From the sequence record EF437941: DNA of 64,000 nucleotides. One strand, written 5' to 3'. A program made the position numbers and the translations under genes. The notes beneath the pieces were generated by a model. The model ran no database searches. It was not told where the DNA came from and saw nothing but the letters and a program-made list of their open reading frames with translations. This document shows, one piece after another, positions 1 through 64,000 of the stretch. How positions within the stretch are numbered: the stretch's first letter is position 1; each line of letters begins with the position of its first letter. This DNA is from Escherichia phage Phi1.

Positions 1-227
1 ACGCCGGAACAACCAATAGGGGATTCTTTTAACGTCATAGAGTCGTAACCACTGCCGATAATAGTAATTTCTCTAACATCACCATCATCGTCAATGTCTT
101 CTACCCTAAACGGGCGACCAGCCAACAAGTCAACAATACATCTGTTAATAGACGACGAAAATTTAGTCAGTTCGGCTTTCGACGCTTCGCATTCAATCTT
201 GTAAGTTTTACCAACTTCCCATTCCAT
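1..227 (-). CDS. hypothetical protein, partial (start near 227, continues past window start)
   Basis: Open frame without stops from an ATG just downstream of the nrdG stop, preceded by GGTGA; runs off the window; coordinates approximate. Confidence 0.35.
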   Translation of the reverse strand, partial: MEWEVGKTYKIECEASKAELTKFSSSINRCIVDLLAGRPFRVEDIDDDGDVREITIIGSGYDSMTLKESPIGCSG

Positions 228-237
228 AATAATCACC

Positions 238-741
238 TCAAATAATTTTCACTGGAATACTATTAACAATCTTGTATTGTACTTGATTGTCAGACCCCCG
301 CCACGGCTTCTTCGTTGGCATATCTTTAATATAACGACCATCGATGAACATGTCAACTGATTCTACAATTTTTCTTTGCTCATCATTCAATTGGTCAAGG
401 GTATAACCGGACCATAGCCAAATATCTTTATTTGGCATCCATGATTTTACTTCATCGATGATCCGCTGTACACCCTTTAAATTGCGTTTATACAGTGGAT
501 CTCCACCTAAGAATGTTAGCCCCTGAATAAAATCAGGTCTAAGCAGATCCAGAATCAATCCCATTGTATCATCGGTGAATGGTTCCCCGTTCTTAGGATT
601 GAGTATACTGGAATTAAAGCAACCATCACATGCGTGTGAACATCCGGTAACGTAAAGGGAGACTCTCACTCCCTCACCGTTAACCATATCACAATCTTTA
701 ATATCGGCATAGCGTAGTTTGCCGTATGTATCAGAACTCAT
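238..741 (-). CDS. nrdG: anaerobic ribonucleotide reductase activating protein (radical SAM)
   Basis: CxxxCxxC-type Cys cluster (GCSHACDGCFN) near N-terminus; size and position downstream of nrdD as in T4; ATG at 741 (track start 747 is TTG). Confidence 0.85.
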   Translation of the reverse strand: MSSDTYGKLRYADIKDCDMVNGEGVRVSLYVTGCSHACDGCFNSSILNPKNGEPFTDDTMGLILDLLRPDFIQGLTFLGGDPLYKRNLKGVQRIIDEVKSWMPNKDIWLWSGYTLDQLNDEQRKIVESVDMFIDGRYIKDMPTKKPWRGSDNQVQYKIVNSIPVKII

Positions 742-887
742 ATTCAATTACCCCGAACTCGTTTACAATCTGCGCTTTATAGTAACCGCCGCGAGATGCC
801 AATAGATAAGCTGGGCTTAGGTATTCGTATTCACGGATTTCTACTTGTGCGTTTTCAGTTTCCCAAATCAGTAAAGTCCACATATTT
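738..887 (-). CDS. small hypothetical protein (~49 aa, below ORF-track cutoff)
   Basis: ATG preceded by GGAGAATCAAAT and a stem-loop promoter at ~926-954; overlaps the nrdG start; coordinates approximate. Confidence 0.35.
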
Positions 888-925
888 GATTCTCCTGTAA
901 AGTTGTATCTCGTCTTGATGAATAT

Positions 926-954
926 AGTATAGGGGATCTCGCGATCCCAGTCAA
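926..954 (-). promoter_or_regulatory. early sigma70-type promoter with stem-loop in spacer (PeSL-like)
   Basis: Minus strand TTGACT-GGGATCGCGAGATCCCC-TATACT; inverted repeat fills the 17-bp spacer. Confidence 0.6.
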
Positions 955-958
955 GCGT

Positions 959-1486
959 TTATTTTAAATTTTTTCGAATGTATTCAGACCATTCCTTCCC
1001 TGTCATTTCGGACCCGTTCTGGAAACTGAAATATTCATACGGCATCGAGTCAAGATAAAACAGGATCATACATCGCGCCATATAATACCAATCACGATTA
1101 AAGTAAACTACGTTATCACCAGTACCATCAACCCCTTTATCATAACCATCGCGGGTACGGGAGACCCATTGAATAGTATCAGTTTTCTCACGGATAGTAA
1201 CAGGTTCCCAATATCCAGCACATCCAGCATGACCACACGAACAAGTAAGGAAATATTGTCCTTTTGCTTTGTTGTCATCCCATTCACGATGGATTGGTTC
1301 GATCTCGTGAAACAGTGCCAAACAATCATGATTATGCAACACTGGCTTACCATCAATCAATGCATGGAATGTATGCAAACGACCAGTAGACAAATAGCTA
1401 TCCTCACGCTCAACCAGTTCAATAGCAATCCTTTTAGCTCGTTCTTTGTGTCGTTGTGCTTTACGCTTACGGTTTAATGATTTCAT
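959..1486 (-). CDS. hypothetical protein
   Basis: Minus-strand ORF tiled between neighbours; GAGGTGA before the internal ATG chosen as start; start uncertain (959..1507 in track). Confidence 0.5.
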   Translation of the reverse strand: MKSLNRKRKAQRHKERAKRIAIELVEREDSYLSTGRLHTFHALIDGKPVLHNHDCLALFHEIEPIHREWDDNKAKGQYFLTCSCGHAGCAGYWEPVTIREKTDTIQWVSRTRDGYDKGVDGTGDNVVYFNRDWYYMARCMILFYLDSMPYEYFSFQNGSEMTGKEWSEYIRKNLK

Positions 1487-1503
1487 ATTCACCTCACACA
1501 TTA

Positions 1504-2046
1504 TCAAAGGTCGCGATATAGTACATTATGAAAATGAGAACTTGCATTACCAATATTGTAGATAATAAATTCTTCATCCGGCGCTTGCGCTACAAATTGA
1601 GTATGAGCAACCGCCACAACCTTAAAAATACGATCCGTTATCTTGTGTTTAATTTCTGCTCCTACTTCCATAGGAACATATTCCTGTGTTTCTGTTTCAG
1701 TCGCAAAACAGCCATCTTCTTCATAAGCACGAACAAATCGATCGCAATCAGTACGCTTAACAAATTCAAGAGTATACAATTCTCGTGAATTGTCGGTATA
1801 GACCAATACAGAATTATTATGATAGCGAATCACATACAGGTTATTATCATCGTCAATTACGCAAAAGCTACGGATTCCTTCGCCTTTACTCCAGCAGATA
1901 TTAACCACCGTTCCTCTAATAAAAAAACTTTCCTTTAAATTAAAACTAGTCAATGTGCTAGCGTGCATTTTAACAACAACACCATCGCCAATTTCCAGTT
2001 TACGAAGTTTAACTTCTTTGCTCAGTACACAAAACATCATCATCAT
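1504..2046 (-). CDS. hypothetical protein
   Basis: ORF with GAGAGGA RBS, directly downstream of an early promoter at ~2076-2103. Confidence 0.55.
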   Translation of the reverse strand: MMMMFCVLSKEVKLRKLEIGDGVVVKMHASTLTSFNLKESFFIRGTVVNICWSKGEGIRSFCVIDDDNNLYVIRYHNNSVLVYTDNSRELYTLEFVKRTDCDRFVRAYEEDGCFATETETQEYVPMEVGAEIKHKITDRIFKVVAVAHTQFVAQAPDEEFIIYNIGNASSHFHNVLYRDL

Positions 2047-2075
2047 GTTGTCCTCTCGTTGTTTTCGATGTGAGC

Positions 2076-2103
2076 ATTATACATTAGCTAATCACGTTGT
2101 CAA
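2076..2103 (-). promoter_or_regulatory. early sigma70-type promoter
   Basis: Minus strand TTGACA-N16/17-TATAAT, directly downstream of the nrdD terminator. Confidence 0.6.
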
Positions 2104-2107
2104 CACC

Positions 2108-2141
2108 CCAAAACGAAAAAGCCGACCCTTTCGGATCGGCT
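2108..2141 (-). terminator. intrinsic terminator after nrdD
   Basis: GC hairpin AGCCGATCCGAAAGGGTCGGCT followed by TTTTTCGTTTT on the minus strand. Confidence 0.7.
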
Positions 2142-2146
2142 AAAAA

Positions 2147-4009
2147 TTACATGTGCTTAACGCGGTTTACCATCTCGGAGTGTTTCCCGTGGTTAAATGG
2201 ACGCAGATCAACAGATCCAAGATATCCACTAACGCGACGGATAACATTCATTTTTTCCAGATTATCATTGCCGCAATCAGGACAAACAAAACCAGTCTCG
2301 GTCGCTCTCATTTCCTTAGTAGATCCGCATACATGACACACATCAGAAGGAGTATTAACACCGAAGTAGTGCAATTTATCCATTGCATAGTCTACTACAG
2401 TTTCAAGACCTTTCAGGTTGTTTTTCATGTCTGGGAACTCAACATAAGAGATCATGCCACCGGACGCCAGCCAGTGATAATCTTTCTCAAAGTCGATTTT
2501 CTCAAATGGAGTGACTTTCCGGTCTACGTCGAGGTGGAATGAGTTGGTGTACCAGTCTTTATCGGTAGCGCCCTTAACAATACCAAATTGCTCTCGGTCC
2601 AGTCGATTAAATCGATAGCAAAGGCTCTCGGCTGGCGTACCGTAAAGACTAAACCCAAGTCCGGTTTCGTCCTTCCATTTTTCAGTATAATGACGCAAGA
2701 TCTTAAGAATATGTTTACCGTATCGCTGCACATCTTCCGAATCAAACGGATGAACACCAAACAGGACGCTCAATACCTCATGTAAACCAATATATCCAAG
2801 AGAGATACTAGCGCGACCATCTTTCAGCACTTCAAAAATTTCATCGTTTTGATGAATACGGAAAAATGCACCTTCGGTATACAGTACAGGAGCAACATTG
2901 GCTTTAGCCCCTTTTAAAGCGTCTACGCGACTCATGAGCGCATCAAAGCAAATAGGCATACGATTAGCTAGCTCTTGTTCGAATAGCTCAATTCTGCGCA
3001 TTACAGACGCTTTACCAGCACGACGCGCGGCAATAAGGGCAATACGCGGAAGATTCAGAGTCACAACACCTAAGTTATTACGTCCGTCTAATACTTCTTC
3101 GCCTTTCTCATTATGCCACACACCCAGGAAGCTACGACAACCCATCGGGCTAACCGGAACACTAGATCCAGTGATACTACGGTTATTCTTCGCAGAGATA
3201 TAATCAGGGGTAAGACGCTTACTAGAACATTCCAATGCAAGTTGCTTAATGTCGTAGTTCGGATCTTCCGGGTTAAGGTTTAATCCTTCTTCTAAGAACA
3301 TCACCAGCTTAGGAAACACCGGAGTTATACCATCTTTACCTAAACCTTTAGTTCGAACTTTCAGGATCGCTTTCTGAATCAGTTTTTCTTCCCAGCTAGT
3401 ACCCATACCAAATGTTAAAGTCACAAAAGGCGTTTGACCGTTGGTGGAGAACAAAGTGTTGATTTCATATTCCAACGCTTGATACCCGTCTAGCGTTTCT
3501 TTTTCTGTCTTCTCTTGTGCATAGAGAGTATCAGCTTTGATTCCGTAGGTTTCGGCATCAGCAAGGTGTTTATGATATGTTTTCTCAACATACGGTGCTA
3601 ACACCTGATCGATGTTTGCAATTGTGGTCCCGCCATATTGATGACTTGCCACCTGTGCGATAATTTGAGCGGTTACAGCACAAGCAACACCGATCGATTT
3701 AGGACTTTCGATTTGTGCGCTACCCAATTTAAAACCATTCTCTAACATGTCTTTGAGATTAACAAGACAGCAGTTAGTAAACGGCATAGCGGGTGCATAA
3801 TCCATATCATGATAATGAATATCACCGTCTACATGCGCTTTATAGATGTGCTCAGGTAACACGGTTTTAGCAATCTGTTTAGACACAGCGCCAGCAATCA
3901 GATCTCGACGTGTCGGGAATGTTCGCGCGTCTTTGTTCGCGTTCTCTTTGCTTACTTCGTTTTCTTTACCCGTTGCGATCTCTGTAATGTCTTTGATTAG
4001 TTTTTCCAT
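2147..4009 (-). CDS. nrdD: anaerobic ribonucleoside-triphosphate reductase (class III, glycyl radical enzyme), uninterrupted
   Basis: 620 aa; C-terminal glycyl radical motif RVSGYLG and Cys-x2-Cys zinc ribbon (CHVCGS, CPDCG); single continuous ORF, no intron. Confidence 0.95.
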   Translation of the reverse strand: MEKLIKDITEIATGKENEVSKENANKDARTFPTRRDLIAGAVSKQIAKTVLPEHIYKAHVDGDIHYHDMDYAPAMPFTNCCLVNLKDMLENGFKLGSAQIESPKSIGVACAVTAQIIAQVASHQYGGTTIANIDQVLAPYVEKTYHKHLADAETYGIKADTLYAQEKTEKETLDGYQALEYEINTLFSTNGQTPFVTLTFGMGTSWEEKLIQKAILKVRTKGLGKDGITPVFPKLVMFLEEGLNLNPEDPNYDIKQLALECSSKRLTPDYISAKNNRSITGSSVPVSPMGCRSFLGVWHNEKGEEVLDGRNNLGVVTLNLPRIALIAARRAGKASVMRRIELFEQELANRMPICFDALMSRVDALKGAKANVAPVLYTEGAFFRIHQNDEIFEVLKDGRASISLGYIGLHEVLSVLFGVHPFDSEDVQRYGKHILKILRHYTEKWKDETGLGFSLYGTPAESLCYRFNRLDREQFGIVKGATDKDWYTNSFHLDVDRKVTPFEKIDFEKDYHWLASGGMISYVEFPDMKNNLKGLETVVDYAMDKLHYFGVNTPSDVCHVCGSTKEMRATETGFVCPDCGNDNLEKMNVIRRVSGYLGSVDLRPFNHGKHSEMVNRVKHM

Positions 4010-4021
4010 TGTATCACCTAT

Positions 4022-4044
4022 GAAAAAGCGGGATTTTCTCCCGC
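4022..4044 (-). terminator. intrinsic terminator-like hairpin immediately upstream of the nrdD RBS
   Basis: GCGGGAGAAAATCCCGC plus TTTTT on the minus strand. Confidence 0.55.
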
Positions 4045-4054
4045 TCGTTGATAG

Positions 4055-4549
4055 TTATTTTACCAGTTCTGCTAATTCTTTTTCTTTAGCTTCCAGTTCA
4101 GCCTTAAGCTGTTTAATCTCTTGTCGCTTCTTATTAGCGGCTTCCTGCTTACTATTTCGGATAATCTGATCTAGATACAACTCCCAATCCTGAATATTTT
4201 TGATAATATAACCGTCAACATTAATTGGTCGGATATTTAGTACAGCTTCCAGTTTAGTCGCAAAAACTTTAATTGCTGGTGTGAAGTATTCATATTCGTT
4301 ATCTTCAAACCAATAACCTAGACTTGCATTCTCAATGCGAAGACGAAGTTCAAGATCAAGGTCTTTATCTTCGGTGTAAAGATCTTGCACATGTCCCATC
4401 GAGCTAACAACAACTTTAAAACGAATTTTATCAACACCACCAAACACATCAGTAAGGATACCAGCAATTGAGCTATTAGCGCAAGATTGGTCGCTGAATG
4501 CGTCAAGGTTTTCTTTAGTTACAGTATACCAAACATCTTGTACCCACAT
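4055..4549 (-). CDS. hypothetical protein
   Basis: ORF behind stem-loop promoter ~4580-4607 with GAGAGGA RBS; C-terminal coiled-coil-like K/E-rich tail. Confidence 0.55.
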   Translation of the reverse strand: MWVQDVWYTVTKENLDAFSDQSCANSSIAGILTDVFGGVDKIRFKVVVSSMGHVQDLYTEDKDLDLELRLRIENASLGYWFEDNEYEYFTPAIKVFATKLEAVLNIRPINVDGYIIKNIQDWELYLDQIIRNSKQEAANKKRQEIKQLKAELEAKEKELAELVK

Positions 4550-4579
4550 AATATAATCCTCTCGTTGTTAAGTGGGAGT

Positions 4580-4607
4580 ATTATAGCATACTCCCTTTGC
4601 ATGTCAA
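4580..4607 (-). promoter_or_regulatory. early promoter with stem-loop overlapping the -10 (PeSL-like)
   Basis: TTGACA-N16-TATAAT; inverted repeat GGGAGTAT/ATACTCCC spans the -10. Confidence 0.6.
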
Positions 4608-5782
4608 GCACGAACTTTTTTCTTTACTGCTTTCACCTTCTGGCGAATTGCTCGAATCTCTTCGATCTCTTTTTCAGTCTCTTTAACAATTTCTTTGCGA
4701 TTCTGAATATCTGTATCGAGATTATCATCAAGTTTAGGCAGCATGTCAATCAAGAACTTTTTAAAGTCTTTCAGGTTTCGGATAACAGCACCTTCACCCA
4801 TTACCGCCACCCCTACACCATCCGGCAGATCACCAAACAGCTTAACCAGTTCAGATAGATGACCATGATCTTCTAGTGCTTCTTCCGGTTCAGATGGCAG
4901 TTCAACAAAGTAATAACGTTCATCATTGCTGATCAGGTGATACCAGCAAAGCCCAAAAGATTTAGGAGTATATTCTACACCACCAACTTCAACCGCGTCA
5001 ACACTTCCGAAAGAATCTACTTTAGTTACCTTAAATCCATGTTCCAGCGTTTTAATAATTTCAATAACATGACTGGATACGGTTTCAGTATTAAACCAAT
5101 GAGGCAAATTATGTGGATTTGGTTTGTATCGTTCGCCTACTTTAAATCTCTGACCACGCTCTTGCATACGGACATATTCAACTCGCGTGATTTCCGCGAA
5201 GTATTCAAATTCGCTACCGTCAAACAAGCAATTCCATTGATCACAAAAACGATCCGCCTTAACGGTTTCACCTTTCGCGGTGATCATGGTAGCCGACCCG
5301 TGCAATTCTTCTTCAACTAAAAAGCCATATTCGACAAAATCAACAAGTTTCATGGCTTCTTTGTGCTCTGGATCATGCTCTCCCCAGAATCGCTTAAATT
5401 CTTGCAAACCTTCCGGGGTAAACGAATAACATTTACCTTTTTCAAAGTAAGTCGGCATTGCATCCTCTTTCTTGTTCATCGCTTCGTATGCCTCTTTTGA
5501 GATACGTTTAAAGAATTTACGCTCATCGTGCATAAGCATAACAGCCCAATAATAAACGATATCCTCAGCGGAATAAACTACATCTCCAGCTTCAATAGTA
5601 ATAACATGACCGTGGTCATCTTTTTCTAATACTTTAAAGCCCTTTTCTACGATTCCAGCAACCCGAATATGACCACGGCGCGAAGCATCGGTCGGAATAG
5701 TTGAATAGCGAGAAAAGTCTAGAAACTCATCTTTACCACCTTCACGGAATGCATAGTAATGCCCTTCAAAGAATTTAGCCAT
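4604..5782 (-). CDS. hypothetical protein (paralog family A, two repeated domains)
   Basis: 392 aa; shares a GFKVL...ERKFFKRI(S/T)K domain with the two downstream-adjacent genes; stem-loop promoter at ~5814-5842. Confidence 0.6.
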   Translation of the reverse strand: MAKFFEGHYYAFREGGKDEFLDFSRYSTIPTDASRRGHIRVAGIVEKGFKVLEKDDHGHVITIEAGDVVYSAEDIVYYWAVMLMHDERKFFKRISKEAYEAMNKKEDAMPTYFEKGKCYSFTPEGLQEFKRFWGEHDPEHKEAMKLVDFVEYGFLVEEELHGSATMITAKGETVKADRFCDQWNCLFDGSEFEYFAEITRVEYVRMQERGQRFKVGERYKPNPHNLPHWFNTETVSSHVIEIIKTLEHGFKVTKVDSFGSVDAVEVGGVEYTPKSFGLCWYHLISNDERYYFVELPSEPEEALEDHGHLSELVKLFGDLPDGVGVAVMGEGAVIRNLKDFKKFLIDMLPKLDDNLDTDIQNRKEIVKETEKEIEEIRAIRQKVKAVKKKVRA

Positions 5783-5813
5783 AATATAATCCTCTCGTTG
5801 TTTAAATGGGAGT

Positions 5814-5842
5814 ATCTTACTACTCCCGTTTCATCATGTCAA
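5814..5842 (-). promoter_or_regulatory. early promoter with stem-loop (PeSL-like)
   Basis: TTGACA-N17-TAAGAT; inverted repeat GGGAGTA/TACTCCC. Confidence 0.55.
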
Positions 5843-6405
5843 GCGTTAAATGACTTTTGGATCTCTTTCAGTTCAGCTACTTTATCGGCGCTATACTTTG
5901 CTTGATGTTCCATGCGCTTAAGCTCACCTTTGATATAGGTTTCTAGCTTAGGTTTATTCTCAATCAGAAAATCTTTCAAGTCATCGGCATTTTTAAAGTA
6001 TAGCTGATTATCAAAGCTAAAATCTTCCAGCGTCAATGATACCAAAGAAGACTTCGCAAACAAGTTAATCAGATCTTCCAGAGATTCTTCTTTCTTAACT
6101 GGTTTCATTTCTTCAAACTGCTTTTTAGTGATGCGTTTAAAGTATTTGCGCTCGCTTGCATCAATCATTATTGACGCGCCCTCATAATCATGAGTTTCTA
6201 CCAAATACACTTTACCCATAACATTAACCGTAAGAACTTTAAAGCCCCGGTGAAGCACACCATACAGGAACTTGTTATGTTGTGGATAGCGTTTAACAAA
6301 TTCCTCTGCGGACTCAGAATTACGGAAAGTGTAATAACGACCTCGTTCAAAAACAGCATCATTTGAAGACTTAGACGGATACAATTTATACGTTTTCTGT
6401 ACCAT
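5839..6405 (-). CDS. hypothetical protein (paralog family A)
   Basis: Shares the N-terminal domain with 4604..5782; second ATG with AGAGGAT RBS chosen as start (track start 6423). Confidence 0.55.
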   Translation of the reverse strand: MVQKTYKLYPSKSSNDAVFERGRYYTFRNSESAEEFVKRYPQHNKFLYGVLHRGFKVLTVNVMGKVYLVETHDYEGASIMIDASERKYFKRITKKQFEEMKPVKKEESLEDLINLFAKSSLVSLTLEDFSFDNQLYFKNADDLKDFLIENKPKLETYIKGELKRMEHQAKYSADKVAELKEIQKSFNA

Positions 6406-6419
6406 AATATAATCCTCTA

Positions 6420-6692
6420 TCATTTCACTAATTGAACAGCACGAAACAGAATGCGGTCACACGGAAGCAGCATAAATTCCCAACGCGGATCAAAGTCTTT
6501 AGCGGTGTATGTTTTCCCATCAACAGAGATTTCACTTACATAACCAATAGGTGACACTTTAAGAACAGTAAATCCATTCTTGATTGCTTCGTAGGTATCT
6601 TTCAGACCTTCGTAGTCGTCCTCTAAGAAGTCTTTACGTGCTTGCTCAGATTTAAAAACATAGGCCACGCCAGCTTTAAACATCTTACGCAT
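6420..6692 (-). CDS. hypothetical protein (paralog family A, short)
   Basis: Track ORF N-terminus overlaps the promoter at ~6724-6752; internal ATG after AAGGAGAATCAACA taken as start. Confidence 0.5.
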   Translation of the reverse strand: MRKMFKAGVAYVFKSEQARKDFLEDDYEGLKDTYEAIKNGFTVLKVSPIGYVSEISVDGKTYTAKDFDPRWEFMLLPCDRILFRAVQLVK

Positions 6693-6723
6693 TGTTGATT
6701 CTCCTTCTTGATTAGATGGGAGC

Positions 6724-6752
6724 ATTTTACTACTCCCATTTCTTATTGTCAA
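6724..6752 (-). promoter_or_regulatory. early promoter with stem-loop (PeSL-like)
   Basis: TTGACA-N17-TAAAAT; inverted repeat GGGAGTAG/GCTCCC. Confidence 0.5.
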
Positions 6753-6755
6753 CTA

Positions 6756-7229
6756 CTATCTTAATCTTTGTATGAATTGTTTCTTATACTTCTTCGTGAT
6801 TTCTTCTCGTGTATCAGCGTCGCAGTAATCGAAACCTTCTGCGTCCATAATAGCAACCATCTCCGCTCGTGTCAAGCGTGAAAATCGTTTTACTTTATCA
6901 ACGGCATATTGAGGATGTAAATGATTGTTGGTGTAGTCTCCTTTGATGTAATTAACATAGTTTGTAGCCCAAACAACGAAATCAGCACCTAAAGCACCAA
7001 CACCAAACCGTTTAAAGTCTCCGGTCAACGATCCTTCTAGGCGGTTGCAACACGAATGAAGCAATCCCCTTACGCGGCCTTGCCCTTTCCCTTCTAGATC
7101 GTGGTCGTGGTCAAGATGGTTTTTGCTCATATCCTCAAAAAGTGGCAATTGACAAAGGGGGCAAATGCCCCCCTGTTTTTCGAATAGTTCTTGTTTGTAC
7201 TCTTTAGCACTCTTAGCAGTCAGTAACAT
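6756..7229 (-). CDS. 49: recombination endonuclease VII (Holliday junction resolvase)
   Basis: Strong similarity to T4 gp49 as recalled: N-terminal Cys pair CPLC, HLDHDHDL, RGLLHSCCN; start at ATG after GGAGGGTGA. Confidence 0.9.
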   Translation of the reverse strand: MLLTAKSAKEYKQELFEKQGGICPLCQLPLFEDMSKNHLDHDHDLEGKGQGRVRGLLHSCCNRLEGSLTGDFKRFGVGALGADFVVWATNYVNYIKGDYTNNHLHPQYAVDKVKRFSRLTRAEMVAIMDAEGFDYCDADTREEITKKYKKQFIQRLR

Positions 7230-7253
7230 AAATTCACCCTCCAAAGAAGGTAT

Positions 7254-7535
7254 TTAACCATTAATCTTGTTTTTGACTACAAAGGATCGGAACTCATCAA
7301 AGCCACCGATATAATCACCATCATAGAAAATCTGCGGCATGGTGGCAATAACTTCTACCCCTGCGCGATCCTGAATATCGGCAATGATAGAATCAATCTT
7401 TACCGGGCGACCGTTTTCGTCCACACCATCATTAACCGGAATGTAGATGTAAGGGATCTTACGCGCTTCACAAAGGCGCTTTGCATTCTGGCAATACTTA
7501 CAGTTGTAACCTTCAAAACCAAAAATTTCTACCAT
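7254..7535 (-). CDS. nrdC: glutaredoxin / phage thioredoxin
   Basis: CKYC active-site motif and overall similarity to T4 NrdC; GAGG RBS before ATG at 7535. Confidence 0.8.
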   Translation of the reverse strand: MVEIFGFEGYNCKYCQNAKRLCEARKIPYIYIPVNDGVDENGRPVKIDSIIADIQDRAGVEVIATMPQIFYDGDYIGGFDEFRSFVVKNKING

Positions 7536-7543
7536 GTTATACC

Positions 7544-8356
7544 TCAATCTACGTTAGTTACATAAACTTCTTGCGTATCAGAAGACTTGCCACCTGAACG
7601 ATCTAGGCAATAGGTCTTATTCAACAAGACGCAGTTTAAATCATTCCGCTTGATAAAGTCAAGAAGATGATCATTTGCCTTTCCCTTATGATGCGTGACA
7701 TTACTTATACCAAACTGAAAACCACGCGCCATAATAGATTCTACCCACTGATAGAATTTAATCTCTTCCTCGTCACTCCAGAACTTATTATATTCCGCAG
7801 AAGTGATAAGGTACGGCGGGTCCAAATAAACGAAATCACCTGGCAAGATCTCGATCTCGTCATAACGACCGGACGTAAAACTGATTCGACCGTCTTTGTT
7901 TTCTTCCTTAAAATTCAGGACACGCTCTACCGCGTTTTCGTTAAAAGTCCGGCGACCAAAATTAGCATTAAATTCGCCCTTCCTGTTATGGCGGTTAATG
8001 TTGCTAAAACTGTGCTGAATCAGAACAAACAGAGATAGCGGATCTGGATTCTCATTATACTTCTTACGGAATGCCATGTAAGCATCTTTATCATCACGAG
8101 ACAAATCATTCTCGGCAATAATCCGCTTGATCGTAGAAACCGGATCAGGACACTCGTCAATCGCTTTGTACGCTTCAATTAAGCGGTGATCATAGTCATT
8201 AGCCAGCACATCCCCTTCGACGTACAGAGACACGCTCAAGCCGCCACAAAAGGCATCAACAAAGCGGTTATAGTGCTTAGGGAAATACTTACTAACACCT
8301 GGCAATAGCTTTTCCTTATTGCCAGTATAGGGAATTAAACCTAATGCTTTCTTCAT
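7544..8356 (-). CDS. dam: DNA adenine methyltransferase (alpha-class, DPPY)
   Basis: Motif I FVDAFCGGLSV and motif IV DPPY; overall similarity to T4 Dam as recalled. Confidence 0.9.
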   Translation of the reverse strand: MKKALGLIPYTGNKEKLLPGVSKYFPKHYNRFVDAFCGGLSVSLYVEGDVLANDYDHRLIEAYKAIDECPDPVSTIKRIIAENDLSRDDKDAYMAFRKKYNENPDPLSLFVLIQHSFSNINRHNRKGEFNANFGRRTFNENAVERVLNFKEENKDGRISFTSGRYDEIEILPGDFVYLDPPYLITSAEYNKFWSDEEEIKFYQWVESIMARGFQFGISNVTHHKGKANDHLLDFIKRNDLNCVLLNKTYCLDRSGGKSSDTQEVYVTNVD

Positions 8357-8787
8357 TATCCCTTCCTCAAATAAGTTCTCTCAATCTCTACCAGTTCGAA
8401 AAATTCTTGCCAATCACACGGAAAATTGCAGTTTCCGAAATGATCCTCTTTGTAAAGTTCTTTACCGGATGGCAGCTTAATATCTGTTACGCTGTAGTAT
8501 CCGCAACAATCGCAATCACCCTCTGTATATTTTGTTTTAGTCGGAATATCCATCATTGCCAGATACAAAGGTACATCGTCTTGCTCAAAGTTCATGTAAC
8601 CTTCATGGTCGAATGAAACAAAGTTATCATCGCCACCGAAAGGGATATAATGGTCATAATCGGTTACAGGTTGACCGTGTAATTCCCATTCTACAATTTT
8701 AACATTACCACTAAACTTTATACCCATAATTTCAACAAGAAAATGAGTATCGTCAATGTAAATCTTACTAGGGGTTGGATAAACCAT
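8356..8787 (-). CDS. hypothetical protein (Cys-rich C-terminal half)
   Basis: ORF tiled on minus strand, start overlaps the upstream stop. Confidence 0.5.
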   Translation of the reverse strand: MVYPTPSKIYIDDTHFLVEIMGIKFSGNVKIVEWELHGQPVTDYDHYIPFGGDDNFVSFDHEGYMNFEQDDVPLYLAMMDIPTKTKYTEGDCDCCGYYSVTDIKLPSGKELYKEDHFGNCNFPCDWQEFFELVEIERTYLRKG

Positions 8788-8797
8788 TATATAATCC

Positions 8798-9094
8798 TCA
8801 TATCTCAGAGAATAGAATCTCTGTTAGCTTCACTGACTGCTCTCTGAATGTTAGCGTATACTCGAAAGGAAAGTCAACACCTAATTTCAGAAGAGAATAG
8901 CCTACCGCCTCTTTATGTTTATCGGTTAGGGCGATCCTAACCAATTCCCGTTGAATCTCTTTAGGCGGTGAATGGATAGTAACACGGGTATCATGTAATG
9001 TCCAGTCACCATTTCGAATTAAGATTAACGGTTTATCATCATTGAAGATCACCGACCCCTTTCCGGTCGGTGAGTGTTTTATATTAATCATCAA
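8798..9094 (-). CDS. hypothetical protein
   Basis: Tiled minus-strand ORF. Confidence 0.45.
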   Translation of the reverse strand: MMINIKHSPTGKGSVIFNDDKPLILIRNGDWTLHDTRVTIHSPPKEIQRELVRIALTDKHKEAVGYSLLKLGVDFPFEYTLTFREQSVKLTEILFSEI

Positions 9095-9305
9095 ATTCTA
9101 AGAAATATTCTGGAACGATATAACCGTTAAAGTCATTACACTTATAAAAATGTGGTGCATTTAATGCTGGATGAGCATTAGTAAAGAGTTTACCCTCTAG
9201 AAACAGAATGTAATTAATAGGTCTAATACCGACAGAATCAGGGTCTAAACCTTTTTCTTTCAGTTCAGCCAGCGTTAAAACTCGTCCAGATCGTAACTTA
9301 GCCAT
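9084..9305 (-). CDS. hypothetical protein
   Basis: Tiled minus-strand ORF overlapping neighbours by a few bp. Confidence 0.45.
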   Translation of the reverse strand: MAKLRSGRVLTLAELKEKGLDPDSVGIRPINYILFLEGKLFTNAHPALNAPHFYKCNDFNGYIVPEYFLEFDD

Positions 9306-9591
9306 GATTTACCCCCAATTCATCAAGATTATGTCGCAGCATTTCAGAGTATTTTTCTACTTCCTTAATCTTAGTGTGGATCTCCACGATCTCATCTTCA
9401 CTATCAGAAAGTTTAATGGCAATAGGGGTGCTGCTTTTACCCACCTTGATCGCTTCTTTCAGTTCAACCAACATGTCCGCGTGTTTCAATAGTAATTCTT
9501 CACGTTGAACATAAGCTACGGTCAAAGCCTCATCAGCGATTTCTAAAGCATTTTCAGCGACACCAACAACCATTTTACGAGTAGACAGCAT
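9298..9591 (-). CDS. hypothetical protein
   Basis: Tiled minus-strand ORF. Confidence 0.45.
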   Translation of the reverse strand: MLSTRKMVVGVAENALEIADEALTVAYVQREELLLKHADMLVELKEAIKVGKSSTPIAIKLSDSEDEIVEIHTKIKEVEKYSEMLRHNLDELGVNHG

Positions 9592-9605
9592 AAATTCACC
9601 TCACA

Positions 9606-9914
9606 TTATTTCACATTAACGCCGTCATCAATCCAGCCGACGCTATTTGGTTTAACAGTTTTACCATAGGATGCATACTTAATCAAGCATGGTTTAACAT
9701 CATTATCAAATCTTCCTAAACGTACCCCAAGATCAGGAATATCCATGTATGCGGCTTTATATCCCCATGTGCCATATTCAGAATCAATCTCAACCGGACG
9801 GCCTTTAAAAGCATACACTACACCGTGACGGTCAACGATAACATAGCAATAACCAGCCGGAAGATACACAGTTTCGCCGTAAACTTTAACTGGAGTAGCA
9901 GAAGAGATAAACAT
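9606..9914 (-). CDS. hypothetical protein
   Basis: ORF behind stem-loop promoter ~9949-9977 and GAGGATTATATT-ATG initiation region. Confidence 0.55.
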   Translation of the reverse strand: MFISSATPVKVYGETVYLPAGYCYVIVDRHGVVYAFKGRPVEIDSEYGTWGYKAAYMDIPDLGVRLGRFDNDVKPCLIKYASYGKTVKPNSVGWIDDGVNVK

Positions 9915-9948
9915 AATATAATCCTCACATCGTTCATTTGATGCGGTT

Positions 9949-9977
9949 ATTATAGATTAACCGCATTTTCATGTCAA
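9949..9977 (-). promoter_or_regulatory. early promoter with stem-loop (PeSL-like)
   Basis: TTGACA-N17-TATAAT; inverted repeat GCGGTTA/TAACCGC around the -10. Confidence 0.6.
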
Positions 9978-9984
9978 ACAGTTT

Positions 9985-10293
9985 TTAAAAATCTTCTTCC
10001 GGTTTATATCGACCGTCATCGACTGGTTTTGGACTGAATCCGGTATGTGTGCGCGGCTTCGCTTCCGGTTTACCGGCAATCATCAAACCAAAACATTTCA
10101 GCCCTTTATAACACATAACAATATTAACCACGCTCCAAGTTATAGGCCATATAATAGAACAAATGGCATATGCTCCAATATCGACCTCTTTGGTGTCCTT
10201 GTCGAATCTGGCATACAAGCAAATTATAAGATAGGTGATCATTGCACCAGTAGGCCAAATATAAAGCACATTAACAATATCTTGTGTTGTCAC
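9985..10293 (-). CDS. hypothetical membrane protein
   Basis: Two to three hydrophobic segments; tiled minus-strand ORF. Confidence 0.45.
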   Translation of the reverse strand: MTTQDIVNVLYIWPTGAMITYLIICLYARFDKDTKEVDIGAYAICSIIWPITWSVVNIVMCYKGLKCFGLMIAGKPEAKPRTHTGFSPKPVDDGRYKPEEDF

Positions 10294-10302
10294 GTTATCC
10301 TC

Positions 10303-10581
10303 CTACATGTCTTGCAGAGCATAAAAGCATTTTTCTTCGTAGTCATAGAAAATGTCAAAGTATGCTTTTTCTACATACTCACCATTGATCCAAGCGGCAG
10401 TAACAATCAGAGTGGTCCAGTTAGATCCGCTCTCAACGGTAAAGGTTTTAATACCCAGCTTAACAGCCAAGTCACGAGCAAACTGGTCGCAACCACGACA
10501 GGATGTGATATTGGAAGTTTTGATTTTAAAGCCACCGCGAGTTTTAGAAATTTCTACTTTAGCGAAAGACAGGTTGCTCAT
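10303..10581 (-). CDS. hypothetical protein
   Basis: ORF behind stem-loop promoter ~10624-10652 and conserved AAGGAGAATCAAA-ATG region. Confidence 0.55.
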   Translation of the reverse strand: MSNLSFAKVEISKTRGGFKIKTSNITSCRGCDQFARDLAVKLGIKTFTVESGSNWTTLIVTAAWINGEYVEKAYFDIFYDYEEKCFYALQDM

Positions 10582-10623
10582 TTTGATTCTCCTTAAGAAA
10601 GTATGTTTCGTTTTGATGTGTGT

Positions 10624-10652
10624 AGTATAGGGGATACGTGATCCCCTGTCAA
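10624..10652 (-). promoter_or_regulatory. early promoter with stem-loop in spacer (PeSL-like)
   Basis: TTGACA-GGGGATCACGTATCCCC-TATACT. Confidence 0.6.
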
Positions 10653-10659
10653 CAACTTT

Positions 10660-10965
10660 TTATGATTTTAGTGAATTAACTACTACATCAAAATGATGTA
10701 CAGAGTACACCTTACGAAACACGTATTCATCATGTTTAGGAATCGCCCCTAACCGCTCTATTTCGCTCGCTGACACGATAAACCGCTTATCTGGTGCATT
10801 TACCTTATATGCTTCAACAACGCACGGAAAACGCGTTTTAGCGAGTTCTGGATAGTTTTCCGAATCCATCAGGACAATGAATACCCTATTACATTGATTG
10901 TAGAATCCTGTTTTTGATTTCATCAAGTTTTCTTCTCTGTGAAATTCGTGCAATCTTCCTTTCAT
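10660..10965 (-). CDS. hypothetical protein
   Basis: Tiled ORF; start ambiguous (track 10989), overlaps the upstream gene. Confidence 0.4.
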   Translation of the reverse strand: MKGRLHEFHREENLMKSKTGFYNQCNRVFIVLMDSENYPELAKTRFPCVVEAYKVNAPDKRFIVSASEIERLGAIPKHDEYVFRKVYSVHHFDVVVNSLKS

Positions 10966-11230
10966 GATTTCGTTGGTTCCTGTCTTCATAGTCTACCCAC
11001 TCAACAAGGTCTTTACCTAACTCGAAAGCCCATTCTCGGTCCTGCTTTACGTTTTGTAGGTATGGGCTTTCCGACACTCGACGAAGTGATGTTGTCGTAA
11101 CAAGAATGATCCCAGGAATGGTCGGATGTTCCTTGCCATATACAATAGGACGCGAGTTACTATCAATACCTTGTAAGAAGGTGTATCCTGAATCACTTAG
11201 AATCATATACTTTTTCATTTCACACATCAC
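10889..11230 (-). CDS. hypothetical protein
   Basis: Tiled ORF, ATGA overlap with the upstream gene. Confidence 0.45.
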   Translation of the reverse strand: MMCEMKKYMILSDSGYTFLQGIDSNSRPIVYGKEHPTIPGIILVTTTSLRRVSESPYLQNVKQDREWAFELGKDLVEWVDYEDRNQRNHERKIARISQRRKLDEIKNRILQSM

Positions 11231-11487
11231 AGTTTCCTCAACCAGTTATTAAAGCGAGTAAACCATGATGCTTTTCGTGCTTCTTCTTCGGCTTTGCACG
11301 CACGCAAACCACTGAAACACCATTCATAATCATCACTGAAACATGATTCAACAGGAACACCCGCATTTCGTAGTTCTCTGGTCGTTATCATGAATCCTTG
11401 ACATAATGGGCGACCTTCAACAATGATAGGAAGTTTAACTTTTTCCATGAAAGTATACCCAGCACGGTCAATAATTTCAATCTTCAT
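11227..11487 (-). CDS. hypothetical protein (paralog family B)
   Basis: MKIEIID..G..FM..VKLPIIVEGR...YEWCF pattern shared with 11505..11702. Confidence 0.55.
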   Translation of the reverse strand: MKIEIIDRAGYTFMEKVKLPIIVEGRPLCQGFMITTRELRNAGVPVESCFSDDYEWCFSGLRACKAEEEARKASWFTRFNNWLRKL

Positions 11488-11504
11488 AATATAATCTCAA
11501 TTAG

Positions 11505-11702
11505 TTATACCGCCCAGGCTTCATTTGCACGAAAACACCATTCATACTCAGGAAAATAACCTTTAATTGGTACGCCAGCTTTTTGTAGTTCCTGCGTTTC
11601 TACAAGATAATCAAGCCCATAACGACGACCTTCCACGATGATAGGAAGTTTAACGCCATTCATGAAAGAAAATCCACCGTCATCAATAATTTCAATTTTC
11701 AT
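11505..11702 (-). CDS. hypothetical protein (paralog family B)
   Basis: Tandem paralog of 11227..11487. Confidence 0.55.
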   Translation of the reverse strand: MKIEIIDDGGFSFMNGVKLPIIVEGRRYGLDYLVETQELQKAGVPIKGYFPEYEWCFRANEAWAV

Positions 11703-11946
11703 TTACATTATCTCCATAGATCTTTCCAGCAATATCAATTTCACCAGCGCGAACATCTAGGATAAGATGCGGTAGGTGTATGCAGTTTTCCCACCCTACG
11801 CGCTTCATTTCTTCTACGGTAACGTAAGCCCACCCGTTCGCTGTAATAAAGTCTACTTCAACCTTGATAGGAAAGCAAGACTTTTCTATGTCTTCGAATC
11901 CGACAATATGTTTTGTTGTTGAATATGGAATATATCCGGTGATCAT
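11692..11946 (-). CDS. hypothetical protein
   Basis: Tiled minus-strand ORF. Confidence 0.45.
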   Translation of the reverse strand: MITGYIPYSTTKHIVGFEDIEKSCFPIKVEVDFITANGWAYVTVEEMKRVGWENCIHLPHLILDVRAGEIDIAGKIYGDNVNEN

Positions 11947-12404
11947 TTTGTGATCTCCTTATACTCAACACACCATAAGCGGGTAGCCCATGATAAACGC
12001 TCATAACGCTGGCAGAAATCGGACCATAGATATTGTGCACCGTTCGGCATAGTTGAAATATGCGTTTTCTCTCCAACTTTCACGAAAGAAGTATTCGATT
12101 TTGTGATCTCGACCGGAGTATATCCGAAAGCGGGTTCCAATCCAACATCTGAACTAAATTCCAATTTAACAGAATTTGTTTTTCTGACCGCTGTACGGTT
12201 TCCTTCTGGGTATAGCACAGCAGGTTTAGCGCCTAAGCGGATAAACTCAGTGTTTTTAATAAACAGAATATCATGATAACCGTCATATTCCGACACTTCC
12301 ATAGTAACAGGAAAATCGATATGTGCTAAACCTGGTAGATCTCGCATATCATGAAATGTAGCCATCAACTTTTTCATCTTGTATGCCTCACTCTTCTGTT
12401 TCAT
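11943..12404 (-). CDS. hypothetical protein
   Basis: Tiled minus-strand ORF. Confidence 0.5.
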   Translation of the reverse strand: MKQKSEAYKMKKLMATFHDMRDLPGLAHIDFPVTMEVSEYDGYHDILFIKNTEFIRLGAKPAVLYPEGNRTAVRKTNSVKLEFSSDVGLEPAFGYTPVEITKSNTSFVKVGEKTHISTMPNGAQYLWSDFCQRYERLSWATRLWCVEYKEITK

Positions 12405-12624
12405 TTCTTTTATATGGTACTATAACAGGATTAATACAGCAAGCACCAATTACGTTATGAGCACCACAATTTAAACATTTATAGTCATGGAACTTATTAA
12501 GAAATCGACCAAACTCATAACCGACTAGCGCCGCATGTACTTGAGTCTCGATCTCATCCATATCAGCCAATGTTTTAACCTTCATAGTATAATCCTCAAA
12601 TGGTAGTTTTGCGAAGATGGTCAT
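12388..12624 (-). CDS. hypothetical Cys-containing small protein
   Basis: CLNCGAHNVIGACC motif; tiled ORF. Confidence 0.45.
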   Translation of the reverse strand: MTIFAKLPFEDYTMKVKTLADMDEIETQVHAALVGYEFGRFLNKFHDYKCLNCGAHNVIGACCINPVIVPYKRNETEE

Positions 12625-12886
12625 TACATGCTTTTAATGCATCGGTCGCGGTGTCATAGCGAGTATTATCATAGCACCAATAACCATCTGTCAACTGATA
12701 AATTAATCCATCCTTTTTAGCTTCGATGAAAGACAACTCTTTGAAAGTTTCTACTTTCTTTGCTGATACTCCACGGTCACGGCGTTTATAGAGTTTAGCT
12801 AAAATGCGTTCAGCTTGTTCCTCTTTATCGCCAGACAGATCCCAGATGATGCTTCGGATATGCTTGATTAATTGTTCAGTGGTCAT
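12596..12886 (-). CDS. hypothetical protein
   Basis: ORF behind TTGACA-N16-TATAAT promoter at ~12916-12943 and AAGGAGAATCAAAG-ATG. Confidence 0.55.
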   Translation of the reverse strand: MTTEQLIKHIRSIIWDLSGDKEEQAERILAKLYKRRDRGVSAKKVETFKELSFIEAKKDGLIYQLTDGYWCYDNTRYDTATDALKACNDHLRKTTI

Positions 12887-12915
12887 CTTTGATTCTCCTT
12901 AGTTGGTATGCGTGC

Positions 12916-12943
12916 ATTATAGCATTGTGATTATCTTTGTCAA
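12916..12943 (-). promoter_or_regulatory. early sigma70-type promoter
   Basis: TTGACA-N16-TATAAT directly downstream of the terminator. Confidence 0.6.
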
Positions 12944-12946
12944 CAC

Positions 12947-12982
12947 CCAAAAAACAAAAAAGGCTATCCCGAAGGATAGCCC
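12947..12982 (-). terminator. intrinsic terminator after the gp38-like gene
   Basis: Hairpin GGCTATCCTTCGGGATAGCC followed by TTTTTTGTTTTTT on the minus strand. Confidence 0.7.
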
Positions 12983-12988
12983 ATAAAA

Positions 12989-13765
12989 TTACACGCGAGC
13001 ACCGTAGATCGTGCCTACTTTATCCCAACGAGGGGCATTACCAGTAACGGCTTTACCAGCAGCACCACCGTTATATTCTGTACCGTTACCCTGAGTATTA
13101 CATCTTCCTCCAGCAGCACCAACGTTACCTCCAGCACCGCCTGTATATGCACTAAGAGACCCCGAACCAACAGATCCTTTACCTGGAGCGGAAATGGAGC
13201 CAGCGGTTGCACCAGAACCCATATTAGAGGAAGACCCACCAGCACCGAATGGGCGACCACCGCCACCACCAAATACTAGTATACCCCTGTTACCGCCACC
13301 ACCACCGCCACCGCCGCCAACGATAGCACCGTTATTTGTAATTCGTAGACGTGTACCGATAGCGTTATTGATTGCGTTTCCACCAGCAGCGCCAGCAGCG
13401 TTACTACCACCATTACCCCCACGTCCGTAGACAGTCACACCGGAGTTAATGATCAATGTTACATATTCGTTTGTTAACGAGCTAGGGAAGTCAAGACAAG
13501 GAACGCCAGTAGAATGAGAAACAATATTACCAGTGATAGTAATTACTACCGGAGTAGATCCTTGTGCTTTCATCCAGTTAATAAGAGTGTCTTTATTGTA
13601 AGAGTTACTAGCACCAATGCTATAATGAATCTCTTTAGAGCGTCCGACCATTGCCGACATATACGCCGGACGACCTAAGCGTACAGCTTGCATTGCGGCG
13701 CTCATCCACCGTTGACCAGTCTCGGACACCGCAGATGATCCTACCCATCCAGAAGATATTGCCAT
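12989..13765 (-). CDS. 38: glycine-rich protein, gp38-like receptor-recognising adhesin (T2-type architecture)
   Basis: N-terminus GWVGSSAVSETGQRWMS followed by several poly-Gly motifs separating short variable segments; about 258 aa; flanked by hairpins. Confidence 0.55.
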   Translation of the reverse strand: MAISSGWVGSSAVSETGQRWMSAAMQAVRLGRPAYMSAMVGRSKEIHYSIGASNSYNKDTLINWMKAQGSTPVVITITGNIVSHSTGVPCLDFPSSLTNEYVTLIINSGVTVYGRGGNGGSNAAGAAGGNAINNAIGTRLRITNNGAIVGGGGGGGGGNRGILVFGGGGGRPFGAGGSSSNMGSGATAGSISAPGKGSVGSGSLSAYTGGAGGNVGAAGGRCNTQGNGTEYNGGAAGKAVTGNAPRWDKVGTIYGARV

Positions 13766-13819
13766 AAAATTTCCTCACAAGAAAAGCCCCAATTAAGGGG
13801 CATTGATTGATAATATTAC

Positions 13820-14041
13820 TTAGATGACCTCTGCTTCACCATCCAGGAAGAAAGACCATGTTTTGTTAGGATAGCGAAGCGCCCATGATTCAGCAGTTTT
13901 AACACCAGCTTCGAACAATTGACGGCTGGTTACTTTAGCCATACCATCTTCGATGGCAACGTTTTCAATAATCATCGGGTACTTAGCGCCACGCATGAAA
14001 CCGAAACCAGCGGAAGATTTGATAATTTTAACAGTTGCCAT
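13820..14041 (-). CDS. hypothetical protein (paralog family B-like)
   Basis: Start at ATG after AAGGAGAATCAAAA; KII...GFGFM...YPMIIEN pattern resembles 11227..11487. Confidence 0.55.
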   Translation of the reverse strand: MATVKIIKSSAGFGFMRGAKYPMIIENVAIEDGMAKVTSRQLFEAGVKTAESWALRYPNKTWSFFLDGEAEVI

Positions 14042-14080
14042 TTTTGATTCTCCTAGAAAGTGTCGTGTTTCGATGGGTGT

Positions 14081-14109
14081 ATTATGCAATAACACCGGAA
14101 CGATGTCAA
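14081..14109 (-). promoter_or_regulatory. early promoter (PeSL-like)
   Basis: TTGACA ... CATAAT with a GT-rich inverted repeat; conserved leader follows. Confidence 0.5.
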
Positions 14110-14127
14110 CACTTTCTAAGAAAAATT

Positions 14128-14412
14128 TTAAATTAATCGAATATAGCCCAGAATTTCAGCACCTTTAGCTAGTCCTAAAACCTCCCATTCAAGGTCGCCG
14201 TAGTCATAATTTGCAACCATCAGTTCACCGTTTTTCATGCAGCAATCATGAGAGAAAATTTGCCCCGCATAAACTACGATAGTAATAAACTTTCCTGATT
14301 CTGGCGGTATGGAAGACAAAGCGACCATATGACCATTCAGCTTAGTCACCAGTGATGGAACAATAAAATTCGGGCTTACCTGAATACCGTTAAATTCGTT
14401 TGTGTCTTTCAT
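14128..14412 (-). CDS. hypothetical protein
   Basis: Tiled minus-strand ORF. Confidence 0.45.
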   Translation of the reverse strand: MKDTNEFNGIQVSPNFIVPSLVTKLNGHMVALSSIPPESGKFITIVVYAGQIFSHDCCMKNGELMVANYDYGDLEWEVLGLAKGAEILGYIRLI

Positions 14413-14759
14413 GCCAGACCTCGCAAAACACTAATAGCATAATCATGCTGGTTATTCATAATATCAATTGCATTGTGATAACGAGCTAAACCATCAAGGA
14501 TAAATTCTTGTTTATCCTGTTTCAGTTTGGTATCACGCGCAGCCATAAGAGCATCGAGAACAGGTCCAAAGTGATTATCTAATTCATCTTCGGTTGCAAT
14601 GTTTCCTATTGCATCGTCGATCCGTGATTCTAATGCTTGCTTTTCGTTGATCACTTGCTGGGTATATTCCAACACATCAAGAATATCGCGGGTAACGTCG
14701 CCATGATAAGGTATCCCCGCATGAAGATGATCAATTAATCGCTGAATATCAATGTTCAT
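14409..14759 (-). CDS. hypothetical protein
   Basis: Tiled ORF with ATGA overlap. Confidence 0.45.
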   Translation of the reverse strand: MNIDIQRLIDHLHAGIPYHGDVTRDILDVLEYTQQVINEKQALESRIDDAIGNIATEDELDNHFGPVLDALMAARDTKLKQDKQEFILDGLARYHNAIDIMNNQHDYAISVLRGLA

Positions 14760-15094
14760 TTGTAACCCTCCTCTGAAAGCACATCCCAGATCGTTGCGTC
14801 AAGATGCATTAAATTCCACATAATAGAGTCATAACTACCGAAGCCAGAAGTAAAAATTACATCACACTGGCGATAAGTCTTATGAAAATCGGTAGCGGTC
14901 TTTGCGTCAATAGGCATATCGTCACCGGAAAGCACCAGACATTTAAGAATCATAACTCTGTTAGCCGTTGGCGCTTGCTTAGTCTTTTCAGCATATTTTT
15001 CGATGATCCGTTTTGCCTTTTCTTCTTTGATACGTCCAGACCAAATCCGGTTTCGGTATTGATTCATAATAATTTCAATCACATCATTTTGCAT
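14756..15094 (-). CDS. hypothetical protein
   Basis: Tiled ORF. Confidence 0.45.
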   Translation of the reverse strand: MQNDVIEIIMNQYRNRIWSGRIKEEKAKRIIEKYAEKTKQAPTANRVMILKCLVLSGDDMPIDAKTATDFHKTYRQCDVIFTSGFGSYDSIMWNLMHLDATIWDVLSEEGYK

Positions 15095-15293
15095 TCTTCA
15101 CGGTCTCCATAATTGTTTTGTAAGCCAGTTTAAGATGATCACCGAAAAACTTTGCAGTGTTACCCTTCGGATCGCGGAGCATGGTTTCTACGATCTCATC
15201 GGCAGTAACAATTTCTCCTTTCTTTGCTGCATGTTCTACCATATACTTCAAAGTTTCTTCGGAAGCAAGTGCTGCGGCTACTGGATTAATCAT
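15084..15293 (-). CDS. hypothetical protein
   Basis: ORF behind promoter ~15320-15350 and conserved AAGGAGAATCAAA-ATG. Confidence 0.5.
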   Translation of the reverse strand: MINPVAAALASEETLKYMVEHAAKKGEIVTADEIVETMLRDPKGNTAKFFGDHLKLAYKTIMETVKNAK

Positions 15294-15319
15294 TTTGATT
15301 CTCCTTTGTTGTCGATGTG

Positions 15320-15350
15320 TGCATTATGCTATACCATGATCCGGTTGTCA
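15320..15350 (-). promoter_or_regulatory. early promoter
   Basis: TTGACA then -10-like TATAGCATAAT; conserved AAGGAGAATCAAA-ATG leader follows. Confidence 0.5.
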
Positions 15351-15354
15351 ACAC

Positions 15355-15388
15355 CTAAAAACGAAAAAGCCACCCTTTCGGATGGCTT
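15355..15388 (-). terminator. intrinsic terminator
   Basis: Hairpin AAGCCATCCGAAAGGGTGGCTT plus TTTTTCGTTTTT on the minus strand. Confidence 0.7.
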
Positions 15389-15702
15389 TTGATTATATTT
15401 TATTCACGTCCATTTGTATAGTAGTGTTTGAATCGACCGTAACCAGTTTCAATGGTCATTGTTCTTTGGTGAACAATAGCCCAATAACCGTTACAGGAAT
15501 ATTGCAGATACAAATCTTTACCTTTCATAAACTCATTAAAGATTGTTTCTGCCAGTCATAATAGACAACATCTTCAAGTTACCCATCCATGCGGGTCTTC
15601 CGATTCGGCAGTAATTGAACACGCGAAAGTATGAGGAAGCCAAATGGTTGTGTTAATGCTAGTTTTCTTTTACTTCTGGTATGTATCCCACTGTGACTAA
15701 CA

Positions 15703-16101
15703 TTAAGCCAGTCGAGTGAGTTTATAAATTGTTTTAAAGCATAGAGCTTTGATATCGTCTAAAACACTCTGTAACGAGCTATCAACATCATTATAAATCT
15801 CACTAGCCATTTGCGTTAACTCTTGCAAATAGGCAATTTCGCTAATCTCCTTGCGGACGACCAACGTTGGCTGATAACGACCAGTGATCCCAATATTGGT
15901 TTCAGTGAAATTATCAACCAATTCTTGCATTTCAAGATAGAACTCTTCTAGAGCCTTATGTTTTGCATAAGACCCCGGACCAGTTACCCCAAAATGCGCA
16001 GAATGCATATAAGTAACACTCATCAGACATTCACCGATAAAGCGGTCAACTTTATTAGCTTTCCCATCTTCGGACGTCTTTCGAAAATCACTGAATTTCA
16101 T
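15703..16101 (-). CDS. ferritin-like / Dps-like protein (tentative)
   Basis: HFGVTGPGSYAKHKALEEFY resembles the Dps signature (HWNVKGPNF..H..FEE.Y) recalled from memory; start at the internal ATG (MKFSDF). Confidence 0.45.
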   Translation of the reverse strand: MKFSDFRKTSEDGKANKVDRFIGECLMSVTYMHSAHFGVTGPGSYAKHKALEEFYLEMQELVDNFTETNIGITGRYQPTLVVRKEISEIAYLQELTQMASEIYNDVDSSLQSVLDDIKALCFKTIYKLTRLA

Positions 16102-16390
16102 GTTCTCGATTCTCCATATTATGCAACATAACAAATTGTTGTGCGGCATATTCCCCCATAATAAAACACTGCTTAGAATCCATACATTTACTACGAGCAT
16201 ACATCTTCATAATATGGGCATGAAATTTCTGGCTGGTTTCAATGGAAGGAGATATTTTGTTTACATATACTATCATTGCACCGTCGAAATAATCAGTAAA
16301 GTCACCAGTTGGATCATATTGATCAGCACTAACGCTTCCGACCGCAGTAAAGCATATTGCCGCTGTTAGAGTTTTACGAATAAATGACAT
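16088..16390 (-). CDS. rI: RI-like lysis-inhibition antiholin (signal-anchor periplasmic protein)
   Basis: N-terminal hydrophobic signal; Cys-x6-Cys ... GEYAAQQ segment resembles T4 RI as recalled; adjacent to tk as in T4. Confidence 0.5.
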   Translation of the reverse strand: MSFIRKTLTAAICFTAVGSVSADQYDPTGDFTDYFDGAMIVYVNKISPSIETSQKFHAHIMKMYARSKCMDSKQCFIMGEYAAQQFVMLHNMENREHEIQ

Positions 16391-16458
16391 AAGTCATTCC
16401 CCCAGATTTAAAATATTCAGTTATATTTATAATCTGGGGCTTTATTTATGATTAACTC

Positions 16459-17055
16459 TTATTTGGTAGTACCGTCAATAAAATGTTTACGGCACACAGA
16501 AACATATTTATCCTCTGCACCAACTTCTATTTGAGCACCATCGCGAATAACATTACCATCTTTATCTACTCGAAGGACCATTGTTGCTTTCTTGCCACAA
16601 TGACAAATACCCTTCATTTCGACCAGCTTATCGGCAAATGCCATTAATGCCGCAGATCCTTCAAATAGATTGCCCTGAAAGTCAGTGCGAAGGCCATAGC
16701 ACAGTACAGGGATATTTGCATCATCAACAAGCGCACACAAGCCTAAAACATGCTCTTTAGTCATAAATTGGGCTTCGTCTACAAAAACTGCATCTGGACG
16801 CCATCGATCCGGTCTACGCTTACCTAACGATTCACGATAAACCAAGTCGAAAAGATCATCAGATTTAGTGAAGGTGATCGCTGGAGCACTTAGGCCAATT
16901 CGGGAAACGACTTCACTTTCTGAATCTCGATTATCAATCGCTGGCTTAAGAATTAATACTCGCATATCACGTTCGGTATAGTTATAAGCACTTTGTAATA
17001 GGGAAGTTGATTTGCCAGCGTTCATAGATGCATAGTAGAAATATAATTGCGCCAT
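16459..17055 (-). CDS. tk: thymidine kinase
   Basis: P-loop MNAGKST, FVDEAQF and a C-terminal Cys cluster typical of thymidine kinases. Confidence 0.95.
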   Translation of the reverse strand: MAQLYFYYASMNAGKSTSLLQSAYNYTERDMRVLILKPAIDNRDSESEVVSRIGLSAPAITFTKSDDLFDLVYRESLGKRRPDRWRPDAVFVDEAQFMTKEHVLGLCALVDDANIPVLCYGLRTDFQGNLFEGSAALMAFADKLVEMKGICHCGKKATMVLRVDKDGNVIRDGAQIEVGAEDKYVSVCRKHFIDGTTK

Positions 17056-17348
17056 TAATTAATCTCCAAAAATCCAGCAAGACCTAAACCGATATAAGTC
17101 CATATACCAATAAAAAAGATGTTAATGCTCATGGCAAGGATAAACCCTTTCAGCGTTTTGGGATACCCAACCCAATATTCCCGACCATCTTCTAACCGGA
17201 TCAACTTATTGCCTTGCGAGTCCATATCAACTACAACATGTTTATTTCGAGATTGCACTAGATATTGTTTTACAATCTCTACACCCGCCATAATAACAAT
17301 AACGAAAATAAAAGTCCACACAACAAGATTAATGATAGTCTCAAGCAT
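17055..17348 (-). CDS. hypothetical membrane protein
   Basis: Two hydrophobic helices; tiled ORF. Confidence 0.5.
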   Translation of the reverse strand: MLETIINLVVWTFIFVIVIMAGVEIVKQYLVQSRNKHVVVDMDSQGNKLIRLEDGREYWVGYPKTLKGFILAMSINIFFIGIWTYIGLGLAGFLEIN

Positions 17349-17391
17349 TTTCTATCACCTCCACCCAATCAGGTGTTTCCTGAAAGACTCC

Positions 17392-17583
17392 TTAGCCTTC
17401 ATGATGGTCGCAACCTTTATTGCTACAGTACATCCACCAATCCCACATTCCCCACGGTAAACGCTGCATATCGTCGTTACAACAAGTGAAGATGATAGGC
17501 CAACCACATCTAACACATCGGCAGTTTTCTTTCATGTGAGCGGTATTAGGCTTCTTCATAGATGACTCCAATATAATCGACAT
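17392..17583 (-). CDS. small Cys/Trp-rich protein (putative zinc-binding)
   Basis: Multiple CxxC-like pairs in 63 aa. Confidence 0.4.
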   Translation of the reverse strand: MSIILESSMKKPNTAHMKENCRCVRCGWPIIFTCCNDDMQRLPWGMWDWWMYCSNKGCDHHEG

Positions 17584-17786
17584 TTACATTTAGGGCAATG
17601 CGGTTCTTTAATATAATACCCGTCTGTCTTTGGAACACTAACAGGAGCGGTTTTTATATTATATTCAGTGAAACAACGAAAACAAGTTACGTTTTCTACA
17701 GACTGACGTTTCACCCAATCACCGGAATATAGATCATTTTTATTTGTCATATTCAACCACCACAATGTTAATGTCTGGAGTAGCAA
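17556..17786 (-). CDS. small Cys-rich protein (putative zinc ribbon)
   Basis: CFRCF ... CPKCKC pairs. Confidence 0.4.
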   Translation of the reverse strand: MLLQTLTLWWLNMTNKNDLYSGDWVKRQSVENVTCFRCFTEYNIKTAPVSVPKTDGYYIKEPHCPKCKCRLYWSHL

Positions 17787-18195
17787 TATTAATAATCTCT
17801 TCTACACATTCCCACTCAAGGCCACCGATACCGCAACCGATTTTAGGAATATAGAAAGGCTGTATAGCACCTTCAAAAACATCATTGAGAGACTCAAATC
17901 CTTTCAGGATAGCACCATATTCAGCATTTGGACCCGGTCGGAATTGGGTATAGAGATTCACCCCGCACCAGTTATAACCATTAACTTGATGCGTCCAGAT
18001 ACTAAACCCACCCAACTTTTCTACCTTACCGCGAGAAGTTTGCTTGTCAATCTCTAACGCTTGCGGGAACTCTTTCGCGATCTTTGCAGCAATACCAGCG
18101 CCCATAGTATGAAAACAATTACAACCATGAATTAAATGACCGTTTCCTTGTTTAAACAGGGCGATGAGATCGCCCTTTACAGTATCAATAATCAT
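17740..18195 (-). CDS. macro domain protein (ADP-ribose binding / hydrolase fold)
   Basis: GDLIALFKQG...HGCNC....GAGIA signature typical of macro domains. Confidence 0.75.
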   Translation of the reverse strand: MIIDTVKGDLIALFKQGNGHLIHGCNCFHTMGAGIAAKIAKEFPQALEIDKQTSRGKVEKLGGFSIWTHQVNGYNWCGVNLYTQFRPGPNAEYGAILKGFESLNDVFEGAIQPFYIPKIGCGIGGLEWECVEEIINIATPDINIVVVEYDK

Positions 18196-18210
18196 AATAT
18201 AAACCTCTCA

Positions 18211-18570
18211 TTAGTCACGGGAAGACAACCCAGCCATAAAACGGCTTAACAGTGTGTCGCGATAAGCAAAGCATAATTGCTTATCAGGGGCAGTATCACA
18301 CAGGTTGCGTTTTGTTTTAGCAAAGCTGGCAATACTCAGATCCCATGCTCGATTTTTTCGTTTTTCGTCTCGACCTTGTTTGTATGCTTCATCAAGTTCG
18401 AGCGCGATAAAATCACTACACATGTTATCATCATCACAGAAAGTTTTAATTATCTTTTTGTTGATCTCAAATCCTTTGTATTCGAACTTTGGATAAGGGC
18501 GCTCATTACTAGCAAGCGCACCAGCCGAGAACATCATAGCAATCATAGCAATTATTGTCAACTTTTTCAT
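18211..18570 (-). CDS. secreted/periplasmic hypothetical protein
   Basis: N-terminal signal peptide (MKKLTIIAMIAMMFSAGALA); 4 Cys. Confidence 0.5.
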   Translation of the reverse strand: MKKLTIIAMIAMMFSAGALASNERPYPKFEYKGFEINKKIIKTFCDDDNMCSDFIALELDEAYKQGRDEKRKNRAWDLSIASFAKTKRNLCDTAPDKQLCFAYRDTLLSRFMAGLSSRD

Positions 18571-18577
18571 ATATTCC

Positions 18578-19168
18578 TCAATAGCGTTTAGTCTTAAGAA
18601 TGCCTTTACTCTTTAGATGGTTAGCCTTTTTTAGTACGTCATCAGCATAACCTAATCCGGCTTTATAGTTCCATCCAGCATTGTAAGAAGCTAGCGCGAG
18701 TCGGATATTACCGTTTCGAATATCCAGCCAGTATGCTAACTCATCCATCGCGTAGAATGCAGAAACCTCGCGATTCATGATAAAGTTGATAGTCTGGCGA
18801 TCACTCATTTTAACACCACGCTTTGCATTTTTCGCTTTCACCGTTTTAAGGTAATTTTGAAATAATCCATAAGCATGATGATTTTTCTTTGGTGCTAAGT
18901 TTGCACCCGCGCTTGATTCTTGCCATGCGATACCCGCTAGGATGTGGCCTAAACCCTTTCCGTTATAGCGAATATTCGGATGGTACTTTTTCAACTTACC
19001 GCTTTTCTCGAATTGCTCGCCGTATTGATAGGCGAAATGTAAATTATCTAGTTGGTGTGCTGTAAAGTTGTCTATCGGCGCTTTTTTGATCGGTGCGCTA
19101 GTCGATGCGTGTGTAGCACCAACGGCTAGTGACAGACTCAATACTATCGCTTTTAGAACTTTTAACAT
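18578..19168 (-). CDS. lytic transglycosylase-like (SLT domain) protein with signal peptide
   Basis: Signal peptide then AGIAWQESS...YGLFQ, resembling the SLT catalytic Glu-Ser and GLMQ motifs. Confidence 0.6.
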   Translation of the reverse strand: MLKVLKAIVLSLSLAVGATHASTSAPIKKAPIDNFTAHQLDNLHFAYQYGEQFEKSGKLKKYHPNIRYNGKGLGHILAGIAWQESSAGANLAPKKNHHAYGLFQNYLKTVKAKNAKRGVKMSDRQTINFIMNREVSAFYAMDELAYWLDIRNGNIRLALASYNAGWNYKAGLGYADDVLKKANHLKSKGILKTKRY

Positions 19169-19254
19169 TAATTTCTCCTGTTTGGCTTAACTTTCTGATT
19201 CCATAATATAGCCCTATCACCAGAAAGTCAAGCATTATTTTTAACCAATTTCCA

Positions 19255-19719
19255 TTATTGGTCTACCTTCAAAACAACCGCCGACATTTTACCCGCCAGT
19301 CGTTTTGGATTCTCTATAATCATTCGGCAGCATAGACCGTGATATGGCTTACCCTCTTCGATTAGATCTACTGTCATCCCGATCCACATGTTACCGTCAG
19401 TAATTTCTAATCGATTAGGTCGGTCTTCCATTTTCAGGAAGTCGAAGATCTCCGGCAAACGAGTTTCTATCTTATTGAATAGTTCCATTGTCTTATGTTC
19501 ATCAATATGACGATCGGTTAGACGGTCGATCATATGCGGACTAAAGCGAATGAAAATATACTCACCATAACCATCATTCAAGCACTTTTCTTTGATCTTC
19601 GCATTGGTTTTGCGCATTTCGGTTTCGAAGAATCTACGCAGCTTACTACGGCGAACATGTACGTTAATTGTTTCCATTTTATTATCCTTTCTTAAACAAA
19701 TTGCGAATCCAGTATACAA
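19255..19719 (-). CDS. hypothetical protein
   Basis: Tiled ORF; true start may be the internal ATG (METINVH). Confidence 0.45.
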   Translation of the reverse strand: MYTGFAICLRKDNKMETINVHVRRSKLRRFFETEMRKTNAKIKEKCLNDGYGEYIFIRFSPHMIDRLTDRHIDEHKTMELFNKIETRLPEIFDFLKMEDRPNRLEITDGNMWIGMTVDLIEEGKPYHGLCCRMIIENPKRLAGKMSAVVLKVDQ

Positions 19720-20017
19720 ACGGGATTTCTTTAAACTTGAATTTCTCTATAGTTAATTCTTTAGTAGCAAGATGAATACCATAAGCATCATGTGTCACGA
19801 TATGCCATTTTCTATAGTCCAAATGTGAACAACCGTCTGGATCTAGGTTAATAAGAGTTTCTCGCTCACTAGGATTATTTTTCCACAATTTTGTAATAGG
19901 ATCGCACATAATTCGACCTAGCGTACCATGAATAATCTCACAACGGTAAAGTTTTCCAGCAGTGAGATAGGCGCACCCGTCATAGTCGGTATAAACAAAC
20001 ACTTCTTTAACACTCAT
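19682..20017 (-). CDS. hypothetical protein (paralog family C)
   Basis: GCSHL...W motif shared with 20075..20335 and 20317..20511; start after AAGGAGTATTAAA behind promoter ~20046-20074. Confidence 0.5.
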   Translation of the reverse strand: MSVKEVFVYTDYDGCAYLTAGKLYRCEIIHGTLGRIMCDPITKLWKNNPSERETLINLDPDGCSHLDYRKWHIVTHDAYGIHLATKELTIEKFKFKEIPFVYWIRNLFKKG

Positions 20018-20045
20018 TTTAATACTCCTTTGTTTCGATGGGGGT

Positions 20046-20074
20046 ATATTACTACCCCCGTTTTGTTGTGTCAA
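20046..20074 (-). promoter_or_regulatory. early promoter with stem-loop (PeSL-like)
   Basis: TTGACA-N17-TAATAT; inverted repeat GGGGGTAGTAAT/ATACCCCC. Confidence 0.55.
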
Positions 20075-20335
20075 CTACTTTTTCAAGATTTTTTTAATTG
20101 CGTTCCAAAGACCTTTATTCTCAGGTTGTTTTGGTTCTTCGATCAGTGTCCAGGTTCGACCGTCTAAGTGTGCACAATTTTTAAGACAAATAAAAATCTG
20201 GTGTCCCTTATCATCACGGATATAACCACTATTCGCAAATCTTTCATGTGGTGTATATTCATACAGTGTATTTGGTGTAATATACTTGCGGTTACTATAA
20301 GGTGTCATCACATACATCATGGTACTAACTCCCAT
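20075..20335 (-). CDS. hypothetical protein (paralog family C)
   Basis: Shares the C(A/S)HL-D-x-(R/K)-x-W motif. Confidence 0.5.
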   Translation of the reverse strand: MGVSTMMYVMTPYSNRKYITPNTLYEYTPHERFANSGYIRDDKGHQIFICLKNCAHLDGRTWTLIEEPKQPENKGLWNAIKKILKK

Positions 20336-20511
20336 TTATCACCGCGAAGATGAGAACATCCACCATCAAGAAGGATCGTAATACGAAACCCCGCATCATC
20401 TTCAATATACCCGATAGTCGGTGGATATTCGTCGTCTCGTGCCGGGGTAAAATCATACATCTTTCCCGGTGTGATATCAGTGCCTTTATTGCTATTGGTA
20501 TAAACTTGCAT
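20317..20511 (-). CDS. hypothetical protein (paralog family C)
   Basis: Shares the GCSHL motif. Confidence 0.5.
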   Translation of the reverse strand: MQVYTNSNKGTDITPGKMYDFTPARDDEYPPTIGYIEDDAGFRITILLDGGCSHLRGDKWELVP

Positions 20512-20532
20512 TTTCTTAATCTCCTATATTAA

Positions 20533-21231
20533 CTAACCACGGGTATAGTGTTCCAGAACAACTGTCAGATGAATATATTCTAATAGATCTTTCCAAAAGT
20601 CAACATCTGGTTCTTCCGGCATACCGTTTTTCTTTGCCTCTTCACGAGCGAGTTTAACACGCTCGTAGAGATCTTTCAATTCTTCCCGCACATTATCAAA
20701 GGTTCTTTCTCCTAACTTACACGCTAAAATAGAAGAACGTCGCGCGAGCGGGAATTGTAGATCACCTGTCTGATAGATTTCAAGTAGCTGATAACCAACA
20801 CGCAGAGCATGAGAAAGATCTTTCCAGTTACTGAAATACTTTTCAGATTTGGCTACCTGTTTCTTGAGATAACCAGACAAACCCCACATCCCAACATGAT
20901 AGAATTTATCGCGATGTGTTCGGATGTATTCCCATTCTCTGGAGGATTCGATCAACATGTTACTAGGAGCGTGCACCATGTCAATAGCGCCGATATCACC
21001 TTTACATGCCAGATTGATAAACCGTTTTAGACTGAACATATTAACGTCAATATCGTCTTTGGTGTTCTTGATACCTTGACCGCTAGTGCTTTGGTCATAG
21101 TGTTCTTTCATCGATCCTAAGATAATTTCTTTCGCAGTCGGAACAAAGATACCACGATAATCTTTATCGGAATTTTCAGTATCAAGGCCGTATAAGTGAG
21201 ATCCGAAGACCATTTTAACCATTGTATGCAT
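20533..21231 (-). CDS. Pol-beta superfamily nucleotidyltransferase-like protein
   Basis: N-terminal GSHLYGLDTENSDKDYRGIF matches the hG[GS]x(9-13)[DE]h[DE]h nucleotidyltransferase signature. Confidence 0.6.
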   Translation of the reverse strand: MHTMVKMVFGSHLYGLDTENSDKDYRGIFVPTAKEIILGSMKEHYDQSTSGQGIKNTKDDIDVNMFSLKRFINLACKGDIGAIDMVHAPSNMLIESSREWEYIRTHRDKFYHVGMWGLSGYLKKQVAKSEKYFSNWKDLSHALRVGYQLLEIYQTGDLQFPLARRSSILACKLGERTFDNVREELKDLYERVKLAREEAKKNGMPEEPDVDFWKDLLEYIHLTVVLEHYTRG

Positions 21232-21273
21232 AATTAAACCCTCAGTTGATTAAGAGATTGCATCATATCATCA

Positions 21274-21308
21274 TAAAACGAAAAAGCCAACCCTTTTCGG
21301 ATTGGCTT
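21274..21308 (-). terminator. intrinsic terminator after the GrcA-like gene
   Basis: Hairpin AAGCCAATCCGAAAAGGGTTGGCTT plus TTTTTCGTTTT on the minus strand. Confidence 0.7.
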
Positions 21309-21317
21309 GATGAAAAA

Positions 21318-21734
21318 TTAGAGAGATTCGGTAAAGGTACGCGCGATAACGTCACGCTGCTGGTCTGGAGTCAGACTATTGAAGCGCACCGCGTAACCAG
21401 AAACGCGAATTGTAAGCTGCGGGTACTTCTCAGGATGTTCAACAGCGTCCAGCAACATTTCTCGTAACAATACGTTAACATTCAAATGCTGACCACCTTC
21501 GACAACCGGAGCACCATTATCTACAATGACAGGGCGGAAGCTAGTTGTGTGCAGTGCCAGCGAATCGACGTCTTCTGCGGTGATCACATGATCTTCTGCG
21601 AAAGTTTTACTAACAATTACTTTAGCGCCGATCAGTGCTTTCGGTTCGGATACCAGAATCATAGGCGCGAAGTGTCCACCAATAATAGTACCTTTATGCT
21701 CACCTTTCATGATTTGAATTGCTTTAAATTCCAT
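21318..21734 (-). CDS. autonomous glycyl radical cofactor (GrcA/YfiD-like)
   Basis: C-terminal [13 protein letters not shown] glycyl-radical motif; C-terminal ~60 aa closely resemble E. coli GrcA as recalled. Confidence 0.85.
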
Positions 21735-21744
21735 AATTCACCTC

Positions 21745-21870
21745 TTATAGATCAGGACGTTCGTCATTAACTTTTCCAACCAAAACACCATAGAGTTTAT
21801 CAGGTTGGACTTTACGATTCTTTTTAATTGTAGCACGAAATCGACGAGCTACGCTATCTTTATTTTTCAT
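21745..21870 (-). CDS. small basic hypothetical protein (~41 aa, below ORF-track cutoff)
   Basis: ATG overlaps the upstream stop (TAATG); ends just before the GrcA RBS. Confidence 0.35.
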   Translation of the reverse strand: MKNKDSVARRFRATIKKNRKVQPDKLYGVLVGKVNDERPDL

Positions 21871-22355
21871 TAGTTGATACCTAAGCCAATGAAAATAGGT
21901 TGGTCTTCTACATTACCCATCCCAACACTAAGTCGATTTACTTCTAAAAACTGCAATACGCTGTCAGTAAATCCGCGCATGGTAGTATCTAGGATAAAAA
22001 TTGTTTTGTCAAGACTACGACCTCGCCATGTGATCGGATTCAGGAAAGTTCGGATCGACGTACAATCTACATTTGAAATATTTACATTTTCACCGCGACC
22101 GCGATCTCGGATCGTTTTGACATGTTCCCGCGTTGTTGAAACGATAAAGACACTATAGCCTTTTCGCGTATAATGATCATATAACTTGATTGTAGCGTCT
22201 GTATGCCCTGTTTGACGGCCTAAATTGATTGAGACGATGGAATCTAGGTCATCAGCAAAATTGCGTCGCTTACGGCGTTCTATGATGCCATTTACGGCAG
22301 ATACACACGCAGCATAAATCAAATCTTTACTTTCTAATTTTACATCAATATTCAT
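21870..22355 (-). CDS. hypothetical protein
   Basis: Tiled ORF; GGAG RBS just downstream of a GC hairpin. Confidence 0.5.
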   Translation of the reverse strand: MNIDVKLESKDLIYAACVSAVNGIIERRKRRNFADDLDSIVSINLGRQTGHTDATIKLYDHYTRKGYSVFIVSTTREHVKTIRDRGRGENVNISNVDCTSIRTFLNPITWRGRSLDKTIFILDTTMRGFTDSVLQFLEVNRLSVGMGNVEDQPIFIGLGIN

Positions 22356-22417
22356 GGTAAAGTCTCCAGTGAACGGGGAGAGATCCTTAGATGGTCTCCC
22401 CGTTGATGGTTAATATT

Positions 22418-22807
22418 TTATTTTTGGTCTGGGTATTTGCTGTGTGGTAATTGTAGATGAGGACCATCTTTAAACGATACCCAATCCCCACCCCATTCAA
22501 CAGGAACACCCAATTCTCGACCAGCTTGTTTAAATGCATCAGCGATCATGCGGTAATATTTCATATTCCATGTATCTTTATCTTTCGGATACGCTACAAC
22601 GTCAACCGCGAAACCGTGAAGATGACGAGATTTCATAGTCTTAGATTTACCTTCCGCAACATATTTCTTTTGCGTTGCGAGACTACGCACACCTTCCGTA
22701 ATACCAAAATCGACCGGAGTCAGTTCTAACGCACGATGAACGACTTTTACCAGGTCTGGATGTACACCAACAAGCCGATCTTTGCTTCTTTGAGATAATT
22801 TAAACAT
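22418..22807 (-). CDS. endolysin, L-alanyl-D-glutamate peptidase (peptidase M15 family)
   Basis: SRHLHGFAVDV and WGGDWVSFKDGPHLQL motifs typical of Zn-dependent M15 phage endolysins. Confidence 0.8.
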   Translation of the reverse strand: MFKLSQRSKDRLVGVHPDLVKVVHRALELTPVDFGITEGVRSLATQKKYVAEGKSKTMKSRHLHGFAVDVVAYPKDKDTWNMKYYRMIADAFKQAGRELGVPVEWGGDWVSFKDGPHLQLPHSKYPDQK

Positions 22808-22835
22808 TATTCACCCCCTTTGTGAGTGATAATAT

Positions 22836-23027
22836 TTAGATTCCGGCGATCCTGCATAGAGTTCTTGTATTAGCACCAATAAGGATAGCATTAACGACAA
22901 CCATTCCCCAATCAACCCACGGATTATTATAAATGTTAAATCCGTTTGTTAGGCCAAATACAAGCATTCCAGTACACATACTCAGAGCAACAATCAACAT
23001 CACGGTAAAACCAAATGCAAATCTCAT
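22836..23027 (-). CDS. small membrane protein
   Basis: 63 aa, two hydrophobic helices; member of a tandem array. Confidence 0.45.
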   Translation of the reverse strand: MRFAFGFTVMLIVALSMCTGMLVFGLTNGFNIYNNPWVDWGMVVVNAILIGANTRTLCRIAGI

Positions 23028-23028
23028 A

Positions 23029-23295
23029 TCATTTTCCTTTTCTCTGTTTACGTTTATAAAAGTAATACATTACATCATCACGTCCGGTGATCCAACATGC
23101 TAGGGCAGTAAACAGGTTTACAATTCCCAACACACCTACTGACGCGGCGCTGTCAACAGACATAGGAACAGTAAAGGCCATAGCTAACATAGCAACGCCA
23201 CAAATGACATTAAGCACCATTATAATAAGACCGAAGAAAACCATTGTCAATCCTCCCAAATAAGAAAACCAACAATCACGCCAGTGATAAGACAT
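23029..23295 (-). CDS. small membrane protein
   Basis: 88 aa, hydrophobic helices, basic C-terminus. Confidence 0.45.
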   Translation of the reverse strand: MSYHWRDCWFSYLGGLTMVFFGLIIMVLNVICGVAMLAMAFTVPMSVDSAASVGVLGIVNLFTALACWITGRDDVMYYFYKRKQRKGK

Positions 23296-23438
23296 GATGC
23301 GCCGCTAATAAGACAACCCGCGCCAAGTGATTCCCACCAGATCAGAGAAGCGACAATAACGCAAAATCCCCAGACTACCGCAATCACAACATAGGCAATG
23401 GTCGCCCAAAACATATATTTGTTCATAATAAACCCCAT
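23247..23438 (-). CDS. small membrane protein
   Basis: 63 aa, hydrophobic. Confidence 0.4.
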   Translation of the reverse strand: MGFIMNKYMFWATIAYVVIAVVWGFCVIVASLIWWESLGAGCLISGASCLITGVIVGFLIWED

Positions 23439-23611
23439 TCACCAAACAAATAAGAAAAAAGCCATATCAACAGAAACGAGGCAATTGATCCGGCAAGCAA
23501 AATGATATTAGAGAATCCGCCGTCTATCCAGGCGACAAAACAGAATACGCCAGTATAGAAGCATAAACCCATTACAAAGCATACTATAAGCAACCATAGA
23601 CAAAACGCCAT
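23423..23611 (-). CDS. small membrane protein
   Basis: 62 aa, hydrophobic. Confidence 0.4.
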   Translation of the reverse strand: MAFCLWLLIVCFVMGLCFYTGVFCFVAWIDGGFSNIILLAGSIASFLLIWLFSYLFGEWGLL

Positions 23612-23669
23612 AGAAAGCCCTCCATCGAGATAAATTAGTGCGGGTAGGGGACTGCACTACCCGCTTTGT

Positions 23670-23830
23670 TAATCAACGCAGAGCTTGTTCTAGCGCGATC
23701 CCAAACCATCCACAAACAACGCCCATACAGACAGCTACAAGAAGATTCATTCTCTCTTTAGGGATCATTGCAATCATAACAACAACCATACAGAAAGCCA
23801 TTACCATTGAAGTTAACATTTGTTCAACCA
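23670..23830 (-). CDS. small membrane protein (~52 aa, below ORF-track cutoff)
   Basis: Met-rich hydrophobic minus-strand ORF filling the gap; coordinates approximate. Confidence 0.3.
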
Positions 23831-23833
23831 TTA

Positions 23834-24166
23834 TCACACCTTTAAAGTCATAGACGCATAAACATTAATGCCAGGCCAGTTAGGATCGCAATTATACTCA
23901 ACATCCCACAAATAAAGCGGTTTAGATGTATCAGCCAAGTTTTTAAAATCTTCTACCCACATTTCAATGCTATATGATGGATAAACTAGGCTGTCATATC
24001 CTCCGTAACGTTGGCCTACTGGTCGGTCAGTAAAAACTACCTCAAGATCCGGTAATTCTTTTTCAAGGATAACCGCCAGCGCATAAATCAGACGGTCTTC
24101 CTTGTTACGCTGCCGAAGGACCGTTGTCAGTTGGTTTTTCTGGTTCACTAGCAAGCACCTCCACAT
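23834..24166 (-). CDS. hypothetical protein
   Basis: Tiled ORF; start uncertain. Confidence 0.4.
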   Translation of the reverse strand: MWRCLLVNQKNQLTTVLRQRNKEDRLIYALAVILEKELPDLEVVFTDRPVGQRYGGYDSLVYPSYSIEMWVEDFKNLADTSKPLYLWDVEYNCDPNWPGINVYASMTLKV

Positions 24167-24425
24167 TTTCACAGAATGAAATTTTCACAGACACAATTTT
24201 ACCATAAGTGAAGAATGAATATACATTATCGATATATTCAACGTCACCTACAATCACATCAAACTGCGGATCAGCAACCGCCGCAACATATTCTACCAGT
24301 TCATCAAGAGAATGCAACTTAATTTCATCAATTCGGCTGTATTTGGTTGCATCTTTGATTTTAAAACCACGTTCTTTCAGCTTATCAATTAGAATTTCAC
24401 GCGGAGTTTCAAACAGTTTGCTCAT
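24105..24425 (-). CDS. hypothetical protein
   Basis: Tiled ORF with RBS. Confidence 0.45.
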   Translation of the reverse strand: MSKLFETPREILIDKLKERGFKIKDATKYSRIDEIKLHSLDELVEYVAAVADPQFDVIVGDVEYIDNVYSFFTYGKIVSVKISFCENVEVLASEPEKPTDNGPSAA

Positions 24426-24446
24426 AATATAATCCTCACATTAAAT

Positions 24447-24647
24447 CTAAAATTTGTTAACGACGAATTGCATAATTAGACTAATCACAAACATTGCAAA
24501 CCAAGTATAAATGCAACAGATAAAAGCTACATACAATTCAATCTGGTCAGAGAATACACCGGGTAAAAGCATTAGCAAAATAACAACAGTAAAGACGCTA
24601 GCGATACCCGCAACAAAACCAATATCATTTTTACTAATCGTCATCAA
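24447..24647 (-). CDS. small membrane protein
   Basis: 66 aa, two TM helices. Confidence 0.45.
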   Translation of the reverse strand: MMTISKNDIGFVAGIASVFTVVILLMLLPGVFSDQIELYVAFICCIYTWFAMFVISLIMQFVVNKF

Positions 24648-24853
24648 GTCACCGTTTTGTAAAGAAACACAATAAAATCCAAGACAAGAAAGACAGTGTA
24701 AATGATCATCGTCAAGACAGTAAACACTGTCAAATTTTCATCGTTAGTTAATTCATAGTCGCCCATCCATACAATCACAAGATATAGCATTGAAAGAATG
24801 GAAGCACCTACGAAGTTAAAAAACATATTCTTGAGCGTCATATTAACAACCAT
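24644..24853 (-). CDS. small membrane protein
   Basis: 69 aa, two TM helices; ATGA overlap. Confidence 0.45.
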   Translation of the reverse strand: MVVNMTLKNMFFNFVGASILSMLYLVIVWMGDYELTNDENLTVFTVLTMIIYTVFLVLDFIVFLYKTVT

Positions 24854-25025
24854 CGCGGCTTAAGTCAACAGCAATTGCATACAGCATAATGAATATGCTA
24901 GCAGATCCAAGAATCAATACACCCTCACATTTTGAAACTCGCTCATCAAAATGTAACATTATCCATCCGAGGATGTTAAAGGCGCAGACCGCGCCTATGT
25001 TCGCTAACCAATTAATCTTTTTCAT
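24843..25025 (-). CDS. small membrane protein
   Basis: 60 aa, two TM helices. Confidence 0.4.
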   Translation of the reverse strand: MKKINWLANIGAVCAFNILGWIMLHFDERVSKCEGVLILGSASIFIMLYAIAVDLSRDGC

Positions 25026-25033
25026 AATATACC

Positions 25034-25360
25034 TTAGAAAGAAACAGTTTTCAAGAAATCCAGATTTTCAGTACCGAAAACAGAAAAGTAGTGTTTTCCT
25101 TTTTCGGTTTTAGAGAAAGCGATTGTCTTCTCTACATGGTGACGGAAGCCAGACAGACGATCACCCAGGTCAAGGCGGCAAGCGTAAGTAGTGCCGTTTT
25201 CGAAAGTAACCTCGATTTGAGTTTTGTCATATTCGCTTTCATAGGCTTTTGCTGCCGCGTCCTGTGCTTTACGCTCGAAGTCTTCGAAGTGGAATACTTC
25301 GTTTGCGTTAGCGAATACAGAAGATTCAGAGAAGATAACTTTAACAGATACTGGTTTCAT
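25034..25360 (-). CDS. hypothetical protein
   Basis: ORF behind stem-loop promoter ~25403-25431 and AAGGAGTATCAAA-ATG. Confidence 0.55.
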   Translation of the reverse strand: MKPVSVKVIFSESSVFANANEVFHFEDFERKAQDAAAKAYESEYDKTQIEVTFENGTTYACRLDLGDRLSGFRHHVEKTIAFSKTEKGKHYFSVFGTENLDFLKTVSF

Positions 25361-25402
25361 TTTGATACTCCTTAGTAGTTCGTGTTTCGTTTCGATGGGT
25401 GT

Positions 25403-25431
25403 ATTATGCTATACACCCTCTTGTGTGTCAA
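25403..25431 (-). promoter_or_regulatory. early promoter with stem-loop (PeSL-like)
   Basis: TTGACA-N17-CATAAT; inverted repeat GGGTGTAT/ATACACCC around the -10. Confidence 0.55.
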
Positions 25432-25439
25432 CAACTTTT

Positions 25440-25628
25440 TTAGTCTTTTTTCATAATTTCTAGAGCAGTTTCTACAGCACCTTTCCAACCCTCCCACATA
25501 ATGGACATAGTAATGAAGTTAAAGCACCCGCAGGAATCAACCTTTTTAGAGATAAACCATTCAACAAATCCTTCGCTCATACCATGCTCTTTAGCGGATT
25601 CGCGTAATTGTTCAATTTGGTCTTCCAT
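25440..25628 (-). CDS. hypothetical protein
   Basis: Tiled ORF. Confidence 0.45.
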   Translation of the reverse strand: MEDQIEQLRESAKEHGMSEGFVEWFISKKVDSCGCFNFITMSIMWEGWKGAVETALEIMKKD

Positions 25629-25637
25629 AGTATCACC

Positions 25638-25826
25638 TCAACACTTAACGTTATTCAAACGATTTTGAAAGTACATATAGCAAGCATAATTTTGCTTTGG
25701 TTGTACCGTATCAGATAGACACGCTTTTACAGCCTCGCGGTCCGATGGATCTACACCCTCAGCTTTAAGTAATGCTAAAATCTGGTTATATCGTACTCTT
25801 AGTTGTACTAATGGTTTATCCCCCAT
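25638..25826 (-). CDS. hypothetical protein
   Basis: Internal ATG after GGGGGT RBS taken as start (track 25892). Confidence 0.4.
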   Translation of the reverse strand: MGDKPLVQLRVRYNQILALLKAEGVDPSDREAVKACLSDTVQPKQNYACYMYFQNRLNNVKC

Positions 25827-25836
25827 ATTACCCCCA

Positions 25837-26064
25837 TTATAGTTGATCAGCAATGTATGCGGTGCATTTGCGGAGTTTAGCCATAGCACCACCTTTCATG
25901 TCGCTTGCGCCTACAATGTTCATGATCTCTAAGCGATCAGCCGGATTCAGTCTAGTAGCCCAGATCTGGTTAGCCAGTTCCATTTTACCCATCTGCGGTT
26001 CCATCTCAAACAGTTCACGCTCAAAGTCGATAATTTCTTTTGCGGCGTCTTTAAAGTTAATCAT
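25837..26064 (-). CDS. hypothetical protein
   Basis: ORF behind stem-loop promoter ~26094-26122. Confidence 0.5.
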   Translation of the reverse strand: MINFKDAAKEIIDFERELFEMEPQMGKMELANQIWATRLNPADRLEIMNIVGASDMKGGAMAKLRKCTAYIADQL

Positions 26065-26093
26065 TTTGATTCTCCCGTTTCGTTGATGGTTGT

Positions 26094-26122
26094 ATTGTAG
26101 GGGAGTTATCCTCCCCTGTCAA
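26094..26122 (-). promoter_or_regulatory. early promoter with stem-loop in spacer (PeSL-like)
   Basis: TTGACA-GGGGAGGATAACTCCCC-TACAAT. Confidence 0.6.
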
Positions 26123-26130
26123 CACTTTTA

Positions 26131-26316
26131 TCAGAAATATGCAATATAGTTTGCCAGTCCTACAGAGTCATCATTCGGCATTGCTTTTACTGCCAGTTCA
26201 AACCCTGCTTCAACTTTCTGTTTAGCGGATTCTTCGTTATAACCCCAGATTACCAGAATAGCTACTACGTTTTCTTTGCTTACTGCTTTCAGTGCTTTAG
26301 TGATGCGACGTGCCAT
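26131..26316 (-). CDS. hypothetical protein
   Basis: ORF behind promoter ~26363-26391 and conserved leader. Confidence 0.5.
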   Translation of the reverse strand: MARRITKALKAVSKENVVAILVIWGYNEESAKQKVEAGFELAVKAMPNDDSVGLANYIAYF

Positions 26317-26362
26317 AATTTGATTCTCCGTTTAAGAAAGTGTGTTTCGTTTCGATGGGTGT

Positions 26363-26391
26363 ATTATGCTATAGGCCGGATCTGGTGTCAA
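26363..26391 (-). promoter_or_regulatory. early promoter
   Basis: TTGACA-N17-CATAAT followed by the conserved leader. Confidence 0.5.
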
Positions 26392-26417
26392 CAACTTTTT
26401 TAAAAAAATTTTAGGCA

Positions 26418-26447
26418 ATAAAAAAGCCACTCCGAAGAGTGGCTTAT
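26418..26447 (-). terminator. intrinsic terminator
   Basis: Hairpin AAGCCACTCTTCGGAGTGGCTT plus TTTTTTATTGCC on the minus strand. Confidence 0.7.
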
Positions 26448-26590
26448 AGGGAAGGTAGCGAATCTTCCTTGTCTCCAACCTGCTAGCGGCCTAGCAAGTG
26501 AATGCTTTAGCGTACCGGATCGCCCACATACGCTGTAATAAATGCGGCTAGGTGACGTCCAAATCATTCTAACCGCGCTGTCTTTAGTTC
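26448..26590 (-). ncRNA. candidate small non-coding RNA (late-promoter-like motif to terminator, no ORF)
   Basis: TATAAATA on the minus strand at ~26581-26588, ~130 nt with local hairpins (GGAAG...CTTCC, GCTAG..CTAGC), then a strong terminator. Confidence 0.3.
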
Positions 26591-26594
26591 ACTA

Positions 26595-26813
26595 TTATTT
26601 ATATCGCTTTCTCTCGCGACGTTTTTGATCTTCTTCCTTGATAGAGTTAAATGCATCAAAAAGACACATGACACTGATAATGAACATAACCGTATTTTCT
26701 ACGATATCCAACGGCTTCGCATCAGTACAGATCACCCAAACGGTAAGAAATGCAAATAAGGCAGAAGAGATCACAAGCATGATACTTGCTAAGATATAAA
26801 AAGTCATTTTCAT
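26595..26813 (-). CDS. small membrane protein
   Basis: 72 aa, hydrophobic N-terminus, basic tail. Confidence 0.45.
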   Translation of the reverse strand: MKMTFYILASIMLVISSALFAFLTVWVICTDAKPLDIVENTVMFIISVMCLFDAFNSIKEEDQKRRERKRYK

Positions 26814-27004
26814 GGTTTTACCTCAATTCTTCGATATTCATCACACATCCACGCAGTAAGCAAGAATCCCAACACATAAGCAACAAAATACGTTAATGCT
26901 TCTTCTGGTTCGGTGCTATGCGCCATCATCAGACCAGCGAGAAAGGTCTTAACAATTACATTTAAAATAATTAGCCACGCAAATAATTTCATCGTTTGCC
27001 CCAT
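26810..27004 (-). CDS. small membrane protein
   Basis: 64 aa, two TM helices. Confidence 0.45.
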   Translation of the reverse strand: MGQTMKLFAWLIILNVIVKTFLAGLMMAHSTEPEEALTYFVAYVLGFLLTAWMCDEYRRIEVKP

Positions 27005-27228
27005 TTCGGACGAGTCTTTTCAAACTTATACATTACGCAACAATCTCGAATCATCCACGTAACAAGAGCACCAGTCAACACAGACAACACACAGAAGAAG
27101 TAAAACGGTCCGGTTGCATTATCAACATGAGCAAGCCATGTAAAGAAAACACATGCAAGGAATGTAAAGAACATCATAAAACACAAGAAAGCAAAATATT
27201 TTATGCTACTCATAGCGCCACCATACAA
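26989..27228 (-). CDS. small membrane protein
   Basis: 79 aa, hydrophobic. Confidence 0.45.
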   Translation of the reverse strand: MYGGAMSSIKYFAFLCFMMFFTFLACVFFTWLAHVDNATGPFYFFCVLSVLTGALVTWMIRDCCVMYKFEKTRPKWGKR

Positions 27229-27316
27229 CAGATCATAAGAAAACCCAACGCAATAAGAATTGCATCAAATTTAGTGAACTCCGGTCCACCTATCAACATC
27301 ATTCGTTCCTGTTCAG

Positions 27317-27559
27317 TTATAGATCACAGAGCCATCTTAAAGCACCACATAAAGCGAGCAGAATACTAGGTATAAACGAGATCAAAACAAGTTTGCAAAA
27401 ATCATCTAAGGTAACACCGGAATAGCTACCAACTGTAACAACACCGATCATAAGACACAGAAAGAAAACAAATGCAATCAGAAACAAAGTATTGCTAAAC
27501 AGTTTAGTGATCATTAGACACCCCACGACGGTCAATTTCAAAAACTTTTTTATCATCAA
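27317..27559 (-). CDS. small membrane protein
   Basis: 80 aa, hydrophobic. Confidence 0.45.
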   Translation of the reverse strand: MMIKKFLKLTVVGCLMITKLFSNTLFLIAFVFFLCLMIGVVTVGSYSGVTLDDFCKLVLISFIPSILLALCGALRWLCDL

Positions 27560-27707
27560 CGAAGCATGTCACAACTGCCTCGTTGACTTCCGCAAATTGT
27601 TGTGTTACCCACTTAAGGTCAGATCGAAACAATGTTCTATTAATAACAAATGTTTTACCGCTCTTATCCTTACCCATAAATTTTGCTTTAACCATATCCA
27701 ATTCCAT
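27504..27707 (-). CDS. hypothetical protein
   Basis: Soluble 67-aa ORF, tiled. Confidence 0.4.
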   Translation of the reverse strand: MELDMVKAKFMGKDKSGKTFVINRTLFRSDLKWVTQQFAEVNEAVVTCFVDDKKVFEIDRRGVSNDH

Positions 27708-27719
27708 ATTATCACCTTA

Positions 27720-27878
27720 TTTGCTAATCGCTAAACCTAATCCGAAGAGAGCACCCGACGCTACAGTATACCCGAAAGTTTCAAAGGCAGTAAAGATATC
27801 TAAGCCACCAGCTAACAGAGTTGCAGTAAACAGAGTACCAGCTACGAACATAAAAGTTTTACCGATAAATTTCATTTT
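27720..27878 (-). CDS. small membrane protein (~52 aa, below ORF-track cutoff)
   Basis: ATG after AAGGAGAATCAAA directly behind stem-loop promoter ~27907-27935; coordinates approximate. Confidence 0.4.
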
Positions 27879-27906
27879 GATTCTCCTTTCGTTTGTTTGT
27901 GGGGGT

Positions 27907-27935
27907 ATCTTACTACCCCCGTTTCATGTTGTCAA
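27907..27935 (-). promoter_or_regulatory. early promoter with stem-loop (PeSL-like)
   Basis: TTGACA-N17-TAAGAT; inverted repeat GGGGGTAGTAAGATACCCCC. Confidence 0.55.
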
Positions 27936-27941
27936 CTATTT

Positions 27942-28316
27942 TTAAGAATATTTTACTTCGTCTACAATGTCTTTCATGACATTGATTTCCATTCCGGTCA
28001 GAACACGTTGGAACATGTGCTGAACATACGCTTTCAGGTATTCATTTGATGGCTTGCTATCGAAAGTCTTTTTAGTGTAGTAGTCATCACCGAAAGCTAC
28101 TGTAATTACATTTTCGTCGTCGTTCCAAGCGATATAAGCAAATTTGCCGTTATCCCAGAAGCGAGCACTAATTGCTACTTTTGTTGAATCGAATCCTACT
28201 TCGCTGTGAGATTCAAGAACTACTTGCGTGCCAGTTTCTTTATGAATGTAGTAGCGGGATACTAAGTCAAAGTTACGGGTGTAGTGACATTCGAACTTAT
28301 CTTTAAACATCATCAT
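27942..28316 (-). CDS. hypothetical protein
   Basis: ORF behind promoter ~28355-28383; start at ATG after GGGAGAATCAAAA. Confidence 0.5.
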   Translation of the reverse strand: MMMFKDKFECHYTRNFDLVSRYYIHKETGTQVVLESHSEVGFDSTKVAISARFWDNGKFAYIAWNDDENVITVAFGDDYYTKKTFDSKPSNEYLKAYVQHMFQRVLTGMEINVMKDIVDEVKYS

Positions 28317-28354
28317 TTTTGATTCTCCCAAGTGTTTTTCGTTTCTATGTGTGC

Positions 28355-28383
28355 ATTATGCTATAGTCGTTTATGGTTGTCAA
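28355..28383 (-). promoter_or_regulatory. early promoter
   Basis: TTGACA-N17-CATAAT directly downstream of the terminator. Confidence 0.5.
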
Positions 28384-28387
28384 CACA

Positions 28388-28420
28388 TAAAAACAAAAAA
28401 ACCCCGAAAAATTTTCGGGG
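28388..28420 (-). terminator. intrinsic terminator after the 1-57A-57B unit
   Basis: Hairpin CCCCGAAAATTTTTCGGGG followed by TTTTTTTGTTTTT on the minus strand. Confidence 0.75.
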
Positions 28421-28427
28421 TATAGAA

Positions 28428-28898
28428 TTACAGTTTGGTCGTCCACTCCAGGTCTAGATCTTCGACATATTCATGAGATCGGACAATCTCTAAATCGAAC
28501 TCTAGGTCAGTGCCAAATTTACGCGCACCAACATCATAAGAAAGCGTGATATGCGGTACATATTCAGGATAATCCCACGTCGCACCTAAAGCAGTTCCGA
28601 TATCGTGTCTGAATTGCATGTAGTCGCTTTCAAATGCCAACACAAGCGCATTAGTACCGGATTGAGTTTCAAACACTTTCAGATGGCATAGAGAGCCTAA
28701 AAACTTTTCACCCTCTTCTGGGATAAACGGAACATAGACACGAGAATATAAGATAGTGCTATGCAGTTTATCACGAGGAACGGCATTAGGCAGATCGTAG
28801 AACTCCTGCAATTTTTCAATGCGGTCTAGTGTATCCTCAGTGAATTTAACAGCCGCATATGTACCTTTAACGGATTCTCGAAACGGGGTCATAATCAA
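28428..28898 (-). CDS. 57B: gp57B-like protein
   Basis: Size (156 aa) and position immediately downstream of 57A in the 1-57A-57B order of T4; synteny only. Confidence 0.45.
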   Translation of the reverse strand: MIMTPFRESVKGTYAAVKFTEDTLDRIEKLQEFYDLPNAVPRDKLHSTILYSRVYVPFIPEEGEKFLGSLCHLKVFETQSGTNALVLAFESDYMQFRHDIGTALGATWDYPEYVPHITLSYDVGARKFGTDLEFDLEIVRSHEYVEDLDLEWTTKL

Positions 28899-29161
28899 GC
28901 CTCCGTGATCAGTTCTACTTCCTCTTTATCGTCTTCCGCTGCTTCGTCTTTAGGGAGAAGTGCTTTCACTTCTTCGACAATCGCATCAAGGGAAACAGTG
29001 CCGTTTTCGTCTGGCTGAATACCCAGAATGCGTACCAGTTCCATCAATACACGCTCACGATCTTTCAGTTGGCCTTCTAAGAATGCGGCCTTTTCTTGAG
29101 TGTCAAACAGACGTACTTTCAGGACATTAATCATTTGTTCATGCTGATTGGACATATTCAC
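28895..29161 (-). CDS. 57A: tail fibre assembly chaperone gp57A-like
   Basis: Small acidic coiled-coil protein (88 aa) immediately downstream of gene 1. Confidence 0.55.
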   Translation of the reverse strand: MNMSNQHEQMINVLKVRLFDTQEKAAFLEGQLKDRERVLMELVRILGIQPDENGTVSLDAIVEEVKALLPKDEAAEDDKEEVELITEA

Positions 29162-29187
29162 ATCTCCTACTTGTTGATAACTTTTTA

Positions 29188-29844
29188 TTAAATGTTCGCG
29201 AGAATCGCGCTTTCAAATTCTTCTAATGTGCCATTATTTATAATGATGGTTTCACCGTCAATAGGCAAAATTCCTTTTTCGGTGGAGTGAGTCGATACAA
29301 TACCAGTATCACGCTGAATATGCAACACCTTAGCACCCATAGAACGCATGAGAGCAATTTCAATAGGCTGACGCACATCAACCACTACAAAATACCCTTC
29401 TTCATTTTTGCGCTTCATAAACTCATCCACAAAGAGATTACACCAATAAAGCGGATTGATCAAGTTAACCATTATATCAGTACCGAGAGTGGTTAACATG
29501 AGACGAATAGACCAGACGTTATTATGTTTTTCGCCGATCTCATTAACGACCTTGTAAATCTCAGCCAGACGATCACAAGTAAAGGAGCTACCGCCATACT
29601 TCGAATCTAGCATAAGCAGACACTGAATAAACCACTTATGCGCGGTGTAGGTATCAATACCTAGATCGGCTTCTCTGTCACGCCCTAACCCGTCAAAGTC
29701 AAGATAAGTCAGACCTAAGTCTGGTTGACATTCGCATAAGATTTCTTTGATCGGTGCTGCCAGTTGATAACTGTGTCCATCAATGATTAACGCGGCAGTG
29801 TCTTTTCCTACTCGCTTTTTACCACAAAGTGCAATCAATTTCAT
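29188..29844 (-). CDS. 1: deoxynucleoside monophosphate kinase
   Basis: N-terminal P-loop GKKRVGKDT; LGTD and DVRQ motifs match T4 gp1 as recalled. Confidence 0.9.
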   Translation of the reverse strand: MKLIALCGKKRVGKDTAALIIDGHSYQLAAPIKEILCECQPDLGLTYLDFDGLGRDREADLGIDTYTAHKWFIQCLLMLDSKYGGSSFTCDRLAEIYKVVNEIGEKHNNVWSIRLMLTTLGTDIMVNLINPLYWCNLFVDEFMKRKNEEGYFVVVDVRQPIEIALMRSMGAKVLHIQRDTGIVSTHSTEKGILPIDGETIIINNGTLEEFESAILANI

Positions 29845-29859
29845 TATATAAGCCTCTTA

Positions 29860-30450
29860 TTACTTTCTAAAAGCAGGGTGCATAGCTTTAATACCTTCCA
29901 CCCGCTGACGATCCGCCGCCTGAATTGCTGGGCGAGGAACGATCAGTTGACCATCACGTTCAATGCTCATTGTTTTAAATGGAAGAATTGCAGTACACAC
30001 CAGAGATTCATGCATATCATCGGTGTATGTTAACTCAAGTTCCCCCAATTGTGAACACCAACAACCATAAAAGTTAAAGGTGCAAACAATGTTACGTCGT
30101 TCATTGTCCATCATGTGAACTTGAACGGCTTCCGGCATTGAATCCTTCCACGCTGTGGAATTACCGTTATTGTAGTCTACTATAGAAAGCATCCATGTGT
30201 AAAGGTTTAGATAGCTTTCTAGATGTTCATCGACAATAAACCGAACTACCAACGGGTCAAACTCCACATGACTAGACGGATAATCAGCAACCGCCAAACC
30301 ATATTGACCAGCAACTTGCTTAGTCGGTGGAATGGTTATAGCAGGAAGTGTAACACCTTGACAGTTTAAAGTAAAGCCTTTTGTTAGTTGTCCATCTGGA
30401 ATATTGATCTGCCAGTTACTAGGGTTAGCATAGTTAAAGAGATTAGACAT
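29860..30450 (-). CDS. 3: tail completion / sheath stabiliser protein gp3-like
   Basis: Size and position relative to genes 1 and 2; late-promoter-like AATAAATA upstream; synteny only. Confidence 0.55.
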   Translation of the reverse strand: MSNLFNYANPSNWQINIPDGQLTKGFTLNCQGVTLPAITIPPTKQVAGQYGLAVADYPSSHVEFDPLVVRFIVDEHLESYLNLYTWMLSIVDYNNGNSTAWKDSMPEAVQVHMMDNERRNIVCTFNFYGCWCSQLGELELTYTDDMHESLVCTAILPFKTMSIERDGQLIVPRPAIQAADRQRVEGIKAMHPAFRK

Positions 30451-30639
30451 TACTGATTCCTCAAATGAAAATATTTATTAACAATTGTCGCTTTGCGACG
30501 TGCCGTAGGCACTGACTACTTTTTAACCGAAACAAATTTTTATTATTCTAAAGATCTTTCTTCGTTTTGGTTATGTTTTAACCAATAACTATATTTTTAT
30601 ACAGTAATAAATAAAACGGGTACTATACGAGGACTTCTT

Positions 30640-30894
30640 ATGACAGAAGACATTTTGTTAAAACTCTATGATCGTTTGGATAACGAATTAGCAACATTGC
30701 GGGGTGAAGTTCTCTATTTGTCTAAATGCAATACAGATCTGCTTAAGCAGATTGCAGAAAGGGATGACCAAATAAAATCCCTTTCAGGTGCATTACGTGA
30801 TCGCGACAAGGCATTAGAGATTTTACAGCGTGTTACCAATAAGGAAGAATTAAAAGACTTCTTACATGGTTATGCTCATGCTATCGATCTATAA
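30640..30894 (+). CDS. hypothetical coiled-coil protein (divergent plus-strand ORF in a minus-strand region)
   Basis: 84-aa ORF with heptad-like Leu spacing, ending at a bidirectional terminator. Confidence 0.45.
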   Translation: MTEDILLKLYDRLDNELATLRGEVLYLSKCNTDLLKQIAERDDQIKSLSGALRDRDKALEILQRVTNKEELKDFLHGYAHAIDL

Positions 30895-30927
30895 TAAAAA
30901 AGCCCGTCAATGACGGGCTTAATTTTA
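30894..30927. terminator. bidirectional intrinsic terminator
   Basis: Hairpin AGCCCGTCAATGACGGGCT flanked by an A-run and a T-run; follows the stops of convergent ORFs 30640..30894 and 30925..31956. Confidence 0.65.
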
Positions 30928-31956
30928 ATATGTATCAGCTAATTTAATTATGTTATCAAGTTCCGTGATTGGTAAAGTTTCTGTGTATCCATCTTTCAAC
31001 ATGGATTTGTCAACAACGCCACAATGATAAGTTCTCTTTATTTCCTTTTCAAGTTCCCACGGAATCCAGCCATCAACACTTTGTTTGACGTAAACAAGTT
31101 TGTGAACAAACTTAGATTTCTGCATATGTTGTTTCATTCTGGTTTCTGGTAATTCATTGGTTACACCAAACTTTATAAATTTATCATCTAACGTCTGGAT
31201 ATAAAAATATCCCATCTCAGATGGACGATAGCCAGAAGAACTACATTTCGGACACCCTTTAGATCTATGACCATCAAAAGTACAAAATCTAACAGAAAAC
31301 TCCTGATTGTGTTTATTGCACTTCATTTTCAACCATGATTTATCAGATCCTATCCATCCACCATCAAATTCAATAAAACTATAATTTAATTGGTCGCATC
31401 TTTCAATTATTCGTTTAATAGCCACACTTTCTGGTAACAAGTGTGTTGTCTTTTTACTTTCGTTTACACATTTCTTACAACCACATGTCCCACACTTCGT
31501 GAAGTTAAAGAATTGTGTGTTCTTCCAAATATGGTTATGTTTCTTACATTTTAATATCATTTTAGTAGTGACGTGCTTCCACGCACCAACAAAACCTAAA
31601 AATTCATAGTTTAATTCCTCACATCTTTCTTTTGCTATTTTAATAGCGTCTTCTTCTAGTAAAGACCCGTTACACTGCGGACAGCCTACTATAACCTTTT
31701 TACCATAGAAACTATTGCTAGAAACATCATAGATAGACCCGTGCTTATTGCATTGGATAACAGATCTAGTCAATTTTCCTTTCCATTCTCCAGAAAATCC
31801 TAAGAATGTATGGTCGACAAGTTTACACCTTTCAATAACTTTATCCGCAAATTCTCTAGGAGATTTTGTTACCTTGTTTACTCTGTATTCTATTTCTTCC
31901 GGTTGACGAAGATCATAAACGTGGGGATTGCTCCCCACGGAATTAATATTACGCAT
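30925..31956 (-). CDS. T5orf172/GIY-YIG-like domain protein with three N-terminal Cys-rich repeats (putative freestanding nuclease)
   Basis: Three ~58-aa repeats (IERC..L.Y.F.GF.G.W...KC.KH...GCPxC); C-terminal GYFYIQT...KFGVT...R motif; ATG overlaps the gene 2 stop (ATGCGTAA). Confidence 0.6.
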   Translation of the reverse strand: MRNINSVGSNPHVYDLRQPEEIEYRVNKVTKSPREFADKVIERCKLVDHTFLGFSGEWKGKLTRSVIQCNKHGSIYDVSSNSFYGKKVIVGCPQCNGSLLEEDAIKIAKERCEELNYEFLGFVGAWKHVTTKMILKCKKHNHIWKNTQFFNFTKCGTCGCKKCVNESKKTTHLLPESVAIKRIIERCDQLNYSFIEFDGGWIGSDKSWLKMKCNKHNQEFSVRFCTFDGHRSKGCPKCSSSGYRPSEMGYFYIQTLDDKFIKFGVTNELPETRMKQHMQKSKFVHKLVYVKQSVDGWIPWELEKEIKRTYHCGVVDKSMLKDGYTETLPITELDNIIKLADTY

Positions 31957-32770
31957 CTTTCCACACCTTCCTTGCATCGTAATTTTTTCCCTTTGACAAG
32001 AAACGGAACGTTGGCATGAATATGACATTCCCCCAGTCTTTCGGGCTAATCTCAACAAGTTTTGTTTTAATGTGTCCCGGTAGATATGCTTTGATCATGT
32101 GATCACTTCCACGCATACCTTTTACATCGCTCCATTTGATTTTTAAGCGTGTTTTATTGCTCAAGGTAGGAGTAGATGCATATTGCTTTAAAAGTGCCTC
32201 TAAAAACTGCTGACGGGCTTTAGGCGTTACATAGTGCAAGTTAAGACCCAACATTACAGTATTACCCGCCTTTGTCTTAGAATCACCCAGACAAATGATC
32301 AGCGGGAAAACATCCCAATATGGCAAAGTGTCTTTATACTTCGCATCATACATAAAGGTATAGATTCGCCCTACTTGCGGTTTTACAATCTGGTGTCCCT
32401 TTATTCCCGCTTTTATTGTTTTAGTAAACCACTCCTGTGATTTTTCTTTAGGGCGACTCTTTGATACAGCACGCATAGACGCACGAAAATCATTAATCAT
32501 CATCATTGCGCGTTGCTGCTTATTGAGACCCTTTGCGCCTTTCCCTTTTAGTTTTTCAACTTCTATTGCTGTTTTAATTTCGCTGGGATAACGAGACATA
32601 CTTTTAGTGAAAGTCGCATAGGCTATTCCCTTAGAATCTGCAAATGCTTTAGCTGTCATTCCTTTGGCTTTTGCTTTCGCAAATTCTACACCCAATTCGA
32701 CCCACTGTTTAGACTTTCGTTTTTGGGGAGACGGCTTTTCGTCTTCGGTGATTATTTCAAATACGCTCAT
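31949..32770 (-). CDS. 2: DNA end protector protein gp2-like
   Basis: 273 aa, basic; adjacent to gene 4 as in T4; size and synteny. Confidence 0.65.
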   Translation of the reverse strand: MSVFEIITEDEKPSPQKRKSKQWVELGVEFAKAKAKGMTAKAFADSKGIAYATFTKSMSRYPSEIKTAIEVEKLKGKGAKGLNKQQRAMMMINDFRASMRAVSKSRPKEKSQEWFTKTIKAGIKGHQIVKPQVGRIYTFMYDAKYKDTLPYWDVFPLIICLGDSKTKAGNTVMLGLNLHYVTPKARQQFLEALLKQYASTPTLSNKTRLKIKWSDVKGMRGSDHMIKAYLPGHIKTKLVEISPKDWGNVIFMPTFRFLSKGKNYDARKVWKDA

Positions 32771-32781
32771 AATATTATCCT

Positions 32782-33255
32782 CTATTTGTTAAGCCCTTTA
32801 AAGCCAAACACTTTCTTTAATGCATGTTCGGTTATGATCTTAAACTCCATGTTATGCTTTTGACATAATTTCACGGCAGCTAACCATTTTTCAGTATTTT
32901 TTGTGTATGTCCATACTTCATGCATATATCGTTGCTTTGTCTTCGCGGTCATTCTTTTTGGCTTTTCCGGTGGCCTTGTCTCTTTAGCTGGTTTAACTTC
33001 CCATAAATGCTCCTTGCCATCATCAAACTTAACGTAAAAATCCATAAAGTATCTGTGTCTTTTTCCGTCTGTTGATGACTCATAAGGAATTACTACGGTC
33101 TCAGATCCCCATTTTGCAACTCTAGGATTGCGGTCTAGCCACTGCATGATCCATCTTTCCCAGCTTGAACGGTATGTGATCTTACGTATATCCCCTTTAT
33201 ACTTTTTCTTATTCTCAGGAACATACTTGCCCTTATAAGTGTTAGATCCTCCCAT
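32782..33255 (-). CDS. 4: head completion protein gp4-like
   Basis: 157 aa, divergent from gene 53 as in T4; size and synteny. Confidence 0.65.
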   Translation of the reverse strand: MGGSNTYKGKYVPENKKKYKGDIRKITYRSSWERWIMQWLDRNPRVAKWGSETVVIPYESSTDGKRHRYFMDFYVKFDDGKEHLWEVKPAKETRPPEKPKRMTAKTKQRYMHEVWTYTKNTEKWLAAVKLCQKHNMEFKIITEHALKKVFGFKGLNK

Positions 33256-33270
33256 TTTAGCACCCTTTAT

Positions 33271-33278
33271 TATAAATA
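33271..33278 (+). promoter_or_regulatory. T4-type late promoter (TATAAATA) for gene 53
   Basis: Exact TATAAATA ~33 nt upstream of the ATG. Confidence 0.65.
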
Positions 33279-33310
33279 CATAATACTATTTATCAATTGA
33301 GGGTGCTAAA

Positions 33311-33865
33311 ATGCTCTTTTCTTTCTTCCCTGCCATTGAATACAACGGCAAGATGATTACTGACATTGTGCGCAATTACCGCGCATATTTCAACGCAATA
33401 ATTTCTGATTATAACATACAAACATATTACATTCAAGGTAGTCCACGACCGGAACAAGTTGCATATGAAGTATACGGAAACCAACAACTTTACTGGATCT
33501 TGCTGATGCTTAATGACGTATACGATCCGTTTCATGACTGGATCACCGATCAAGAGACAGCATATGAATCAGCCGAACAGCGATATGCAAATGTAGGAGG
33601 AAATCAAGTATTATACCACGTTGATATTGACGGAAACAAGTATTGGAATCTTACCGAATATCCGAAAGGATCAAGCAATTGGTATGATAAAGGGGATATT
33701 CATCACCGTCATTTGCAGTTTCAGGGTGCATTATCGGCAGTAGACACACTGGAAGATGCGATCCTCCGTAATGAGGAACGACGCAAGATCAAGATCATAG
33801 ATCCTACACAAATTAAACAATTTATTAACGCATTCATTCGAGAAATGGAAAAGGCTGATGTGTAA
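33311..33865 (+). CDS. 53: baseplate wedge protein gp53
   Basis: First gene of the plus-strand late cluster, late promoter TATAAATA upstream; size and synteny. Confidence 0.75.
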   Translation: MLFSFFPAIEYNGKMITDIVRNYRAYFNAIISDYNIQTYYIQGSPRPEQVAYEVYGNQQLYWILLMLNDVYDPFHDWITDQETAYESAEQRYANVGGNQVLYHVDIDGNKYWNLTEYPKGSSNWYDKGDIHHRHLQFQGALSAVDTLEDAILRNEERRKIKIIDPTQIKQFINAFIREMEKADV

Positions 33866-33876
33866 GGTGATTAATT

Positions 33877-35676
33877 ATGCTAATGTTTAATAACTCCGTT
33901 AAATGGTTTACCGGAATTGTAGAAAACAGGGAAGACCCATTAATGCTGGGGCGTGTTCAGGTTAGGATTCATGGTATACATCCCTCGCTATCCGCACACG
34001 GTGACATTCAAGGTCTTCCAACCGAAGATCTATTATGGATTACGCCAGTACAAGATATTACAAGCGCGGCGATCTCCGGTATAGGTCAAAGCCCTACTGG
34101 TATTGTTGAAGGTTCAATGGTATTTGGTTTGGCTTTAGATGAACGTTATTTAAACTGCGTTATTCTGGGTACTATTGCCGGACAATATACAGAGAAACCA
34201 CTCACTACAGAGGGTTTTTGCGACCCTTCTGGTGCATATCCTCGTTATATTGGTAATGATGTTAATATTCTTGCTCGTGGCGGTATTAACCCAGAAACCG
34301 GACAAACAACAAAACCTGATAGTGTCTATATTCGAGATGAAAACACTGGAGTTGCAGTAAATCCAGACGACGAGCCATTAGACCAAATTCCGGTTGATGA
34401 TAATCCTGATTTTACAATCGAAAAAATGCTGCGGGGCGATGAGGGATATCGCGAGAAATGGTATCTTGATTCAGAAGGATATCCGACAATAGGCATCGGG
34501 CATTTGATCATTTATAAGAAAACCAGTGATCTGGGTATTATCAATAATGAACTTTCTAAGCTGGTAGGGCGTGAAGTTACAAACGGAAGACTTACCGCCG
34601 AAGAAGTTAGTAAAGTATTTGCCGACGATATAGAAAAGACTCGTCGTGATATGCGCAAACATCCACGAATTGCACCTGTCTATAATAAATGTAATGCCTC
34701 ACGTCGTATGGCATTAGAAAATATGGCGTTTCAAATGGGTGTTGGTGGATTGGGTAAATTTAAGAATAGTCTTGCTGCGATGTTAGCGGAAGAATGGAAA
34801 CAAGCCTATGATGGATTACGTCAATCGGTATGGGCTAACCAAACTCCAGGACGCTCCAGCCGTGTTTCTAAAATTATTTTAACTGGTAACTTAGAATCAT
34901 ATGGCGTAATTGCTCCAAAGAAAGAGGAATCAATTTCTGATGATCCGCGAGCACGTTTGAGAAATGCCCGTATTGCTGCCTATAAGACGCAGAGAGCAGA
35001 AGAAGACCCAGAAGCACCGTTTACCCCACAAGACACACGAATCATGTTTAAAGAGCCTAAGAGTTCGTATTCCGCAAGGTATCCATATAACCATGTGTAC
35101 GAGTCAGAGAGCGGTCATATTATCGAGATTGATGATACTCCTTCTCATGAGCGATATCATCGTAAACATCCTTCGGGTACATTTGAAGAAACCAGACCGG
35201 ACGGAACGAGGGTAGAAAAGATTGAAGGTGATGATTATCTAATCGTTAAACAAGGCAGGAAAGTAAACGTTAAGGGTAATTTGCAAGTTGTTGTTGAAGG
35301 TGACGCGCAAGTTTATTATATGGGTAATGTGATGCAAACCGTTGATGGTAACGTCACTGAATTTATTCGTGGTAATGTTAATCAGACCGTTGAGGGTACA
35401 GCTAATATGCATGTTGTAGGTGATGTTACCGCTCAGCTTGACGCTAATTTAACGGCTAATGTCAAGGGTAATGCTGAATTAATGATCGAGGGTAACACTA
35501 CAGAGACAATTAAAGGTAACTATGATTTAACCGTTGAGGGTAATTTTAATATGACCGTCAATGGCACTAAATCAGATCAGGTTAATGGTGACTGGTCCCG
35601 TAATTGTGGTGCAAGCGTTAAAGATATTGCATCTGGTACAGTTAAAATTGATGGTAGCCGTATTGATCTTGGGTGA
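33877..35676 (+). CDS. 5: baseplate hub and tail lysozyme gp5
   Basis: OB-fold N-terminus, lysozyme motif (EGYPTIGIGHLI) and C-terminal VxGxxxxx beta-helix repeats. Confidence 0.9.
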   Translation: MLMFNNSVKWFTGIVENREDPLMLGRVQVRIHGIHPSLSAHGDIQGLPTEDLLWITPVQDITSAAISGIGQSPTGIVEGSMVFGLALDERYLNCVILGTIAGQYTEKPLTTEGFCDPSGAYPRYIGNDVNILARGGINPETGQTTKPDSVYIRDENTGVAVNPDDEPLDQIPVDDNPDFTIEKMLRGDEGYREKWYLDSEGYPTIGIGHLIIYKKTSDLGIINNELSKLVGREVTNGRLTAEEVSKVFADDIEKTRRDMRKHPRIAPVYNKCNASRRMALENMAFQMGVGGLGKFKNSLAAMLAEEWKQAYDGLRQSVWANQTPGRSSRVSKIILTGNLESYGVIAPKKEESISDDPRARLRNARIAAYKTQRAEEDPEAPFTPQDTRIMFKEPKSSYSARYPYNHVYESESGHIIEIDDTPSHERYHRKHPSGTFEETRPDGTRVEKIEGDDYLIVKQGRKVNVKGNLQVVVEGDAQVYYMGNVMQTVDGNVTEFIRGNVNQTVEGTANMHVVGDVTAQLDANLTANVKGNAELMIEGNTTETIKGNYDLTVEGNFNMTVNGTKSDQVNGDWSRNCGASVKDIASGTVKIDGSRIDLG

Positions 35677-35684
35677 GGTAACTA

Positions 35685-36251
35685 ATGGTTGAAATTCTTC
35701 CGATGAGTTCAAAATTGGAGGATATCAGCGAGCGAGAAATCTTTGAGGTGGTGTTCTCTTATAAAGCAACTCCACCAGATGCAAATACCACATACACGAT
35801 TAAAGAGTTTAAGATCAGCGAGTATCGCCCTAATAAGGGCGTTACCGTTGAAGAAACTAAAATATCTGGTGAGTATAGGGATAGTTTTTCGCTTGGCGCG
35901 GATTCTCTTAAATATATAACGAAAGATAGAATTAAAAAATCTGCCGGAAGTTTTGATGATTTACCAGATCCAACTACCGCAGATCTATATTATTTTAACG
36001 CTCCTACACGTCTACAGGAGGTTTATACTTATAAAGTAACCCTAACCTATATCCAATCTGTTTCAGAGTCTTCTGGTGGTTCTGGTGAAGGAAATAGTGG
36101 TGGTTCCAATAGCCGAGAGGGTGCTGGTGAAACTAATCCTCCTCCGGTAGTAACCGAACACACAATAGAGAAAGTTTATACTCAAACCGTTTTTGGAAAT
36201 TGGGATGTGTGGGCGCAGCAACTAAGAGATTATGTACATAGGGGTGTTTAA
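35685..36251 (+). CDS. hypothetical protein (position of T4 5.1)
   Basis: ORF between gene 5 and the PAAR-like 5.4. Confidence 0.5.
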
Positions 36252-36544
36252 TGGCTGGATTATCCTACGATAAAGCTAAAACTACAGGGCACGGAAACTA
36301 CCCACCTACTGTAATTAATGCAACTCAATCTAAGGTATTTGTTGAGGGTATCCCTGTATTAGTCGAAGGAGACCCAATTACACCACATACAAAAACAACA
36401 AAGCCTTATGATACACACGGGGGAACTACGGTCGCCAGTACCCCGAAAGTATTTGTTACCGGAAAGAAAGCAATTCAAATGGCAGATCGTATTAGCTGTG
36501 GCGATACCGTCGCTATGGCATCACCGAAGGTATTCATAAAATGA
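36251..36544 (+). CDS. 5.4: PAAR-like tail spike tip protein gp5.4
   Basis: 97 aa, immediately downstream of gene 5; size and synteny. Confidence 0.7.
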
Positions 36545-38445
36545 CAAAGCAAAAGATTACACAAATTCCTGATATTTTTAATGCTGCTACGTTTGATGAA
36601 ATTAAAAGCGCATTAACAGACTGGATGAGAAACCAGGAAGAATTTAAAGATTTTGATTTTAATGGTGCTGGTATTAACGTATTGATGGACTTGCTCGCAT
36701 ATAACACTCTGTATATTCAGCAATTCGCTAACGCCGCGCTATATGAATCTTTTATCAGAACGGCAATTAAGCGTAGTTCAGTTGTTCAAGCCGCGCAAGA
36801 TTTAGGATATTTGCCAGCAAGTAAAACTAGTGCATCGACTACAATTATGTTGCACGTAACACATCCGCGAAATCCGGCAAGTATTCGAATCCCACGAGGA
36901 ACTAAATTTATTGCAAGTGTGGATCGCCAGACGTCTTATCCGTTTGTGACTACCGAAGACGTTGTGAGCGTTTTAGGTTCAAATGGTTTATATACGCCTA
37001 TGCTTAAAGTCGCACAAGGTCGTATTGTTCGTACAGAAATGTTATTTGATCCGAAGAAACAAATTCTGATCCGCGATCCTGATATTGACCGCGCTCAGGT
37101 TAAATTGTGGGTAGACGGTGCTGAATGGAAAGACTGGACGCGAGAAAGCATTGTTAATGCAACTGGCGCTAGTAATATTTTCTATATGCGTGAAACCGTA
37201 GACGGTCATACAGAAATCTTCTTTGGTGAAGGTGAATCAACTTTATCTGCTGCTGGCGGGGCGCTGGAAGCAAATTATATTGGTGGACTTAAGCCGTCAA
37301 CTGGTGCTAATATTGTTATCGAATATATTAGCACTAAAGGCGCGGAAGCAAACGGTTCAGTTAATTTTACATATGCGGATACCCTTGCATCTATCTCTAT
37401 TGTTAAAATTATTGAGAATCCGACAAATGATCGTGATTATGTCGGTGCAGATGGTGGTGGTGACCCTGAATCAATCGAACGTATCCGTGAACTTGCTCCG
37501 GTAATGCGTGAATCTCAGCGTCGTTGTGTTACTGCTTCTGACTATGAGGCTTTTGTATCTAGCCGTTTTGGTAGTATTGTTCAGGCGGTACAATGTTTCA
37601 CCGACCGAGAAAAACCGGGTTATGCTTTTGTTGCTGTTAAGCCTAAATCTGGCTTGCGTTTGACAACTGTTCAAAAAGAAGATATGCGGGATTATCTGGC
37701 AAAATATAATCTTGCCCCTATCACGCCGAGCATCATTGACCCTAACTATCTGTATATTAAACAGAATATTAAAGTTTCCTATTCAATCAATGACTTGTCA
37801 GAATCAGAGCAGTGGTTGCGCGGTGCGGTTATTGATCAGATTGATGCATATTATACCGACGAAGTGGAAATTTTTAACCAGACCTTTAGTAAGTCTAAAA
37901 TGCTTGCTCGTATTGACAAAGCTGATGTATCTGTGATAGGTTCTAGTGCAGAAATAGAGATGGTGCGAGAGATCGACAACTTCTATAAAGCGCCTATGGC
38001 TGGAATCAAGTTTTTAAACCAGTATAAGAGCGGAATCAAGTCTAGTTCATTCAACTTCGAAAAGGACGACAAGCAATATCCGATCCATTATGTAAGTACA
38101 GAAATGAACAAAGAATCCGGTTTAGCTAAATTGCTGGTTGGACCTTTCCCTGTTGATTCTACAATCGCTTTACCGCACTATTCCGGCACTGATTTTGATA
38201 AAGAGGTTATCGACGGTGCGGACCTATACTTTGAGGTTGGAGAGGTTCAGCATTATGACGACCTTATTTCATGGGATCTGGGTAAACTGAATATCAATAG
38301 CGATCGCTTTACTGGTTCATATATTGAGTTGACAGCTAAACCGATTGCTGATAACATCTTTACTAAAGACGGTTCTTTGATCGTGTTTGAAAACGATCTC
38401 CGTCCTCAGTACACAACTATTAGTCTGGAGGCAATTGCTCAATGA
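36541..38445 (+). CDS. 6: baseplate wedge protein gp6
   Basis: 634 aa; synteny 5-6-7-8. Confidence 0.8.
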
Positions 38446-41400
38446 TTAAAGCGCCTAGTGTAACTAGCTTGACAATAGAAAAATTGTCTGCTAATCAGGC
38501 GTATATCACATGGGATGACGTAGGCGAAAACTTCTTTTATTTTGTGGAGTTAGCCGAAACCAGAACACGAGACGGGGAGGTCATCCCCGTCGATGAGTTA
38601 AGCTGGGTAAACCTGGGATATACTGCCGAACAAAACTGGTTTGAGGATAAAAACCTTTTTCCAGAATATTATTACAAGTTTCGTGTAGCAGTAGCCGCAG
38701 AAGGATTTGAACAAAGTAAATGGGTTGAGACAGAAGAGTTTCAGACATTTAAAACAAACGCATATAATTTTTCTATGATGCGAGAGTTCAACCTTGCAAA
38801 CGAGTTTGTTAAGCAAAAGTTTACATATGATAATCGTGATTATATTAAATTCAATACTGATTTAATTCAAGCATCATTGATGAAGGAAGATTTTGTCTTT
38901 AGTCCTGAATATGCAAACATGACAAATATCTCAAACTACATTGTAGTTGATGAGAACTTTCATGAAATACAGGATCACATAGAAAAAGTTTGTACTGATA
39001 TAAACCGCACAATGTTAGCGGAAATGAACGGTGTTTTGTACCTTTTCGAACGGTTCCAGCCGATCGTGAAAGTGTCAAATGATAAAGGCCAATCATGGAA
39101 AGCATACAAGGCTTTTAATGATCGTGTAGGCAATCCGGTTTCCCGCACATGCGTTTATCAGTCTAAAACCACTACTTACGTTTTAGGATATGACCGAATC
39201 TTTTACGGACGACAAGCTAGCGATACTCGATGGATCGCGGACGATGTTCGATTTAGTGATGATACGATCACTTTTGCAAAGGTCGGTGACGAGAACGATT
39301 TAGGCTTTGACGTTGAGGTCTTTGGTGTATTTTCCAGATTAACAGGGGACACCACAAAATACGCCGAAGCTATGGCGTGCAGTGACGATTATTTGTGGGT
39401 TGGTGCTAAAGATGTTATTCGCCGGATTCGTCTTAAGAATACTCCAGTTGATACCGTACAGGGTTCTCCTACGTTTGGCGAAAAAATATTCGACCCTGAT
39501 GTTATCCGAGTAACAGGAAATGATAAAGCTGTCATTCAGAAAATGGATGTGATCGACGGTAAATTGCTTGTATTTGTTACGGGTGAAGTTAAACAGCGTT
39601 ATCAAGATCCAACTAAACCAGAAAACGTTGTTCCGTCAGATGATGCGGGTGTATACTTAATAGGGAGTGATGGTCTGTCTTTTCAGAGAGTATTTGGCAA
39701 CACTCCGCAGGAAAGGGAATATATTCAGCACGGGTTCAGTAATATGTCAACCAATGGTGATGAGGTGTTCATAAGCCATTATAATCATCACTTCGAAAGC
39801 ATTTTACCTGATCCAGAAACTGCCGCGAAATATGAATTAGGCGAAGCTGTGAAATATTCTCAGGAGCCAACTTATCTAACTGATAAGAAAATACATCAAA
39901 CTACTTTCAGAGCAAGTTATGATGATTTGCGTATTTGGGAGCTAGGACCGCAAGCGTATTATAATGAGGCTGATTATACATGGATGCGTCGAAACGGTGT
40001 CCGTGTGTGGATCACAAATGATAATCGCCCGTTGGTTGTTTATCCAGAGGTTATCTATACTCAAGAAGTTGATACATCTGGCATTCTTGACCAAAATAGG
40101 GTTAACCGAGAAGTTTATGATAAAGGGACCGTGACCTGTTATCTTAACAATGTTAAATTTGAAGGATTCAAACAATATGCATCCGGTGTAATGTTCCATA
40201 AAAACACAGGAGAGATCATTGGATTCTATCAATTTAATTATCGTGTTCGTGATCAGGTTGGTGTATATTGGAAACCTACAAATGTAGCATTTGTTGCTGA
40301 ATTGCAAAATCAGGTTCGAGAGGTTCCCTGGGTTCCGGTTCACTACGATCGAGAGCAAGACCCAGATTTGCGACCTTTACTGAATAAGATGACACCGGAT
40401 AGCTTTTTACTTGAGAACGAAAATTTCAGAAAATTCTCTGAATATTATCTGCAATTCTTAAGTGATGGTTCAGGAACATATTATAATAAACTAAAAAATC
40501 TGATTAAAAACAAATATCCACGCGAGCAAGATGCATATGAGTATCTTTGGTCAGAGATGAACAAACGAAACATATATGCAGATAAAAACAAGCGAGATGC
40601 GGTAGTAAGATTCTTTGAATCCCGCAAATCAGATTTTTATTCCACTAAGGGCGTGGAGGCTTCTTATAAGTTCTTGTTTAAGTTACTTTATAATGAAGAT
40701 GTGGAAATTGAGGTTGAATCACAAGCCGGACTAGAGTATGATATTGTTGTTAGTTCAACGAACATTGACGAGGATATCGTAGGTCGCACGATTTATACTC
40801 CAACCGGACGGGCTAACGTGACGTATCTTGAAAGGGAATATGAAGGTGGTCGCCTACGCTGGCGAGTAACCATTCATAACCTGATCGGGCGGTTCGAAGA
40901 AGGTCAAGTGATCAAATCAGAGAAAACAGCGTTTGAAGGGATGATCCTTGTTGGTGTACGTGGTAAAGAGTTGTTGAGTAGTTCAATCGACTATATCAAC
41001 CGCTCACGAAGCCAATACACCATGAAGATTAAAAGTGCATTGCCAGTTTCGCGCTATGCAAATGATGTAATGCGATTCGTTCATCCTGTCGGCTTTGGTT
41101 TTATCGGTGTTACCCTGCTTACGATGTTCATTAACAGCGGGTTGAGCATGAAGCACACCGAGACTATAATTCAATCTCTGAAAAATTATAAGTTTGACAG
41201 CGGATTGCCTAGCGTGTATCCTGATCGGGTGGCAGACCTTGACGTTGACGGAAACATTAAGAAAGACCCGCTTACCGGAAAAGCATTATATTTGACTTCA
41301 CCTTTAATTGGTGATGAATTTCCGGTTCCTCCTGAATATGATCAGGAGAACAGCGAATTGTTCCACGGACTTAAAGCAAGCGAACGAAGATTTGCAATGA

Positions 41401-41528
41401 GTCCACTGTTTGACCAGTCGGCGGTAACATTCTCTATGTTCCGTGAACTTGTAGATAAACGGTTGAAGGATAATATAGGGAATCCACGCGATCCGAAGAA
41501 TCCGACACAGAGGAAAATTAATGGCTAA
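38442..41528 (+). CDS. 7: baseplate wedge protein gp7
   Basis: 1028 aa; synteny. Confidence 0.8.
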   Translation: MIKAPSVTSLTIEKLSANQAYITWDDVGENFFYFVELAETRTRDGEVIPVDELSWVNLGYTAEQNWFEDKNLFPEYYYKFRVAVAAEGFEQSKWVETEEFQTFKTNAYNFSMMREFNLANEFVKQKFTYDNRDYIKFNTDLIQASLMKEDFVFSPEYANMTNISNYIVVDENFHEIQDHIEKVCTDINRTMLAEMNGVLYLFERFQPIVKVSNDKGQSWKAYKAFNDRVGNPVSRTCVYQSKTTTYVLGYDRIFYGRQASDTRWIADDVRFSDDTITFAKVGDENDLGFDVEVFGVFSRLTGDTTKYAEAMACSDDYLWVGAKDVIRRIRLKNTPVDTVQGSPTFGEKIFDPDVIRVTGNDKAVIQKMDVIDGKLLVFVTGEVKQRYQDPTKPENVVPSDDAGVYLIGSDGLSFQRVFGNTPQEREYIQHGFSNMSTNGDEVFISHYNHHFESILPDPETAAKYELGEAVKYSQEPTYLTDKKIHQTTFRASYDDLRIWELGPQAYYNEADYTWMRRNGVRVWITNDNRPLVVYPEVIYTQEVDTSGILDQNRVNREVYDKGTVTCYLNNVKFEGFKQYASGVMFHKNTGEIIGFYQFNYRVRDQVGVYWKPTNVAFVAELQNQVREVPWVPVHYDREQDPDLRPLLNKMTPDSFLLENENFRKFSEYYLQFLSDGSGTYYNKLKNLIKNKYPREQDAYEYLWSEMNKRNIYADKNKRDAVVRFFESRKSDFYSTKGVEASYKFLFKLLYNEDVEIEVESQAGLEYDIVVSSTNIDEDIVGRTIYTPTGRANVTYLEREYEGGRLRWRVTIHNLIGRFEEGQVIKSEKTAFEGMILVGVRGKELLSSSIDYINRSRSQYTMKIKSALPVSRYANDVMRFVHPVGFGFIGVTLLTMFINSGLSMKHTETIIQSLKNYKFDSGLPSVYPDRVADLDVDGNIKKDPLTGKALYLTSPLIGDEFPVPPEYDQENSELFHGLKASERRFAMSPLFDQSAVTFSMFRELVDKRLKDNIGNPRDPKNPTQRKING

Positions 41529-42516
41529 TGAAAATAGTGTGATCTATCGCTCAATCATTACTAGTAAATTCAGAACGGAAAAACTTCTGAATTTCTATAA
41601 TTCTGTAGGCGATGGGGCAAATCAAATTACAATTTATGGAACGTTTGGACGTTCGGAGCCGTGGTCAGAAAACGAAAAAGAGGTGGGCTTTGCCCCACCT
41701 TATCCGACCGATTCAACGGCTGGTGTTGTTGACATGTGGACCCATATGATGGGGGCGGTTAAGATTAACAAATCACTTCTTGATGCGGTTATCCCTCGTA
41801 AAGATTGGGGTGATACCGGACAGGATAACCCGCGCACATTCTTTATCAATGACATTGTTGTTGTCAACTCAGCACCATATAACCGAACTGATGTTGGTAG
41901 CGGCTGGATGGTGTATCGCGTAACCGATGTTCCTGATCGCGGTTACTGCTCGATTTCAAGCATTGACGCTAAAGTAGAGTGTTTGAAGTTGGGCGGAAAG
42001 TGGACACCCACTCATGAATCAATTGCGCCACCTGTAGGAAAGGGCGATTCTATTGATATGGGTGATGGGTATCGTTGGGAATATCTGTACACAATTCCAC
42101 CTGATGCGGCGATCAACCGTTGCACCAATGAACATATTGTTGTTCCATTCCCGGATGAATTGAGACAAGATCCGGCGCGTTGGGGCTATGACAATGTGAT
42201 CACCTGGTATAATGACTATAATCTGCTTTATCGGCTGAAAGTAGTAACTTTGCGTTTTCAGGCTTATATGGACTCTGCGCAATTCCCAACTACCGCGTTA
42301 GTGGGTAATACTGGTTTCCGTCAGTTAAGCATTATCCTTAACCCATTGGAAAAGAAAGCACGCCCTAGCGATCCAGACGTTAAAGCGGTTCAAGATAAGT
42401 ACCGTCCGCAAGACTTAGAGCCACACTCAGGAGAAATGATCTACATGGAAAACCGACAACCTATCGTTCGGTCATTAGATCAAACAGAACTTGTTTCTGT
42501 ATTGTTTGAGTTCTAA
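41521..42516 (+). CDS. 8: baseplate wedge protein gp8
   Basis: 331 aa; synteny. Confidence 0.8.
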   Translation: MANENSVIYRSIITSKFRTEKLLNFYNSVGDGANQITIYGTFGRSEPWSENEKEVGFAPPYPTDSTAGVVDMWTHMMGAVKINKSLLDAVIPRKDWGDTGQDNPRTFFINDIVVVNSAPYNRTDVGSGWMVYRVTDVPDRGYCSISSIDAKVECLKLGGKWTPTHESIAPPVGKGDSIDMGDGYRWEYLYTIPPDAAINRCTNEHIVVPFPDELRQDPARWGYDNVITWYNDYNLLYRLKVVTLRFQAYMDSAQFPTTALVGNTGFRQLSIILNPLEKKARPSDPDVKAVQDKYRPQDLEPHSGEMIYMENRQPIVRSLDQTELVSVLFEF

Positions 42517-42528
42517 GTGTATGATTTA

Positions 42529-42557
42529 AAAGCCAATTCGAGAGAGTTGGCTTTTTC
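42529..42557 (+). terminator. intrinsic terminator after gene 8
   Basis: Hairpin AGCCAATTCGAGAGAGTTGGCT followed by TTTTT. Confidence 0.65.
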
Positions 42558-42568
42558 TATTTTGGGTG

Positions 42569-42597
42569 TTTACAATCTTGTCTGGTAAAGGTATAAT
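42569..42597 (+). promoter_or_regulatory. sigma70-type promoter driving the inserted methyltransferase cassette
   Basis: TTTACA-N17-TATAAT, then RBS GGAGGAGG and ATG at 42630. Confidence 0.6.
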
Positions 42598-42629
42598 GCT
42601 CACATCTAAACAACGGAGGAGGATAAATT

Positions 42630-42887
42630 ATGGCACGTCGTAAATTTACAGATAATTGTGAAGCAATTCAGGTATCCCCTTGCGGTTGGGATGTGATCGC
42701 GAACGGTGAAAAGATTGGAGAGATCATCGATCATACTCATTCATCACTAGCCGATTACACCGATGAACTATGGGAGGGTATCAACTTCATGAATGACACT
42801 AAACGATTCAAGACTATCGACGAAGCTATCTATTTTGTGTATAATCCAACTTTCGGTATGTGGGGAACTAGAAAATGGCACGCGTAA
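42630..42887 (+). CDS. hypothetical protein (first gene of inserted cassette)
   Basis: 85-aa ORF with strong RBS GGAGGAGG behind a sigma70-like promoter. Confidence 0.55.
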   Translation: MARRKFTDNCEAIQVSPCGWDVIANGEKIGEIIDHTHSSLADYTDELWEGINFMNDTKRFKTIDEAIYFVYNPTFGMWGTRKWHA

Positions 42888-43207
42888 ATATTAAATTGCA
42901 TTACACAATGAATAAAGCTAAGTTCCCAATGCAAAAGCATTACTATGGTCTACGTGCACAAGATCCCAAACTCTATGGTACTCATTGGTTTTGTAAACAT
43001 GATAACCAATGGCACACATACGAAGAAATGAACGAGATGATGAAACAGGGTATTGAATTTAGTTATTCTAACTATGACCATCGTATAACTTGCATTCGAA
43101 AATTGAAACGATGGATTCGTAAGAATCCGCAATTTAAAAACTTTGTGTTCTTTATGTCTCATGTTTATTTGGGACATAGCGTTACCGTCACAGCAAAGGT
43201 TAAATAA
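42875..43207 (+). CDS. hypothetical protein (second gene of inserted cassette)
   Basis: 110-aa ORF overlapping both neighbours (translational coupling). Confidence 0.55.
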   Translation: MARVNIKLHYTMNKAKFPMQKHYYGLRAQDPKLYGTHWFCKHDNQWHTYEEMNEMMKQGIEFSYSNYDHRITCIRKLKRWIRKNPQFKNFVFFMSHVYLGHSVTVTAKVK

Positions 43208-44046
43208 TGGCACGACTTTCTAAACAAGAACAAAAATTACATAACCGAGCAATGGAGTTGATTAATTCAGATCGTCCATTGACATATGAAGAAAAAGAAT
43301 TTTGCTATAATAACTATCATGGCGATGGGCTAGGTGGTTCCGGTGCATTCTTTACCCCAGAAGGGCTTGCATGGGATTTTACCATCGATGCACATTGCAC
43401 AGGAAAAGTATTAGATCTTTGTGCTGGGATCGGTCGCTTATCTTTTTGTATGTTACATCGTTGTAAGCCAGAAAAGATCGTATGCGTCGAACTCAATCCA
43501 GAATTTGCGCGGATTGGCAAGCGACTATTACCGGAGGCAGAATGGATCACCAGCGATGTATTCGAATTTGAGTCAAACGAAAAATTCGATGTGGTGATCA
43601 GCAATCCACCCTTCGGGAAAATCAATACAACCGACACAAAGGATGTATTTGAGTACACTGGCGGCGAATTTGAATTTAAGGTTATGACATTAGGCCAGAA
43701 GTTTGCCGATGTAGGTTATTTTATTGTTCCTTCTGGTTCCGCTGGTTTTGCCTATTCCGGCAGACCTTATTATGACGGGACCATGAAGTCTAATAAATAT
43801 CTAAAATGGAGCAAACAAACTGGTTTGGTGACTTATGCCGGATGTGGGATCGATACATCAATCTATCGCGATGAATGGCATAGTACCAACGTTTTAACAG
43901 AAGTGGTTGAGGTTCGGTATTACGAAAAAGAAGCCGTAGAAGCTCCTAAATCACGTCCTAACGAACAAATAGAAGAAAGTAAGGAGATTACCTTACCGAA
44001 ACAGGAAAGCGAGTCTGGGACGCTCTCAGATTTGTTTGACATTTAA
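43207..44046 (+). CDS. SAM-dependent amino-methyltransferase (N6-adenine-type, gamma-class motif order)
   Basis: FFTP motif, motif I VLDLCAGIG, motif IV NPPF in that order; 279 aa; start overlaps the upstream stop. Confidence 0.75.
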   Translation: MARLSKQEQKLHNRAMELINSDRPLTYEEKEFCYNNYHGDGLGGSGAFFTPEGLAWDFTIDAHCTGKVLDLCAGIGRLSFCMLHRCKPEKIVCVELNPEFARIGKRLLPEAEWITSDVFEFESNEKFDVVISNPPFGKINTTDTKDVFEYTGGEFEFKVMTLGQKFADVGYFIVPSGSAGFAYSGRPYYDGTMKSNKYLKWSKQTGLVTYAGCGIDTSIYRDEWHSTNVLTEVVEVRYYEKEAVEAPKSRPNEQIEESKEITLPKQESESGTLSDLFDI

Positions 44047-44050
44047 TTAT

Positions 44051-44077
44051 AAGCCGTCCTTGTGGGCGGCTTTTTTG
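44051..44077 (+). terminator. intrinsic terminator after the methyltransferase
   Basis: Hairpin GCCGTCCTTGTGGGCGGC followed by TTTTTTG. Confidence 0.65.
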
Positions 44078-44086
44078 TATGTATTT

Positions 44087-44094
44087 TATAAATA
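44087..44094 (+). promoter_or_regulatory. T4-type late promoter (TATAAATA) for gene 9
   Basis: Exact TATAAATA ~28 nt upstream of the ATG. Confidence 0.65.
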
Positions 44095-44121
44095 ATACAT
44101 CATAACATGAGGAATTAAACA

Positions 44122-44976
44122 ATGGCACAAGTTCCAAAGAAAAGAATAGACACAGGTACTGTCGGCAATCCATCGACTGGCGATATCTTATATGATGGCG
44201 GTAATAAAATTAACGATAACTTTGATTCAATATATGACGCATTTGCTGATCAGCGGTTTAAAGACGTAGACCACGGCGTGGGAAGAATGGTTATTCATGC
44301 AACCGGATACTATCAGAAGCATCCACGTCAAAGCTACGCTGGTTCCGCTGTTGAGATTGGGAGTCTACACGATATCGATACAACTCAAGGCGCACTTATT
44401 GCTATTCTACCTAAAGCAAAGGTTGGCGAGGGTGTTGTATTCATAAATAGTAACGGTAGCCTTTCAACGACTACACCGCTCAATATTCGAACTCAAGCAG
44501 GTGATTCTATTAGCGGGTATTCCGGTGATGCTACAATAACACAACCATTTTCAAAAGTCACTGTTTGGTGTACTGCCGTTGAAGGTAGTCGCGTAACATG
44601 GCGATTGGGTATCGAAAGTATGTTTACCGATACAACAACGCCATTAGATAAAACAGTTAACGTAACTGGAGTAGCAACAAACGTTGCTATTGCCGCAAAA
44701 ACAGAATATGTTTCCATCAAATTATTAACTACCGCTAGCAATACATCCGGTTCAAAAATGCGTTCAAGTGAAACGCTACTGATGATTGATTCTAAAGCCG
44801 GAAAAGTTTATGCGACGGAATATGCAGTTTTGCAGAAGACAGAAGATGAACTATACACGGTTCGTTATTTCATCGGTTCCGGCGATAAAGTATATGCAGA
44901 GTATAAGGCTACTGGCGAAAATATTCGTTTAGCAGTTAAAGCCGTAGACACTATTAAAATCGGGGTTGCTACATGA
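44122..44976 (+). CDS. 9: baseplate wedge / tail fibre socket protein gp9
   Basis: 284 aa; late promoter TATAAATA upstream; synteny. Confidence 0.8.
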   Translation: MAQVPKKRIDTGTVGNPSTGDILYDGGNKINDNFDSIYDAFADQRFKDVDHGVGRMVIHATGYYQKHPRQSYAGSAVEIGSLHDIDTTQGALIAILPKAKVGEGVVFINSNGSLSTTTPLNIRTQAGDSISGYSGDATITQPFSKVTVWCTAVEGSRVTWRLGIESMFTDTTTPLDKTVNVTGVATNVAIAAKTEYVSIKLLTTASNTSGSKMRSSETLLMIDSKAGKVYATEYAVLQKTEDELYTVRYFIGSGDKVYAEYKATGENIRLAVKAVDTIKIGVAT

Positions 44977-46775
44977 AACAATTAATTAATATCGGTAACG
45001 TTGTTGATGACGGTACAGGTGATTATCTAAGAAAAGGCGGTCAAAAGATTAATGACAACTTTTCTGAACTTTATACTAAGCTGGGGGATGGTGATATCCC
45101 TCATGCATCCGGCGCGTGGAAAACTCACACACAACCAGTATTAAAACCAAATTTTGGTGATGCATGGGCGATTAATACAACGAACAACGCTGTTTCTGTT
45201 GAATTACCTAAAGGAAGCGCGAGTGATTACAATAAAACAATTAAACTTCGTGATGTTTGGCGCTCATGGGCTGCACATAACGTAACATTGAAGCCAGCAC
45301 AAGGTGATACCATTAAGGGATCTCCAATCGACCGTGAGTTGTATAAAGATTTCATGGATGTTGAATTGGTTTATTGTGCGCCCGGACGTTGGGAATATGT
45401 CGAAAATAAACGAGTAGATACTATCACCACTTCCGATTTAAGCACAGTCGCTAAGGAAGTTTATATTGCAACCGAAGGACAAACAGACTTCCCTAATGTG
45501 TTTGGTTCCAATACTTACAATATTCGAAATGTTGAAGTGTATTATCGCGGTAACTTGCTTTATTATGGCAAGGATTTAACCGATGATTCTAACTATGGTT
45601 CAATCGGTGAAAACGGTGATATTGTTCCGCTGGACGGTAAAAGCATTAAATTACGCTTCCCTTGTTCGGCGGGTGATACCATTCAAATCATCACTTATAT
45701 GGACGGTATCGCATCCTTCCGGTCAAGCTATATTACTCATACAATCCGCGTTTATGAAACAGGAATGACCACTTTGGAATCCATCCCAGGTGAAGTTTGG
45801 GTTGGTGAACTAGCTAATAAGAAAGAATTTACTAATGCGGAATTAGGCGTAAGTAAGAGAGATCTTATTAATCCAAATTCATTTGAATTGCTGATCAACG
45901 GCACACAAATGATTAAAGCGGGTGATGCGGATTTACCTTCCTTTATTTGTGAAGGCGCTGACGGTGAAACAGAAGAAACTTGTGCACTTGCTGGCGGTCA
46001 ATGGGTGGAATCTGGGGAAGATTATTCATTGATGTTCGACGAAAACAGCGTGGTGACCGGTATTAAATTATCTAAAGCACTAGATAACCGAGACACTATC
46101 ACTATTCGCTGGTTTAATAATGATATCGGAACATTAATGGAATGGGACGGTGTAGGCGGTATTAAAGAAAAAGCAGATAAAATCTATCTTAATAACGAAG
46201 ATGAAGTTACGCTGACAAATCGAATTGAATATACCGATTTCCAGAATCCAAGCCAAGCAACTAAACGCCCAATGGAAGATTATACAGGTCGTGTGATGGA
46301 TATCTATTCCATATTCGATATTTTCTATCCTATAGGCACAATTTATGAAAATGCGCATAACCCAGCTAACCCAGCGACATATATGGGATTTGGTACATGG
46401 GTACGTTATGCAGAAAAAGAATTTTTAGTTGGTTGGTCTTCTGACGCAAGCGATCAAAACTTCGCACTAAACAACAACGATCTTGATACACATGGTCAAC
46501 CTACACACACCGCAGGGGGTAACGGTGGTGATGTTGCATACCAGATCAAGAAAAATATGATTCCTGAATTACAGAGCGACGATCGAGTTCTTGTAAAAGA
46601 TGATAACGGAAATATTATTATCGGTGGTTGTCAGGTAGACCCTGATGCAGTAGGTCCAGCGTTTACCAAATATCGCGAAGATAATATTAAAGTTAATCAG
46701 GGAAATACCGACCCGTCAATGATTGGTATTCTTCCCCCATACAGAACTGTCTATCGTTGGTTAAGGGTAGGTTAA
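44973..46775 (+). CDS. 10: baseplate wedge protein gp10
   Basis: 600 aa; synteny. Confidence 0.8.
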   Translation: MKQLINIGNVVDDGTGDYLRKGGQKINDNFSELYTKLGDGDIPHASGAWKTHTQPVLKPNFGDAWAINTTNNAVSVELPKGSASDYNKTIKLRDVWRSWAAHNVTLKPAQGDTIKGSPIDRELYKDFMDVELVYCAPGRWEYVENKRVDTITTSDLSTVAKEVYIATEGQTDFPNVFGSNTYNIRNVEVYYRGNLLYYGKDLTDDSNYGSIGENGDIVPLDGKSIKLRFPCSAGDTIQIITYMDGIASFRSSYITHTIRVYETGMTTLESIPGEVWVGELANKKEFTNAELGVSKRDLINPNSFELLINGTQMIKAGDADLPSFICEGADGETEETCALAGGQWVESGEDYSLMFDENSVVTGIKLSKALDNRDTITIRWFNNDIGTLMEWDGVGGIKEKADKIYLNNEDEVTLTNRIEYTDFQNPSQATKRPMEDYTGRVMDIYSIFDIFYPIGTIYENAHNPANPATYMGFGTWVRYAEKEFLVGWSSDASDQNFALNNNDLDTHGQPTHTAGGNGGDVAYQIKKNMIPELQSDDRVLVKDDNGNIIIGGCQVDPDAVGPAFTKYREDNIKVNQGNTDPSMIGILPPYRTVYRWLRVG

Positions 46776-46776
46776 T

Positions 46777-47421
46777 ATGATTTCGAAAACACGTTCAAAA
46801 GCTAGTGTATTTTCCAGCGATGCGGCGTTTATTTCATACGATCCAGGATCGAAAGATCCTGTTATCGGTGGTTCTCGTCCTATTGGTGGTGTTAATGTCG
46901 ATCAATCAAGAAAAGGTTCCTATGTAAGCAACGTTCAATCTGCAATTGATGACCTTTATTCATTGTCAATGATCCGAATTGGTGATGTGTTGGTTACAAC
47001 CAACTCAACTCCACCACAAGCCGCAGGACAGATTGAAACTCTGTCATTTTCTGGTTCTGTTAATAATCAGCATAATCCAGACGCAAACAAAGTATTAATT
47101 GATGTTTTGGGTTATCCATTTATTGTTGATGTTGGGTCTTCCGGCGTTTCTCTATGTGAGAAAGTAACGGAAAAATTTACCGAACTAATGAATAAAAACA
47201 TTATGTTCAAAGAAGTAAAAAGAAAAGGAAGTAGCAACGACCAATTAGAAATTCATTATATCGATTCTCTTGAACATCCACCAACCGATATTAGCAAGTA
47301 CGGAATTACAATCACAGGAAATGTTGATTCTCCTGCTCGTGTTGGTTATGGTTCATGGTCTCGAATGGGTACAGAAGAGAAATTTGGAACTACCCTATAT
47401 TATTTCAAACGTATTGCATAA
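46777..47421 (+). CDS. 11: baseplate wedge protein gp11
   Basis: 214 aa; synteny. Confidence 0.8.
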   Translation: MISKTRSKASVFSSDAAFISYDPGSKDPVIGGSRPIGGVNVDQSRKGSYVSNVQSAIDDLYSLSMIRIGDVLVTTNSTPPQAAGQIETLSFSGSVNNQHNPDANKVLIDVLGYPFIVDVGSSGVSLCEKVTEKFTELMNKNIMFKEVKRKGSSNDQLEIHYIDSLEHPPTDISKYGITITGNVDSPARVGYGSWSRMGTEEKFGTTLYYFKRIA

Positions 47422-47432
47422 GGTGATGTATA

Positions 47433-48833
47433 ATGGCAAACAATACTATTAACCATGTAAAAGACGATGCTCAATACGTCAAGTTTAACCCTGTAAATGA
47501 TTGGCCTCAAAGCATTACCAACGTACAAGCGGCTTTAGCCGCTATTAATGGCTTTGCCGTAAATGGATTACCGGACGCTACGGAAGATACAGCCGGGATC
47601 GCTGCAATCGCAACTCAGGAAGAAGTAAACGACGGGACAGTAGACAATAAGATCGTGACTCCAAAAACACTGGCTGTTAAAATGTCACGTCCAGATGCTA
47701 CAAAAGAAGTAAAAGGCATTACCCGATTTGCCACGATGGAAGAATCGCTGCAAGAGAGCAACGAGAACATGGCAATCGGTCCAGACACACTAAACCATTA
47801 CTTCACCACTAAAAAGGCGTCAGAGAGCGTTCAGGGGACTATTAAGATATGTTCTCTTGAGGCGGCAAAGATTGGCAGTGATGACACAATGGCAGTAACA
47901 CCGAAAAAGATGCACACTGCCATTGCACAGATTGTACCGGGATTAATTCCAGATCAAAACACAGCAACCGAAAGCACACAGGGTTTAGTTCAGTTAGCAA
48001 CCAGTGCGCAAGTTTTACAAGGCCAGATTCGAGAAGGTTTTGCAATTAGTCCTTATGCATTTGCAAATGCTCGCGCCAATGAGAATCAGGCGGGTACTGT
48101 TAAGATCGCCAACCAGTCACAGATGAATGCTGGTTCAGATGATACTGTAGTTGTTTCTGCCAAGAAGTTTGCAAGCACTAAGGCAACAACGTCTCAATAC
48201 GGTATTGTTAAACTACGAGACACCGTAGGAAGTGAGGCTAACGCTGCACTATCAGCAAATGCTAAGGTTCTTCCTAGCACTGGCGGTACGGTAAGCGGAA
48301 ACGTCTATAAAGGTTCAAACTCAGACGGCAACCAGTTTGTTACTAAAAATGAATTAGCGAATCATGCAATGCCAATTGGTGGTATTATCCTTTCTGGATT
48401 CAATGCCGATCGAGGTGACTTTCTGATCTGTAATGGTCGTTCACTGAATAAAAATCAATATCCGCAATTATTTTCTGCGATTGGTTATACCTTTGGTGGT
48501 TCAGGTGACAATTTTAACATTCCTGATATGCGCGGTTTAGTTGCTCGTGGTTGCGATCATGGAAGAAACCTTGATCCAGGTCGTCGATTTGGTTCTTATC
48601 AAGAAGACGCAATGCAGAGAATCACTGGTAAATTCCCTGTAGCTGACCGCTGGCGCGGTTGGTATGGTGGCGCATTTACTGCACAGCGCGGTCAATGGAG
48701 CACGAACTATAAAAACGGTGGTGGTGATGATTGGGGTACTACTGTTAACTTTGACTCAGGAAGATCCGTAAGAACGGCTAACGAGACTCGCGTCAAGAGT
48801 CTGGCATTAAACTATATCATAAGGGTGCGCTAA
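47433..48833 (+). CDS. 12: short tail fibre protein gp12
   Basis: N-terminus and central repeats resemble T4 gp12 as recalled (YVKF...QAA.AAI...GV.G.PDA). Confidence 0.85.
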   Translation: MANNTINHVKDDAQYVKFNPVNDWPQSITNVQAALAAINGFAVNGLPDATEDTAGIAAIATQEEVNDGTVDNKIVTPKTLAVKMSRPDATKEVKGITRFATMEESLQESNENMAIGPDTLNHYFTTKKASESVQGTIKICSLEAAKIGSDDTMAVTPKKMHTAIAQIVPGLIPDQNTATESTQGLVQLATSAQVLQGQIREGFAISPYAFANARANENQAGTVKIANQSQMNAGSDDTVVVSAKKFASTKATTSQYGIVKLRDTVGSEANAALSANAKVLPSTGGTVSGNVYKGSNSDGNQFVTKNELANHAMPIGGIILSGFNADRGDFLICNGRSLNKNQYPQLFSAIGYTFGGSGDNFNIPDMRGLVARGCDHGRNLDPGRRFGSYQEDAMQRITGKFPVADRWRGWYGGAFTAQRGQWSTNYKNGGGDDWGTTVNFDSGRSVRTANETRVKSLALNYIIRVR

Positions 48834-50602
48834 TGATTGAACAATTAAACATCCACGAGATCCCACATGTTGACGGTGTACCAAGCGAAGGACAGCACCG
48901 TATTATTTGGATCAAGAATGGCGAATGTTTAAGCGCAGCAACGACACAGACTGGCAATGACGGGACGCTTAACCGCGCCCCGGTTGCAATTCAAGAAAAC
49001 GTTGCACGCGTAAACGAAAACGCAAAATCAACCGTCGCTAAAGTTAACGAGGTTGTAACGGCGGTTAACGATATTAAAACAACTTTAGGGGTAATTTCTG
49101 ACGGAAGTATCATTGATGTGGTTAACCAGACTGTCGCAAAAGTTGAATCCGTCGAAGAGAACTTAGGAGAAACAGCAAGAACTCTGCAAACAACGGTAGA
49201 CGCTGTATCAGAACTTAACATCAAGATTGGTGATCGCCCCGCTGCCGATCCGAGCACAAGAACAATCTATGATGACATTTCTTTCATCAAACAAGAAATG
49301 GGTTCTTATCCTAACTTTAATATCAATGGTTCCCCTGATGCTGGCAGTTCCGGTTCTGGCATCAAATACCGAGTTATTCAGAATACCGCAGCATTAAATG
49401 ACCACGGTCGCCGAATCGTTCAGCTTGAAAACGACTGGCAAGATTCTGACGTAGGCGAGTTAACAAGACAAGTTAACAAAATGCGCAGTGAGATCGGCGA
49501 CACGTCTCTTGCAACACAAGAAAATGTGTATGTTCGTCTCCGCACCAACGCAAGAAACATTGCTAACATATCAAACGAAGTTCTAGAAGTCAAGAAAGCA
49601 ATTTTGTTTGATTCAATCCCTGATATCGGGACTAAAGTCACTACTCTGGGAACTAATTATGAACTTCTAAACAATGATGTTAATGGTGTAGATTCTGGTA
49701 TTCGTCCTCGTCTTCTGGCTGTCGAGAATAAGATCGGAACGCCTCAATCGGCTGGAAGCATTGATTATCGATTAACCAACACAGAGCGAGAATTTTTAGA
49801 TCTTAAACAGGTTGTTGGTGTAAGCGGTGCTGACGGTTTGCGCGGTGAAGTTGTTCGACTTTCCAATGAGATTGGCACTGACAGCGATCGACATACTCTA
49901 GCCGGACGTCTTAAAGTTGTAGAAAACACTCAGGGTCGGTTAGAAGCAAGCGTACAGGACATGGAACAGATTGTAGGTGATCGCGAATCAGGTTTGACCG
50001 CTGGCGTTATTAAACTATCAAGTGATATCTATGGCGATGATGGTTCAGAAGATCCATTTACTCAGAAAGGCGTGATTAAAATCGTCAAAGAGCTACAAAC
50101 ATCTAACGGAAACAAAGTAGATGATGTACCTGATGACGGTTTCCATTATCTGCGTAAGCGCGGAGAATGGGTGCAAGTTGCATATGCTGCTGGAGCATTT
50201 AAAAATACCGCAGATATTACGGTTGAACTCGACGAACAGGATGTTTATAAACCGATTCCGCTTAACGACATGGCGGCAGAAGTTAATGCTCGTCAAATGG
50301 TGAAAAGTGAATCTGTTGTTACCGTTCAGGACAAAGGTTTATTCCGTTGTGTATTCCGTTGTGCTGTACAAGCTCAACATAATGCAACATTCATTGTTGC
50401 GATTTTCAAAAATGGACAGATGGTATATGAAGCGAAAAATGGTCATTACGGCACAGACGAATTGATCAGCTATTCTACCAGTGCTTTCCTAAATATTGAA
50501 AAGGGCGATCAAATTAACATCCGTATTAAGGGTGTATCTGTCGAAGCAGTAGCACAACCAGTACAAATTAAAGAGTTCCTCTTTGGGATTTCTCCGGTAT
50601 AA
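48833..50602 (+). CDS. wac: fibritin (whisker) with extended C-terminal domain
   Basis: N-terminus (VDGVPSEGQHRIIWIKNGE) matches T4 fibritin; foldon-like GFHYLRKRGEWVQV followed by ~135 extra residues. Confidence 0.85.
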   Translation: MIEQLNIHEIPHVDGVPSEGQHRIIWIKNGECLSAATTQTGNDGTLNRAPVAIQENVARVNENAKSTVAKVNEVVTAVNDIKTTLGVISDGSIIDVVNQTVAKVESVEENLGETARTLQTTVDAVSELNIKIGDRPAADPSTRTIYDDISFIKQEMGSYPNFNINGSPDAGSSGSGIKYRVIQNTAALNDHGRRIVQLENDWQDSDVGELTRQVNKMRSEIGDTSLATQENVYVRLRTNARNIANISNEVLEVKKAILFDSIPDIGTKVTTLGTNYELLNNDVNGVDSGIRPRLLAVENKIGTPQSAGSIDYRLTNTEREFLDLKQVVGVSGADGLRGEVVRLSNEIGTDSDRHTLAGRLKVVENTQGRLEASVQDMEQIVGDRESGLTAGVIKLSSDIYGDDGSEDPFTQKGVIKIVKELQTSNGNKVDDVPDDGFHYLRKRGEWVQVAYAAGAFKNTADITVELDEQDVYKPIPLNDMAAEVNARQMVKSESVVTVQDKGLFRCVFRCAVQAQHNATFIVAIFKNGQMVYEAKNGHYGTDELISYSTSAFLNIEKGDQINIRIKGVSVEAVAQPVQIKEFLFGISPV

Positions 50603-50608
50603 GAAATT

Positions 50609-50633
50609 AAAGGGGCGTTAAGCCCCTTTTTCG
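50609..50633 (+). terminator. intrinsic terminator after wac
   Basis: Hairpin AGGGGCGTTAAGCCCCT followed by TTTTTCG. Confidence 0.65.
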
Positions 50634-50647
50634 TTATAGGTGATATT

Positions 50648-51580
50648 ATGTCAGGATATGTAACCAACAACCCAAGAGAATTAAAAGACGCTATTCTGCG
50701 TCGTTTAGGCGCACCAGTAATTAACGTAGAAGTAACAGAAGACCAGATTTACGATTGTATTCAGAGAGCATTAGAACTCTATGGGGAATATCATTTCGAT
50801 GGTGTGAATAAAGGATATAAAGTATTTCGTGTTAGTGCAGAGCAAGCGCAACATGGGGTATTTGATTTGAGCGATTCTGGAGTATTCGCAGTAACTAAAA
50901 TAATTCGAACAAACGTAGGTAGCGCGGCTACGATGGATGGCACTGCCGTTTATCCGTGGTTTACTGACTTTCTGTTGGGTTTAGCGGGTGTAAATGGAGG
51001 TTTAGGATCTGGCTGTAGTAAATTTTATGGTCCAAATGCAATGGGCGGTGATCTAGGATATTTCGAACAGCTTATGAGCTATCGAGCCACTATGCAAAAT
51101 ATGCTTAATCCTCTTCCCGATTACTGGTATAACAGCGCAAACGGACAACTTAAGATTACAGGAAACTTCCGAGAAGGTGATCTCATTGTTGTTGAATTAT
51201 ATGTTAAAAGCTATGTAGACGTTCCTGATATGATCGGCGCGGTTGCTGGTTATGCTCATGCTGGAGGATGTTCTACCGCTGGCGGGATTAGCGCCGTTTA
51301 TGATAATCCAACTGCTGGTTTAAGCGGGATTGTTGCTGGCATGGGACCAATCAGTGAGAACAAACAGGGCGCATATAATAACCGTTGGGTGAAAGATATG
51401 GCTACCGCCTTCACTAAGGAGGTTTGGGGGTCCATCATGGCTAAACATCAAGGTCTGCAATTACCCGGTGGTGTCACTGTTGATGGTATCCGAATCATTG
51501 AAGAAGCACGCGCCGACATTGAGAAATTGCGACAAGAACTAGAATTATTAGATCCTCCGTTCGGCATCCTCATGATTTGA
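50648..51580 (+). CDS. 13: neck protein gp13
   Basis: 310 aa; synteny. Confidence 0.8.
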
Positions 51581-51589
51581 TTAAATGTG

Positions 51590-51631
51590 TTGACTAATAT
51601 GTTCTCGTTAGTGTATGATCTGACGAGAACA
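51590..51631 (+). promoter_or_regulatory. sigma70-like promoter plus inverted repeat upstream of the homing endonuclease gene
   Basis: TTGACT-N18-TATGAT; 9-bp inverted repeat TGTTCTCGT/ACGAGAACA spans the -10; RBS AAAGGAG follows. Confidence 0.45.
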
Positions 51632-51646
51632 TAAAAGGAGAATCAT

Positions 51647-52231
51647 ATGGCATATTATTATCTATATCAAATAACAAATAATTTAAATGGGATGGTCTAT
51701 GTTGGTATGAGAACGTCCAAAAAACCAATAGAAAAGGATTCTTATTGGGGGAGCGGAAAACGAATTAAAAGAGCAATAAAAAAGTATGGAATAGAGAACT
51801 TCACAAAAACTATTCTTTCCACACACAACACGTTAGAAGAACTAGCTTTAGCAGAAAAAAAGATAGTGACTAAGGAATTTGTAGAAAGAGAAGATACATA
51901 TAATATTGCTCTGGGTGGAGTGAATAGAGGTTCTTTGTGGGATGACATGGACGAAGAAACCAAAAATGAAGCAAGAAGAAAAATATCTGAAAAAGCATCC
52001 AGTCGAAAAAGAGAATCTCACTCAGAAGAGACTAAAAATAAAATGAGTCAATCGGCAAAAAATAGAAATAGAGATTGGGAAAATTTTAAAGGCGCAAGAA
52101 AAATTATGGCAGAAGGTGTTCTATACTTAACCACTCAAGAATGTTGTAGAAAGTATGGGATATCAGCCGCTTCTATGAGGAAACGAGTAAAGTCAACCGC
52201 AGAAAAATGGAAGGAGTTTTATTATGTTTGA
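51647..52231 (+). CDS. GIY-YIG homing endonuclease-like protein (freestanding, seg-like)
   Basis: N-terminal YYLYQITN...GMVYVGM (GIY-YIG), NUMOD3-like [13 protein letters not shown]-terminal HTH-like segment. Confidence 0.8.
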
Positions 52232-52964
52232 CTCTACATTATTTGCCAGATTGGAGTCACAGAAGGATTATGAGAACACTAGACAAACAGAAATTCTCAA
52301 TCCTTATGTGAATTTCAATTCACATACAAATACACAAACTCTAGCCGATATTATGGTTGCCGAGTCTATACAAATGCGCGGCGTCGAGATGTACTACATA
52401 CCGAGAGAATTTGTTAAACCTGATATGATATTTGGGGAGGATGTACAAAGCAAATTCACTAAGGCGTGGAAGTTTGCAGCGTACATAAATTCTTTCGATG
52501 GGTATGAGGGCGCTGGCAATTTCTTTCAATCTTTCGGTTATACCGCTAATGATGAATTAACCATAACCATAAATCCAAATTTATTCAAACATCAAGTAGA
52601 CAACAAAGAGCCTAAATCCGGCGATTTGTTTTACATTCCTATGAGCAACGATTTATTCGAAATCTCATACGTCGAGCCATATCAGCCGTTTTTTCAGGCT
52701 GGCAAAAATGCCATGCGTAAAATTATTGCAGAGAAATTCGTGTATAGCGGTGAGGAATTGCGACCAGAATTACAACGCAATGAGGGAATTAATGTTGATG
52801 AGTTTGCGGATCTGGACCTTGCACCAATCACTAATCTGGACGGGTTAACAGATATCAACTTAGATCAGTACAAAGAAGATAAGCAATTCAGAAGCGAAGG
52901 ACAAGATTTTATTGATCCGTTTGATCCTATTAATGGCAAGGGTTCACCTTTCGCCGATTTTTGA
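52224..52964 (+). CDS. 14: neck protein gp14
   Basis: 246 aa; synteny. Confidence 0.8.
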
Positions 52965-53824
52965 TAAATACTCATAAACAAGGGGGTCAAATGTTCGGTT
53001 GGCACTATAATTCGTCAATTAGACGGTATATTGTATTGCTGGGTAATTTATTCTCCGGCGTACAAATTAAAAGGGTGCGTAGCGACGGTGAGCGTTTTAT
53101 TAAAGTTCCTATCACCTACGCAAAGAAAGAAAAATTCATGATGAGTCTGGACAAATATAACAATATCTCAAGTGAGGAAGATGTAGCAAAGGTAGAAACT
53201 ATTTTACCGCGTATGTGTCTTTCTTTGATTGATATGACATACGCCCAGAACTTTAAAACAAATATTGCAAATAAGACAGTACCAAAATATACGGCTGATG
53301 GAATCAGGAGTGTGACACAATATAATCCTGTACCATATAAGTTTACCTTCGAGTTAGGGATTTATACGCGTAACGAAGATGATATGTTTCAGATAATTGA
53401 ACAGATTCTTCCTTACTTCCAGCCTCATTTTAACTGTAAGATTAAAGAACTACACGGTAATGATGTATGGATTGATCGAGATATTCAGGTCACAATTAGT
53501 TCTATTACTCCAGATGAACAGGTAGGCGAAGATAAGTTTTCTCGTCGTCGTCTTGAGTGGACCATTATGTTCGAATTTATCGGCTTTATATATCCTCCAG
53601 CTACCGACGTTAAGGGGGAAATTAGAACGATTTATCTTGATTTTCATGCCAATTCTCGTGAATTGAATCCTAGCGGTAATTTTGAATCAGTGGATCACGA
53701 GGTCGTTAAACGTGACGTCGAGCAAGAAGATTGGGACGGAACTATCAAAGAATCATATTCTAGTGATATTCCAATACCAGTTGCACCGACTCCACCGGGT
53801 CCACGTATTGTAAGAGAATTTTAA
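52961..53824 (+). CDS. 15: tail sheath stabiliser / terminator gp15
   Basis: 287 aa; synteny. Confidence 0.8.
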
Positions 53825-53837
53825 GAGGTAATTTATT

Positions 53838-56158
<2,321 letters not shown>

Positions 56159-56189
56159 CGATAATGCATAAAAAGATGAGGAAATTCTA

Positions 56190-58190
56190 ATGACTCTATT
56201 ATCACCGGGTTTCGAAACGAAAGAAACTACTCTCTCCACTACCATTGTGCAATCTGCGACTGGTCGCGCGGCACTGGTAGGTAAATTCCAATGGGGTCCA
56301 GCTTTCCAGATTATTCAAGTAACTAATGAAGTTGAATTAGTTAATAAATTTGGTCAGCCGGATAATAACACCGCAGACTATTTCATGAGCGGGGCTAACT
56401 TCCTCCAGTACGGTAATGATCTGCGTGTTGTTCGTGTATTGAATAAAGAAAAAGCGAAAAACGCAACCGCACTGGCTGGTAACATCGAGTTTGAAATCAC
56501 AAACGAAGGTTCAAACTATGAAGTAGGCGATACCATCAAGATTAAACATAACCGTCAAGATATTGAAACGGCGGGTAAAGTAACTAAAGTTGATGGTGAT
56601 GGTAAAGTTAAGGGCGTATTTATCCCAACTGGTAAAATTATCGCTCACGCTAAAGCAATCGGTGTATATCCAGAACTTGATGGCGATTGGACGGCAGAGT
56701 TCACTTCTTCGTCGGGTAACGGTAGTGCGGCGCTGTCAGTAACGAAAATTGTTACTGATTCCGGTCTTCTGTTAACGGATCTGGAAACTTCCCGCGCCAA
56801 TATCACAAATCAAACTTTCTTGACTAAACTCCAGAAGTATGATATGCCAGCGGTAAGCGCGATCTATGCTGGTGAGATTGGCAACTCGCTGGAAGTTGAA
56901 ATTCTGGCACGTAGTGCGTTTAAGAACACTGCACCAGATCTGACCATGTATCCTTATGGTGGCGAGCGCACCGCAGCACGCAACCTGATTCCATATGCAC
57001 CGCAGAATGATAATCAATATGCATTTATTGTTCGTCGCGATGGTGTTGTGGTAGAATCCTATGTACTGTCTACTCTGAAAGGGGATAAAGACGTATATGG
57101 CAATTCTATCTACATGGACGACTTCTTTGGTCGTGGTTCTAGCCAGTACATCTATGCAACCGCTCAAGGGTGGGTAGATGGTTTCAGTGGTATTATCTCT
57201 CTTGCCGGTGGTGTTTCTGCTAACGAAGCAACGACTGGTGGAGTTGGTGCTGATCCGTTCATCGGTGCGATGATGCAAGGTTGGGGTCTGTTTGCTGAAC
57301 GAGAATCTATTCACGTAAACCTGTTGATCGCTGGTGCATGTGCTGGCGAAGGCGATGCGTTCTCTACCGTACAGAAACATGCTGTTTCCATCGGTGATGA
57401 GCGTCAGGATTGCTTAGTAATGGTTTCTCCGCCACGTAGCACTGTTGTTAATATTCCGGTGACTACTGCAATTGATAACCTGATTGCATGGCGCGAAGGT
57501 TCAGGAAACTATAATGAAAACAACATGAACATTAATACCACTTACGCGGTTATTGATGGTAACTACAAATATCAGTATGACAAATACAACGACGTAAACC
57601 GTTGGGTTCCGTTGGCTGCTGATATTGCTGGTTTGTGCGCTCGTACTGATGCTGTATCCCAGCCGTGGATGAGTCCGGCAGGTTATAACCGTGGTCAGAT
57701 CATGAACGTGGTTAAACTGGCAATTGAGCCTCGCAAGGCGCACCGCGATCGTCTGTATCAGGCTGCAATTAACCCGGTGATCGGTGCTGGTGGTGAAGGG
57801 TTTATCCTGATGGGTGATAAAACCGCTACGACTGTTCCTAGCCCGTTTGACCGCATTAACGTCCGTCGTCTGTTTAACATGCTGAAAAAGAATATCGGTG
57901 ATTCAAGCAAATACAAACTGTTTGAAAACAACGATAACTTTACTCGCGCTTCCTTCCGTATGGAGGTTTCGCAATATCTCAGCACGATTCGCTCTCTGGG
58001 TGGCATTTATGACTTCCGAGTACAATGCGACACCACGAATAACACGCCGGATGTAATTGATCGTAACGAATTTGTTGCTAGTATGTTCATCAAACCAGCA
58101 AAATCGATCAACTATATCATGCTCAATTTCACTGCTGTTGCAACTGGTTCTGATTTTGACGAAATTATCGGTCCAGTTAACCAGGCATAA
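56190..58190 (+). CDS. 18: tail sheath protein gp18
   Basis: 666 aa; late promoter TATAAATA upstream; synteny. Confidence 0.9.
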   Translation: MTLLSPGFETKETTLSTTIVQSATGRAALVGKFQWGPAFQIIQVTNEVELVNKFGQPDNNTADYFMSGANFLQYGNDLRVVRVLNKEKAKNATALAGNIEFEITNEGSNYEVGDTIKIKHNRQDIETAGKVTKVDGDGKVKGVFIPTGKIIAHAKAIGVYPELDGDWTAEFTSSSGNGSAALSVTKIVTDSGLLLTDLETSRANITNQTFLTKLQKYDMPAVSAIYAGEIGNSLEVEILARSAFKNTAPDLTMYPYGGERTAARNLIPYAPQNDNQYAFIVRRDGVVVESYVLSTLKGDKDVYGNSIYMDDFFGRGSSQYIYATAQGWVDGFSGIISLAGGVSANEATTGGVGADPFIGAMMQGWGLFAERESIHVNLLIAGACAGEGDAFSTVQKHAVSIGDERQDCLVMVSPPRSTVVNIPVTTAIDNLIAWREGSGNYNENNMNINTTYAVIDGNYKYQYDKYNDVNRWVPLAADIAGLCARTDAVSQPWMSPAGYNRGQIMNVVKLAIEPRKAHRDRLYQAAINPVIGAGGEGFILMGDKTATTVPSPFDRINVRRLFNMLKKNIGDSSKYKLFENNDNFTRASFRMEVSQYLSTIRSLGGIYDFRVQCDTTNNTPDVIDRNEFVASMFIKPAKSINYIMLNFTAVATGSDFDEIIGPVNQA

Positions 58191-58223
58191 TCAGTAAATT
58201 AGCATAGATTAAAAGTTAAATCA

Positions 58224-58244
58224 AGCGGGGAGAAAATCCCCGCT
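58224..58244 (+). promoter_or_regulatory. conserved GC hairpin between genes 18 and 19
   Basis: AGCGGGGAGAAAATCCCCGCT, no U-tract; near-identical copy at 58771-58789. Confidence 0.5.
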
Positions 58245-58263
58245 CTATTAAGGAATATCAATT

Positions 58264-58758
58264 ATGGCACTCGATTTGAATGATATTACACGCGGTTTCG
58301 AGTCTGGCGATTTTGCTCGTCCTAACCTGTTTGAAGTTGAGATCCCGTATCTGGGGCAAAACTTTAAGCTGATGTGTAAGGCTGCGACTGTCCCGGCTGC
58401 TACCGTAGAAAAAATTGCTATAGGCTATCAAAACCGTAAAATTAACATCGCTGGCGACCGTGTATACGACGACTGGACCATCACTGTATTCAACGATGAC
58501 GCACACAAGATCCGTGATGCTATCGTTGCATGGAGCGATCAGACACACGGCACTGGTTCGGCGATCACTGGTGCAACTCCTGCACAATATAAGAAACAAG
58601 CTATTGTTCGTCAACTTAACCGTAACACCGAATCAACTAGCGAAAAAACATTGTACGGTATTTTCCCTACCAACGTTGGTGAAGTAACCCTCGATTGGGA
58701 ACAAAACAACGAAGTTGAAACGTTTGAAGTTACTTTTGCTATCGATTGGGTAGAATAA
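58264..58758 (+). CDS. 19: tail tube protein gp19
   Basis: 164 aa; synteny. Confidence 0.9.
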   Translation: MALDLNDITRGFESGDFARPNLFEVEIPYLGQNFKLMCKAATVPAATVEKIAIGYQNRKINIAGDRVYDDWTITVFNDDAHKIRDAIVAWSDQTHGTGSAITGATPAQYKKQAIVRQLNRNTESTSEKTLYGIFPTNVGEVTLDWEQNNEVETFEVTFAIDWVE

Positions 58759-58770
58759 ATATATTATCAT

Positions 58771-58789
58771 GCGGGGAGAAGTTCCCCGC
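58771..58789 (+). promoter_or_regulatory. conserved GC hairpin between genes 19 and 20
   Basis: GCGGGGAGAAGTTCCCCGC, no U-tract. Confidence 0.5.
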
Positions 58790-58816
58790 CTAATTTCTCC
58801 CAATTCGAGGTGAATA

Positions 58817-60382
58817 ATGTTTAGTAGATTAAAAATGCTTGCGCGTTGGGCTGATTTTGACAACGACAAATACGAAGAACAAATTAAAGATAAAGCAGAG
58901 TCTATCGCCGCACCTAAAAACAATGATGGTGCTACGGAAGTAGAAATTAATGATAATTTACCTGCTAGCGCGTGGAACTCTCTTACCCAGCAATTTTACA
59001 GCACCGACCAGAAAATCAGCACAACTAAGCAATTAGTTAACACATATCGCGGTTTGATGAATAACCATGAAGTCGAAAACGCTGTACAAAATATCGTTAA
59101 CGATGCGATTGTATTTGAAGAAGGTCATGAAGTTGTTTCATTAAATCTTGAGGCGACTGGCTTTAGTGAATCTGTAAAAGAGCGCATTCATGAAGAATTT
59201 AAAGATCTTTTAAACACTATCCAGTTTGATAGGCGCGGTCAGGATATGTTCCGTCGCTGGTATGTAGATTCGCGTATTTTCTTCCATAAGATCATCGGTA
59301 AAAATCCAAAAGATGGTATCGTAGAATTACGCCAGCTTGACCCACGTAATCTTGAATATGTTCGCGAGATCATTACAGAAGACACACCGGAAGGTAAAAT
59401 TTATAAAGCAACGAAAGAATATTTCATTTACACTGTAGGCAATAGCTCTTATTGCGCAGGTGGTCAAGTATTCTCTCCTAATAGTCGCGTTAAAATCCCG
59501 CGTAGTGCTATTACATACGCTCACAGCGGCTTGATGGATTGTGATGATAAATATATCATTGGTTATTTGCATCGGGCTGTTAAGCCAGCAAACCAGCTTA
59601 AATTGTTGGAAGACGCAATGGTCGTTTATCGTATCACGCGTGCACCGGAACGCCGAGTGTTCTTTATTGATACCGGAAACATGAACAACCGCAAGGCTGC
59701 ACAGCACATGAACTCAGTGGCACAGTCTTTTAAAAACCGCGTTGTTTATGATGCATCGACTGGTAAACTTAAAAACCAGCAAGCAAATCTATCAATGACA
59801 GAGGACTACTGGTTACAGCGTCGAGATGGTAAAGCAATCACCGACGTTACTACTTTACCCGGTGCATCCGGTATGAGTGATATCGATGATATTCGCTACT
59901 TTAACCGTAAATTGTATGAAGCGTTGCGTGTACCATTGTCACGCAGTAATCTCTCCGATGCTAATATGGTGATCGGTGGTGACGGTTCAGAAATTACTCG
60001 CGATGAGTTGGAATTTTCGAAATTCATTAGAACTCGGCAATCACAGTTTTCGGAAGTATTGCGCGATCCTCTGAAATATAATCTGATTCTCAAAAATGTA
60101 ATTACGGAAGATGATTGGGATCGTGAAATAAATAATATCAAGGTGGTTTTCCATCGGGACTCTTACTATACAGAAGTTAAAGACGCGGAAATTTTAGAAC
60201 GTCGAATCGGTCTAATCGAACGTATTACACCTTACATTGGTAAATATTTCTCTAACCAGACAGTGATGCGTGACATTCTGAAATATACCGATGACCAGAT
60301 GGACACCGAGAAGAAACAGATCGAAGAAGAAGCGAACGATCCGCGCTTTAAACAAACTCCCGATGAAATAGAGGATTTTTAA
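58817..60382 (+). CDS. 20: portal vertex protein gp20
   Basis: 521 aa; synteny. Confidence 0.9.
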   Translation: MFSRLKMLARWADFDNDKYEEQIKDKAESIAAPKNNDGATEVEINDNLPASAWNSLTQQFYSTDQKISTTKQLVNTYRGLMNNHEVENAVQNIVNDAIVFEEGHEVVSLNLEATGFSESVKERIHEEFKDLLNTIQFDRRGQDMFRRWYVDSRIFFHKIIGKNPKDGIVELRQLDPRNLEYVREIITEDTPEGKIYKATKEYFIYTVGNSSYCAGGQVFSPNSRVKIPRSAITYAHSGLMDCDDKYIIGYLHRAVKPANQLKLLEDAMVVYRITRAPERRVFFIDTGNMNNRKAAQHMNSVAQSFKNRVVYDASTGKLKNQQANLSMTEDYWLQRRDGKAITDVTTLPGASGMSDIDDIRYFNRKLYEALRVPLSRSNLSDANMVIGGDGSEITRDELEFSKFIRTRQSQFSEVLRDPLKYNLILKNVITEDDWDREINNIKVVFHRDSYYTEVKDAEILERRIGLIERITPYIGKYFSNQTVMRDILKYTDDQMDTEKKQIEEEANDPRFKQTPDEIEDF

Positions 60383-60622
60383 ATGAAACAATTTATCGAA
60401 GCAATTAAAACTCGCGATCTAACGCTGATCGAAAAAGAATTTGATAAGATCATGGAGGCTAAAAAAGCCCAGATCATCGAATCTCAGCGTGTCGAAATCG
60501 CATCCAGTATCATGATCGAAGGTGAAGAAGAAAAAGACCGCGATGATGAAGATATGGAAGATGAGGACGACGAAGACGAAGATCGCAAAGACGATAAAAA
60601 AGACAAAGAAGACGACGAATAA
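60383..60622 (+). CDS. 67: prohead core protein gp67
   Basis: 79 aa, highly acidic C-terminus; synteny. Confidence 0.75.
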   Translation: MKQFIEAIKTRDLTLIEKEFDKIMEAKKAQIIESQRVEIASSIMIEGEEEKDRDDEDMEDEDDEDEDRKDDKKDKEDDE

Positions 60623-60634
60623 TAGGAAGCCAAC

Positions 60635-61042
60635 ATGATTAAAGATTTTACTCCTAAAGCTGACTTAGAAACTTTTCTGCCGGAAGCACAGGAAAAATTG
60701 GACATGTTGGCTATGTTTGAGTCAGAAGAACTATTGAAAATCGTTGAAGGTATCTCCGAGGATGAGCCGGAACTGGCGGTAGCAATGCTGTCTATCATCG
60801 ACGGAATTACTGTAAATGAAGCAATGGTTAAACATGTAAACGCACGCGGGGAAGTTGCACGTAAGAAAGATCGCAAAACCCGTGAGCGTAATGCTTACAT
60901 GACTACTGGCCTAAGCAAAGCTAAACGCCGTCAAATTGCCCGTCGTGCTGCAAAAACCAAACGTGCAAATCCATCTATCGAACGTCATGCGGAACGTAAG
61001 CGCAAAAAAGCAATGCGTAAACGTAAGGCGTTAGGATTATAA
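60635..61042 (+). CDS. 68: prohead core protein gp68
   Basis: 135 aa; synteny. Confidence 0.75.
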   Translation: MIKDFTPKADLETFLPEAQEKLDMLAMFESEELLKIVEGISEDEPELAVAMLSIIDGITVNEAMVKHVNARGEVARKKDRKTRERNAYMTTGLSKAKRRQIARRAAKTKRANPSIERHAERKRKKAMRKRKALGL

Positions 61043-61053
61043 CAGGAAACAAC

Positions 61054-61749
61054 ATGGAAAAGAACGAATTACTGATCGAACAATGGGGCGTTCCTTGTGC
61101 TCGCGGTAGTTCGTCATTGCTTGAATCATTTGATGATAAGGCTACAGGAAATCTCTATATTCAAGGGATTTTCCTGCAAGCCGAAACAGTAAACCGTAAT
61201 AAACGCTGGTATCCTCGCAGTGTTCTAGAAAATGCGGTTACTAAATACATACATGAACAAGTTGAGACACATCAAGCTCTAGGCGAACTTAATCACCCAG
61301 CAAGAGCAATGCCAGATCCATCTAATGCTTGCATCATAATTGAAAAATTATGGTGGGAAGGTAATAACGTGATGGGTAAAGCCCGTGTTATTGAAGGGGA
61401 TAAAGGCGCAGGTGATAAACTTGCTGCACTGATTCGCGCTGGCTGGATTCCTGGCGTTTCATCCCGTGGATTGGGTCGTTTGAAAGACTCAGGTCGCGGA
61501 TACAATATTGTACAGGAAGGTTTTGTGTTGACGGTTGGTGTTGATGTTGTATGGGGTCCGAGCGCACCAGATGCGTGGGTAACTCCGGTGGTTGAGTCAA
61601 CGGATAGCGATTCTAGCGCGTCAGACGCACCAGAAAGCGATAAAACCGAAAAAGTGACTAACCCTACAGCCTCACAACAAAACATCGTAGAATCGAATAA
61701 TAGCGCGTTTATGGCGCTCGCAGAAGCGTTATCTAAACGCTATAAATAA
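61054..61749 (+). CDS. 21: prohead core protease gp21
   Basis: 231 aa; position between 68 and 22. Confidence 0.85.
   Translation: MEKNELLIEQWGVPCARGSSSLLESFDDKATGNLYIQGIFLQAETVNRNKRWYPRSVLENAVTKYIHEQVETHQALGELNHPARAMPDPSNACIIIEKLWWEGNNVMGKARVIEGDKGAGDKLAALIRAGWIPGVSSRGLGRLKDSGRGYNIVQEGFVLTVGVDVVWGPSAPDAWVTPVVESTDSDSSASDAPESDKTEKVTNPTASQQNIVESNNSAFMALAEALSKRYK
61741..61748 (+). promoter_or_regulatory. T4-type late promoter (TATAAATA) for gene 22
   Basis: Exact TATAAATA overlapping the end of gene 21. Confidence 0.6.
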
Positions 61750-61780
61750 TAACGTCGTTATCAACAAGAAGGTTATAACC

Positions 61781-62575
61781 ATGCTTAAAGAAATGCTGCT
61801 CGAAGAAGCAAAACAGATCACCGTAGACGTTGCTCTCGATGACCTGTTTGAATCCGTCGAACTGTCGCCGGAAGTAAAAGAAAATTTTGGTACTATCTAC
61901 GCTCAGGCGGTAAAAGCTAATGCTGTTGCTCTGGCAGAAAGCCACATTGAAAAAATCGCCGCTAAAGCCGATGAACTGGTAGAATCAAAGGTCGAAGAAG
62001 CACGCACCGAGATTGAAACCAAACTGTACGAAGATGCAGATAAATTCCTGAATCACTTAGGCGCTAAATGGCTGGCAGAAAATAAAGAAGCCGTTACCCG
62101 TAATATTAAAGCGGATCTGTGCGAATCCCTGATTGGTTCTCTGAAAGATGTTTTCGTTACTCACAATGTTGTAGTACCGGAAGAATCTGTAGACGTTGTT
62201 GCTGAACTTGACGAAGCACTCAAAGAAGAAAAAGAAAAAACCTCTGAACTCTTTGATGCCAAACTGCAACTTGAAAGCGAAATTCGTGGCATGAAGCGCG
62301 AACAAGCGATCAATGAAAGCACTCGTGATCTTTCCGATACTCAGAAAGAAAAAGTAACCGCGCTGATTGAAGGTCTGGAATATAGCGAAACTTTCGATAA
62401 GAAATTAACTGCAATTGTCGAAATGGTTGCTAAGAAAGAAGACAAACAAGCGAAGATTGAAGAATCACTAAATACTGATGCCGACAAGCTGAATGTTATT
62501 GCAGAAAATGTCGAAAAATCAGATAAAAAGGCAACTGTAGATTCCGGCGTATCCCGCTACCTGAATTTCATCTAA
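61781..62575 (+). CDS. 22: prohead core scaffold protein gp22
   Basis: 264 aa, acidic coiled-coil; late promoter upstream. Confidence 0.85.
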   Translation: MLKEMLLEEAKQITVDVALDDLFESVELSPEVKENFGTIYAQAVKANAVALAESHIEKIAAKADELVESKVEEARTEIETKLYEDADKFLNHLGAKWLAENKEAVTRNIKADLCESLIGSLKDVFVTHNVVVPEESVDVVAELDEALKEEKEKTSELFDAKLQLESEIRGMKREQAINESTRDLSDTQKEKVTALIEGLEYSETFDKKLTAIVEMVAKKEDKQAKIEESLNTDADKLNVIAENVEKSDKKATVDSGVSRYLNFI

Positions 62576-62593
62576 TGTAATTCAAATCTACTT

Positions 62594-62601
62594 TATAAAT
62601 A
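62594..62601 (+). promoter_or_regulatory. T4-type late promoter (TATAAATA) for gene 23
   Basis: Exact TATAAATA ~33 nt upstream of the ATG. Confidence 0.7.
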
Positions 62602-62634
62602 CTTTAGGTTAACAACAAACAAGGTTTAAAGAAC

Positions 62635-64000
62635 ATGAAAACTACCAAAGAACTGATGGAAAAATGGTCCCCGCTGCTGGAGAACGAAAAACTGCCGGAA
62701 ATCGCAACTGCGTCTAAGCAGAAACTGGTTGCTAAAATTCTGGAATCTCAGGAAGCGGATTTTGCTGTAGACCCGATCTATAAGGATGAAAAAGTTGTTG
62801 AAGCATTCGGTGGCTTTATCGCAGAAGCCGAAGTTGCTGGCGACCACGGTTATGACGCATCTCAGATCGCGGCTGGTCAGACTACCGGTGCAATCACCAA
62901 CGTAGGTCCGGCTGTTATCGGTATGGTTCGCCGTGCTATCCCTAACCTGATCGCATTTGATATTTGTGGTGTTCAGCCGATGAGCACTCCGACTAGCCAG
63001 ATCTTTGCAATCCGTTCTGTATACGGTCCTAACCCGCTGGCGTCTCAGGCTAAAGAAGCATTCCATCCGATGTATGCACCTGATGCGTTCCATAGCTCTC
63101 TTGCTGCTAAAGGTGCAGCTGTAGGTTCTCCGACCGGGACTCCGTTTGCTAAACTGGCAATCGGTACTCAGATTGAAGCGGGTGATATTGTACATCACAC
63201 CTTCGCAGAAACTGGCATTGCGTATCTGCAAAACGTTACCGCAGAACAAGTAACCCCGACCAAAGCTGGCAGCGAGTCCGAAGATGAAGTTGTCATGAAG
63301 CTGATGGAAGAAGGTAAACTGGCTGAAATCGCTTTCGGTATGGCGACTTCCATTGCCGAAATTCAGGAAGGCTTTAACGGTTCCAGCAATAACCCGTGGG
63401 CTGAAATGTCAATGCGTATTGACAAACAGGTTGTTGAAGCGAAATCTCGCCAACTGAAAGCCCGTTACTCTATCGAAGTTGCGCAGGATCTGCGTGCTGT
63501 ACACGGTATGGATGCTGACGCTGAACTGAATGCTATCCTGGCTAACGAAGTTCTGCTTGAAATCAACCGTGAAATCGTTGACGTCATCAACTTTACCGCT
63601 CAGGTTGGTAAGACTGGTATGACTCAGACCGTTGGTTCTAAAGCTGGTGTATTTGACCTGCAAGACCCGATCGATACTCGCGGTGCTCGTTGGGCTGGTG
63701 AATCCTTCAAATCTCTGATCTACCAGATCGACAAAGAAGCTGCTGAAATCGCTCGTCAGACTGGTCGCGGTGCTGGTAACTTTGTTATCGCTTCCCGTAA
63801 CGTTGTAAACATTCTTGCTTCTGCTGATCAGGGTATCAGTCTTGCTATGCAGGGTGCTGCAAAAGGTCTGAATACCGACACCACTAAAGCTGTGTTCGCT
63901 GGTGTTCTGGCTGGTAAGTACAAAGTGTTCATCGACCAGTATGCTCGTCAAGACTACTTCACCGTAGGTTACAAAGGCGACAACGAAATGGATGCTGGTA
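62635..64000 (+). CDS. 23: major capsid protein gp23 (5' portion, continues past window end)
   Basis: Near-identity to T4 gp23 over long stretches as recalled (GVQPM, NPWAEM, DKQVVEAKSRQLKA); not in ORF track because there is no stop in the window. Confidence 0.95.
   Translation, partial: MKTTKELMEKWSPLLENEKLPEIATASKQKLVAKILESQEADFAVDPIYKDEKVVEAFGGFIAEAEVAGDHGYDASQIAAGQTTGAITNVGPAVIGMVRRAIPNLIAFDICGVQPMSTPTSQIFAIRSVYGPNPLASQAKEAFHPMYAPDAFHSSLAAKGAAVGSPTGTPFAKLAIGTQIEAGDIVHHTFAETGIAYLQNVTAEQVTPTKAGSESEDEVVMKLMEEGKLAEIAFGMATSIAEIQEGFNGSSNNPWAEMSMRIDKQVVEAKSRQLKARYSIEVAQDLRAVHGMDADAELNAILANEVLLEINREIVDVINFTAQVGKTGMTQTVGSKAGVFDLQDPIDTRGARWAGESFKSLIYQIDKEAAEIARQTGRGAGNFVIASRNVVNILASADQGISLAMQGAAKGLNTDTTKAVFAGVLAGKYKVFIDQYARQDYFTVGYKGDNEMDAG

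Follow-up and report, generated by a model that had tools for sequence, protein, structure and literature searches.

Promoter-early stem-loop cassettes of an RB49-like phage: hairpin classes, conservation among relatives, and possible modes of action

We analyzed a 64,000-nucleotide stretch of the Escherichia phage Phi1 genome (EF437941; hereafter the window). The window is 96 to 98% identical to the Krischvirus genomes Whisky, RB49, and GEC-3S, and on this sequence evidence its source is an RB49-like (Krischvirus) T4-type coliphage. An initial annotation had listed 16 copies of a promoter module, all of which were found on the minus strand where it had placed them, save that the copy given as 15320 lies at 15323. 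The listed coordinates are plus-strand positions of the last base of each −10 hexamer, and 28383, given as the end of the array, is where the last −35 begins. Each of the 16 copies is intergenic and stands ahead of a ribosome-binding site and an ATG; the downstream ORFs encode 50 to 392 amino acids and are mostly hypothetical. A 17th copy is located on the plus strand at ~42.5 kb (Table 1).

From 5′ to 3′, a cassette comprises an A/T-rich UP-like stretch, a near-consensus host σ70 promoter, a short conserved 5′UTR, and a strong ribosome-binding region, to which is added one stable G+C-rich hairpin, and no more than one, of variable position. The sequence upstream of the promoters is of the type AAAAAGTTG or AAAATAG, or is the T-run of a terminator. 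The promoters follow the consensus (G)TTGACA-N16/17-[T/C]A[T/A/C][A/G][A/C]T: all 17 copies match at least five of six −35 positions, have a spacer of 16 or 17 bp, and fit NANNNT in the −10, where four or more of the six positions match. The transcription start is probably the A of a conserved CAT(C). The ribosome-binding region reads GGAGAATCAAA(A)ATG or GAGGATTATATTATG, and the ATG is found 28 to 46 nt past the −10 in 16 of 16 copies.

Exact matches to TTGACA-N15-19-TATAAT occur four times, compared with 0.10 expected. An nhmmer profile built from the 16 minus-strand copies recovered these seeds at E values of 1e-10 to 1e-18 and the plus-strand copy (42542-42624), which was not a seed, at 4e-10; beyond these 17, the profile found nothing in the window at E < 0.1. 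Leave-one-out profiles recovered every copy (E 5e-16 to 6e-3). In addition, a hairpin of −9 kcal/mol or below within −60 to +14 is present in 16 of 17 family members, whereas among 91 other promoter-like matches only 7 have one (Fisher p 8e-13). Collectively, the profile searches, the leave-one-out analysis, and the hairpin enrichment support one family. The copies are far from the near-identity first ascribed to them, with pairwise identity over 105 nt averaging 44% and reaching at most 68%, and the longest exact word common to a cassette pair measures 11 nt at the median and 32 nt at most; c26391 and c25431 have such a 32-nt word in common. Much of the similarity could be owed to selection that preserves a consensus promoter and ribosome-binding site, and not to copying. 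Two divergent promoter-plus-hairpin elements are also present: the minus-strand one does not match the family profile and is an annotated promoter in GEC-3S, and the plus-strand one lies upstream of a SegE-like GIY-YIG endonuclease ORF.

The hairpins had been placed in the −35/−10 spacer, or overlapping it, or reported as missing. A location inside the 17-bp spacer holds for three copies (c954, c10652, and c26122; class A) but not for seven (c4607, c5842, c6752, c9977, c20074, c25431, and c27935; class B), in which the hairpin encloses the −10 so that the hexamer lies in the loop. The five copies described as stem-less (2076, 12916, 15320, 26363, and 28355) each have a G+C-rich 7 to 11 bp hairpin with a T-run, which ends 13 to 36 nt upstream of the −35 (class C). 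Only a weak hairpin of the −10-enclosing type is seen in c14109, the one nearly hairpin-less member. The family of 17 therefore has three spacer hairpins, seven around the −10, and six upstream, with c14109 weak. Among the 16 minus-strand cassettes, 10 have an internal hairpin only, five an upstream hairpin only, none both, and one neither, so that the two arrangements are mutually exclusive (Fisher p 0.0014). The distance from the upstream stop codon to the −35 is −4 to +8 nt in classes A and B, +18 nt in c14109, and 43 to 48 nt in class C. Where the upstream gene ends 43 to 48 nt before the −35, the hairpin would be an intrinsic terminator between stop codon and promoter; where it ends inside or within a few nucleotides of the −35, the hairpin is folded into the promoter, in the spacer or around the −10. 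Consistent with this, the six class C hairpins (2103, 12943, 15351, 26391, 28383, and +42569) have T-tail scores of 3.8 to 5.8, with six or seven T in the first 8 nt. By sequence they are predicted intrinsic terminators, a G+C-rich hairpin directly followed by a U-rich tract, and they resemble canonical rho-independent terminators in their 7 to 12 bp G+C-rich stems, GAAA or TTCG tetraloops, and T-run. Class A and B hairpins are unlike these, lying inside the promoter and having no U-tract (zero to three T in the first 8 nt of the sense strand, T-tail scores 0 to 1.5), and none was called in a consensus terminator scan of the minus strand. Because they lack a sense-strand U-tract, they would be poor intrinsic terminators by canonical criteria.

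Table 1. Cassettes and associated features of the window
Feature	Class	Coordinates	Strand	Elements
c954	A	873..979	-	TTGACT; hairpin GGGATC-GCGA-GATCCC in spacer; TATACT; GGAGAATCAAA; ATG at 883
c2103	C	2039..2141	-	Terminator AGCCGATCC-GAAA-GGGTCGGCT + T-run (2120-2141), T-tail score 3.8; TTGACA-16-TATAAT; ATG at 2046
c4607	B	4545..4618	-	TTGACA-16-TATAAT; 8-bp stem GGGAGTAT/ATACTCCC around −10; stop codon of upstream ORF is the TGA inside the −35 hexamer
c5842	B	5775..5865	-	Stem GGGAGTA/TACTCCC; −10 TAAGAT in loop
c6752	B	6686..6775	-	9-bp stem ATGGGAGTA/TGCTCCCAT, one pair of which is G-U; −10 TAAAAT; follows gene 49 (endonuclease VII)
c9977	B	9908..10002	-	Stem ATGCGGTTA/TAACCGCAT around TATAAT
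c10652	A	10575..10675	-	TTGACA-GGGGATCACGTATCCCC-TATACT
c12943	C	12882..12982	-	Terminator GGGCTATCC-TTCG-GGATAGCC + T-run (12961-12982); TTGACA-16-TATAAT
Gene 38 adhesin module		12910..13820	-	Hairpin 13786-13801; g38 at 12989-13765; includes class C terminator, −35 and −10 of c12943
c14109		14034..14134	-	TTGACA-17-CATAAT; weak 5-bp stem GGTGT/ACACC, not conserved in relatives
c15351	C	15285..15390	-	Terminator AAAAGCCATCC-GAAA-GGGTGGCTTTT (15365-15390); TTGACA-17-CATAAT
Divergent element		19168..19240	-	TTGACT-17-TATTAT; 15-bp stem encloses promoter, includes −35
regB endoribonuclease gene		19255..19677	-	PF10715, E 1e-48
c20074	B	20009..20098	-	Stem GGGGGTA/TACCCCC; −10 TAATAT in loop
c25431	B	25357..25452	-	8-bp stem GGGTGTAT/ATACACCC around CATAAT
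c26122	A	26054..26146	-	TTGACA-GGGGAGGATAACTCCCC-TACAAT
c26391	C	26311..26445	-	Terminator AAGCCACTC-TTCG-GAGTGGCTT + T-run (26424-26445); A/T-rich stretch; TTGACA-17-CATAAT
c27935	B	27867..27955	-	Stem GGGGGTA/TACCCCC; −10 TAAGAT in loop
c28383	C	28311..28421	-	Terminator ACCCCGAAA-ATT-TTTCGGGGT + T-run (28401-28421); TTGACA-17-CATAAT
17th member (+42569)	C	42528..42632	+	12-bp terminator hairpin; TTTACA-17-TATAAT; ATG at 42630; lies after gp8, ahead of three small ORFs including a methyltransferase
Divergent element		51585..51649	+	TTGACT-18-TATGAT; 14-bp stem around −10; GGAGAATCAT; ATG

The repeated motif very probably represents the published early promoter and stem-loop cassettes, or PeSLs (promoter-early stem-loops), described in RB49 and phi1 by Arbiol et al. 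2010 (PMC2839356). A PeSL is defined by a σ70 consensus promoter with an A/T-rich region upstream, a stable stem-loop that is often of the GGGG...CCCC kind and whose position varies, and a 3′ end formed by a Shine-Dalgarno sequence and ATG, and PeSLs cluster ahead of small ORFs of unknown function (PMC2839356). All of these features are present here, and the initial annotation was correct to make this identification. The published stem-loops lie in the spacer, over the −10, over the −35, upstream, or downstream of the −10, giving five positional subclasses and 51 to 52 copies per genome (PMC2839356). The window cassettes share genus and anatomy with them and differ in nothing essential; density is comparable, ~20 in the 64-kb window versus 51 in 164 kb, and the published examples come from another hyperplastic region (ORF190-211) (PMC2839356). 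RB49 carries cassettes at orthologous sites, and the c10652 hairpin is base-for-base that of RB49 PeSL211/210, the one Arbiol et al. assayed as a terminator. The GEC-3S GenBank record annotates a promoter or terminator at 15 of the 16 cassette sites, including a promoter at the site of c954, with c5842 the sole copy lacking a promoter annotation. Because the cassettes match the published PeSLs, the finding is real but not new, the set being already known from Arbiol et al. 2010 and the GEC-3S annotation. The cassettes would be compact intergenic regulatory modules of the early minus-strand hyperplastic region. The PeSL-like motifs of T4/PST and KVP40/nt-1 (Comeau, Arbiol, Krisch 2014; PMC4122927) embody the same concept, an early promoter with a stem-loop at variable-gene junctions, as analogues derived from the early-promoter consensus of the phage in question; no member of the Krischvirus sequence family itself turned up in the vicinity of tk when 11 other T4-like contigs were examined. 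T4 early promoters are likewise immediate-early, served by host polymerase, and preceded by an UP-like A-tract (Uzan and Miller 2010; PMC3014915), but the RB49 −35 is TTGACA, with G at −33, as opposed to the GTTTAC type of T4 (PMC1524935).

Column-by-column comparison of nine genomes revealed that the stems are nearly invariant, with 4 of 150 columns variable (3%), like the promoter hexamers, compared with 9 of 58 in the loops (p 0.002) and 15 of 53 in the spacer outside the hairpin (p 6e-7), that is, 16 to 28%. Three of the four stem changes keep the pair through G-U, and the fourth is loss of the outermost c6752 pair in MIZ5. Between paralogues, stems show compensatory double changes at 3 of 8 and 1 of 7 pairs, and 98.6 to 100% of stem cells are paired versus no more than 75% in slid registers. 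Judged from these alignments, the hairpin is under selection as a structure, and the compensatory and G-U-preserving changes point to single-strand base pairing, most simply in RNA.

As to how a cassette works, promoters of homologous or identical sequence have been shown to fire with the host RNA polymerase as soon as infection begins, and those of the window would do the same: mapped 5′ ends match the early promoter consensus of RB49 (PMC1524935), and the PeSL206/205 promoter gave ~13,000 Miller units (PMC2839356). Because the predicted start is 3′ of the hairpin, hairpin RNA should be made only on read-through transcripts from the upstream gene. We infer that the hairpin acts at the RNA level on these upstream transcripts, which it may terminate, attenuate, or stabilize at the 3′ end; each small gene block would then be a self-contained expression unit. 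Such a role is favored by the mutual exclusion of internal and upstream hairpins, the class C T-tails, the stop-codon spacing, and the exchange of a class C for a class A cassette at the gene 38 site of G37-3 and MIZ5. In a lacZ reporter, the stem-loop of PeSL211/210 reduced expression as rrnB T1 did (PMC2839356), but such an assay cannot tell termination apart from an influence on mRNA stability or translation.

The 30 to 100 nt of shared similarity may also provide short homology patches for the very active T4-type recombination system, for which there is partial evidence, and could lead now and then to conversion of one cassette by another and, less often still, to a gene module being acquired or lost at one of them. 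Against this stands the view that the cassettes are no more than strong early promoters and terminators passed on by vertical descent, alike through convergent or purifying selection for the σ70 consensus, an UP-like element, and an optimal ribosome-binding site, immobile, and without part in gene shuffling, a view we hold to be less likely than not. All 16 cassettes occupy orthologous, syntenic sites in the seven relatives with loci spanning the whole array, and an eighth, whose shorter locus covers part of it, shows its 10 cassettes. The modest identity and short shared words noted above are also as this view expects, and the GAGGATTATATTATG ribosome-binding region occurs before genes without a cassette as well. 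Among these eight relatives, the breakpoint lies in a cassette for 1 of about 10 indels, the other nine being homing-endonuclease insertions, tandem-paralogue copy changes, and unrelated insertions far from cassettes; by a rough estimate, not formally computed, this is no more than cassette coverage would predict. The one exception is the gene 38 adhesin module. G37-3 and MIZ5 lack it and have a single class A cassette (TTGACAcggggagaaatccccgTATAAT) where the window has a class C cassette, and the breakpoint falls between the −10 and +1 of c12943, which forms the right-hand junction. Strict vertical descent also sits poorly with clustered, multi-base minority alleles that exactly match paralogous cassettes in Whisky (c954 and c26122), an ECD7-like contig (c14109), and MIZ5 (c6752), and with the c10652 loop allele, which is that of the distant RB49 PeSL211/210 and not of RB49's own orthologue. 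Finally, sequenced PeSL-to-PeSL mini-circles are on record from infections with RB49 and phi1 (PMC2839356). Of the recombinational spread first proposed, then, the short conversion-like patches and one cassette-bounded indel can be retained, while the modest identity, the orthology of the sites, and the rarity of cassette-linked indels speak against it; compared with the published PeSLs the window cassettes are positionally stable, and their mobility in this part of the genome is weakly supported. Lambdoid phage morons and integron gene cassettes are likewise small accessory genes with their own expression signals, gained and lost as units. However, regulatory sequences are not considered the route by which morons move, and integrons use an integrase and attC sites whereas the window cassettes have no associated recombinase; if cassettes move, they would depend on general homologous recombination between short stretches of homology.

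The hairpins might instead be mainly posttranscriptional 3′ barriers coupled to RegB cutting at the GG^AG of the cassette ribosome-binding region, with classes A and B acting as stabilizers rather than terminators. The cut would hit read-through and primary early mRNAs alike, and the hairpin just upstream would block 3′-5′ exonucleases and protect the upstream cistron. In line with this, GGAGAATCAAA is exact in nine cassettes (0.5 expected) and 12 of 16 carry GGAG. It matches the T4 strong RegB/S1 site GGAGRAYARAA at 10 of 11 positions, although that consensus is from T4 and RB49 has a RegB that belongs to the divergent ones (PMC3014915). As in the cassettes, T4 RegB/S1 sites are GGAG-type ribosome-binding regions followed by an A-rich tract (PMC3014915). 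The regB gene lies in the same region and is relevant because nine cassettes carry this near-consensus site in their ribosome-binding region; RegB is absent from the PeSL paper (PMC2839356). The missing U-tracts of classes A and B and the G-U-preserving stem changes, which fit RNA structure, also agree with such coupling. Yet GGAG and an A-rich tract are also simply a strong ribosome-binding region, and a hairpin identical to a class A one lowered downstream lacZ with no RegB present (PMC2839356). We consider RegB coupling rather unlikely as the main role of the hairpins.

It is very improbable that the stem-loops act on their own promoter as DNA, whether as hairpins or cruciforms or as a G+C-rich spacer or discriminator tuning melting or supercoiling sensitivity. 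The class A and B repeats do overlap the spacer or the −10 and discriminator, and the class B 3′ arm supplies the C-rich −6 to −1 that RB49 early promoters prefer according to Nolan et al. (PMC1524935). However, five family promoters (six with the plus-strand copy) have the hairpin wholly upstream and no internal repeat, internal and upstream arrangements exclude each other, and the hairpin changes register relative to the hexamers; the stem changes, moreover, indicate single-strand pairing. Stems of 6 to 9 bp are too short for stable cruciform extrusion. A role in promoter melting, which the initial annotation had raised, is thus unsupported: the hairpin is in the spacer, around the −10, or upstream, never in two places, and a single hairpin of variable place suggests a role independent of RNA polymerase contacts. 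Slighter still is the chance that a DNA-binding or structure-specific protein of the phage (endonuclease VII or an unrecognized recombinase) recognizes the GGGG...CCCC hairpins and actively targets recombination to the cassettes, a speculation raised by Arbiol et al. (PMC2839356). In its favor are the always G-rich 5′ arm of classes A and B, a published crossover mapped in a hairpin loop (PMC2839356), and gene 49 (endonuclease VII) within the array. It conflicts with the wide differences among stems (GGGAG, GGGGG, GGGTG, GCGGTT, GGGGAT, GGGGAG, and CGGGGA), the absence of polarity in class C stems, a gene 38 junction outside the hairpin, the lack of any associated integrase or recombinase, and the rarity of cassette-linked indels in the window.

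Returning to the cassettes as PeSLs whose hairpins act on upstream transcripts, we tentatively put forward, as an unlikely extension, that each is a three-part unit that would first produce and later inactivate an mRNA, consisting of a promoter that launches the downstream gene, a RegB cut at GGAGAATCAAA that would shut the downstream gene off, and a hairpin serving as a 3′ barrier. The hairpin would be placed where space allows and would insulate and stabilize the upstream cistron after the cut, while short-patch conversion would keep these signals homogeneous and occasionally swap host-range modules such as gene 38. If this were true, the U-tract-less hairpins of classes A and B would not be true terminators.

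The early promoter module is present at all 16 sites where the initial annotation had placed it, each marked there by the plus-strand coordinate of the last, 3′ base of the −10 hexamer (the sequence was reverse-complemented at each). In order, the module comprises an A/T-rich stretch, (G)TTGACA, a spacer of 16-17 bp, a TATAAT-like −10, a start region of the conserved CAT(C)GAAAC type and a ribosome-binding region of the form GGAGAATCAAA(A)ATG or GAGGATTATATTATG. All copies are intergenic, in an array of densely packed small ORFs on the minus strand, and their ATG codons follow the −10 by 28-46 nt. As a census, a loose σ70 scan was too noisy (73-85 matches per 20 kb vs. 56-58 in shuffles), and a whole-cassette profile was used instead. 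In the window the exact consensus TTGACA-N15-19-TATAAT was found 4 times against 0.10 expected. The 16-copy profile recovered all seeds at E values of 1e-10 to 1e-18 and one non-seed copy on the plus strand (+42569, E = 4e-10), with none further in the window below E = 0.1; every copy was also recovered by leave-one-out profiles. Hairpins of at least −9 kcal/mol strength occur in 16 of the 17 family members; the window's other promoter-like matches, serving as controls, have them in 7 of 91 cases (p = 8e-13). Two of these seven controls, at +51590 and -33296, are further composite elements and another lies at -19231; the window holds ∼20 promoter-plus-hairpin elements. The copies had been described as near-identical, but their pairwise identity over 105 nt averages 44% and reaches at most 68%, and the longest exact word common to copies has a median of 11 nt (maximum, 32 nt).

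The proposal that these are promoter-early stem-loops (PeSLs) proved right. Arbiol et al. 2010 (PMC2839356) named exactly these elements in RB49 and phi1, and the hairpin of the RB49 ORF211/210 intergenic region, GGGGATCACGTATCCCC (PeSL211/210), is identical to that of cassette c10652. That study distinguished five subclasses by stem-loop position, counted 51-52 PeSLs per genome, mainly in hyperplastic regions ahead of ORFans, measured ∼13,000 Miller units for one PeSL promoter and detected PeSL-to-PeSL mini-circles by inverse PCR. The RB49 early promoter consensus agrees with 5′-end mapping of early transcripts, and no MotA or middle promoters were found in RB49 (Nolan et al. 2006, PMC1524935); a literature search on Krischvirus transcript mapping returned nothing relevant. 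The window is 96-98% identical to Krischvirus Whisky, Cognac, KFS-EC, RB49, GEC-3S, and JSE, with the gene order nrdG, nrdD, gene 49, nrdC, dam, gene 38, rI, tk, vs, regB, dmd, genes 57, 1, and 3, followed by the plus-strand baseplate cluster. In the GenBank record of GEC-3S, 15 of the 16 cassettes have orthologues annotated with promoters, −10/−35 signals, and terminators, and the G37-3 record lists several hairpins surrounding the −10 (class B, below) as ARNOLD terminators. The element is thus already known and annotated in a close relative's public record, and is no new kind of element. An Rfam scan of the whole window gave no family at the gathering threshold and none matching the cassettes. 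Among IMG/VR tk neighborhoods, from one Krischvirus and 11 other T4-like phages, the sequence family was not found near tk in the latter 11 contigs (tk 32-58% identical). This accords with the published interpretation of PeSL-like elements elsewhere among T4-like phages as analogues, each constructed on the promoter consensus of the phage itself (PMC4122927).

Hairpin position divides the cassettes into three classes (see table). The initial annotation had located the hairpin in the −35/−10 spacer, which holds for the three class A copies; in the rest it lies around the −10 or upstream of the −35. In class B the −6 to −1 region is made up by the 3′ arm. The copies that had been taken for stem-less relatives belong to class C, and each has, upstream of the −35, a 7-12 bp G+C-rich hairpin whose loop is of the GAAA or TTCG type and which comes with a T-run. 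In sequence, the class C hairpins are textbook intrinsic terminators. Their T-tail scores are 3.8-5.8, compared with ≤1.5 on the sense strand for classes A and B, which are without a U-tract. No cassette carries an internal and an upstream hairpin together (internal only, 10; upstream only, 5; neither, 1; p = 0.0014). The choice of position tracks the room available: measured from the −35, the stop codon of the upstream gene is at −4 to +8 nt for classes A and B (the weak class B copy c14109 has +18) and at a distance of 43-48 nt for class C.

Coordinates of cassettes and other features (c + position, minus-strand cassette; positions on the plus strand)
Feature	Coordinates	Strand	Remark
Class A, hairpin within 17-bp spacer	c954, c10652, c26122	minus	
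Class B, −10 hexamer in loop, hairpin around it	c4607, c5842, c6752, c9977, c20074, c25431, c27935, c14109	minus	c14109, weak 5-bp version only
Class C, hairpin wholly upstream of −35	c2103, c12943, c15351, c26391, c28383	minus	
Class C, 17th family member	+42569 (42542-42624)	plus	
TGA within −35 TTGACA, stop of upstream ORF	4602-4604 (c4607), 5837-5839 (c5842)	minus	coding/promoter overlap
Class B hairpins more terminator-like antisense than sense	20037-20062, 25397-25418, 27899-27922	plus	GAAAC- or GAAAT-type A-rich spacer precedes on sense strand
GGAGAATCAAA copies	885-895, 10582-10592, 12888-12898, 14043-14053, 15294-15304, 26065-26075, 26319-26329, 27876-27886, 28318-28328	minus	
regB	19255-19677		
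Homing-endonuclease insertions	3139/3140, 7549/7551, ∼21250		most indel events
Copy-number changes of tandem paralogous small ORFs	11487-12399, 24441-24838		
Unrelated insertions	22433-22457, 30927-31937		
Tandem paralogous small ORFs	11227-11702, 12388-12585, 24447-24853		∼70% DNA identity
Gene 38 adhesin module	12910-13820		
Gene 38	12985-13640		
Region from rI.-1 to c15351 terminator	15400-15700		∼300 bp
Window's own 154-bp version	15438-15592		
42-codon ORF	15400-15528		
Bidirectional terminator-like hairpin	30900-30920		adjoins 30927-31937 insertion
ORF with CapR homology domain	30925-31977	minus	350 aa
14-bp inverted repeat, gene 4/gene 53	33262-33317		
Late-promoter motif TATAAATA	33271-33278	plus	
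Class C cassette and three small ORFs	42528-44046	plus	
Divergent PeSL-like element and downstream ORF	51585-52231	plus	

Across nine Krischvirus genomes, variable columns make up 4 of 150 in stems (3%), 9 of 58 in loops (16%) and 15 of 53 in the spacer outside the hairpin (28%; stem vs. loop, p = 0.002; stem vs. spacer, p = 6e-7), and conservation of the stems equals that of the promoter hexamers. Of the four stem changes, three retain pairing via G-U; in the remaining one, the outermost pair of the class B cassette c6752 is lost in MIZ5. Aligned on the −10, the class B paralogues fall into two registers, which rules out a single aligned helix, and the registers were treated separately. The first shows compensatory double changes at 3 of 8 pairs (GC/CG; GC/UA/AU; GC/UA), with 98.6% of cells paired compared with 79% when shuffled and ≤67% in slid registers; in the second, there is compensation at 1 of 7 pairs and pairing is complete (100% of cells). 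All of these changes leave the pairing intact. This covariation comprises few independent events and was drawn, for want of divergent relatives, from paralogues and the nine closely related genomes, because phage-database matches below 90% identity were to gene 38 of other genera only and the IMG/VR tk neighborhoods supplied a single Krischvirus. The hairpin is under structural selection, and its positions are mutually exclusive.

The likely start lies 3′ of the hairpin, so only RNA reading through from the upstream gene would contain the hairpin. Taken with the stem conservation, the compensatory changes, and the exclusive positions, this favors an RNA-level role on upstream transcripts. One alternative compatible with the sequence draws on the conserved ribosome-binding region, which looks like a RegB site. 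GGAGAATCAAA occurs exactly, just before the ATG, in nine cassettes against 0.5 expected, it matches the strong T4 RegB/S1 cleavage consensus GGAGRAYARAA (PMC3014915) at 10 of 11 positions, 12 of the 16 cassettes carry GGAG, and regB itself lies within the array. We infer that a RegB cut shortly downstream of the hairpin would leave it as a 3′ barrier for the upstream cistron; RegB is absent from the PeSL paper (PMC2839356). In that paper the PeSL211/210 stem-loop, the class A hairpin of c10652, reduced lacZ expression like rrnB T1, an assay in which effects on termination, stability, and translation are not separable. The earlier suggestion that the stem-loop modulates melting of its own promoter is argued against by the same observations that favor the RNA-level role: stem conservation and compensation, mutually exclusive positions, and a start 3′ of the hairpin. 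A reading of class B hairpins as antisense terminators was not adopted: their antisense T-tails are higher (1.7-3.1) and three were flagged on the plus strand, yet no late promoter gives such a role an obvious purpose, TATAAATA being absent from the plus strand of window positions 1-33000.

We compared window positions 1-35000 with GEC-3S, RB49, JSE, Makalu_003, an ECD7-like IMG/VR contig, G37-3, Whisky, and MIZ5. Seven of these relatives have loci that cover the whole array, and each of the seven has the full set of 16 cassettes at orthologous positions; the shorter ECD7-like contig has the 10 that its locus reaches. Among about ten distinct indel events, one has a breakpoint in a cassette, and an enrichment of breakpoints at cassettes is therefore not supported in the region. 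Cassette-bounded gene turnover is rare here compared with homing-endonuclease and paralogue events. Tandem small-ORF copy number varies among Krischvirus genomes, which gives rise to several of the region's indels. Conversion-like patches, in which clustered minority alleles of one genome equal the exact majority allele of another cassette, were found in Whisky (c954 matching c10652; c26122 matching c25431 and c26391), the ECD7-like contig (c14109 matching c15351), and MIZ5 (c6752 spacer matching c27935). In the window, the c10652 loop allele is that of the distant RB49 PeSL211/210 and not of RB49's own orthologue. The recombinational spread initially inferred from copy density and identity is thus upheld in part, by these patches and by the gene 38 junction, while modest identity, fixed orthologous sites, and the single cassette breakpoint in ∼10 indels speak against it. 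Cassette-to-cassette recombination leaves traces, and its main effect here is to homogenize the cassettes, not to shuffle genes.

The gene 38 adhesin module is absent at its site in G37-3 and MIZ5, which have a class A cassette, TTGACAcggggagaaatccccgTATAAT, directly after the upstream ORF. The window has, at the same site, a hairpin, gene 38, a class C terminator, and the promoter c12943, and the two versions rejoin right after the −10, at CATACCAACTAAGGAGAATCAAA. This junction is of the kind predicted by the PeSL model, and it involves a host-range gene. Gene 38 is 80-87% identical in DNA to gp38 of T4-like phages of other genera (PaulHMueller, 86.7%), and the rest of the region gave no such matches among phage-database hits below 90% identity, suggesting that this host-range module has been exchanged horizontally.

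Several other loci in the window carry related or neighboring elements. The plus-strand class C cassette (terminator and early-type promoter) directly follows baseplate gene 8 and would drive three small ORFs of 85, 110, and 279 aa, the third a methyltransferase (PF05175; Eco57I-like NPPF motif); this places an early-type expression unit inside the late baseplate cluster. At 51585, a TTGACT-18-TATGAT promoter-like sequence with a 14-bp stem around it is followed by GGAGAATCAT and ATG, with a SegE-like GIY-YIG homing endonuclease ORF (PF19835, E = 1e-6) downstream; this is a divergent PeSL-like element, unmatched by the family profile. In the divergent gene 4/gene 53 intergenic region, the inverted repeat TTTTAGCACCCT.../...AGGGTGCTAAAA (fold −27.7 kcal/mol, z = −6) encloses a minus-strand TTGATA-16-TATAAT and the plus-strand late-promoter motif. 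The 1-kb insertion between genes 3 and 2 is absent from six of the seven relatives covering the site, JSE and G37-3 having a different 1.1-kb insert there; its ORF carries the CapR homology domain PF21817 (E = 2.5e-10). Between rI.-1 and the c15351 terminator no relative has an annotated gene, and all eight share a different stretch of ∼72 bp in place of the window's version.

PeSLs are a published model of how accessory genes in T4-type phages are maintained as self-contained units of expression that can be exchanged. To that model the present comparison adds incremental points: structural selection on the hairpin and its exclusive positions, the small share of the region's indels that are bounded by cassettes, conversion patches, and a RegB-like site. 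The model bears on host-range evolution, the adhesin gene 38 lying here within such a unit, and also on therapeutic phage engineering.

Follow-up and report, generated by a model that had tools for sequence, protein, structure and literature searches.

A gp38 adhesin gene displaced into the early region of Escherichia phage Phi1, and its presence or absence at this site among Krischviruses

In most T-even-like coliphages the adhesin gp38 is what chiefly sets the host range, and it is a target of phage engineering and of receptor prediction from genomes. In the canonical arrangement its gene (g38) lies just 3' of gene 37 (g37), on the same strand and in the late operon, as in Tequatrovirus, where g38 occupies a late position between g37 and t. 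In Salmonella phage S16 and the T2/T6-type phages, g38 likewise comes directly after g37.

The gp38 of phage T4 has the name and the link to the distal long tail fibre in common with these adhesins, but is otherwise an unrelated protein, a folding chaperone that is not part of the virion (Trojet 2011). The displacement of g38 in RB49-like phages is described in Trojet 2011, which cites Desplats 2002, as well as in a 2026 preprint, and is an established published property of these phages. Host-range mutants of RB49 carrying gp38 E230K, or E230K together with Y231S, show an extended host range, RB49-type gp38 recognises O antigens besides OmpA, and AlphaFold models of RB49 gp38 are available (PMC9569957, 2022); OmpA has been assigned as the RB49 gp38 receptor in a preprint. 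Two positions of g38 are known from Lutz 2025, in which FL37 and FL38 differ in this respect from FL04, FL15 and FL20. Promoter-early/stem-loop (PeSL) elements of the hyperplastic regions of RB49 and phi1 were described as inserting and deleting adjacent ORFs by Arbiol 2010, where g38 is not mentioned. What is added here is confined to the breakpoints of the g38 polymorphism and its co-variation with g37.

The DNA analysed (hereafter the window) is a stretch of 64,000 nucleotides of phage Phi1 (EF437941). Megablast searches with the locus and with the first 25 kb recovered RB49-like phages only (Krischvirus, Straboviridae), with 96-97.5% nucleotide identity to Cognac, Whisky, KFS-EC, JSE and RB49. 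By colinearity with RB49, the window runs from nrdG/nrdD through a minus-strand early block (gene 49, nrdC, dam, many ORFs of unknown function, g38, rI, tk, vs, regB, dmd, 57B and 57A) and genes 1, 3, 2 and 4, with which this leftward block ends, to the late genes on the plus strand (53 and 5 up to 24). Gene 38 sits in the minus-strand early hyperplastic region and comprises the following features:

12989-13765 (-): gene 38, encoding the 258-aa gp38, adhesin of the long-tail-fibre tip (ORF list, Pfam, PHROG, PDB, RB49 identity)
13646-13765 (-): Gp38_N, N-terminal gp37-attachment domain, codons 1-40 (Pfam PF21721)
12992-13633 (-): receptor-binding domain, codons 45-258, glycine-rich motifs alternating with variable segments (Pfam PF05268 and alignment with mosaic relatives)
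13772-13776 (-): Shine-Dalgarno sequence GAGGA, 6 nt 5' of the g38 ATG (sequence reading)

The stop codon occupies 12989-12991 (-), and the encoded protein begins MAISSGWVGSSAVSETGQRWMS and carries the glycine motifs GGGGGGGGG (residues 150-158), FGGGGG (165-170) and GGAGGNVGAAGG (209-220). Residues 1-40 cover the whole of Pfam Gp38_N (PF21721, profile positions 1-40 of 40, E 3.9e-18) and residues 45-258 the whole of Pfam GP38 (PF05268, 'phage tail fibre adhesin', positions 1-218 of 218, E 1.8e-70), no further Pfam family being matched at E <= 1. Further matches are to PHROG 2056 ('tail fiber protein; host specificity', E 6e-97) and, over residues 1-256, to the receptor recognition protein of phage S16 (PDB 6F45_D, E 2.9e-50), which shares the order of N-terminal attachment domain and glycine-rich motifs and differs in the variable loops. 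Since the non-glycine first 115 residues align as well as the remainder, these matches are no artefact of low complexity. Pfam families are likewise common to this protein and the T2/T6/K3/Ox2-type gp38 of Tequatrovirus and Mosigvirus, and in the alignment with relatives the glycine runs are conserved and the stretches between them variable. A single-sequence AlphaFold2 model (mean pLDDT 33.8) was too low in confidence for use; from the full-length homology to 6F45_D and the published models of RB49 gp38 we infer a polyglycine-II sandwich fold as in 6F45.

The initial annotation had reported a 258-aa minus-strand ORF with this start and these poly-glycine motifs within 12947-13801, a span that corresponds to the g38 ORF plus its flanking stem-loops, and had likened it to T2-type gp38 adhesins. 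The ORF is present as described, and the proposed architecture is borne out by the two Pfam domains and the full-length S16 homology, its similarity to gp38 N-terminal attachment domains being evident both in the PF21721 match and in the alignment of S16 gp38 from residue 1. The gene has a single tblastn place in each Krischvirus record listed, and its product is intact and 82-98% conserved across the listed records that have it at this site. We are confident that it represents a single, functional gp38 adhesin gene of an RB49-like (Krischvirus) phage. Within g38, a tandem repeat search at default score found no array. A proline-rich ORF of 78 aa on the opposite strand (13194-13430, +) mirrors the g38 glycine codons and was rejected as a gene.

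The RB49 orthologue (RB49p079, NP_891650) is also 258 aa long, with 97.7% amino acid identity, and differs at six sites (window residue, position, RB49 residue: S4K, S5A, H84Q, V149A, I161R, S201E); V149A, I161R and S201E fall in the receptor-binding domain. The residues altered in the RB49 host-range mutants, E230 and Y231, are both present in the window protein. Highest identity, up to 98.5%, is reached by the gp38 of TB34. The orthologues of RB49, JSE, Cognac49, Whisky49, ECD7 and TB34 agree with the window in locus, flanking ORFs, hairpin, terminator and promoter. Several GenBank records still label the product of g38 'assembly catalyst' or 'hypothetical protein'.

The canonical arrangement is absent from this locus. 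Tblastn with RB49 gp34-gp37, dc5 and holin queries found no homologue of gp35, gp36, gp37, dc5 or holin (t) in the 64-kb window, the sole match being a gp34-like repeat at 47.5-48.3 kb. Because the window has no g37, pairing of this g38 with an RB49-type gp37 is seen only in relatives. In RB49 the genes that come after g37 (151717-154656, +) are the 79-aa ORF dc5 and the holin gene, g38 being absent there; g38 (45367-46143, -) lies on the opposite strand, 54.7 kb away when the distance is counted through the joined ends of the 164,018-bp record. A Peptidase_S74 domain, an intramolecular chaperone, occupies residues 871-930 of RB49 gp37, as would be expected where a separate gp38 caps the fibre. 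The initial annotation, which had stated that g38 directly follows g37 in T2-like phages and is unlinked to it here, agrees with the canonical order seen in a Tequatrovirus control, with the tblastn result and with the separation of about 55 kb in RB49.

The signals and genes that surround g38 are:

16424-16431 (-): late-promoter consensus TATAAATA, nearest upstream, 34 nt before rI (16088-16390) (motif search)
14081-14109 (-): sigma-70 early promoter TTGACA-17-CATAAT, 11/12, nearest upstream of g38 (promoter scan)
13820-14041 (-): 73-aa early ORF, function unknown, RB49p080 homologue (ORF list, synteny)
13786-13801 (-): stem-loop GCCCCTTAATTGGGGC, weak 5-bp G+C stem, T-run TTTTCTT to 13779 (sequence, fold)
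12945-12982 (-): intrinsic terminator, 9-bp stem GGGCTATCC/GGATAGCCT (12961-12982) plus T-run (fold)
12916-12943 (-): early promoter TTGACA-16-TATAAT, 12/12, TG-extended, for the downstream ORF (promoter scan)
12596-12886 (-): 96-aa early ORF, RB49p078 homologue, right flank (ORF list, synteny)

The upstream hairpin (13786-13801, -; centroid energy -11.2 kcal/mol) is equivalent to RB49 46164-46179, a predicted terminator ('38<--ORF080c'; Nolan 2006 supplement) with a TransTerm score of 90, at which read-through could be low. The GEC-3S record annotates both an equivalent hairpin and a promoter of the 14081-14109 type. The latter, which is Pe:46502 in RB49, lies about 320 nt upstream of g38 and precedes the 73-aa ORF; the 20 nt that separate the hairpin from the g38 ATG contain no promoter. 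The g38 transcription unit is ended by the terminator at 12961-12982 (-), which folds at -15.3 kcal/mol, is equalled by 1 in 200 shuffled sequences, and corresponds to RB49 45339-45360 ('ORF078c<--38', TransTerm 100). The promoter that follows (12916-12943) has a predicted RB49 counterpart, Pe:45336. The late promoter before rI, from which g38 lies 2.6 kb downstream, is the predicted Pl:48756 of RB49; the RB49 predictions have this as the only late promoter nearby, and their promoter/terminator map is the same as that found here (Nolan 2006 supplements). Between g38 and rI the sole late-promoter site with one mismatch, TATGAATA at 14453-14460, falls within an ORF and was rejected as a promoter. 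Neither Rfam, at gathering thresholds, nor a tRNA scan returned a match in the window.

This layout is the one that had been described at first: g38 on the minus strand among early genes ('early' being inferred from synteny and sigma-70 promoters), a hairpin upstream at 13786-13801 (-), a strong terminator and an early promoter downstream at 12961-12982 and 12916-12943 (-), and no late promoter nearby, the first exact TATAAATA upstream of the g38 start on the minus strand being that at 16424-16431.

Lacking a promoter of its own, g38 would be transcribed by read-through of the weak hairpin. On balance the promoter at 14081-14109 is probably the main source of g38 transcripts, because it is only 320 nt away, the hairpin is weak and neither a motA orthologue nor a middle-promoter consensus is identifiable in RB49. 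A late contribution from the rI promoter at 16424-16431 is possible, and little g38 product would be needed if each of the six fibres bears a single gp38 cap, as it does in S16. A literature search for Krischvirus transcriptomics found none that was relevant. It is conceivable, though doubtful, that g38 is in essence a late gene, its transcripts arising solely from the rI promoter and running through two terminators, with the 14081-14109 promoter of no use to it. Its partner gp37 is a late protein, the TATAAATA before rI is the only late consensus within reach on the minus strand, and the interval between hairpin and g38 is devoid of promoters. However, such a transcript would have to cross the strong terminator at 15365-15390, which stands between the rI late promoter and g38, and then the hairpin at 13786-13801, and this with an 11/12 sigma-70 promoter just 320 nt upstream of the gene. 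Moreover, as no motA orthologue or middle-promoter consensus is identifiable in RB49, early promoters should be the main drivers of the region, and the tail-fibre chaperone gene 57A belongs to the same leftward block.

Within Krischvirus, g38 at the early site is a presence/absence polymorphism, the site containing either 909 nt ('filled') or a 37-nt promoter/stem-loop ('empty'). The filled state of the window is:

12911-13819 (-): 909-nt segment present in 'filled' Krischviruses, with hairpin, g38, terminator and promoter core (alignment with kvi, record survey)

The left breakpoint is the stop codon of the 73-aa ORF (window 13820). On the right, the sequence is again homologous to that of phage kvi from CATACCAAC (window 12910), a point immediately 3' to the -10 element in the promoter that follows g38. 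The 10-nt sequence AATTTTATGG, directly repeated at the g38 start and just past its stop, lies away from these breakpoints and was treated as chance. In the kvi early region, which has no g38, the homologues of the flanking ORFs are 61 nt apart and the 37 nt read TTGTTGACAC-GGGGAGAAATCCCC-GTATAATGATAAC, a sigma-70 promoter whose spacer holds a stem-loop. On either side of the early site, the window and the kvi-type Krischviruses (kvi and G5211, probably also MIZ4/5, FL04/15/20, LF73P4 and KMB43) are 95-100% identical. The kvi-type empty-site element has no copy in the window at up to 3 mismatches; promoters with a GGGG...CCCC spacer stem, as in kvi, occur at 10630-10652 and 26100-26122 (-), and a third match to this pattern is found on the plus strand at 7149-7173.

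With a query spanning the junctions, Krischvirus records were sorted into 42 filled, 14 empty and 1 partial match, the filled count including GenBank/RefSeq duplicates and the records not being phylogenetically independent. The empty ones are kvi, LF73P4, FL04, FL15, FL20, G5211, G2248, G37-3, G2494, MIZ4, MIZ5, KMB43, Skers and UPWr_E1. When the RB49 g37 3' end plus dc5 was used as query, every empty record (14/14) matched dc5 alone, and the RB49-type g37 3' end was present in 40/42 filled records. The filled exception is KFS-EC, a single phage with a GenBank and a RefSeq record, whose g37 3' end is too divergent for megablast.

In kvi, which belongs to the species Krischvirus RB49, g38 lies directly between g37 and dc5; the gene follows g37 directly in two (kvi and G5211) of the three annotated empty-site fibre loci examined. 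From about codon 650 of g37 to about codon 158 of g38, kvi has 83-89% nucleotide identity to Tequatrovirus (HP3, Pinarejo, G2540-3), as against some 75% to RB49 g37 over the same stretch. MIZ4, MIZ5, FL04, FL15 and FL20 match the kvi g37-g38 stretch across g38. In the variable-loop region of g38, kvi and the window share 85% nucleotide identity, but the kvi gene differs in its Tequatrovirus-type N-terminal half and in being adjacent to g37. Phages of the G2248 type lack g38 at both positions and have, 3' of g37, a tandem of three ORFs, each of about 100 aa.

In our reading, g38 at the early site encodes the cap that belongs to the RB49-type gp37 tip, and the gene is dropped as one discrete module when another tip is installed. 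The polarity could be the reverse, with the kvi state ancestral in Krischvirus and the early copy a later relocation in one sub-lineage: nearly all other gp38-bearing Straboviridae place g38 after g37, and dc5 and the holin gene follow kvi g38 just as they follow RB49 g37. We consider this improbable, however, given that the 3' part of kvi g37 and the 5' half of its g38 are so close to Tequatrovirus (83-89%) and the native Krischvirus g37 so much less so (only ~75%), which points to recent import, and given that at least two tip modules, the kvi and the G2248 types, occur in empty-site phages, suggesting repeated replacement.

Segments of gp38 have been exchanged between genera. FriedrichMiescher, a Tequatrovirus with the order g37-g38-t, has a gp38 whose first ~45 residues are of Tequatrovirus type and whose remainder is nearly identical to the gp38 of GEC-3S. 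The N-terminal ~45 residues of gp38 are lineage-specific, the type found in the window differing from the Tequatrovirus-type N-termini of kvi and FriedrichMiescher. Receptor-binding parts thus move between displaced Krischvirus g38 and the canonical genes of other genera, and the attachment domain stays with its fibre lineage. Such segment exchange accords with the model of recombination at glycine motifs (Trojet 2011).

The early site itself resembles the PeSL elements of Arbiol 2010. Its downstream element (12916-12982) consists of a 9-bp stem, a T-rich tract and a consensus sigma-70 promoter, and the 24-nt T-run/-35 block of the 12916-12943 element is repeated at 15345-15368 with 88% identity. 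As in PeSL-plus-ORF cassettes, insertion/deletion is found among close relatives with breakpoints within regulatory elements. In contrast to such cassettes, the upstream boundary of g38 is a stem-loop without promoter, so that the PeSL is complete on one side only, and the cargo is an essential virion gene, whereas PeSL cassettes carry ORFans. The 37 nt found at empty sites do not amount to a simple chimera of the two flanking elements, so that homologous recombination between PeSLs is no more than a possible mechanism.

The suggestion that g38 is a relocated or cassette-borne host-range determinant fits the filled/empty polymorphism and the altered host range of RB49 gp38 mutants. As a whole the interpretation given in the initial annotation is supported, with the addition that the displacement is genus-wide and previously described. 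A more specific version, in which the 909-nt segment is a self-contained host-range cassette, moved, lost or exchanged as one unit via the promoter/stem-loop elements on its flanks, possibly as PeSL mini-circles, and expressed from a sigma-70 early promoter and not a late one, is offered tentatively and seems rather unlikely in its entirety.

Two further readings concern the protein itself and are scarcely credible. That it is a T4-type chaperone, or 'distal long tail fiber assembly catalyst', which aids gp37 folding and stays outside the virion, has in its favour the label given in RB49 (AY343333), JSE (EU863408) and GEC-3S (HE978309), but this label is a legacy of gene numbering, and the protein matches the adhesin families PF05268/PF21721 alone, has full-length homology to the virion-bound S16 adhesin, belongs to a type to which T4 gp38 is unrelated (Trojet 2011) and is where the RB49 host-range mutations fall. 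Equally implausible is an unrelated low-complexity protein or a decaying extra copy supplanted by another gene, as its glycine-rich sequence, neighbours of unknown function and want of a late promoter might suggest, when the alignment is as good over the 115 non-glycine N-terminal residues as elsewhere, the ORF is uninterrupted and 82-98% conserved (listed filled-site records), those genomes yielded no other gp38 copy and g38 is lost only in genomes with a different fibre tip module.

With gp38 taken as the virion adhesin, homology to S16 and T2 gp38 and published RB49 genetics suggest how it would act. The gp37 trimer would form with the aid of an intramolecular chaperone at the gp37 C-terminus, afterwards cleaved off; one gp38 would then dock on the exposed gp37 tip via its N-terminal domain of ~40 residues, and the C-terminal glycine-rich scaffold would present variable loops that contact the receptor, in RB49 OmpA and certain O antigens. 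At the genome level, the g38 slot in the early hyperplastic region, bounded by PeSL-type elements, behaves as a discrete module: Krischviruses with an acquired g37 3' end of another type lack exactly the 909-nt segment, and the kvi/G5211 end is accompanied by a g38 of its own beside g37.

The analysis leaves current understanding unchanged. In practical terms, pipelines and receptor-prediction tools that seek the adhesin beside g37 will miss g38 in RB49-type Krischviruses. Should the reading of g38 as an early-expressed cassette be true, a structural adhesin would be produced some minutes ahead of the fibre protein it pairs with and would be inherited independently of g37. The filled/empty polymorphism provides a natural example of an adhesin and a fibre tip that co-vary without physical linkage.

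The gp38 adhesin gene (g38) of phage Phi1 lies in the early region among short repeats and small open reading frames:

window 12981-12990 and 13762-13771, minus strand: 10-nt direct repeat without mismatches, AATTTTATGG; one copy at the start codon of g38, the other directly after the stop codon
window 12937-12960 and 15345-15368: 24-nt T-run/GGTG/TTGACA block, 88% identity, in two terminator-plus-promoter elements
window 11411-11487 and 11626-11702: paralogous neighbouring small early ORFs, 77 nt at 79% identity
window 15400-15700, minus strand: ~300-nt stretch with ORFs of 42 and 35 aa only, flanked by rI.-1 on one side and by the strong terminator (15365-15390) on the other

The 10-nt repeat sits within a 25-nt repeat of 72% identity, and its copies differ in position from the breakpoints between Krischvirus genomes that carry the g38 segment and those in which the site is empty; its presence at both ends of the gene may be due to chance. 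The two elements containing the 24-nt block are repeated regulatory cassettes of the PeSL (promoter-early/stem-loop) type in the early region. The paralogous early ORFs resemble in their N-termini the 73-aa ORF located just upstream of g38 (13820-14041; MKIEIIDDGGFSFMNG versus MATVKIIKSSAGFGFMRG), and together these look like a small early-protein family of unknown function. Near the equivalent of window 15400-15700 the RB49 annotation has a 54-aa ORF, and no Rfam match was obtained for this stretch. A 78-aa proline-rich ORF antisense to g38 (window 13194-13430, plus strand) is not a gene; it mirrors the GGN glycine codons.

In public records (AY343333, EU863408, HE978309, MZ504877/8; matches H1-H21) the same g38 goes under differing product names: 'distal long tail fiber assembly catalyst', 'tail assembly protein', 'tail fiber adhesin' or just 'hypothetical protein'. 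Of these, the T4-derived 'assembly catalyst' is wrong for its adhesin family. Homologs and other small genes were found in the tail-fibre loci of other phages (locus-internal coordinates):

G5211 (MK327947), 5106-5905: g37-adjacent g38, split in the annotation into two ORFs that overlap (5106-5219, 5168-5905)
kvi, 2980-3759: gp38 with a Tequatrovirus-type N-terminal half and RB49-type variable loops
FriedrichMiescher, 4980-5765: gp38 with the first ~45 aa Tequatrovirus-type and the rest nearly identical to gp38 of Krischvirus GEC-3S
G2248 (MK327932), 10408-11314: three tandem paralogous glycine-rich ORFs of ~100 aa each, 3' of g37

In G5211, gp38 homology runs on through the frame change near codon 30, indicating a frameshift or a sequencing error. 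The kvi and FriedrichMiescher proteins are cross-genus mosaics. In Krischvirus G2248 the early site is empty and no gp38 match was found in the tail-fibre locus. Its three post-g37 ORFs, which gave no Pfam match and no useful PHROG match, share a GWF-IPNGW motif and may represent an alternative family of small tip adhesins.

What the first reader, a model, noticed from the sequence alone, without database searches (positions are those of the whole stretch)
15703..16101. Possible Dps/ferritin-like protein
HFGVTGPGSYAKHKALEEFY resembles the Dps signature around the ferroxidase-site histidine (HWNVKGPNF..H..FEE.Y). A phage-encoded Dps-like protein could protect DNA or manage iron and oxidative stress during infection. 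The call is by motif only and the protein (~131 aa) is shorter than typical Dps.
Basis: inference. Interest (0 to 1): 0.4.

Follow-up and report, generated by a model that had tools for sequence, protein, structure and literature searches.

The report
Phage T4-type RI.-1 is Dps-like
The flagged gene is the RB49 copy of phage T4's uncharacterised rI.-1 gene; it encodes a compact relative of the bacterial iron-detoxifying protein Dps that keeps the iron-site residues, so this widespread phage gene now has a testable function.

Summary
Window 15703..16101 (minus strand) is a real 132-aa gene, 100% identical to RB49 rI.-1. It overlaps the end of the rI antiholin gene and lies downstream of a T4-type late-promoter motif.

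It belongs to Pfam DUF5856 and PHROG 858, which carries the misleading name "starvation-inducible transcriptional regulator".

Three lines of evidence link it to Dps:
- Sequence: phmmer against PDB gives Dps at E 5e-5. Profile-profile comparison gives 90-93% probability.
- Ligands: the four core Dps ferroxidase residues (H36, H48, D63, E67) are kept in 147-148 of 149 diverse family representatives.

The two ligand pairs lie more than 20 Å apart on the monomer, so they can meet only across a Dps-type dimer.

It differs from canonical Dps: it is shorter, has no BC helix, no Trp after the first His, no PF00210 hit and no basic tail.

Cage formation and iron chemistry are untested. Published proteomics finds orthologues in purified virions of two phage families. 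Some T4 lab stocks carry a frameshift in the gene.

Verdict: a divergent phage branch of Dps-like proteins, of moderate interest.

The parts
15703..16101 (-). rI.-1 coding sequence (132 aa plus stop): a DUF5856 / PHROG 858 Dps-like four-helix-bundle protein
15901..16005 (-). Residues 33-67 (HSAHFGVTGPGSYAKHKALEEFYLEMQELVDNFTE): end of helix A, the A-B loop and most of helix B. It carries the Dps-type ferroxidase residues H36 (15994-15996), H48 (15958-15960), E52 (15946-15948), Y55 (15937-15939), D63 (15913-15915) and E67 (15901-15903).
   Evidence: Translation. Alignment to Dps ligands. Conservation counts.
15937..15996 (-). It includes a 3-residue 'GPG' stretch present only in the RB49-like clade, which gives the same His-to-His spacing (12) as Dps.
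   Evidence: alignment gap in the other homologues.
15724..15759 (-). Helix D segment holding two further family-invariant residues, D115 (15757-15759) and Y126 (15724-15726). Y126 aligns with the conserved helix-D Trp of Dps (Listeria W144). The role of D115 is unexplained.
   Evidence: Y126 in 149/149; D115 in 137/149 plus 7 Glu. (global hhalign, low confidence in this region).
16112..16115 (-). GGAG ribosome-binding site, 10 nt upstream of the rI.-1 ATG and inside the end of rI
   Evidence: Sequence read on the minus strand.
16088..16390 (-). rI antiholin gene. Its last 14 nt overlap the start of rI.-1, so the two form one operon and may be translationally coupled.
   Evidence: Pfam PF24205 Antiholin E 2e-23; RB49 annotation; overlap seen.
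16424..16431 (-). TATAAATA, the T4-type late-promoter consensus, between tk and rI and 33 nt upstream of the rI ATG
   Evidence: T4 has a late promoter at the equivalent place (PMC2962797). The motif alone is not statistically enriched in the window (8 found, 5.8 expected).
15365..15390 (-). Nearest intrinsic-terminator-like hairpin downstream of rI.-1 (11-bp stem then a T run). It is a candidate end of the transcription unit, about 310 nt past the stop codon.
   Evidence: This is a consensus match only. T4-like phage UFV13 has a terminator annotated right after rI.-1 (PMC5931544).

Best explanation
The gene encodes RI.-1, a compact phage-specific homologue of Dps, the bacterial 'mini-ferritin'.

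Shown: it has a ferritin-like four-helix bundle. It keeps the Dps-type metal ligands as two clusters. One cluster is H36 with H48 (plus E52 and Y55) at one end of the A/B helix pair. The other is D63 with E67, 15-19 residues (about 22-28 A) further along the unbroken helix B.

Inferred: these two invariant clusters cannot form one site within a monomer. As in Dps, two subunits probably pair antiparallel about a two-fold axis, so that the His cluster of one subunit meets the Asp/Glu cluster of the other. This would create two inter-subunit di-iron ferroxidase sites per dimer. The dimers probably assemble into a Dps-like shell; a 12-mer would be about 180 kDa.

The site would bind Fe2+ and oxidise it with H2O2 or O2, removing both Fenton reagents.

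The gene is expressed with the rI antiholin from a late promoter. The protein would therefore act late in infection, especially during prolonged (lysis-inhibited) infections, when host stress proteins can no longer be made. It would limit oxidative damage to the phage DNA pool and/or buffer iron.

Orthologues are found in purified virions, so some of the protein may travel with the particle.
For: - Family: Pfam DUF5856 and PHROG 858.
- Sequence homology to Dps: phmmer against PDB gives only Dps-family proteins at the top, best E 5.1e-05. The family profile still finds HP-NAP and Dps. hhalign of the family against 31 cellular Dps gives 90-93% probability. NCBIfam Dps is the best, sub-threshold hit. 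A few cellular Dps carry precomputed PF19174 hits alongside PF00210.
- Ligands: H36, H48, D63 and E67 are invariant in 120 homologues and present in 148, 147, 147 and 148 of 149 diverse representatives. Y55 is present in 144 of 149. T4 RI.-1 and the Ackermannviridae orthologue keep them.
- No ExxH motif is present, so there is no ferritin/bacterioferritin-type intra-subunit site (direct reading of the sequence).
- Expression: 14-nt overlap with rI, and TATAAATA upstream of rI. The T4 rI operon has early and late promoters (PMC2962797).
- Independence from lysis inhibition: homologues occur in phages lacking rI, t and rIII (RaK2, PMC3622015; Ackermannviridae; podoviruses).
- Virion association: LIMEstone1 ORF78 is listed at 13.15 kDa with 3 peptides and 28% coverage (PMC3296691). 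This matches the 13,148.7 Da of the XF4 orthologue. Jiaodavirus gp108/100 gave 26/27 spectra in CsCl-purified virions (PMC13119998).
Against: - No biochemistry exists for any family member, and no member has a solved structure.
- Similarity to Dps is remote, about 19% identity. There is no PF00210 hit even at E 10.
- The model shows a coil where Dps has its BC helix at the two-fold interface. Helices C and D are shorter, and the protein is 132 aa against 144-167 aa for Dps. The dimer and three-fold contacts may therefore differ.
- The Trp that follows the first His in Dps is Phe here and Leu in most of the family.
- The fifth Dps ligand position (E52) is variable family-wide: N, D, E, G or Q.
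- Oligomeric state could not be modelled with the tools available.
- The protein is acidic and has no consistently basic tail, so direct DNA binding is doubtful.
- T4 sublines with a frameshift in rI.-1 are viable (PMC8573959; seen directly), so any benefit is conditional.
- The only genetic data point to a mild effect on lysis-inhibition timing through RIII (PMC2962797).
Confidence: 0.6

Rival explanations
1. It is primarily a virion-carried protein, either inside the capsid or attached to the DNA. Its job is in the particle or at injection: guarding packaged DNA from iron-catalysed damage, or acting immediately on entry. On this view the link to rI is only a matter of late timing. This overlaps with the main explanation on chemistry but differs on where and when the protein acts.
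For: - Orthologues were detected in purified virions in independent studies: LIMEstone1 ORF78, with a stated counterpart in ViI (PMC3296691; mass match), and Jiaodavirus gp108/100 at 26/27 spectra, within the authors' top-40 list (PMC13119998).
- In podovirus genomes the gene sits directly after the portal gene or between the capsid and adaptor genes.
- Predicted viral structures similar to the model include proteins named 'prohead protease' that are 2-3 times its length. Family domains are embedded in proteins of 700-1900 aa.
- A late-promoter motif lies upstream.
Against: - Those proteomes also contained obvious non-structural proteins: ligase, rIIB, helicase, and 135-153 proteins in all.
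- A dense iron-loaded cage could simply co-band with phage in CsCl (inference).
- As far as I know, RI.-1 has not been reported among the head proteins of T4, the best-studied virion.
- Other genomic contexts are not structural: a nin-like region and a giant-virus-like contig next to DnaJ.
Confidence: 0.2
2. It is a lysis-inhibition accessory factor. It works by protein-protein contact, modulating RIII and the RI-T holin complex. The Dps fold is only a scaffold and there is no iron chemistry.
For: - In T4, plasmid over-expression of rI.-1 slightly delays lysis-inhibition collapse, strengthens the RIII effect and relieves RIII toxicity. It has no effect in an rIII mutant (PMC2962797; reviewed in PMC6832632).
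- The rI to rI.-1 gene order, with overlapping stop and start, is kept across T4-like phages.
Against: - The family is widespread in phages with no rI, t or rIII (PMC3622015).
- The near-universal conservation of four outward-facing metal-ligand residues is not explained by a role as an RIII partner.
- The reported effects were small and came from over-expression.
- T4 stocks with a frameshifted rI.-1 are in routine use (PMC8573959).
Confidence: 0.12
3. It is a DNA-binding transcriptional regulator, as the current RefSeq/PHROG product name says ('starvation-inducible transcriptional regulator').
For: Only the product name attached to PHROG 858 and copied into RefSeq records.
Against: - No DNA-binding domain was found in Pfam, NCBIfam or PADLOC.
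- The whole protein is one ferritin-like bundle.
- It is acidic, pI 5.36, and the family's N-terminal tails have a median net charge of 0.
- The name looks like drift from the old description of Dps as a 'starvation-inducible DNA-binding protein'. JGI calls the same clusters 'DNA-binding ferritin-like protein'.
Confidence: 0.03

Closest known systems
Dps (DNA-binding protein from starved cells; the 'mini-ferritin' branch of Pfam PF00210), e.g. Listeria innocua Dps/Fri, Bacillus anthracis Dlp-2, H. pylori HP-NAP, E. coli Dps
   Different: - It is 12-35 residues shorter.
- The model has no BC helix.
- Helices C and D are shorter.
- Phe or Leu replaces the Trp after the first His.
- The Asp47-equivalent position is variable in the family.
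- Most family members have a 3-residue shorter A-B loop.
- It does not score against PF00210.
- It is encoded almost only by viruses.
- Cage formation, iron oxidation and DNA binding are all untested.
T4 RI.-1 (NP_049716; Pfam DUF5856 / PHROG 858)
   Same: It is the orthologue. It has the same position directly after and overlapping rI, the same N-terminus (MKFSDF), about 33% identity over 98% of the length, and the same invariant residues. The window's protein is 100% identical to RB49 RI.-1.
   Different: RB49-type proteins carry a 3-residue insertion in the A-B loop. RB49 has no rI.1 gene between tk and rI.
Mini-bacterioferritin (9qq4; PMC13168243) and other small ferritin-like 12-mers
   Different: According to the abstract of PMC13168243, that protein is a 12-mer with a diiron centre. 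The window's protein has no ExxH motif and so cannot form an intra-subunit ferritin/bacterioferritin-type site, and there is no detectable sequence similarity between the two.
DPS-like genes already reported in phages (Lactobacillus myoviruses, 'Gratiaviridae' and other gut phages; PMC8008677, PMC6669764)
   Same: These are phage-encoded ferritin-superfamily proteins proposed to manage iron and reactive oxygen during infection.
   Different: Those are canonical PF00210-type Dps picked up by standard searches. The RI.-1/DUF5856 family was not counted among them, although it is present in more than 1400 sequenced phages.
Encapsulin shells with ferritin-like cargo (analogy only, from general knowledge)
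   Same: A ferritin-superfamily protein is associated with an HK97-fold protein shell, if the virion association is real.
   Different: Encapsulated ferritins have a different subunit architecture and a targeting peptide. No targeting signal or internal location has been shown here.

Membership tests
Dps (mini-ferritin) | Ferritin-like four-helix bundle subunit | tested here: met
   [not shown]
Dps (mini-ferritin) | Inter-subunit ferroxidase ligands: His (end of helix A), His, Asp and Glu (helix B); Listeria H31, H43, D58, E62 | tested here: met
   H36, H48, D63 and E67 align to these residues. They are invariant in 120 homologues and present in 147-148 of 149 representatives. That they meet across a dimer is inferred, not shown.
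Dps (mini-ferritin) | Fifth site residue (Listeria D47) and radical-trapping Tyr50 and Trp32 | tested here: inconclusive
   E52 is present here but variable in the family (N49, D31, E24, G22, Q17). Y55 is conserved in 144 of 149. The Trp position is Phe here and Leu in 116 of 149.
Dps (mini-ferritin) | Short BC helix in the long cross-over loop, at the two-fold interface | tested here: not met
   DSSP on the model gives coil for residues 74-87, at high confidence.
Dps (mini-ferritin) | Dodecameric hollow shell with 23 symmetry | not testable with these tools
   Only single-chain prediction is available, and there is no solved structure of any family member.
Dps (mini-ferritin) | Acidic residues lining the three-fold 'ferritin-like' pore at the start of helix D | tested here: inconclusive
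   D105, D107, D114 and D115 are present. The global hhalign pairs D107 with the invariant Dps D125, but with low column confidence. D115 is nearly invariant, but its equivalent in Dps is not established.
Dps (mini-ferritin) | Scores above threshold against the curated models (Pfam PF00210; NCBIfam Dps) | tested here: not met
   There is no PF00210 hit at E up to 10. NCBIfam PRK09448 scores 16.2 bits against a cut-off of 114.
Dps (mini-ferritin) | Fe2+ oxidation by H2O2/O2 and iron-core formation | not testable with these tools
   This needs biochemistry.
DUF5856 / PHROG 858 / T4 RI.-1 orthologues | Scores above the Pfam gathering threshold; full-length match to the PHROG | tested here: met
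   PF19174 scores 75.4 bits against a cut-off of 34.6. PHROG 858 gives E 1.7e-43 over residues 1-131.
DUF5856 / PHROG 858 / T4 RI.-1 orthologues | Position immediately downstream of rI in T4-like genomes | tested here: met
   Antiholin PF24205 lies at 16088..16390 and overlaps the start. The arrangement is the same in RB49, T4 and RB6.
Ferritin / bacterioferritin | Intra-subunit di-iron site: Glu (helix A), ExxH (helix B), Glu (helix C), ExxH (helix D) | tested here: not met
   There is no ExxH motif anywhere and no His in helices C or D (sequence).
Transcriptional regulator (current product name) | A recognisable DNA-binding domain or a basic DNA-binding surface or tail | tested here: not met
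   No such domain was found. pI is 5.36, and the family's N-terminal tails have a median net charge of 0.

The most novel reading that the evidence does not exclude
RI.-1/DUF5856 is a Dps-like ferroxidase that tailed phages deliberately package. The capsid would then work like a natural encapsulin carrying a ferritin-type cargo. The cargo would protect the tightly packed genome from iron- and peroxide-driven damage outside the cell, or be ejected with the DNA. In T-even phages, released particle contents of this kind could even contribute to the still-undefined signal sensed by the neighbouring rI gene product during superinfection.
Probability: 0.15. Interest if true: 0.75.

Novelty: new variant of a known kind. 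Interest (0 to 1): 0.5.

Why it matters
rI.-1 sits in one of the oldest studied loci of phage genetics, the r genes of T-even phages, and has had no biochemical assignment. Matches occur in more than 1400 sequenced phage genomes, including phages being developed for therapy. Public databases label it either 'hypothetical' or, misleadingly, 'transcriptional regulator'.

Recognising it as a Dps-type protein with an intact metal site has three consequences:
- It turns an unknown into a set of direct experiments: oligomer state, iron oxidation, ligand mutants, and comparison of T4 stocks that naturally differ by a frameshift in this gene.
- It suggests that control of iron and peroxide matters during long, lysis-inhibited infections.
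- It offers an explanation for why the protein keeps turning up in virion proteomes.

It would also correct a published statement that Dps-like genes are rare in phages (PMC8008677).

Tried and rejected
- **Literature search.** 'DUF5856' returned no papers. Phage-encoded Dps combined with T4-like terms returned none. No paper was found that describes RI.-1 as Dps-like.
- **Defence-system models.** PADLOC gave only chance-level hits.
- **Fusion partners as a clue to function.** Ten multi-domain family members (243-1934 aa) showed no other Pfam domain apart from one weak DUF3008 hit, and no informative PHROG. The neighbours of the 1934-aa protein on its contig matched no PHROG.
- **Genomic context as a test of a structural role.** The result was mixed. 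Three podovirus contexts lie within the head module. One lies in a nin-like region, one is giant-virus-like and two are uninformative. Context alone therefore cannot decide.
- **A Lys-rich DNA-binding tail as in E. coli Dps.** Rejected as a family feature: median net charge 0, and only 19% of tails reach +2 or more.
- **Assigning D115 to the Dps pore aspartate D130.** The spacing to the conserved aromatic residue differs (11 against 14), and the global profile alignment is of low confidence there. This is left open.
- **The longer 165-aa ORF (start at 16200).** Rejected, because orthologues start at MKFSDF.

Full report
**What is there**

The window is from a phage almost identical to Escherichia phage RB49 (Krischvirus, Straboviridae). 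A 4.5-kb stretch around the finding matches 57 phage records at 90-99% identity.

The finding's coordinates, 15703..16101, are exactly one minus-strand coding sequence of 132 codons plus a stop. Its product is 100% identical to RB49 RI.-1, AAP21959.2. The quoted peptide is residues 36-55.

The gene starts 14 nt before the end of the rI antiholin gene (16088..16390; Pfam Antiholin E 2e-23). It has its own GGAG site 10 nt upstream. The T4 late-promoter consensus TATAAATA lies at 16424..16431, between thymidine kinase and rI. This matches the arrangement described for the T4 rI operon (PMC2962797). Other neighbours are tk, a macro-domain protein, an SLT-domain protein and a gp38 adhesin.

**Family**

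The protein belongs to Pfam DUF5856 (E 7.8e-21) and PHROG 858 (E 1.7e-43).

tblastn finds it in 1412 of 50,697 phage records. These cover T4-like phages of Escherichia, Klebsiella, Salmonella, Aeromonas and others, where it usually sits next to rI. They also include Ackermannviridae.

A full HMM scan of 1.84 billion cluster representatives finds 1907 members at E up to 0.001. A minority are embedded in proteins of 200-1900 aa.

**Is it Dps-like?**

Three kinds of evidence agree.

- *Sequence.* The single protein finds Dps proteins as its best PDB matches; the nine best are all Dps-family, with a best E of 5.1e-05. The family profile still finds HP-NAP and a Dps. Against a profile of 31 cellular Dps, hhalign gives 90% probability (E 1.6e-06) in local mode and 92.6% (E 6.3e-08, 123 columns) in global mode. 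In the other direction, a few cellular Dps carry precomputed DUF5856 hits beside PF00210.
- *Ligands.* The alignments pair H36, H48, E52, Y55, D63 and E67 with Listeria Dps H31, H43, D47, Y50, D58 and E62. The Listeria numbering comes from general knowledge of that protein and is consistent with the sequence aligned. H36, H48, D63 and E67 are invariant in 120 homologues. They are present in 148, 147, 147 and 148 of 149 representatives of 50%-identity clusters, and Y55 is present in 144. T4 RI.-1 and the Dickeya phage orthologue keep them.

**How it probably works**

H36 lies at the end of helix A and H48 near the start of helix B, so they sit together. D63 and E67 lie 15-19 residues further along the same unbroken helix, about 22-28 A away at 1.5 A per residue.

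Two invariant polar clusters that far apart cannot form one site in a monomer. In Dps, the equivalent clusters from two subunits meet across the two-fold axis and form the ferroxidase centre.

The simplest reading is that RI.-1 does the same: it binds Fe2+ and oxidises it with H2O2 or O2, probably inside a Dps-like shell. This step is inferred. There is no ExxH motif, so a ferritin/bacterioferritin-type internal site is excluded.

Late expression together with the antiholin fits a role in long infections, when the host can no longer induce its own Dps. This is an inference from general knowledge of T4 host shut-off.

**Differences from canonical Dps**

- The protein is 132 aa, against 144-167 aa for Dps.
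- The model shows coil where Dps has the BC helix.
- Helices C and D are shorter.
- The Trp after the first His is Phe here and Leu in most of the family.
- The E52 position is variable.
- PF00210 and the NCBIfam Dps model are not reached.
- The protein is acidic (pI 5.36), and the family's N-terminal tails are not basic. DNA binding of the E. coli Dps kind is therefore unlikely.
- Two more invariant residues on helix D, D115 and Y126, are only partly explained. Y126 aligns with the conserved Dps Trp.

**What is already known about the gene**

In T4, rI.-1 is part of the rI operon. Over-expression slightly prolongs lysis inhibition and relieves RIII toxicity (PMC2962797, PMC6832632).

Homologues exist in phages without rI, t or rIII (PMC3622015). 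This argues that the core function is not lysis inhibition itself.

T4-Barr and T4-Rao stocks carry a frameshift (179dupG) that truncates the protein (PMC8573959). I saw the same truncation in T4 record OZ209057.1. The gene is therefore dispensable in the laboratory.

The RefSeq name 'starvation-inducible transcriptional regulator' has no support in the sequence. No searchable paper calls RI.-1 Dps-like. One survey states that Dps-like genes are rare in phages (PMC8008677).

**An unexpected thread: virion association**

- LIMEstone1 ORF78 is an 'unknown structural protein' of 13.15 kDa with 3 peptides and 28% coverage, and the paper states it has a counterpart in ViI virions (PMC3296691). Its mass matches the 13,148.7 Da of the orthologue in the closely related phage XF4.
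- In CsCl-purified T4-like Klebsiella phages, the protein gave 26/27 spectra, similar to some baseplate and neck proteins (PMC13119998).
- In several podovirus genomes the gene lies directly after the portal gene or between the capsid and adaptor genes.
- Other contexts are not structural.
- Those proteomes also contain clear contaminants.
- A dense iron-loaded cage could co-band with phage.

Packaging therefore remains a rival or an addition to the main explanation, not a conclusion.

**Verdict**

This is a real and very widespread phage gene encoding a divergent, compact Dps-like protein with an intact Dps-type metal site. Membership of canonical Dps fails on some defining features and is untested on the decisive ones, namely the 12-mer shell and iron oxidation. 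I therefore file it as a new variant of a known kind. Interest is moderate. It would be higher if the virion association proves to be specific.

Noticed in passing
window 12989..13765 (-): A full-length gp38 tail-fibre adhesin gene (Pfam GP38 E 1.8e-70 plus Gp38_N; glycine-rich motifs) lies only about 2 kb downstream of rI.-1, among small genes of unknown function. The RB49 annotation agrees. I did not check where gene 37 lies relative to it.
   Followed up: partly
L002 2501..2900 (T4 record OZ209057.1); compare L005 1320..1706 (T4 RefSeq): This T4 'mut_betagt' genome has rI.-1 broken by a frameshift after residue 60. It also has His48 changed to Pro. The frameshift matches the 179dupG/Glu61fs reported for the T4-Barr and T4-Rao stocks (PMC8573959). 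Widely used T4 stocks may therefore lack this protein.
   Followed up: yes
window 15964..15972 (-), residues 41-43 'GPG': Only the RB49-like clade has this 3-residue stretch in the A-B loop. It restores the exact Dps His-to-His spacing of 12. Most family members have a spacing of 9. This is why the RB49 protein matches Dps better (E 5e-05) than the family profile does (E 3e-03).
   Followed up: partly
P0171 (L006 8001..13805), P0242, P0224, P0194, P0268 and many 200-300 aa proteins: The DUF5856 domain occurs inside very large proteins of up to 1934 aa. It also occurs at the N-terminus of many proteins with unrelated C-terminal extensions of 100-180 aa. None of the partner regions match Pfam or PHROG families.
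   Followed up: partly
L010 6001..6375 and L011 (metagenome contigs): One family member sits on a 45-kb contig with a chlorophyll a/b-binding-like gene, an RNR small subunit, DnaJ and DUF5754/DUF5872. The contig looks like an algal or giant virus rather than a phage. BFVD fold hits also include Pithovirus and Fadolivirus proteins.
   Followed up: no
[not shown]
   Followed up: partly
window 17740..18195 (-): Tk.4 is a macro-domain protein (Pfam Macro E 6e-07). Current phage annotations call it 'phosphatase'.
   Followed up: no
P0277, P0369, P0371, P0377 (cellular Dps of Bacillus cytotoxicus and Aneurinibacillus): These ordinary bacterial Dps proteins carry precomputed hits to both PF00210 and the phage family PF19174. 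They may mark the part of the Dps tree closest to the phage family.
   Followed up: no
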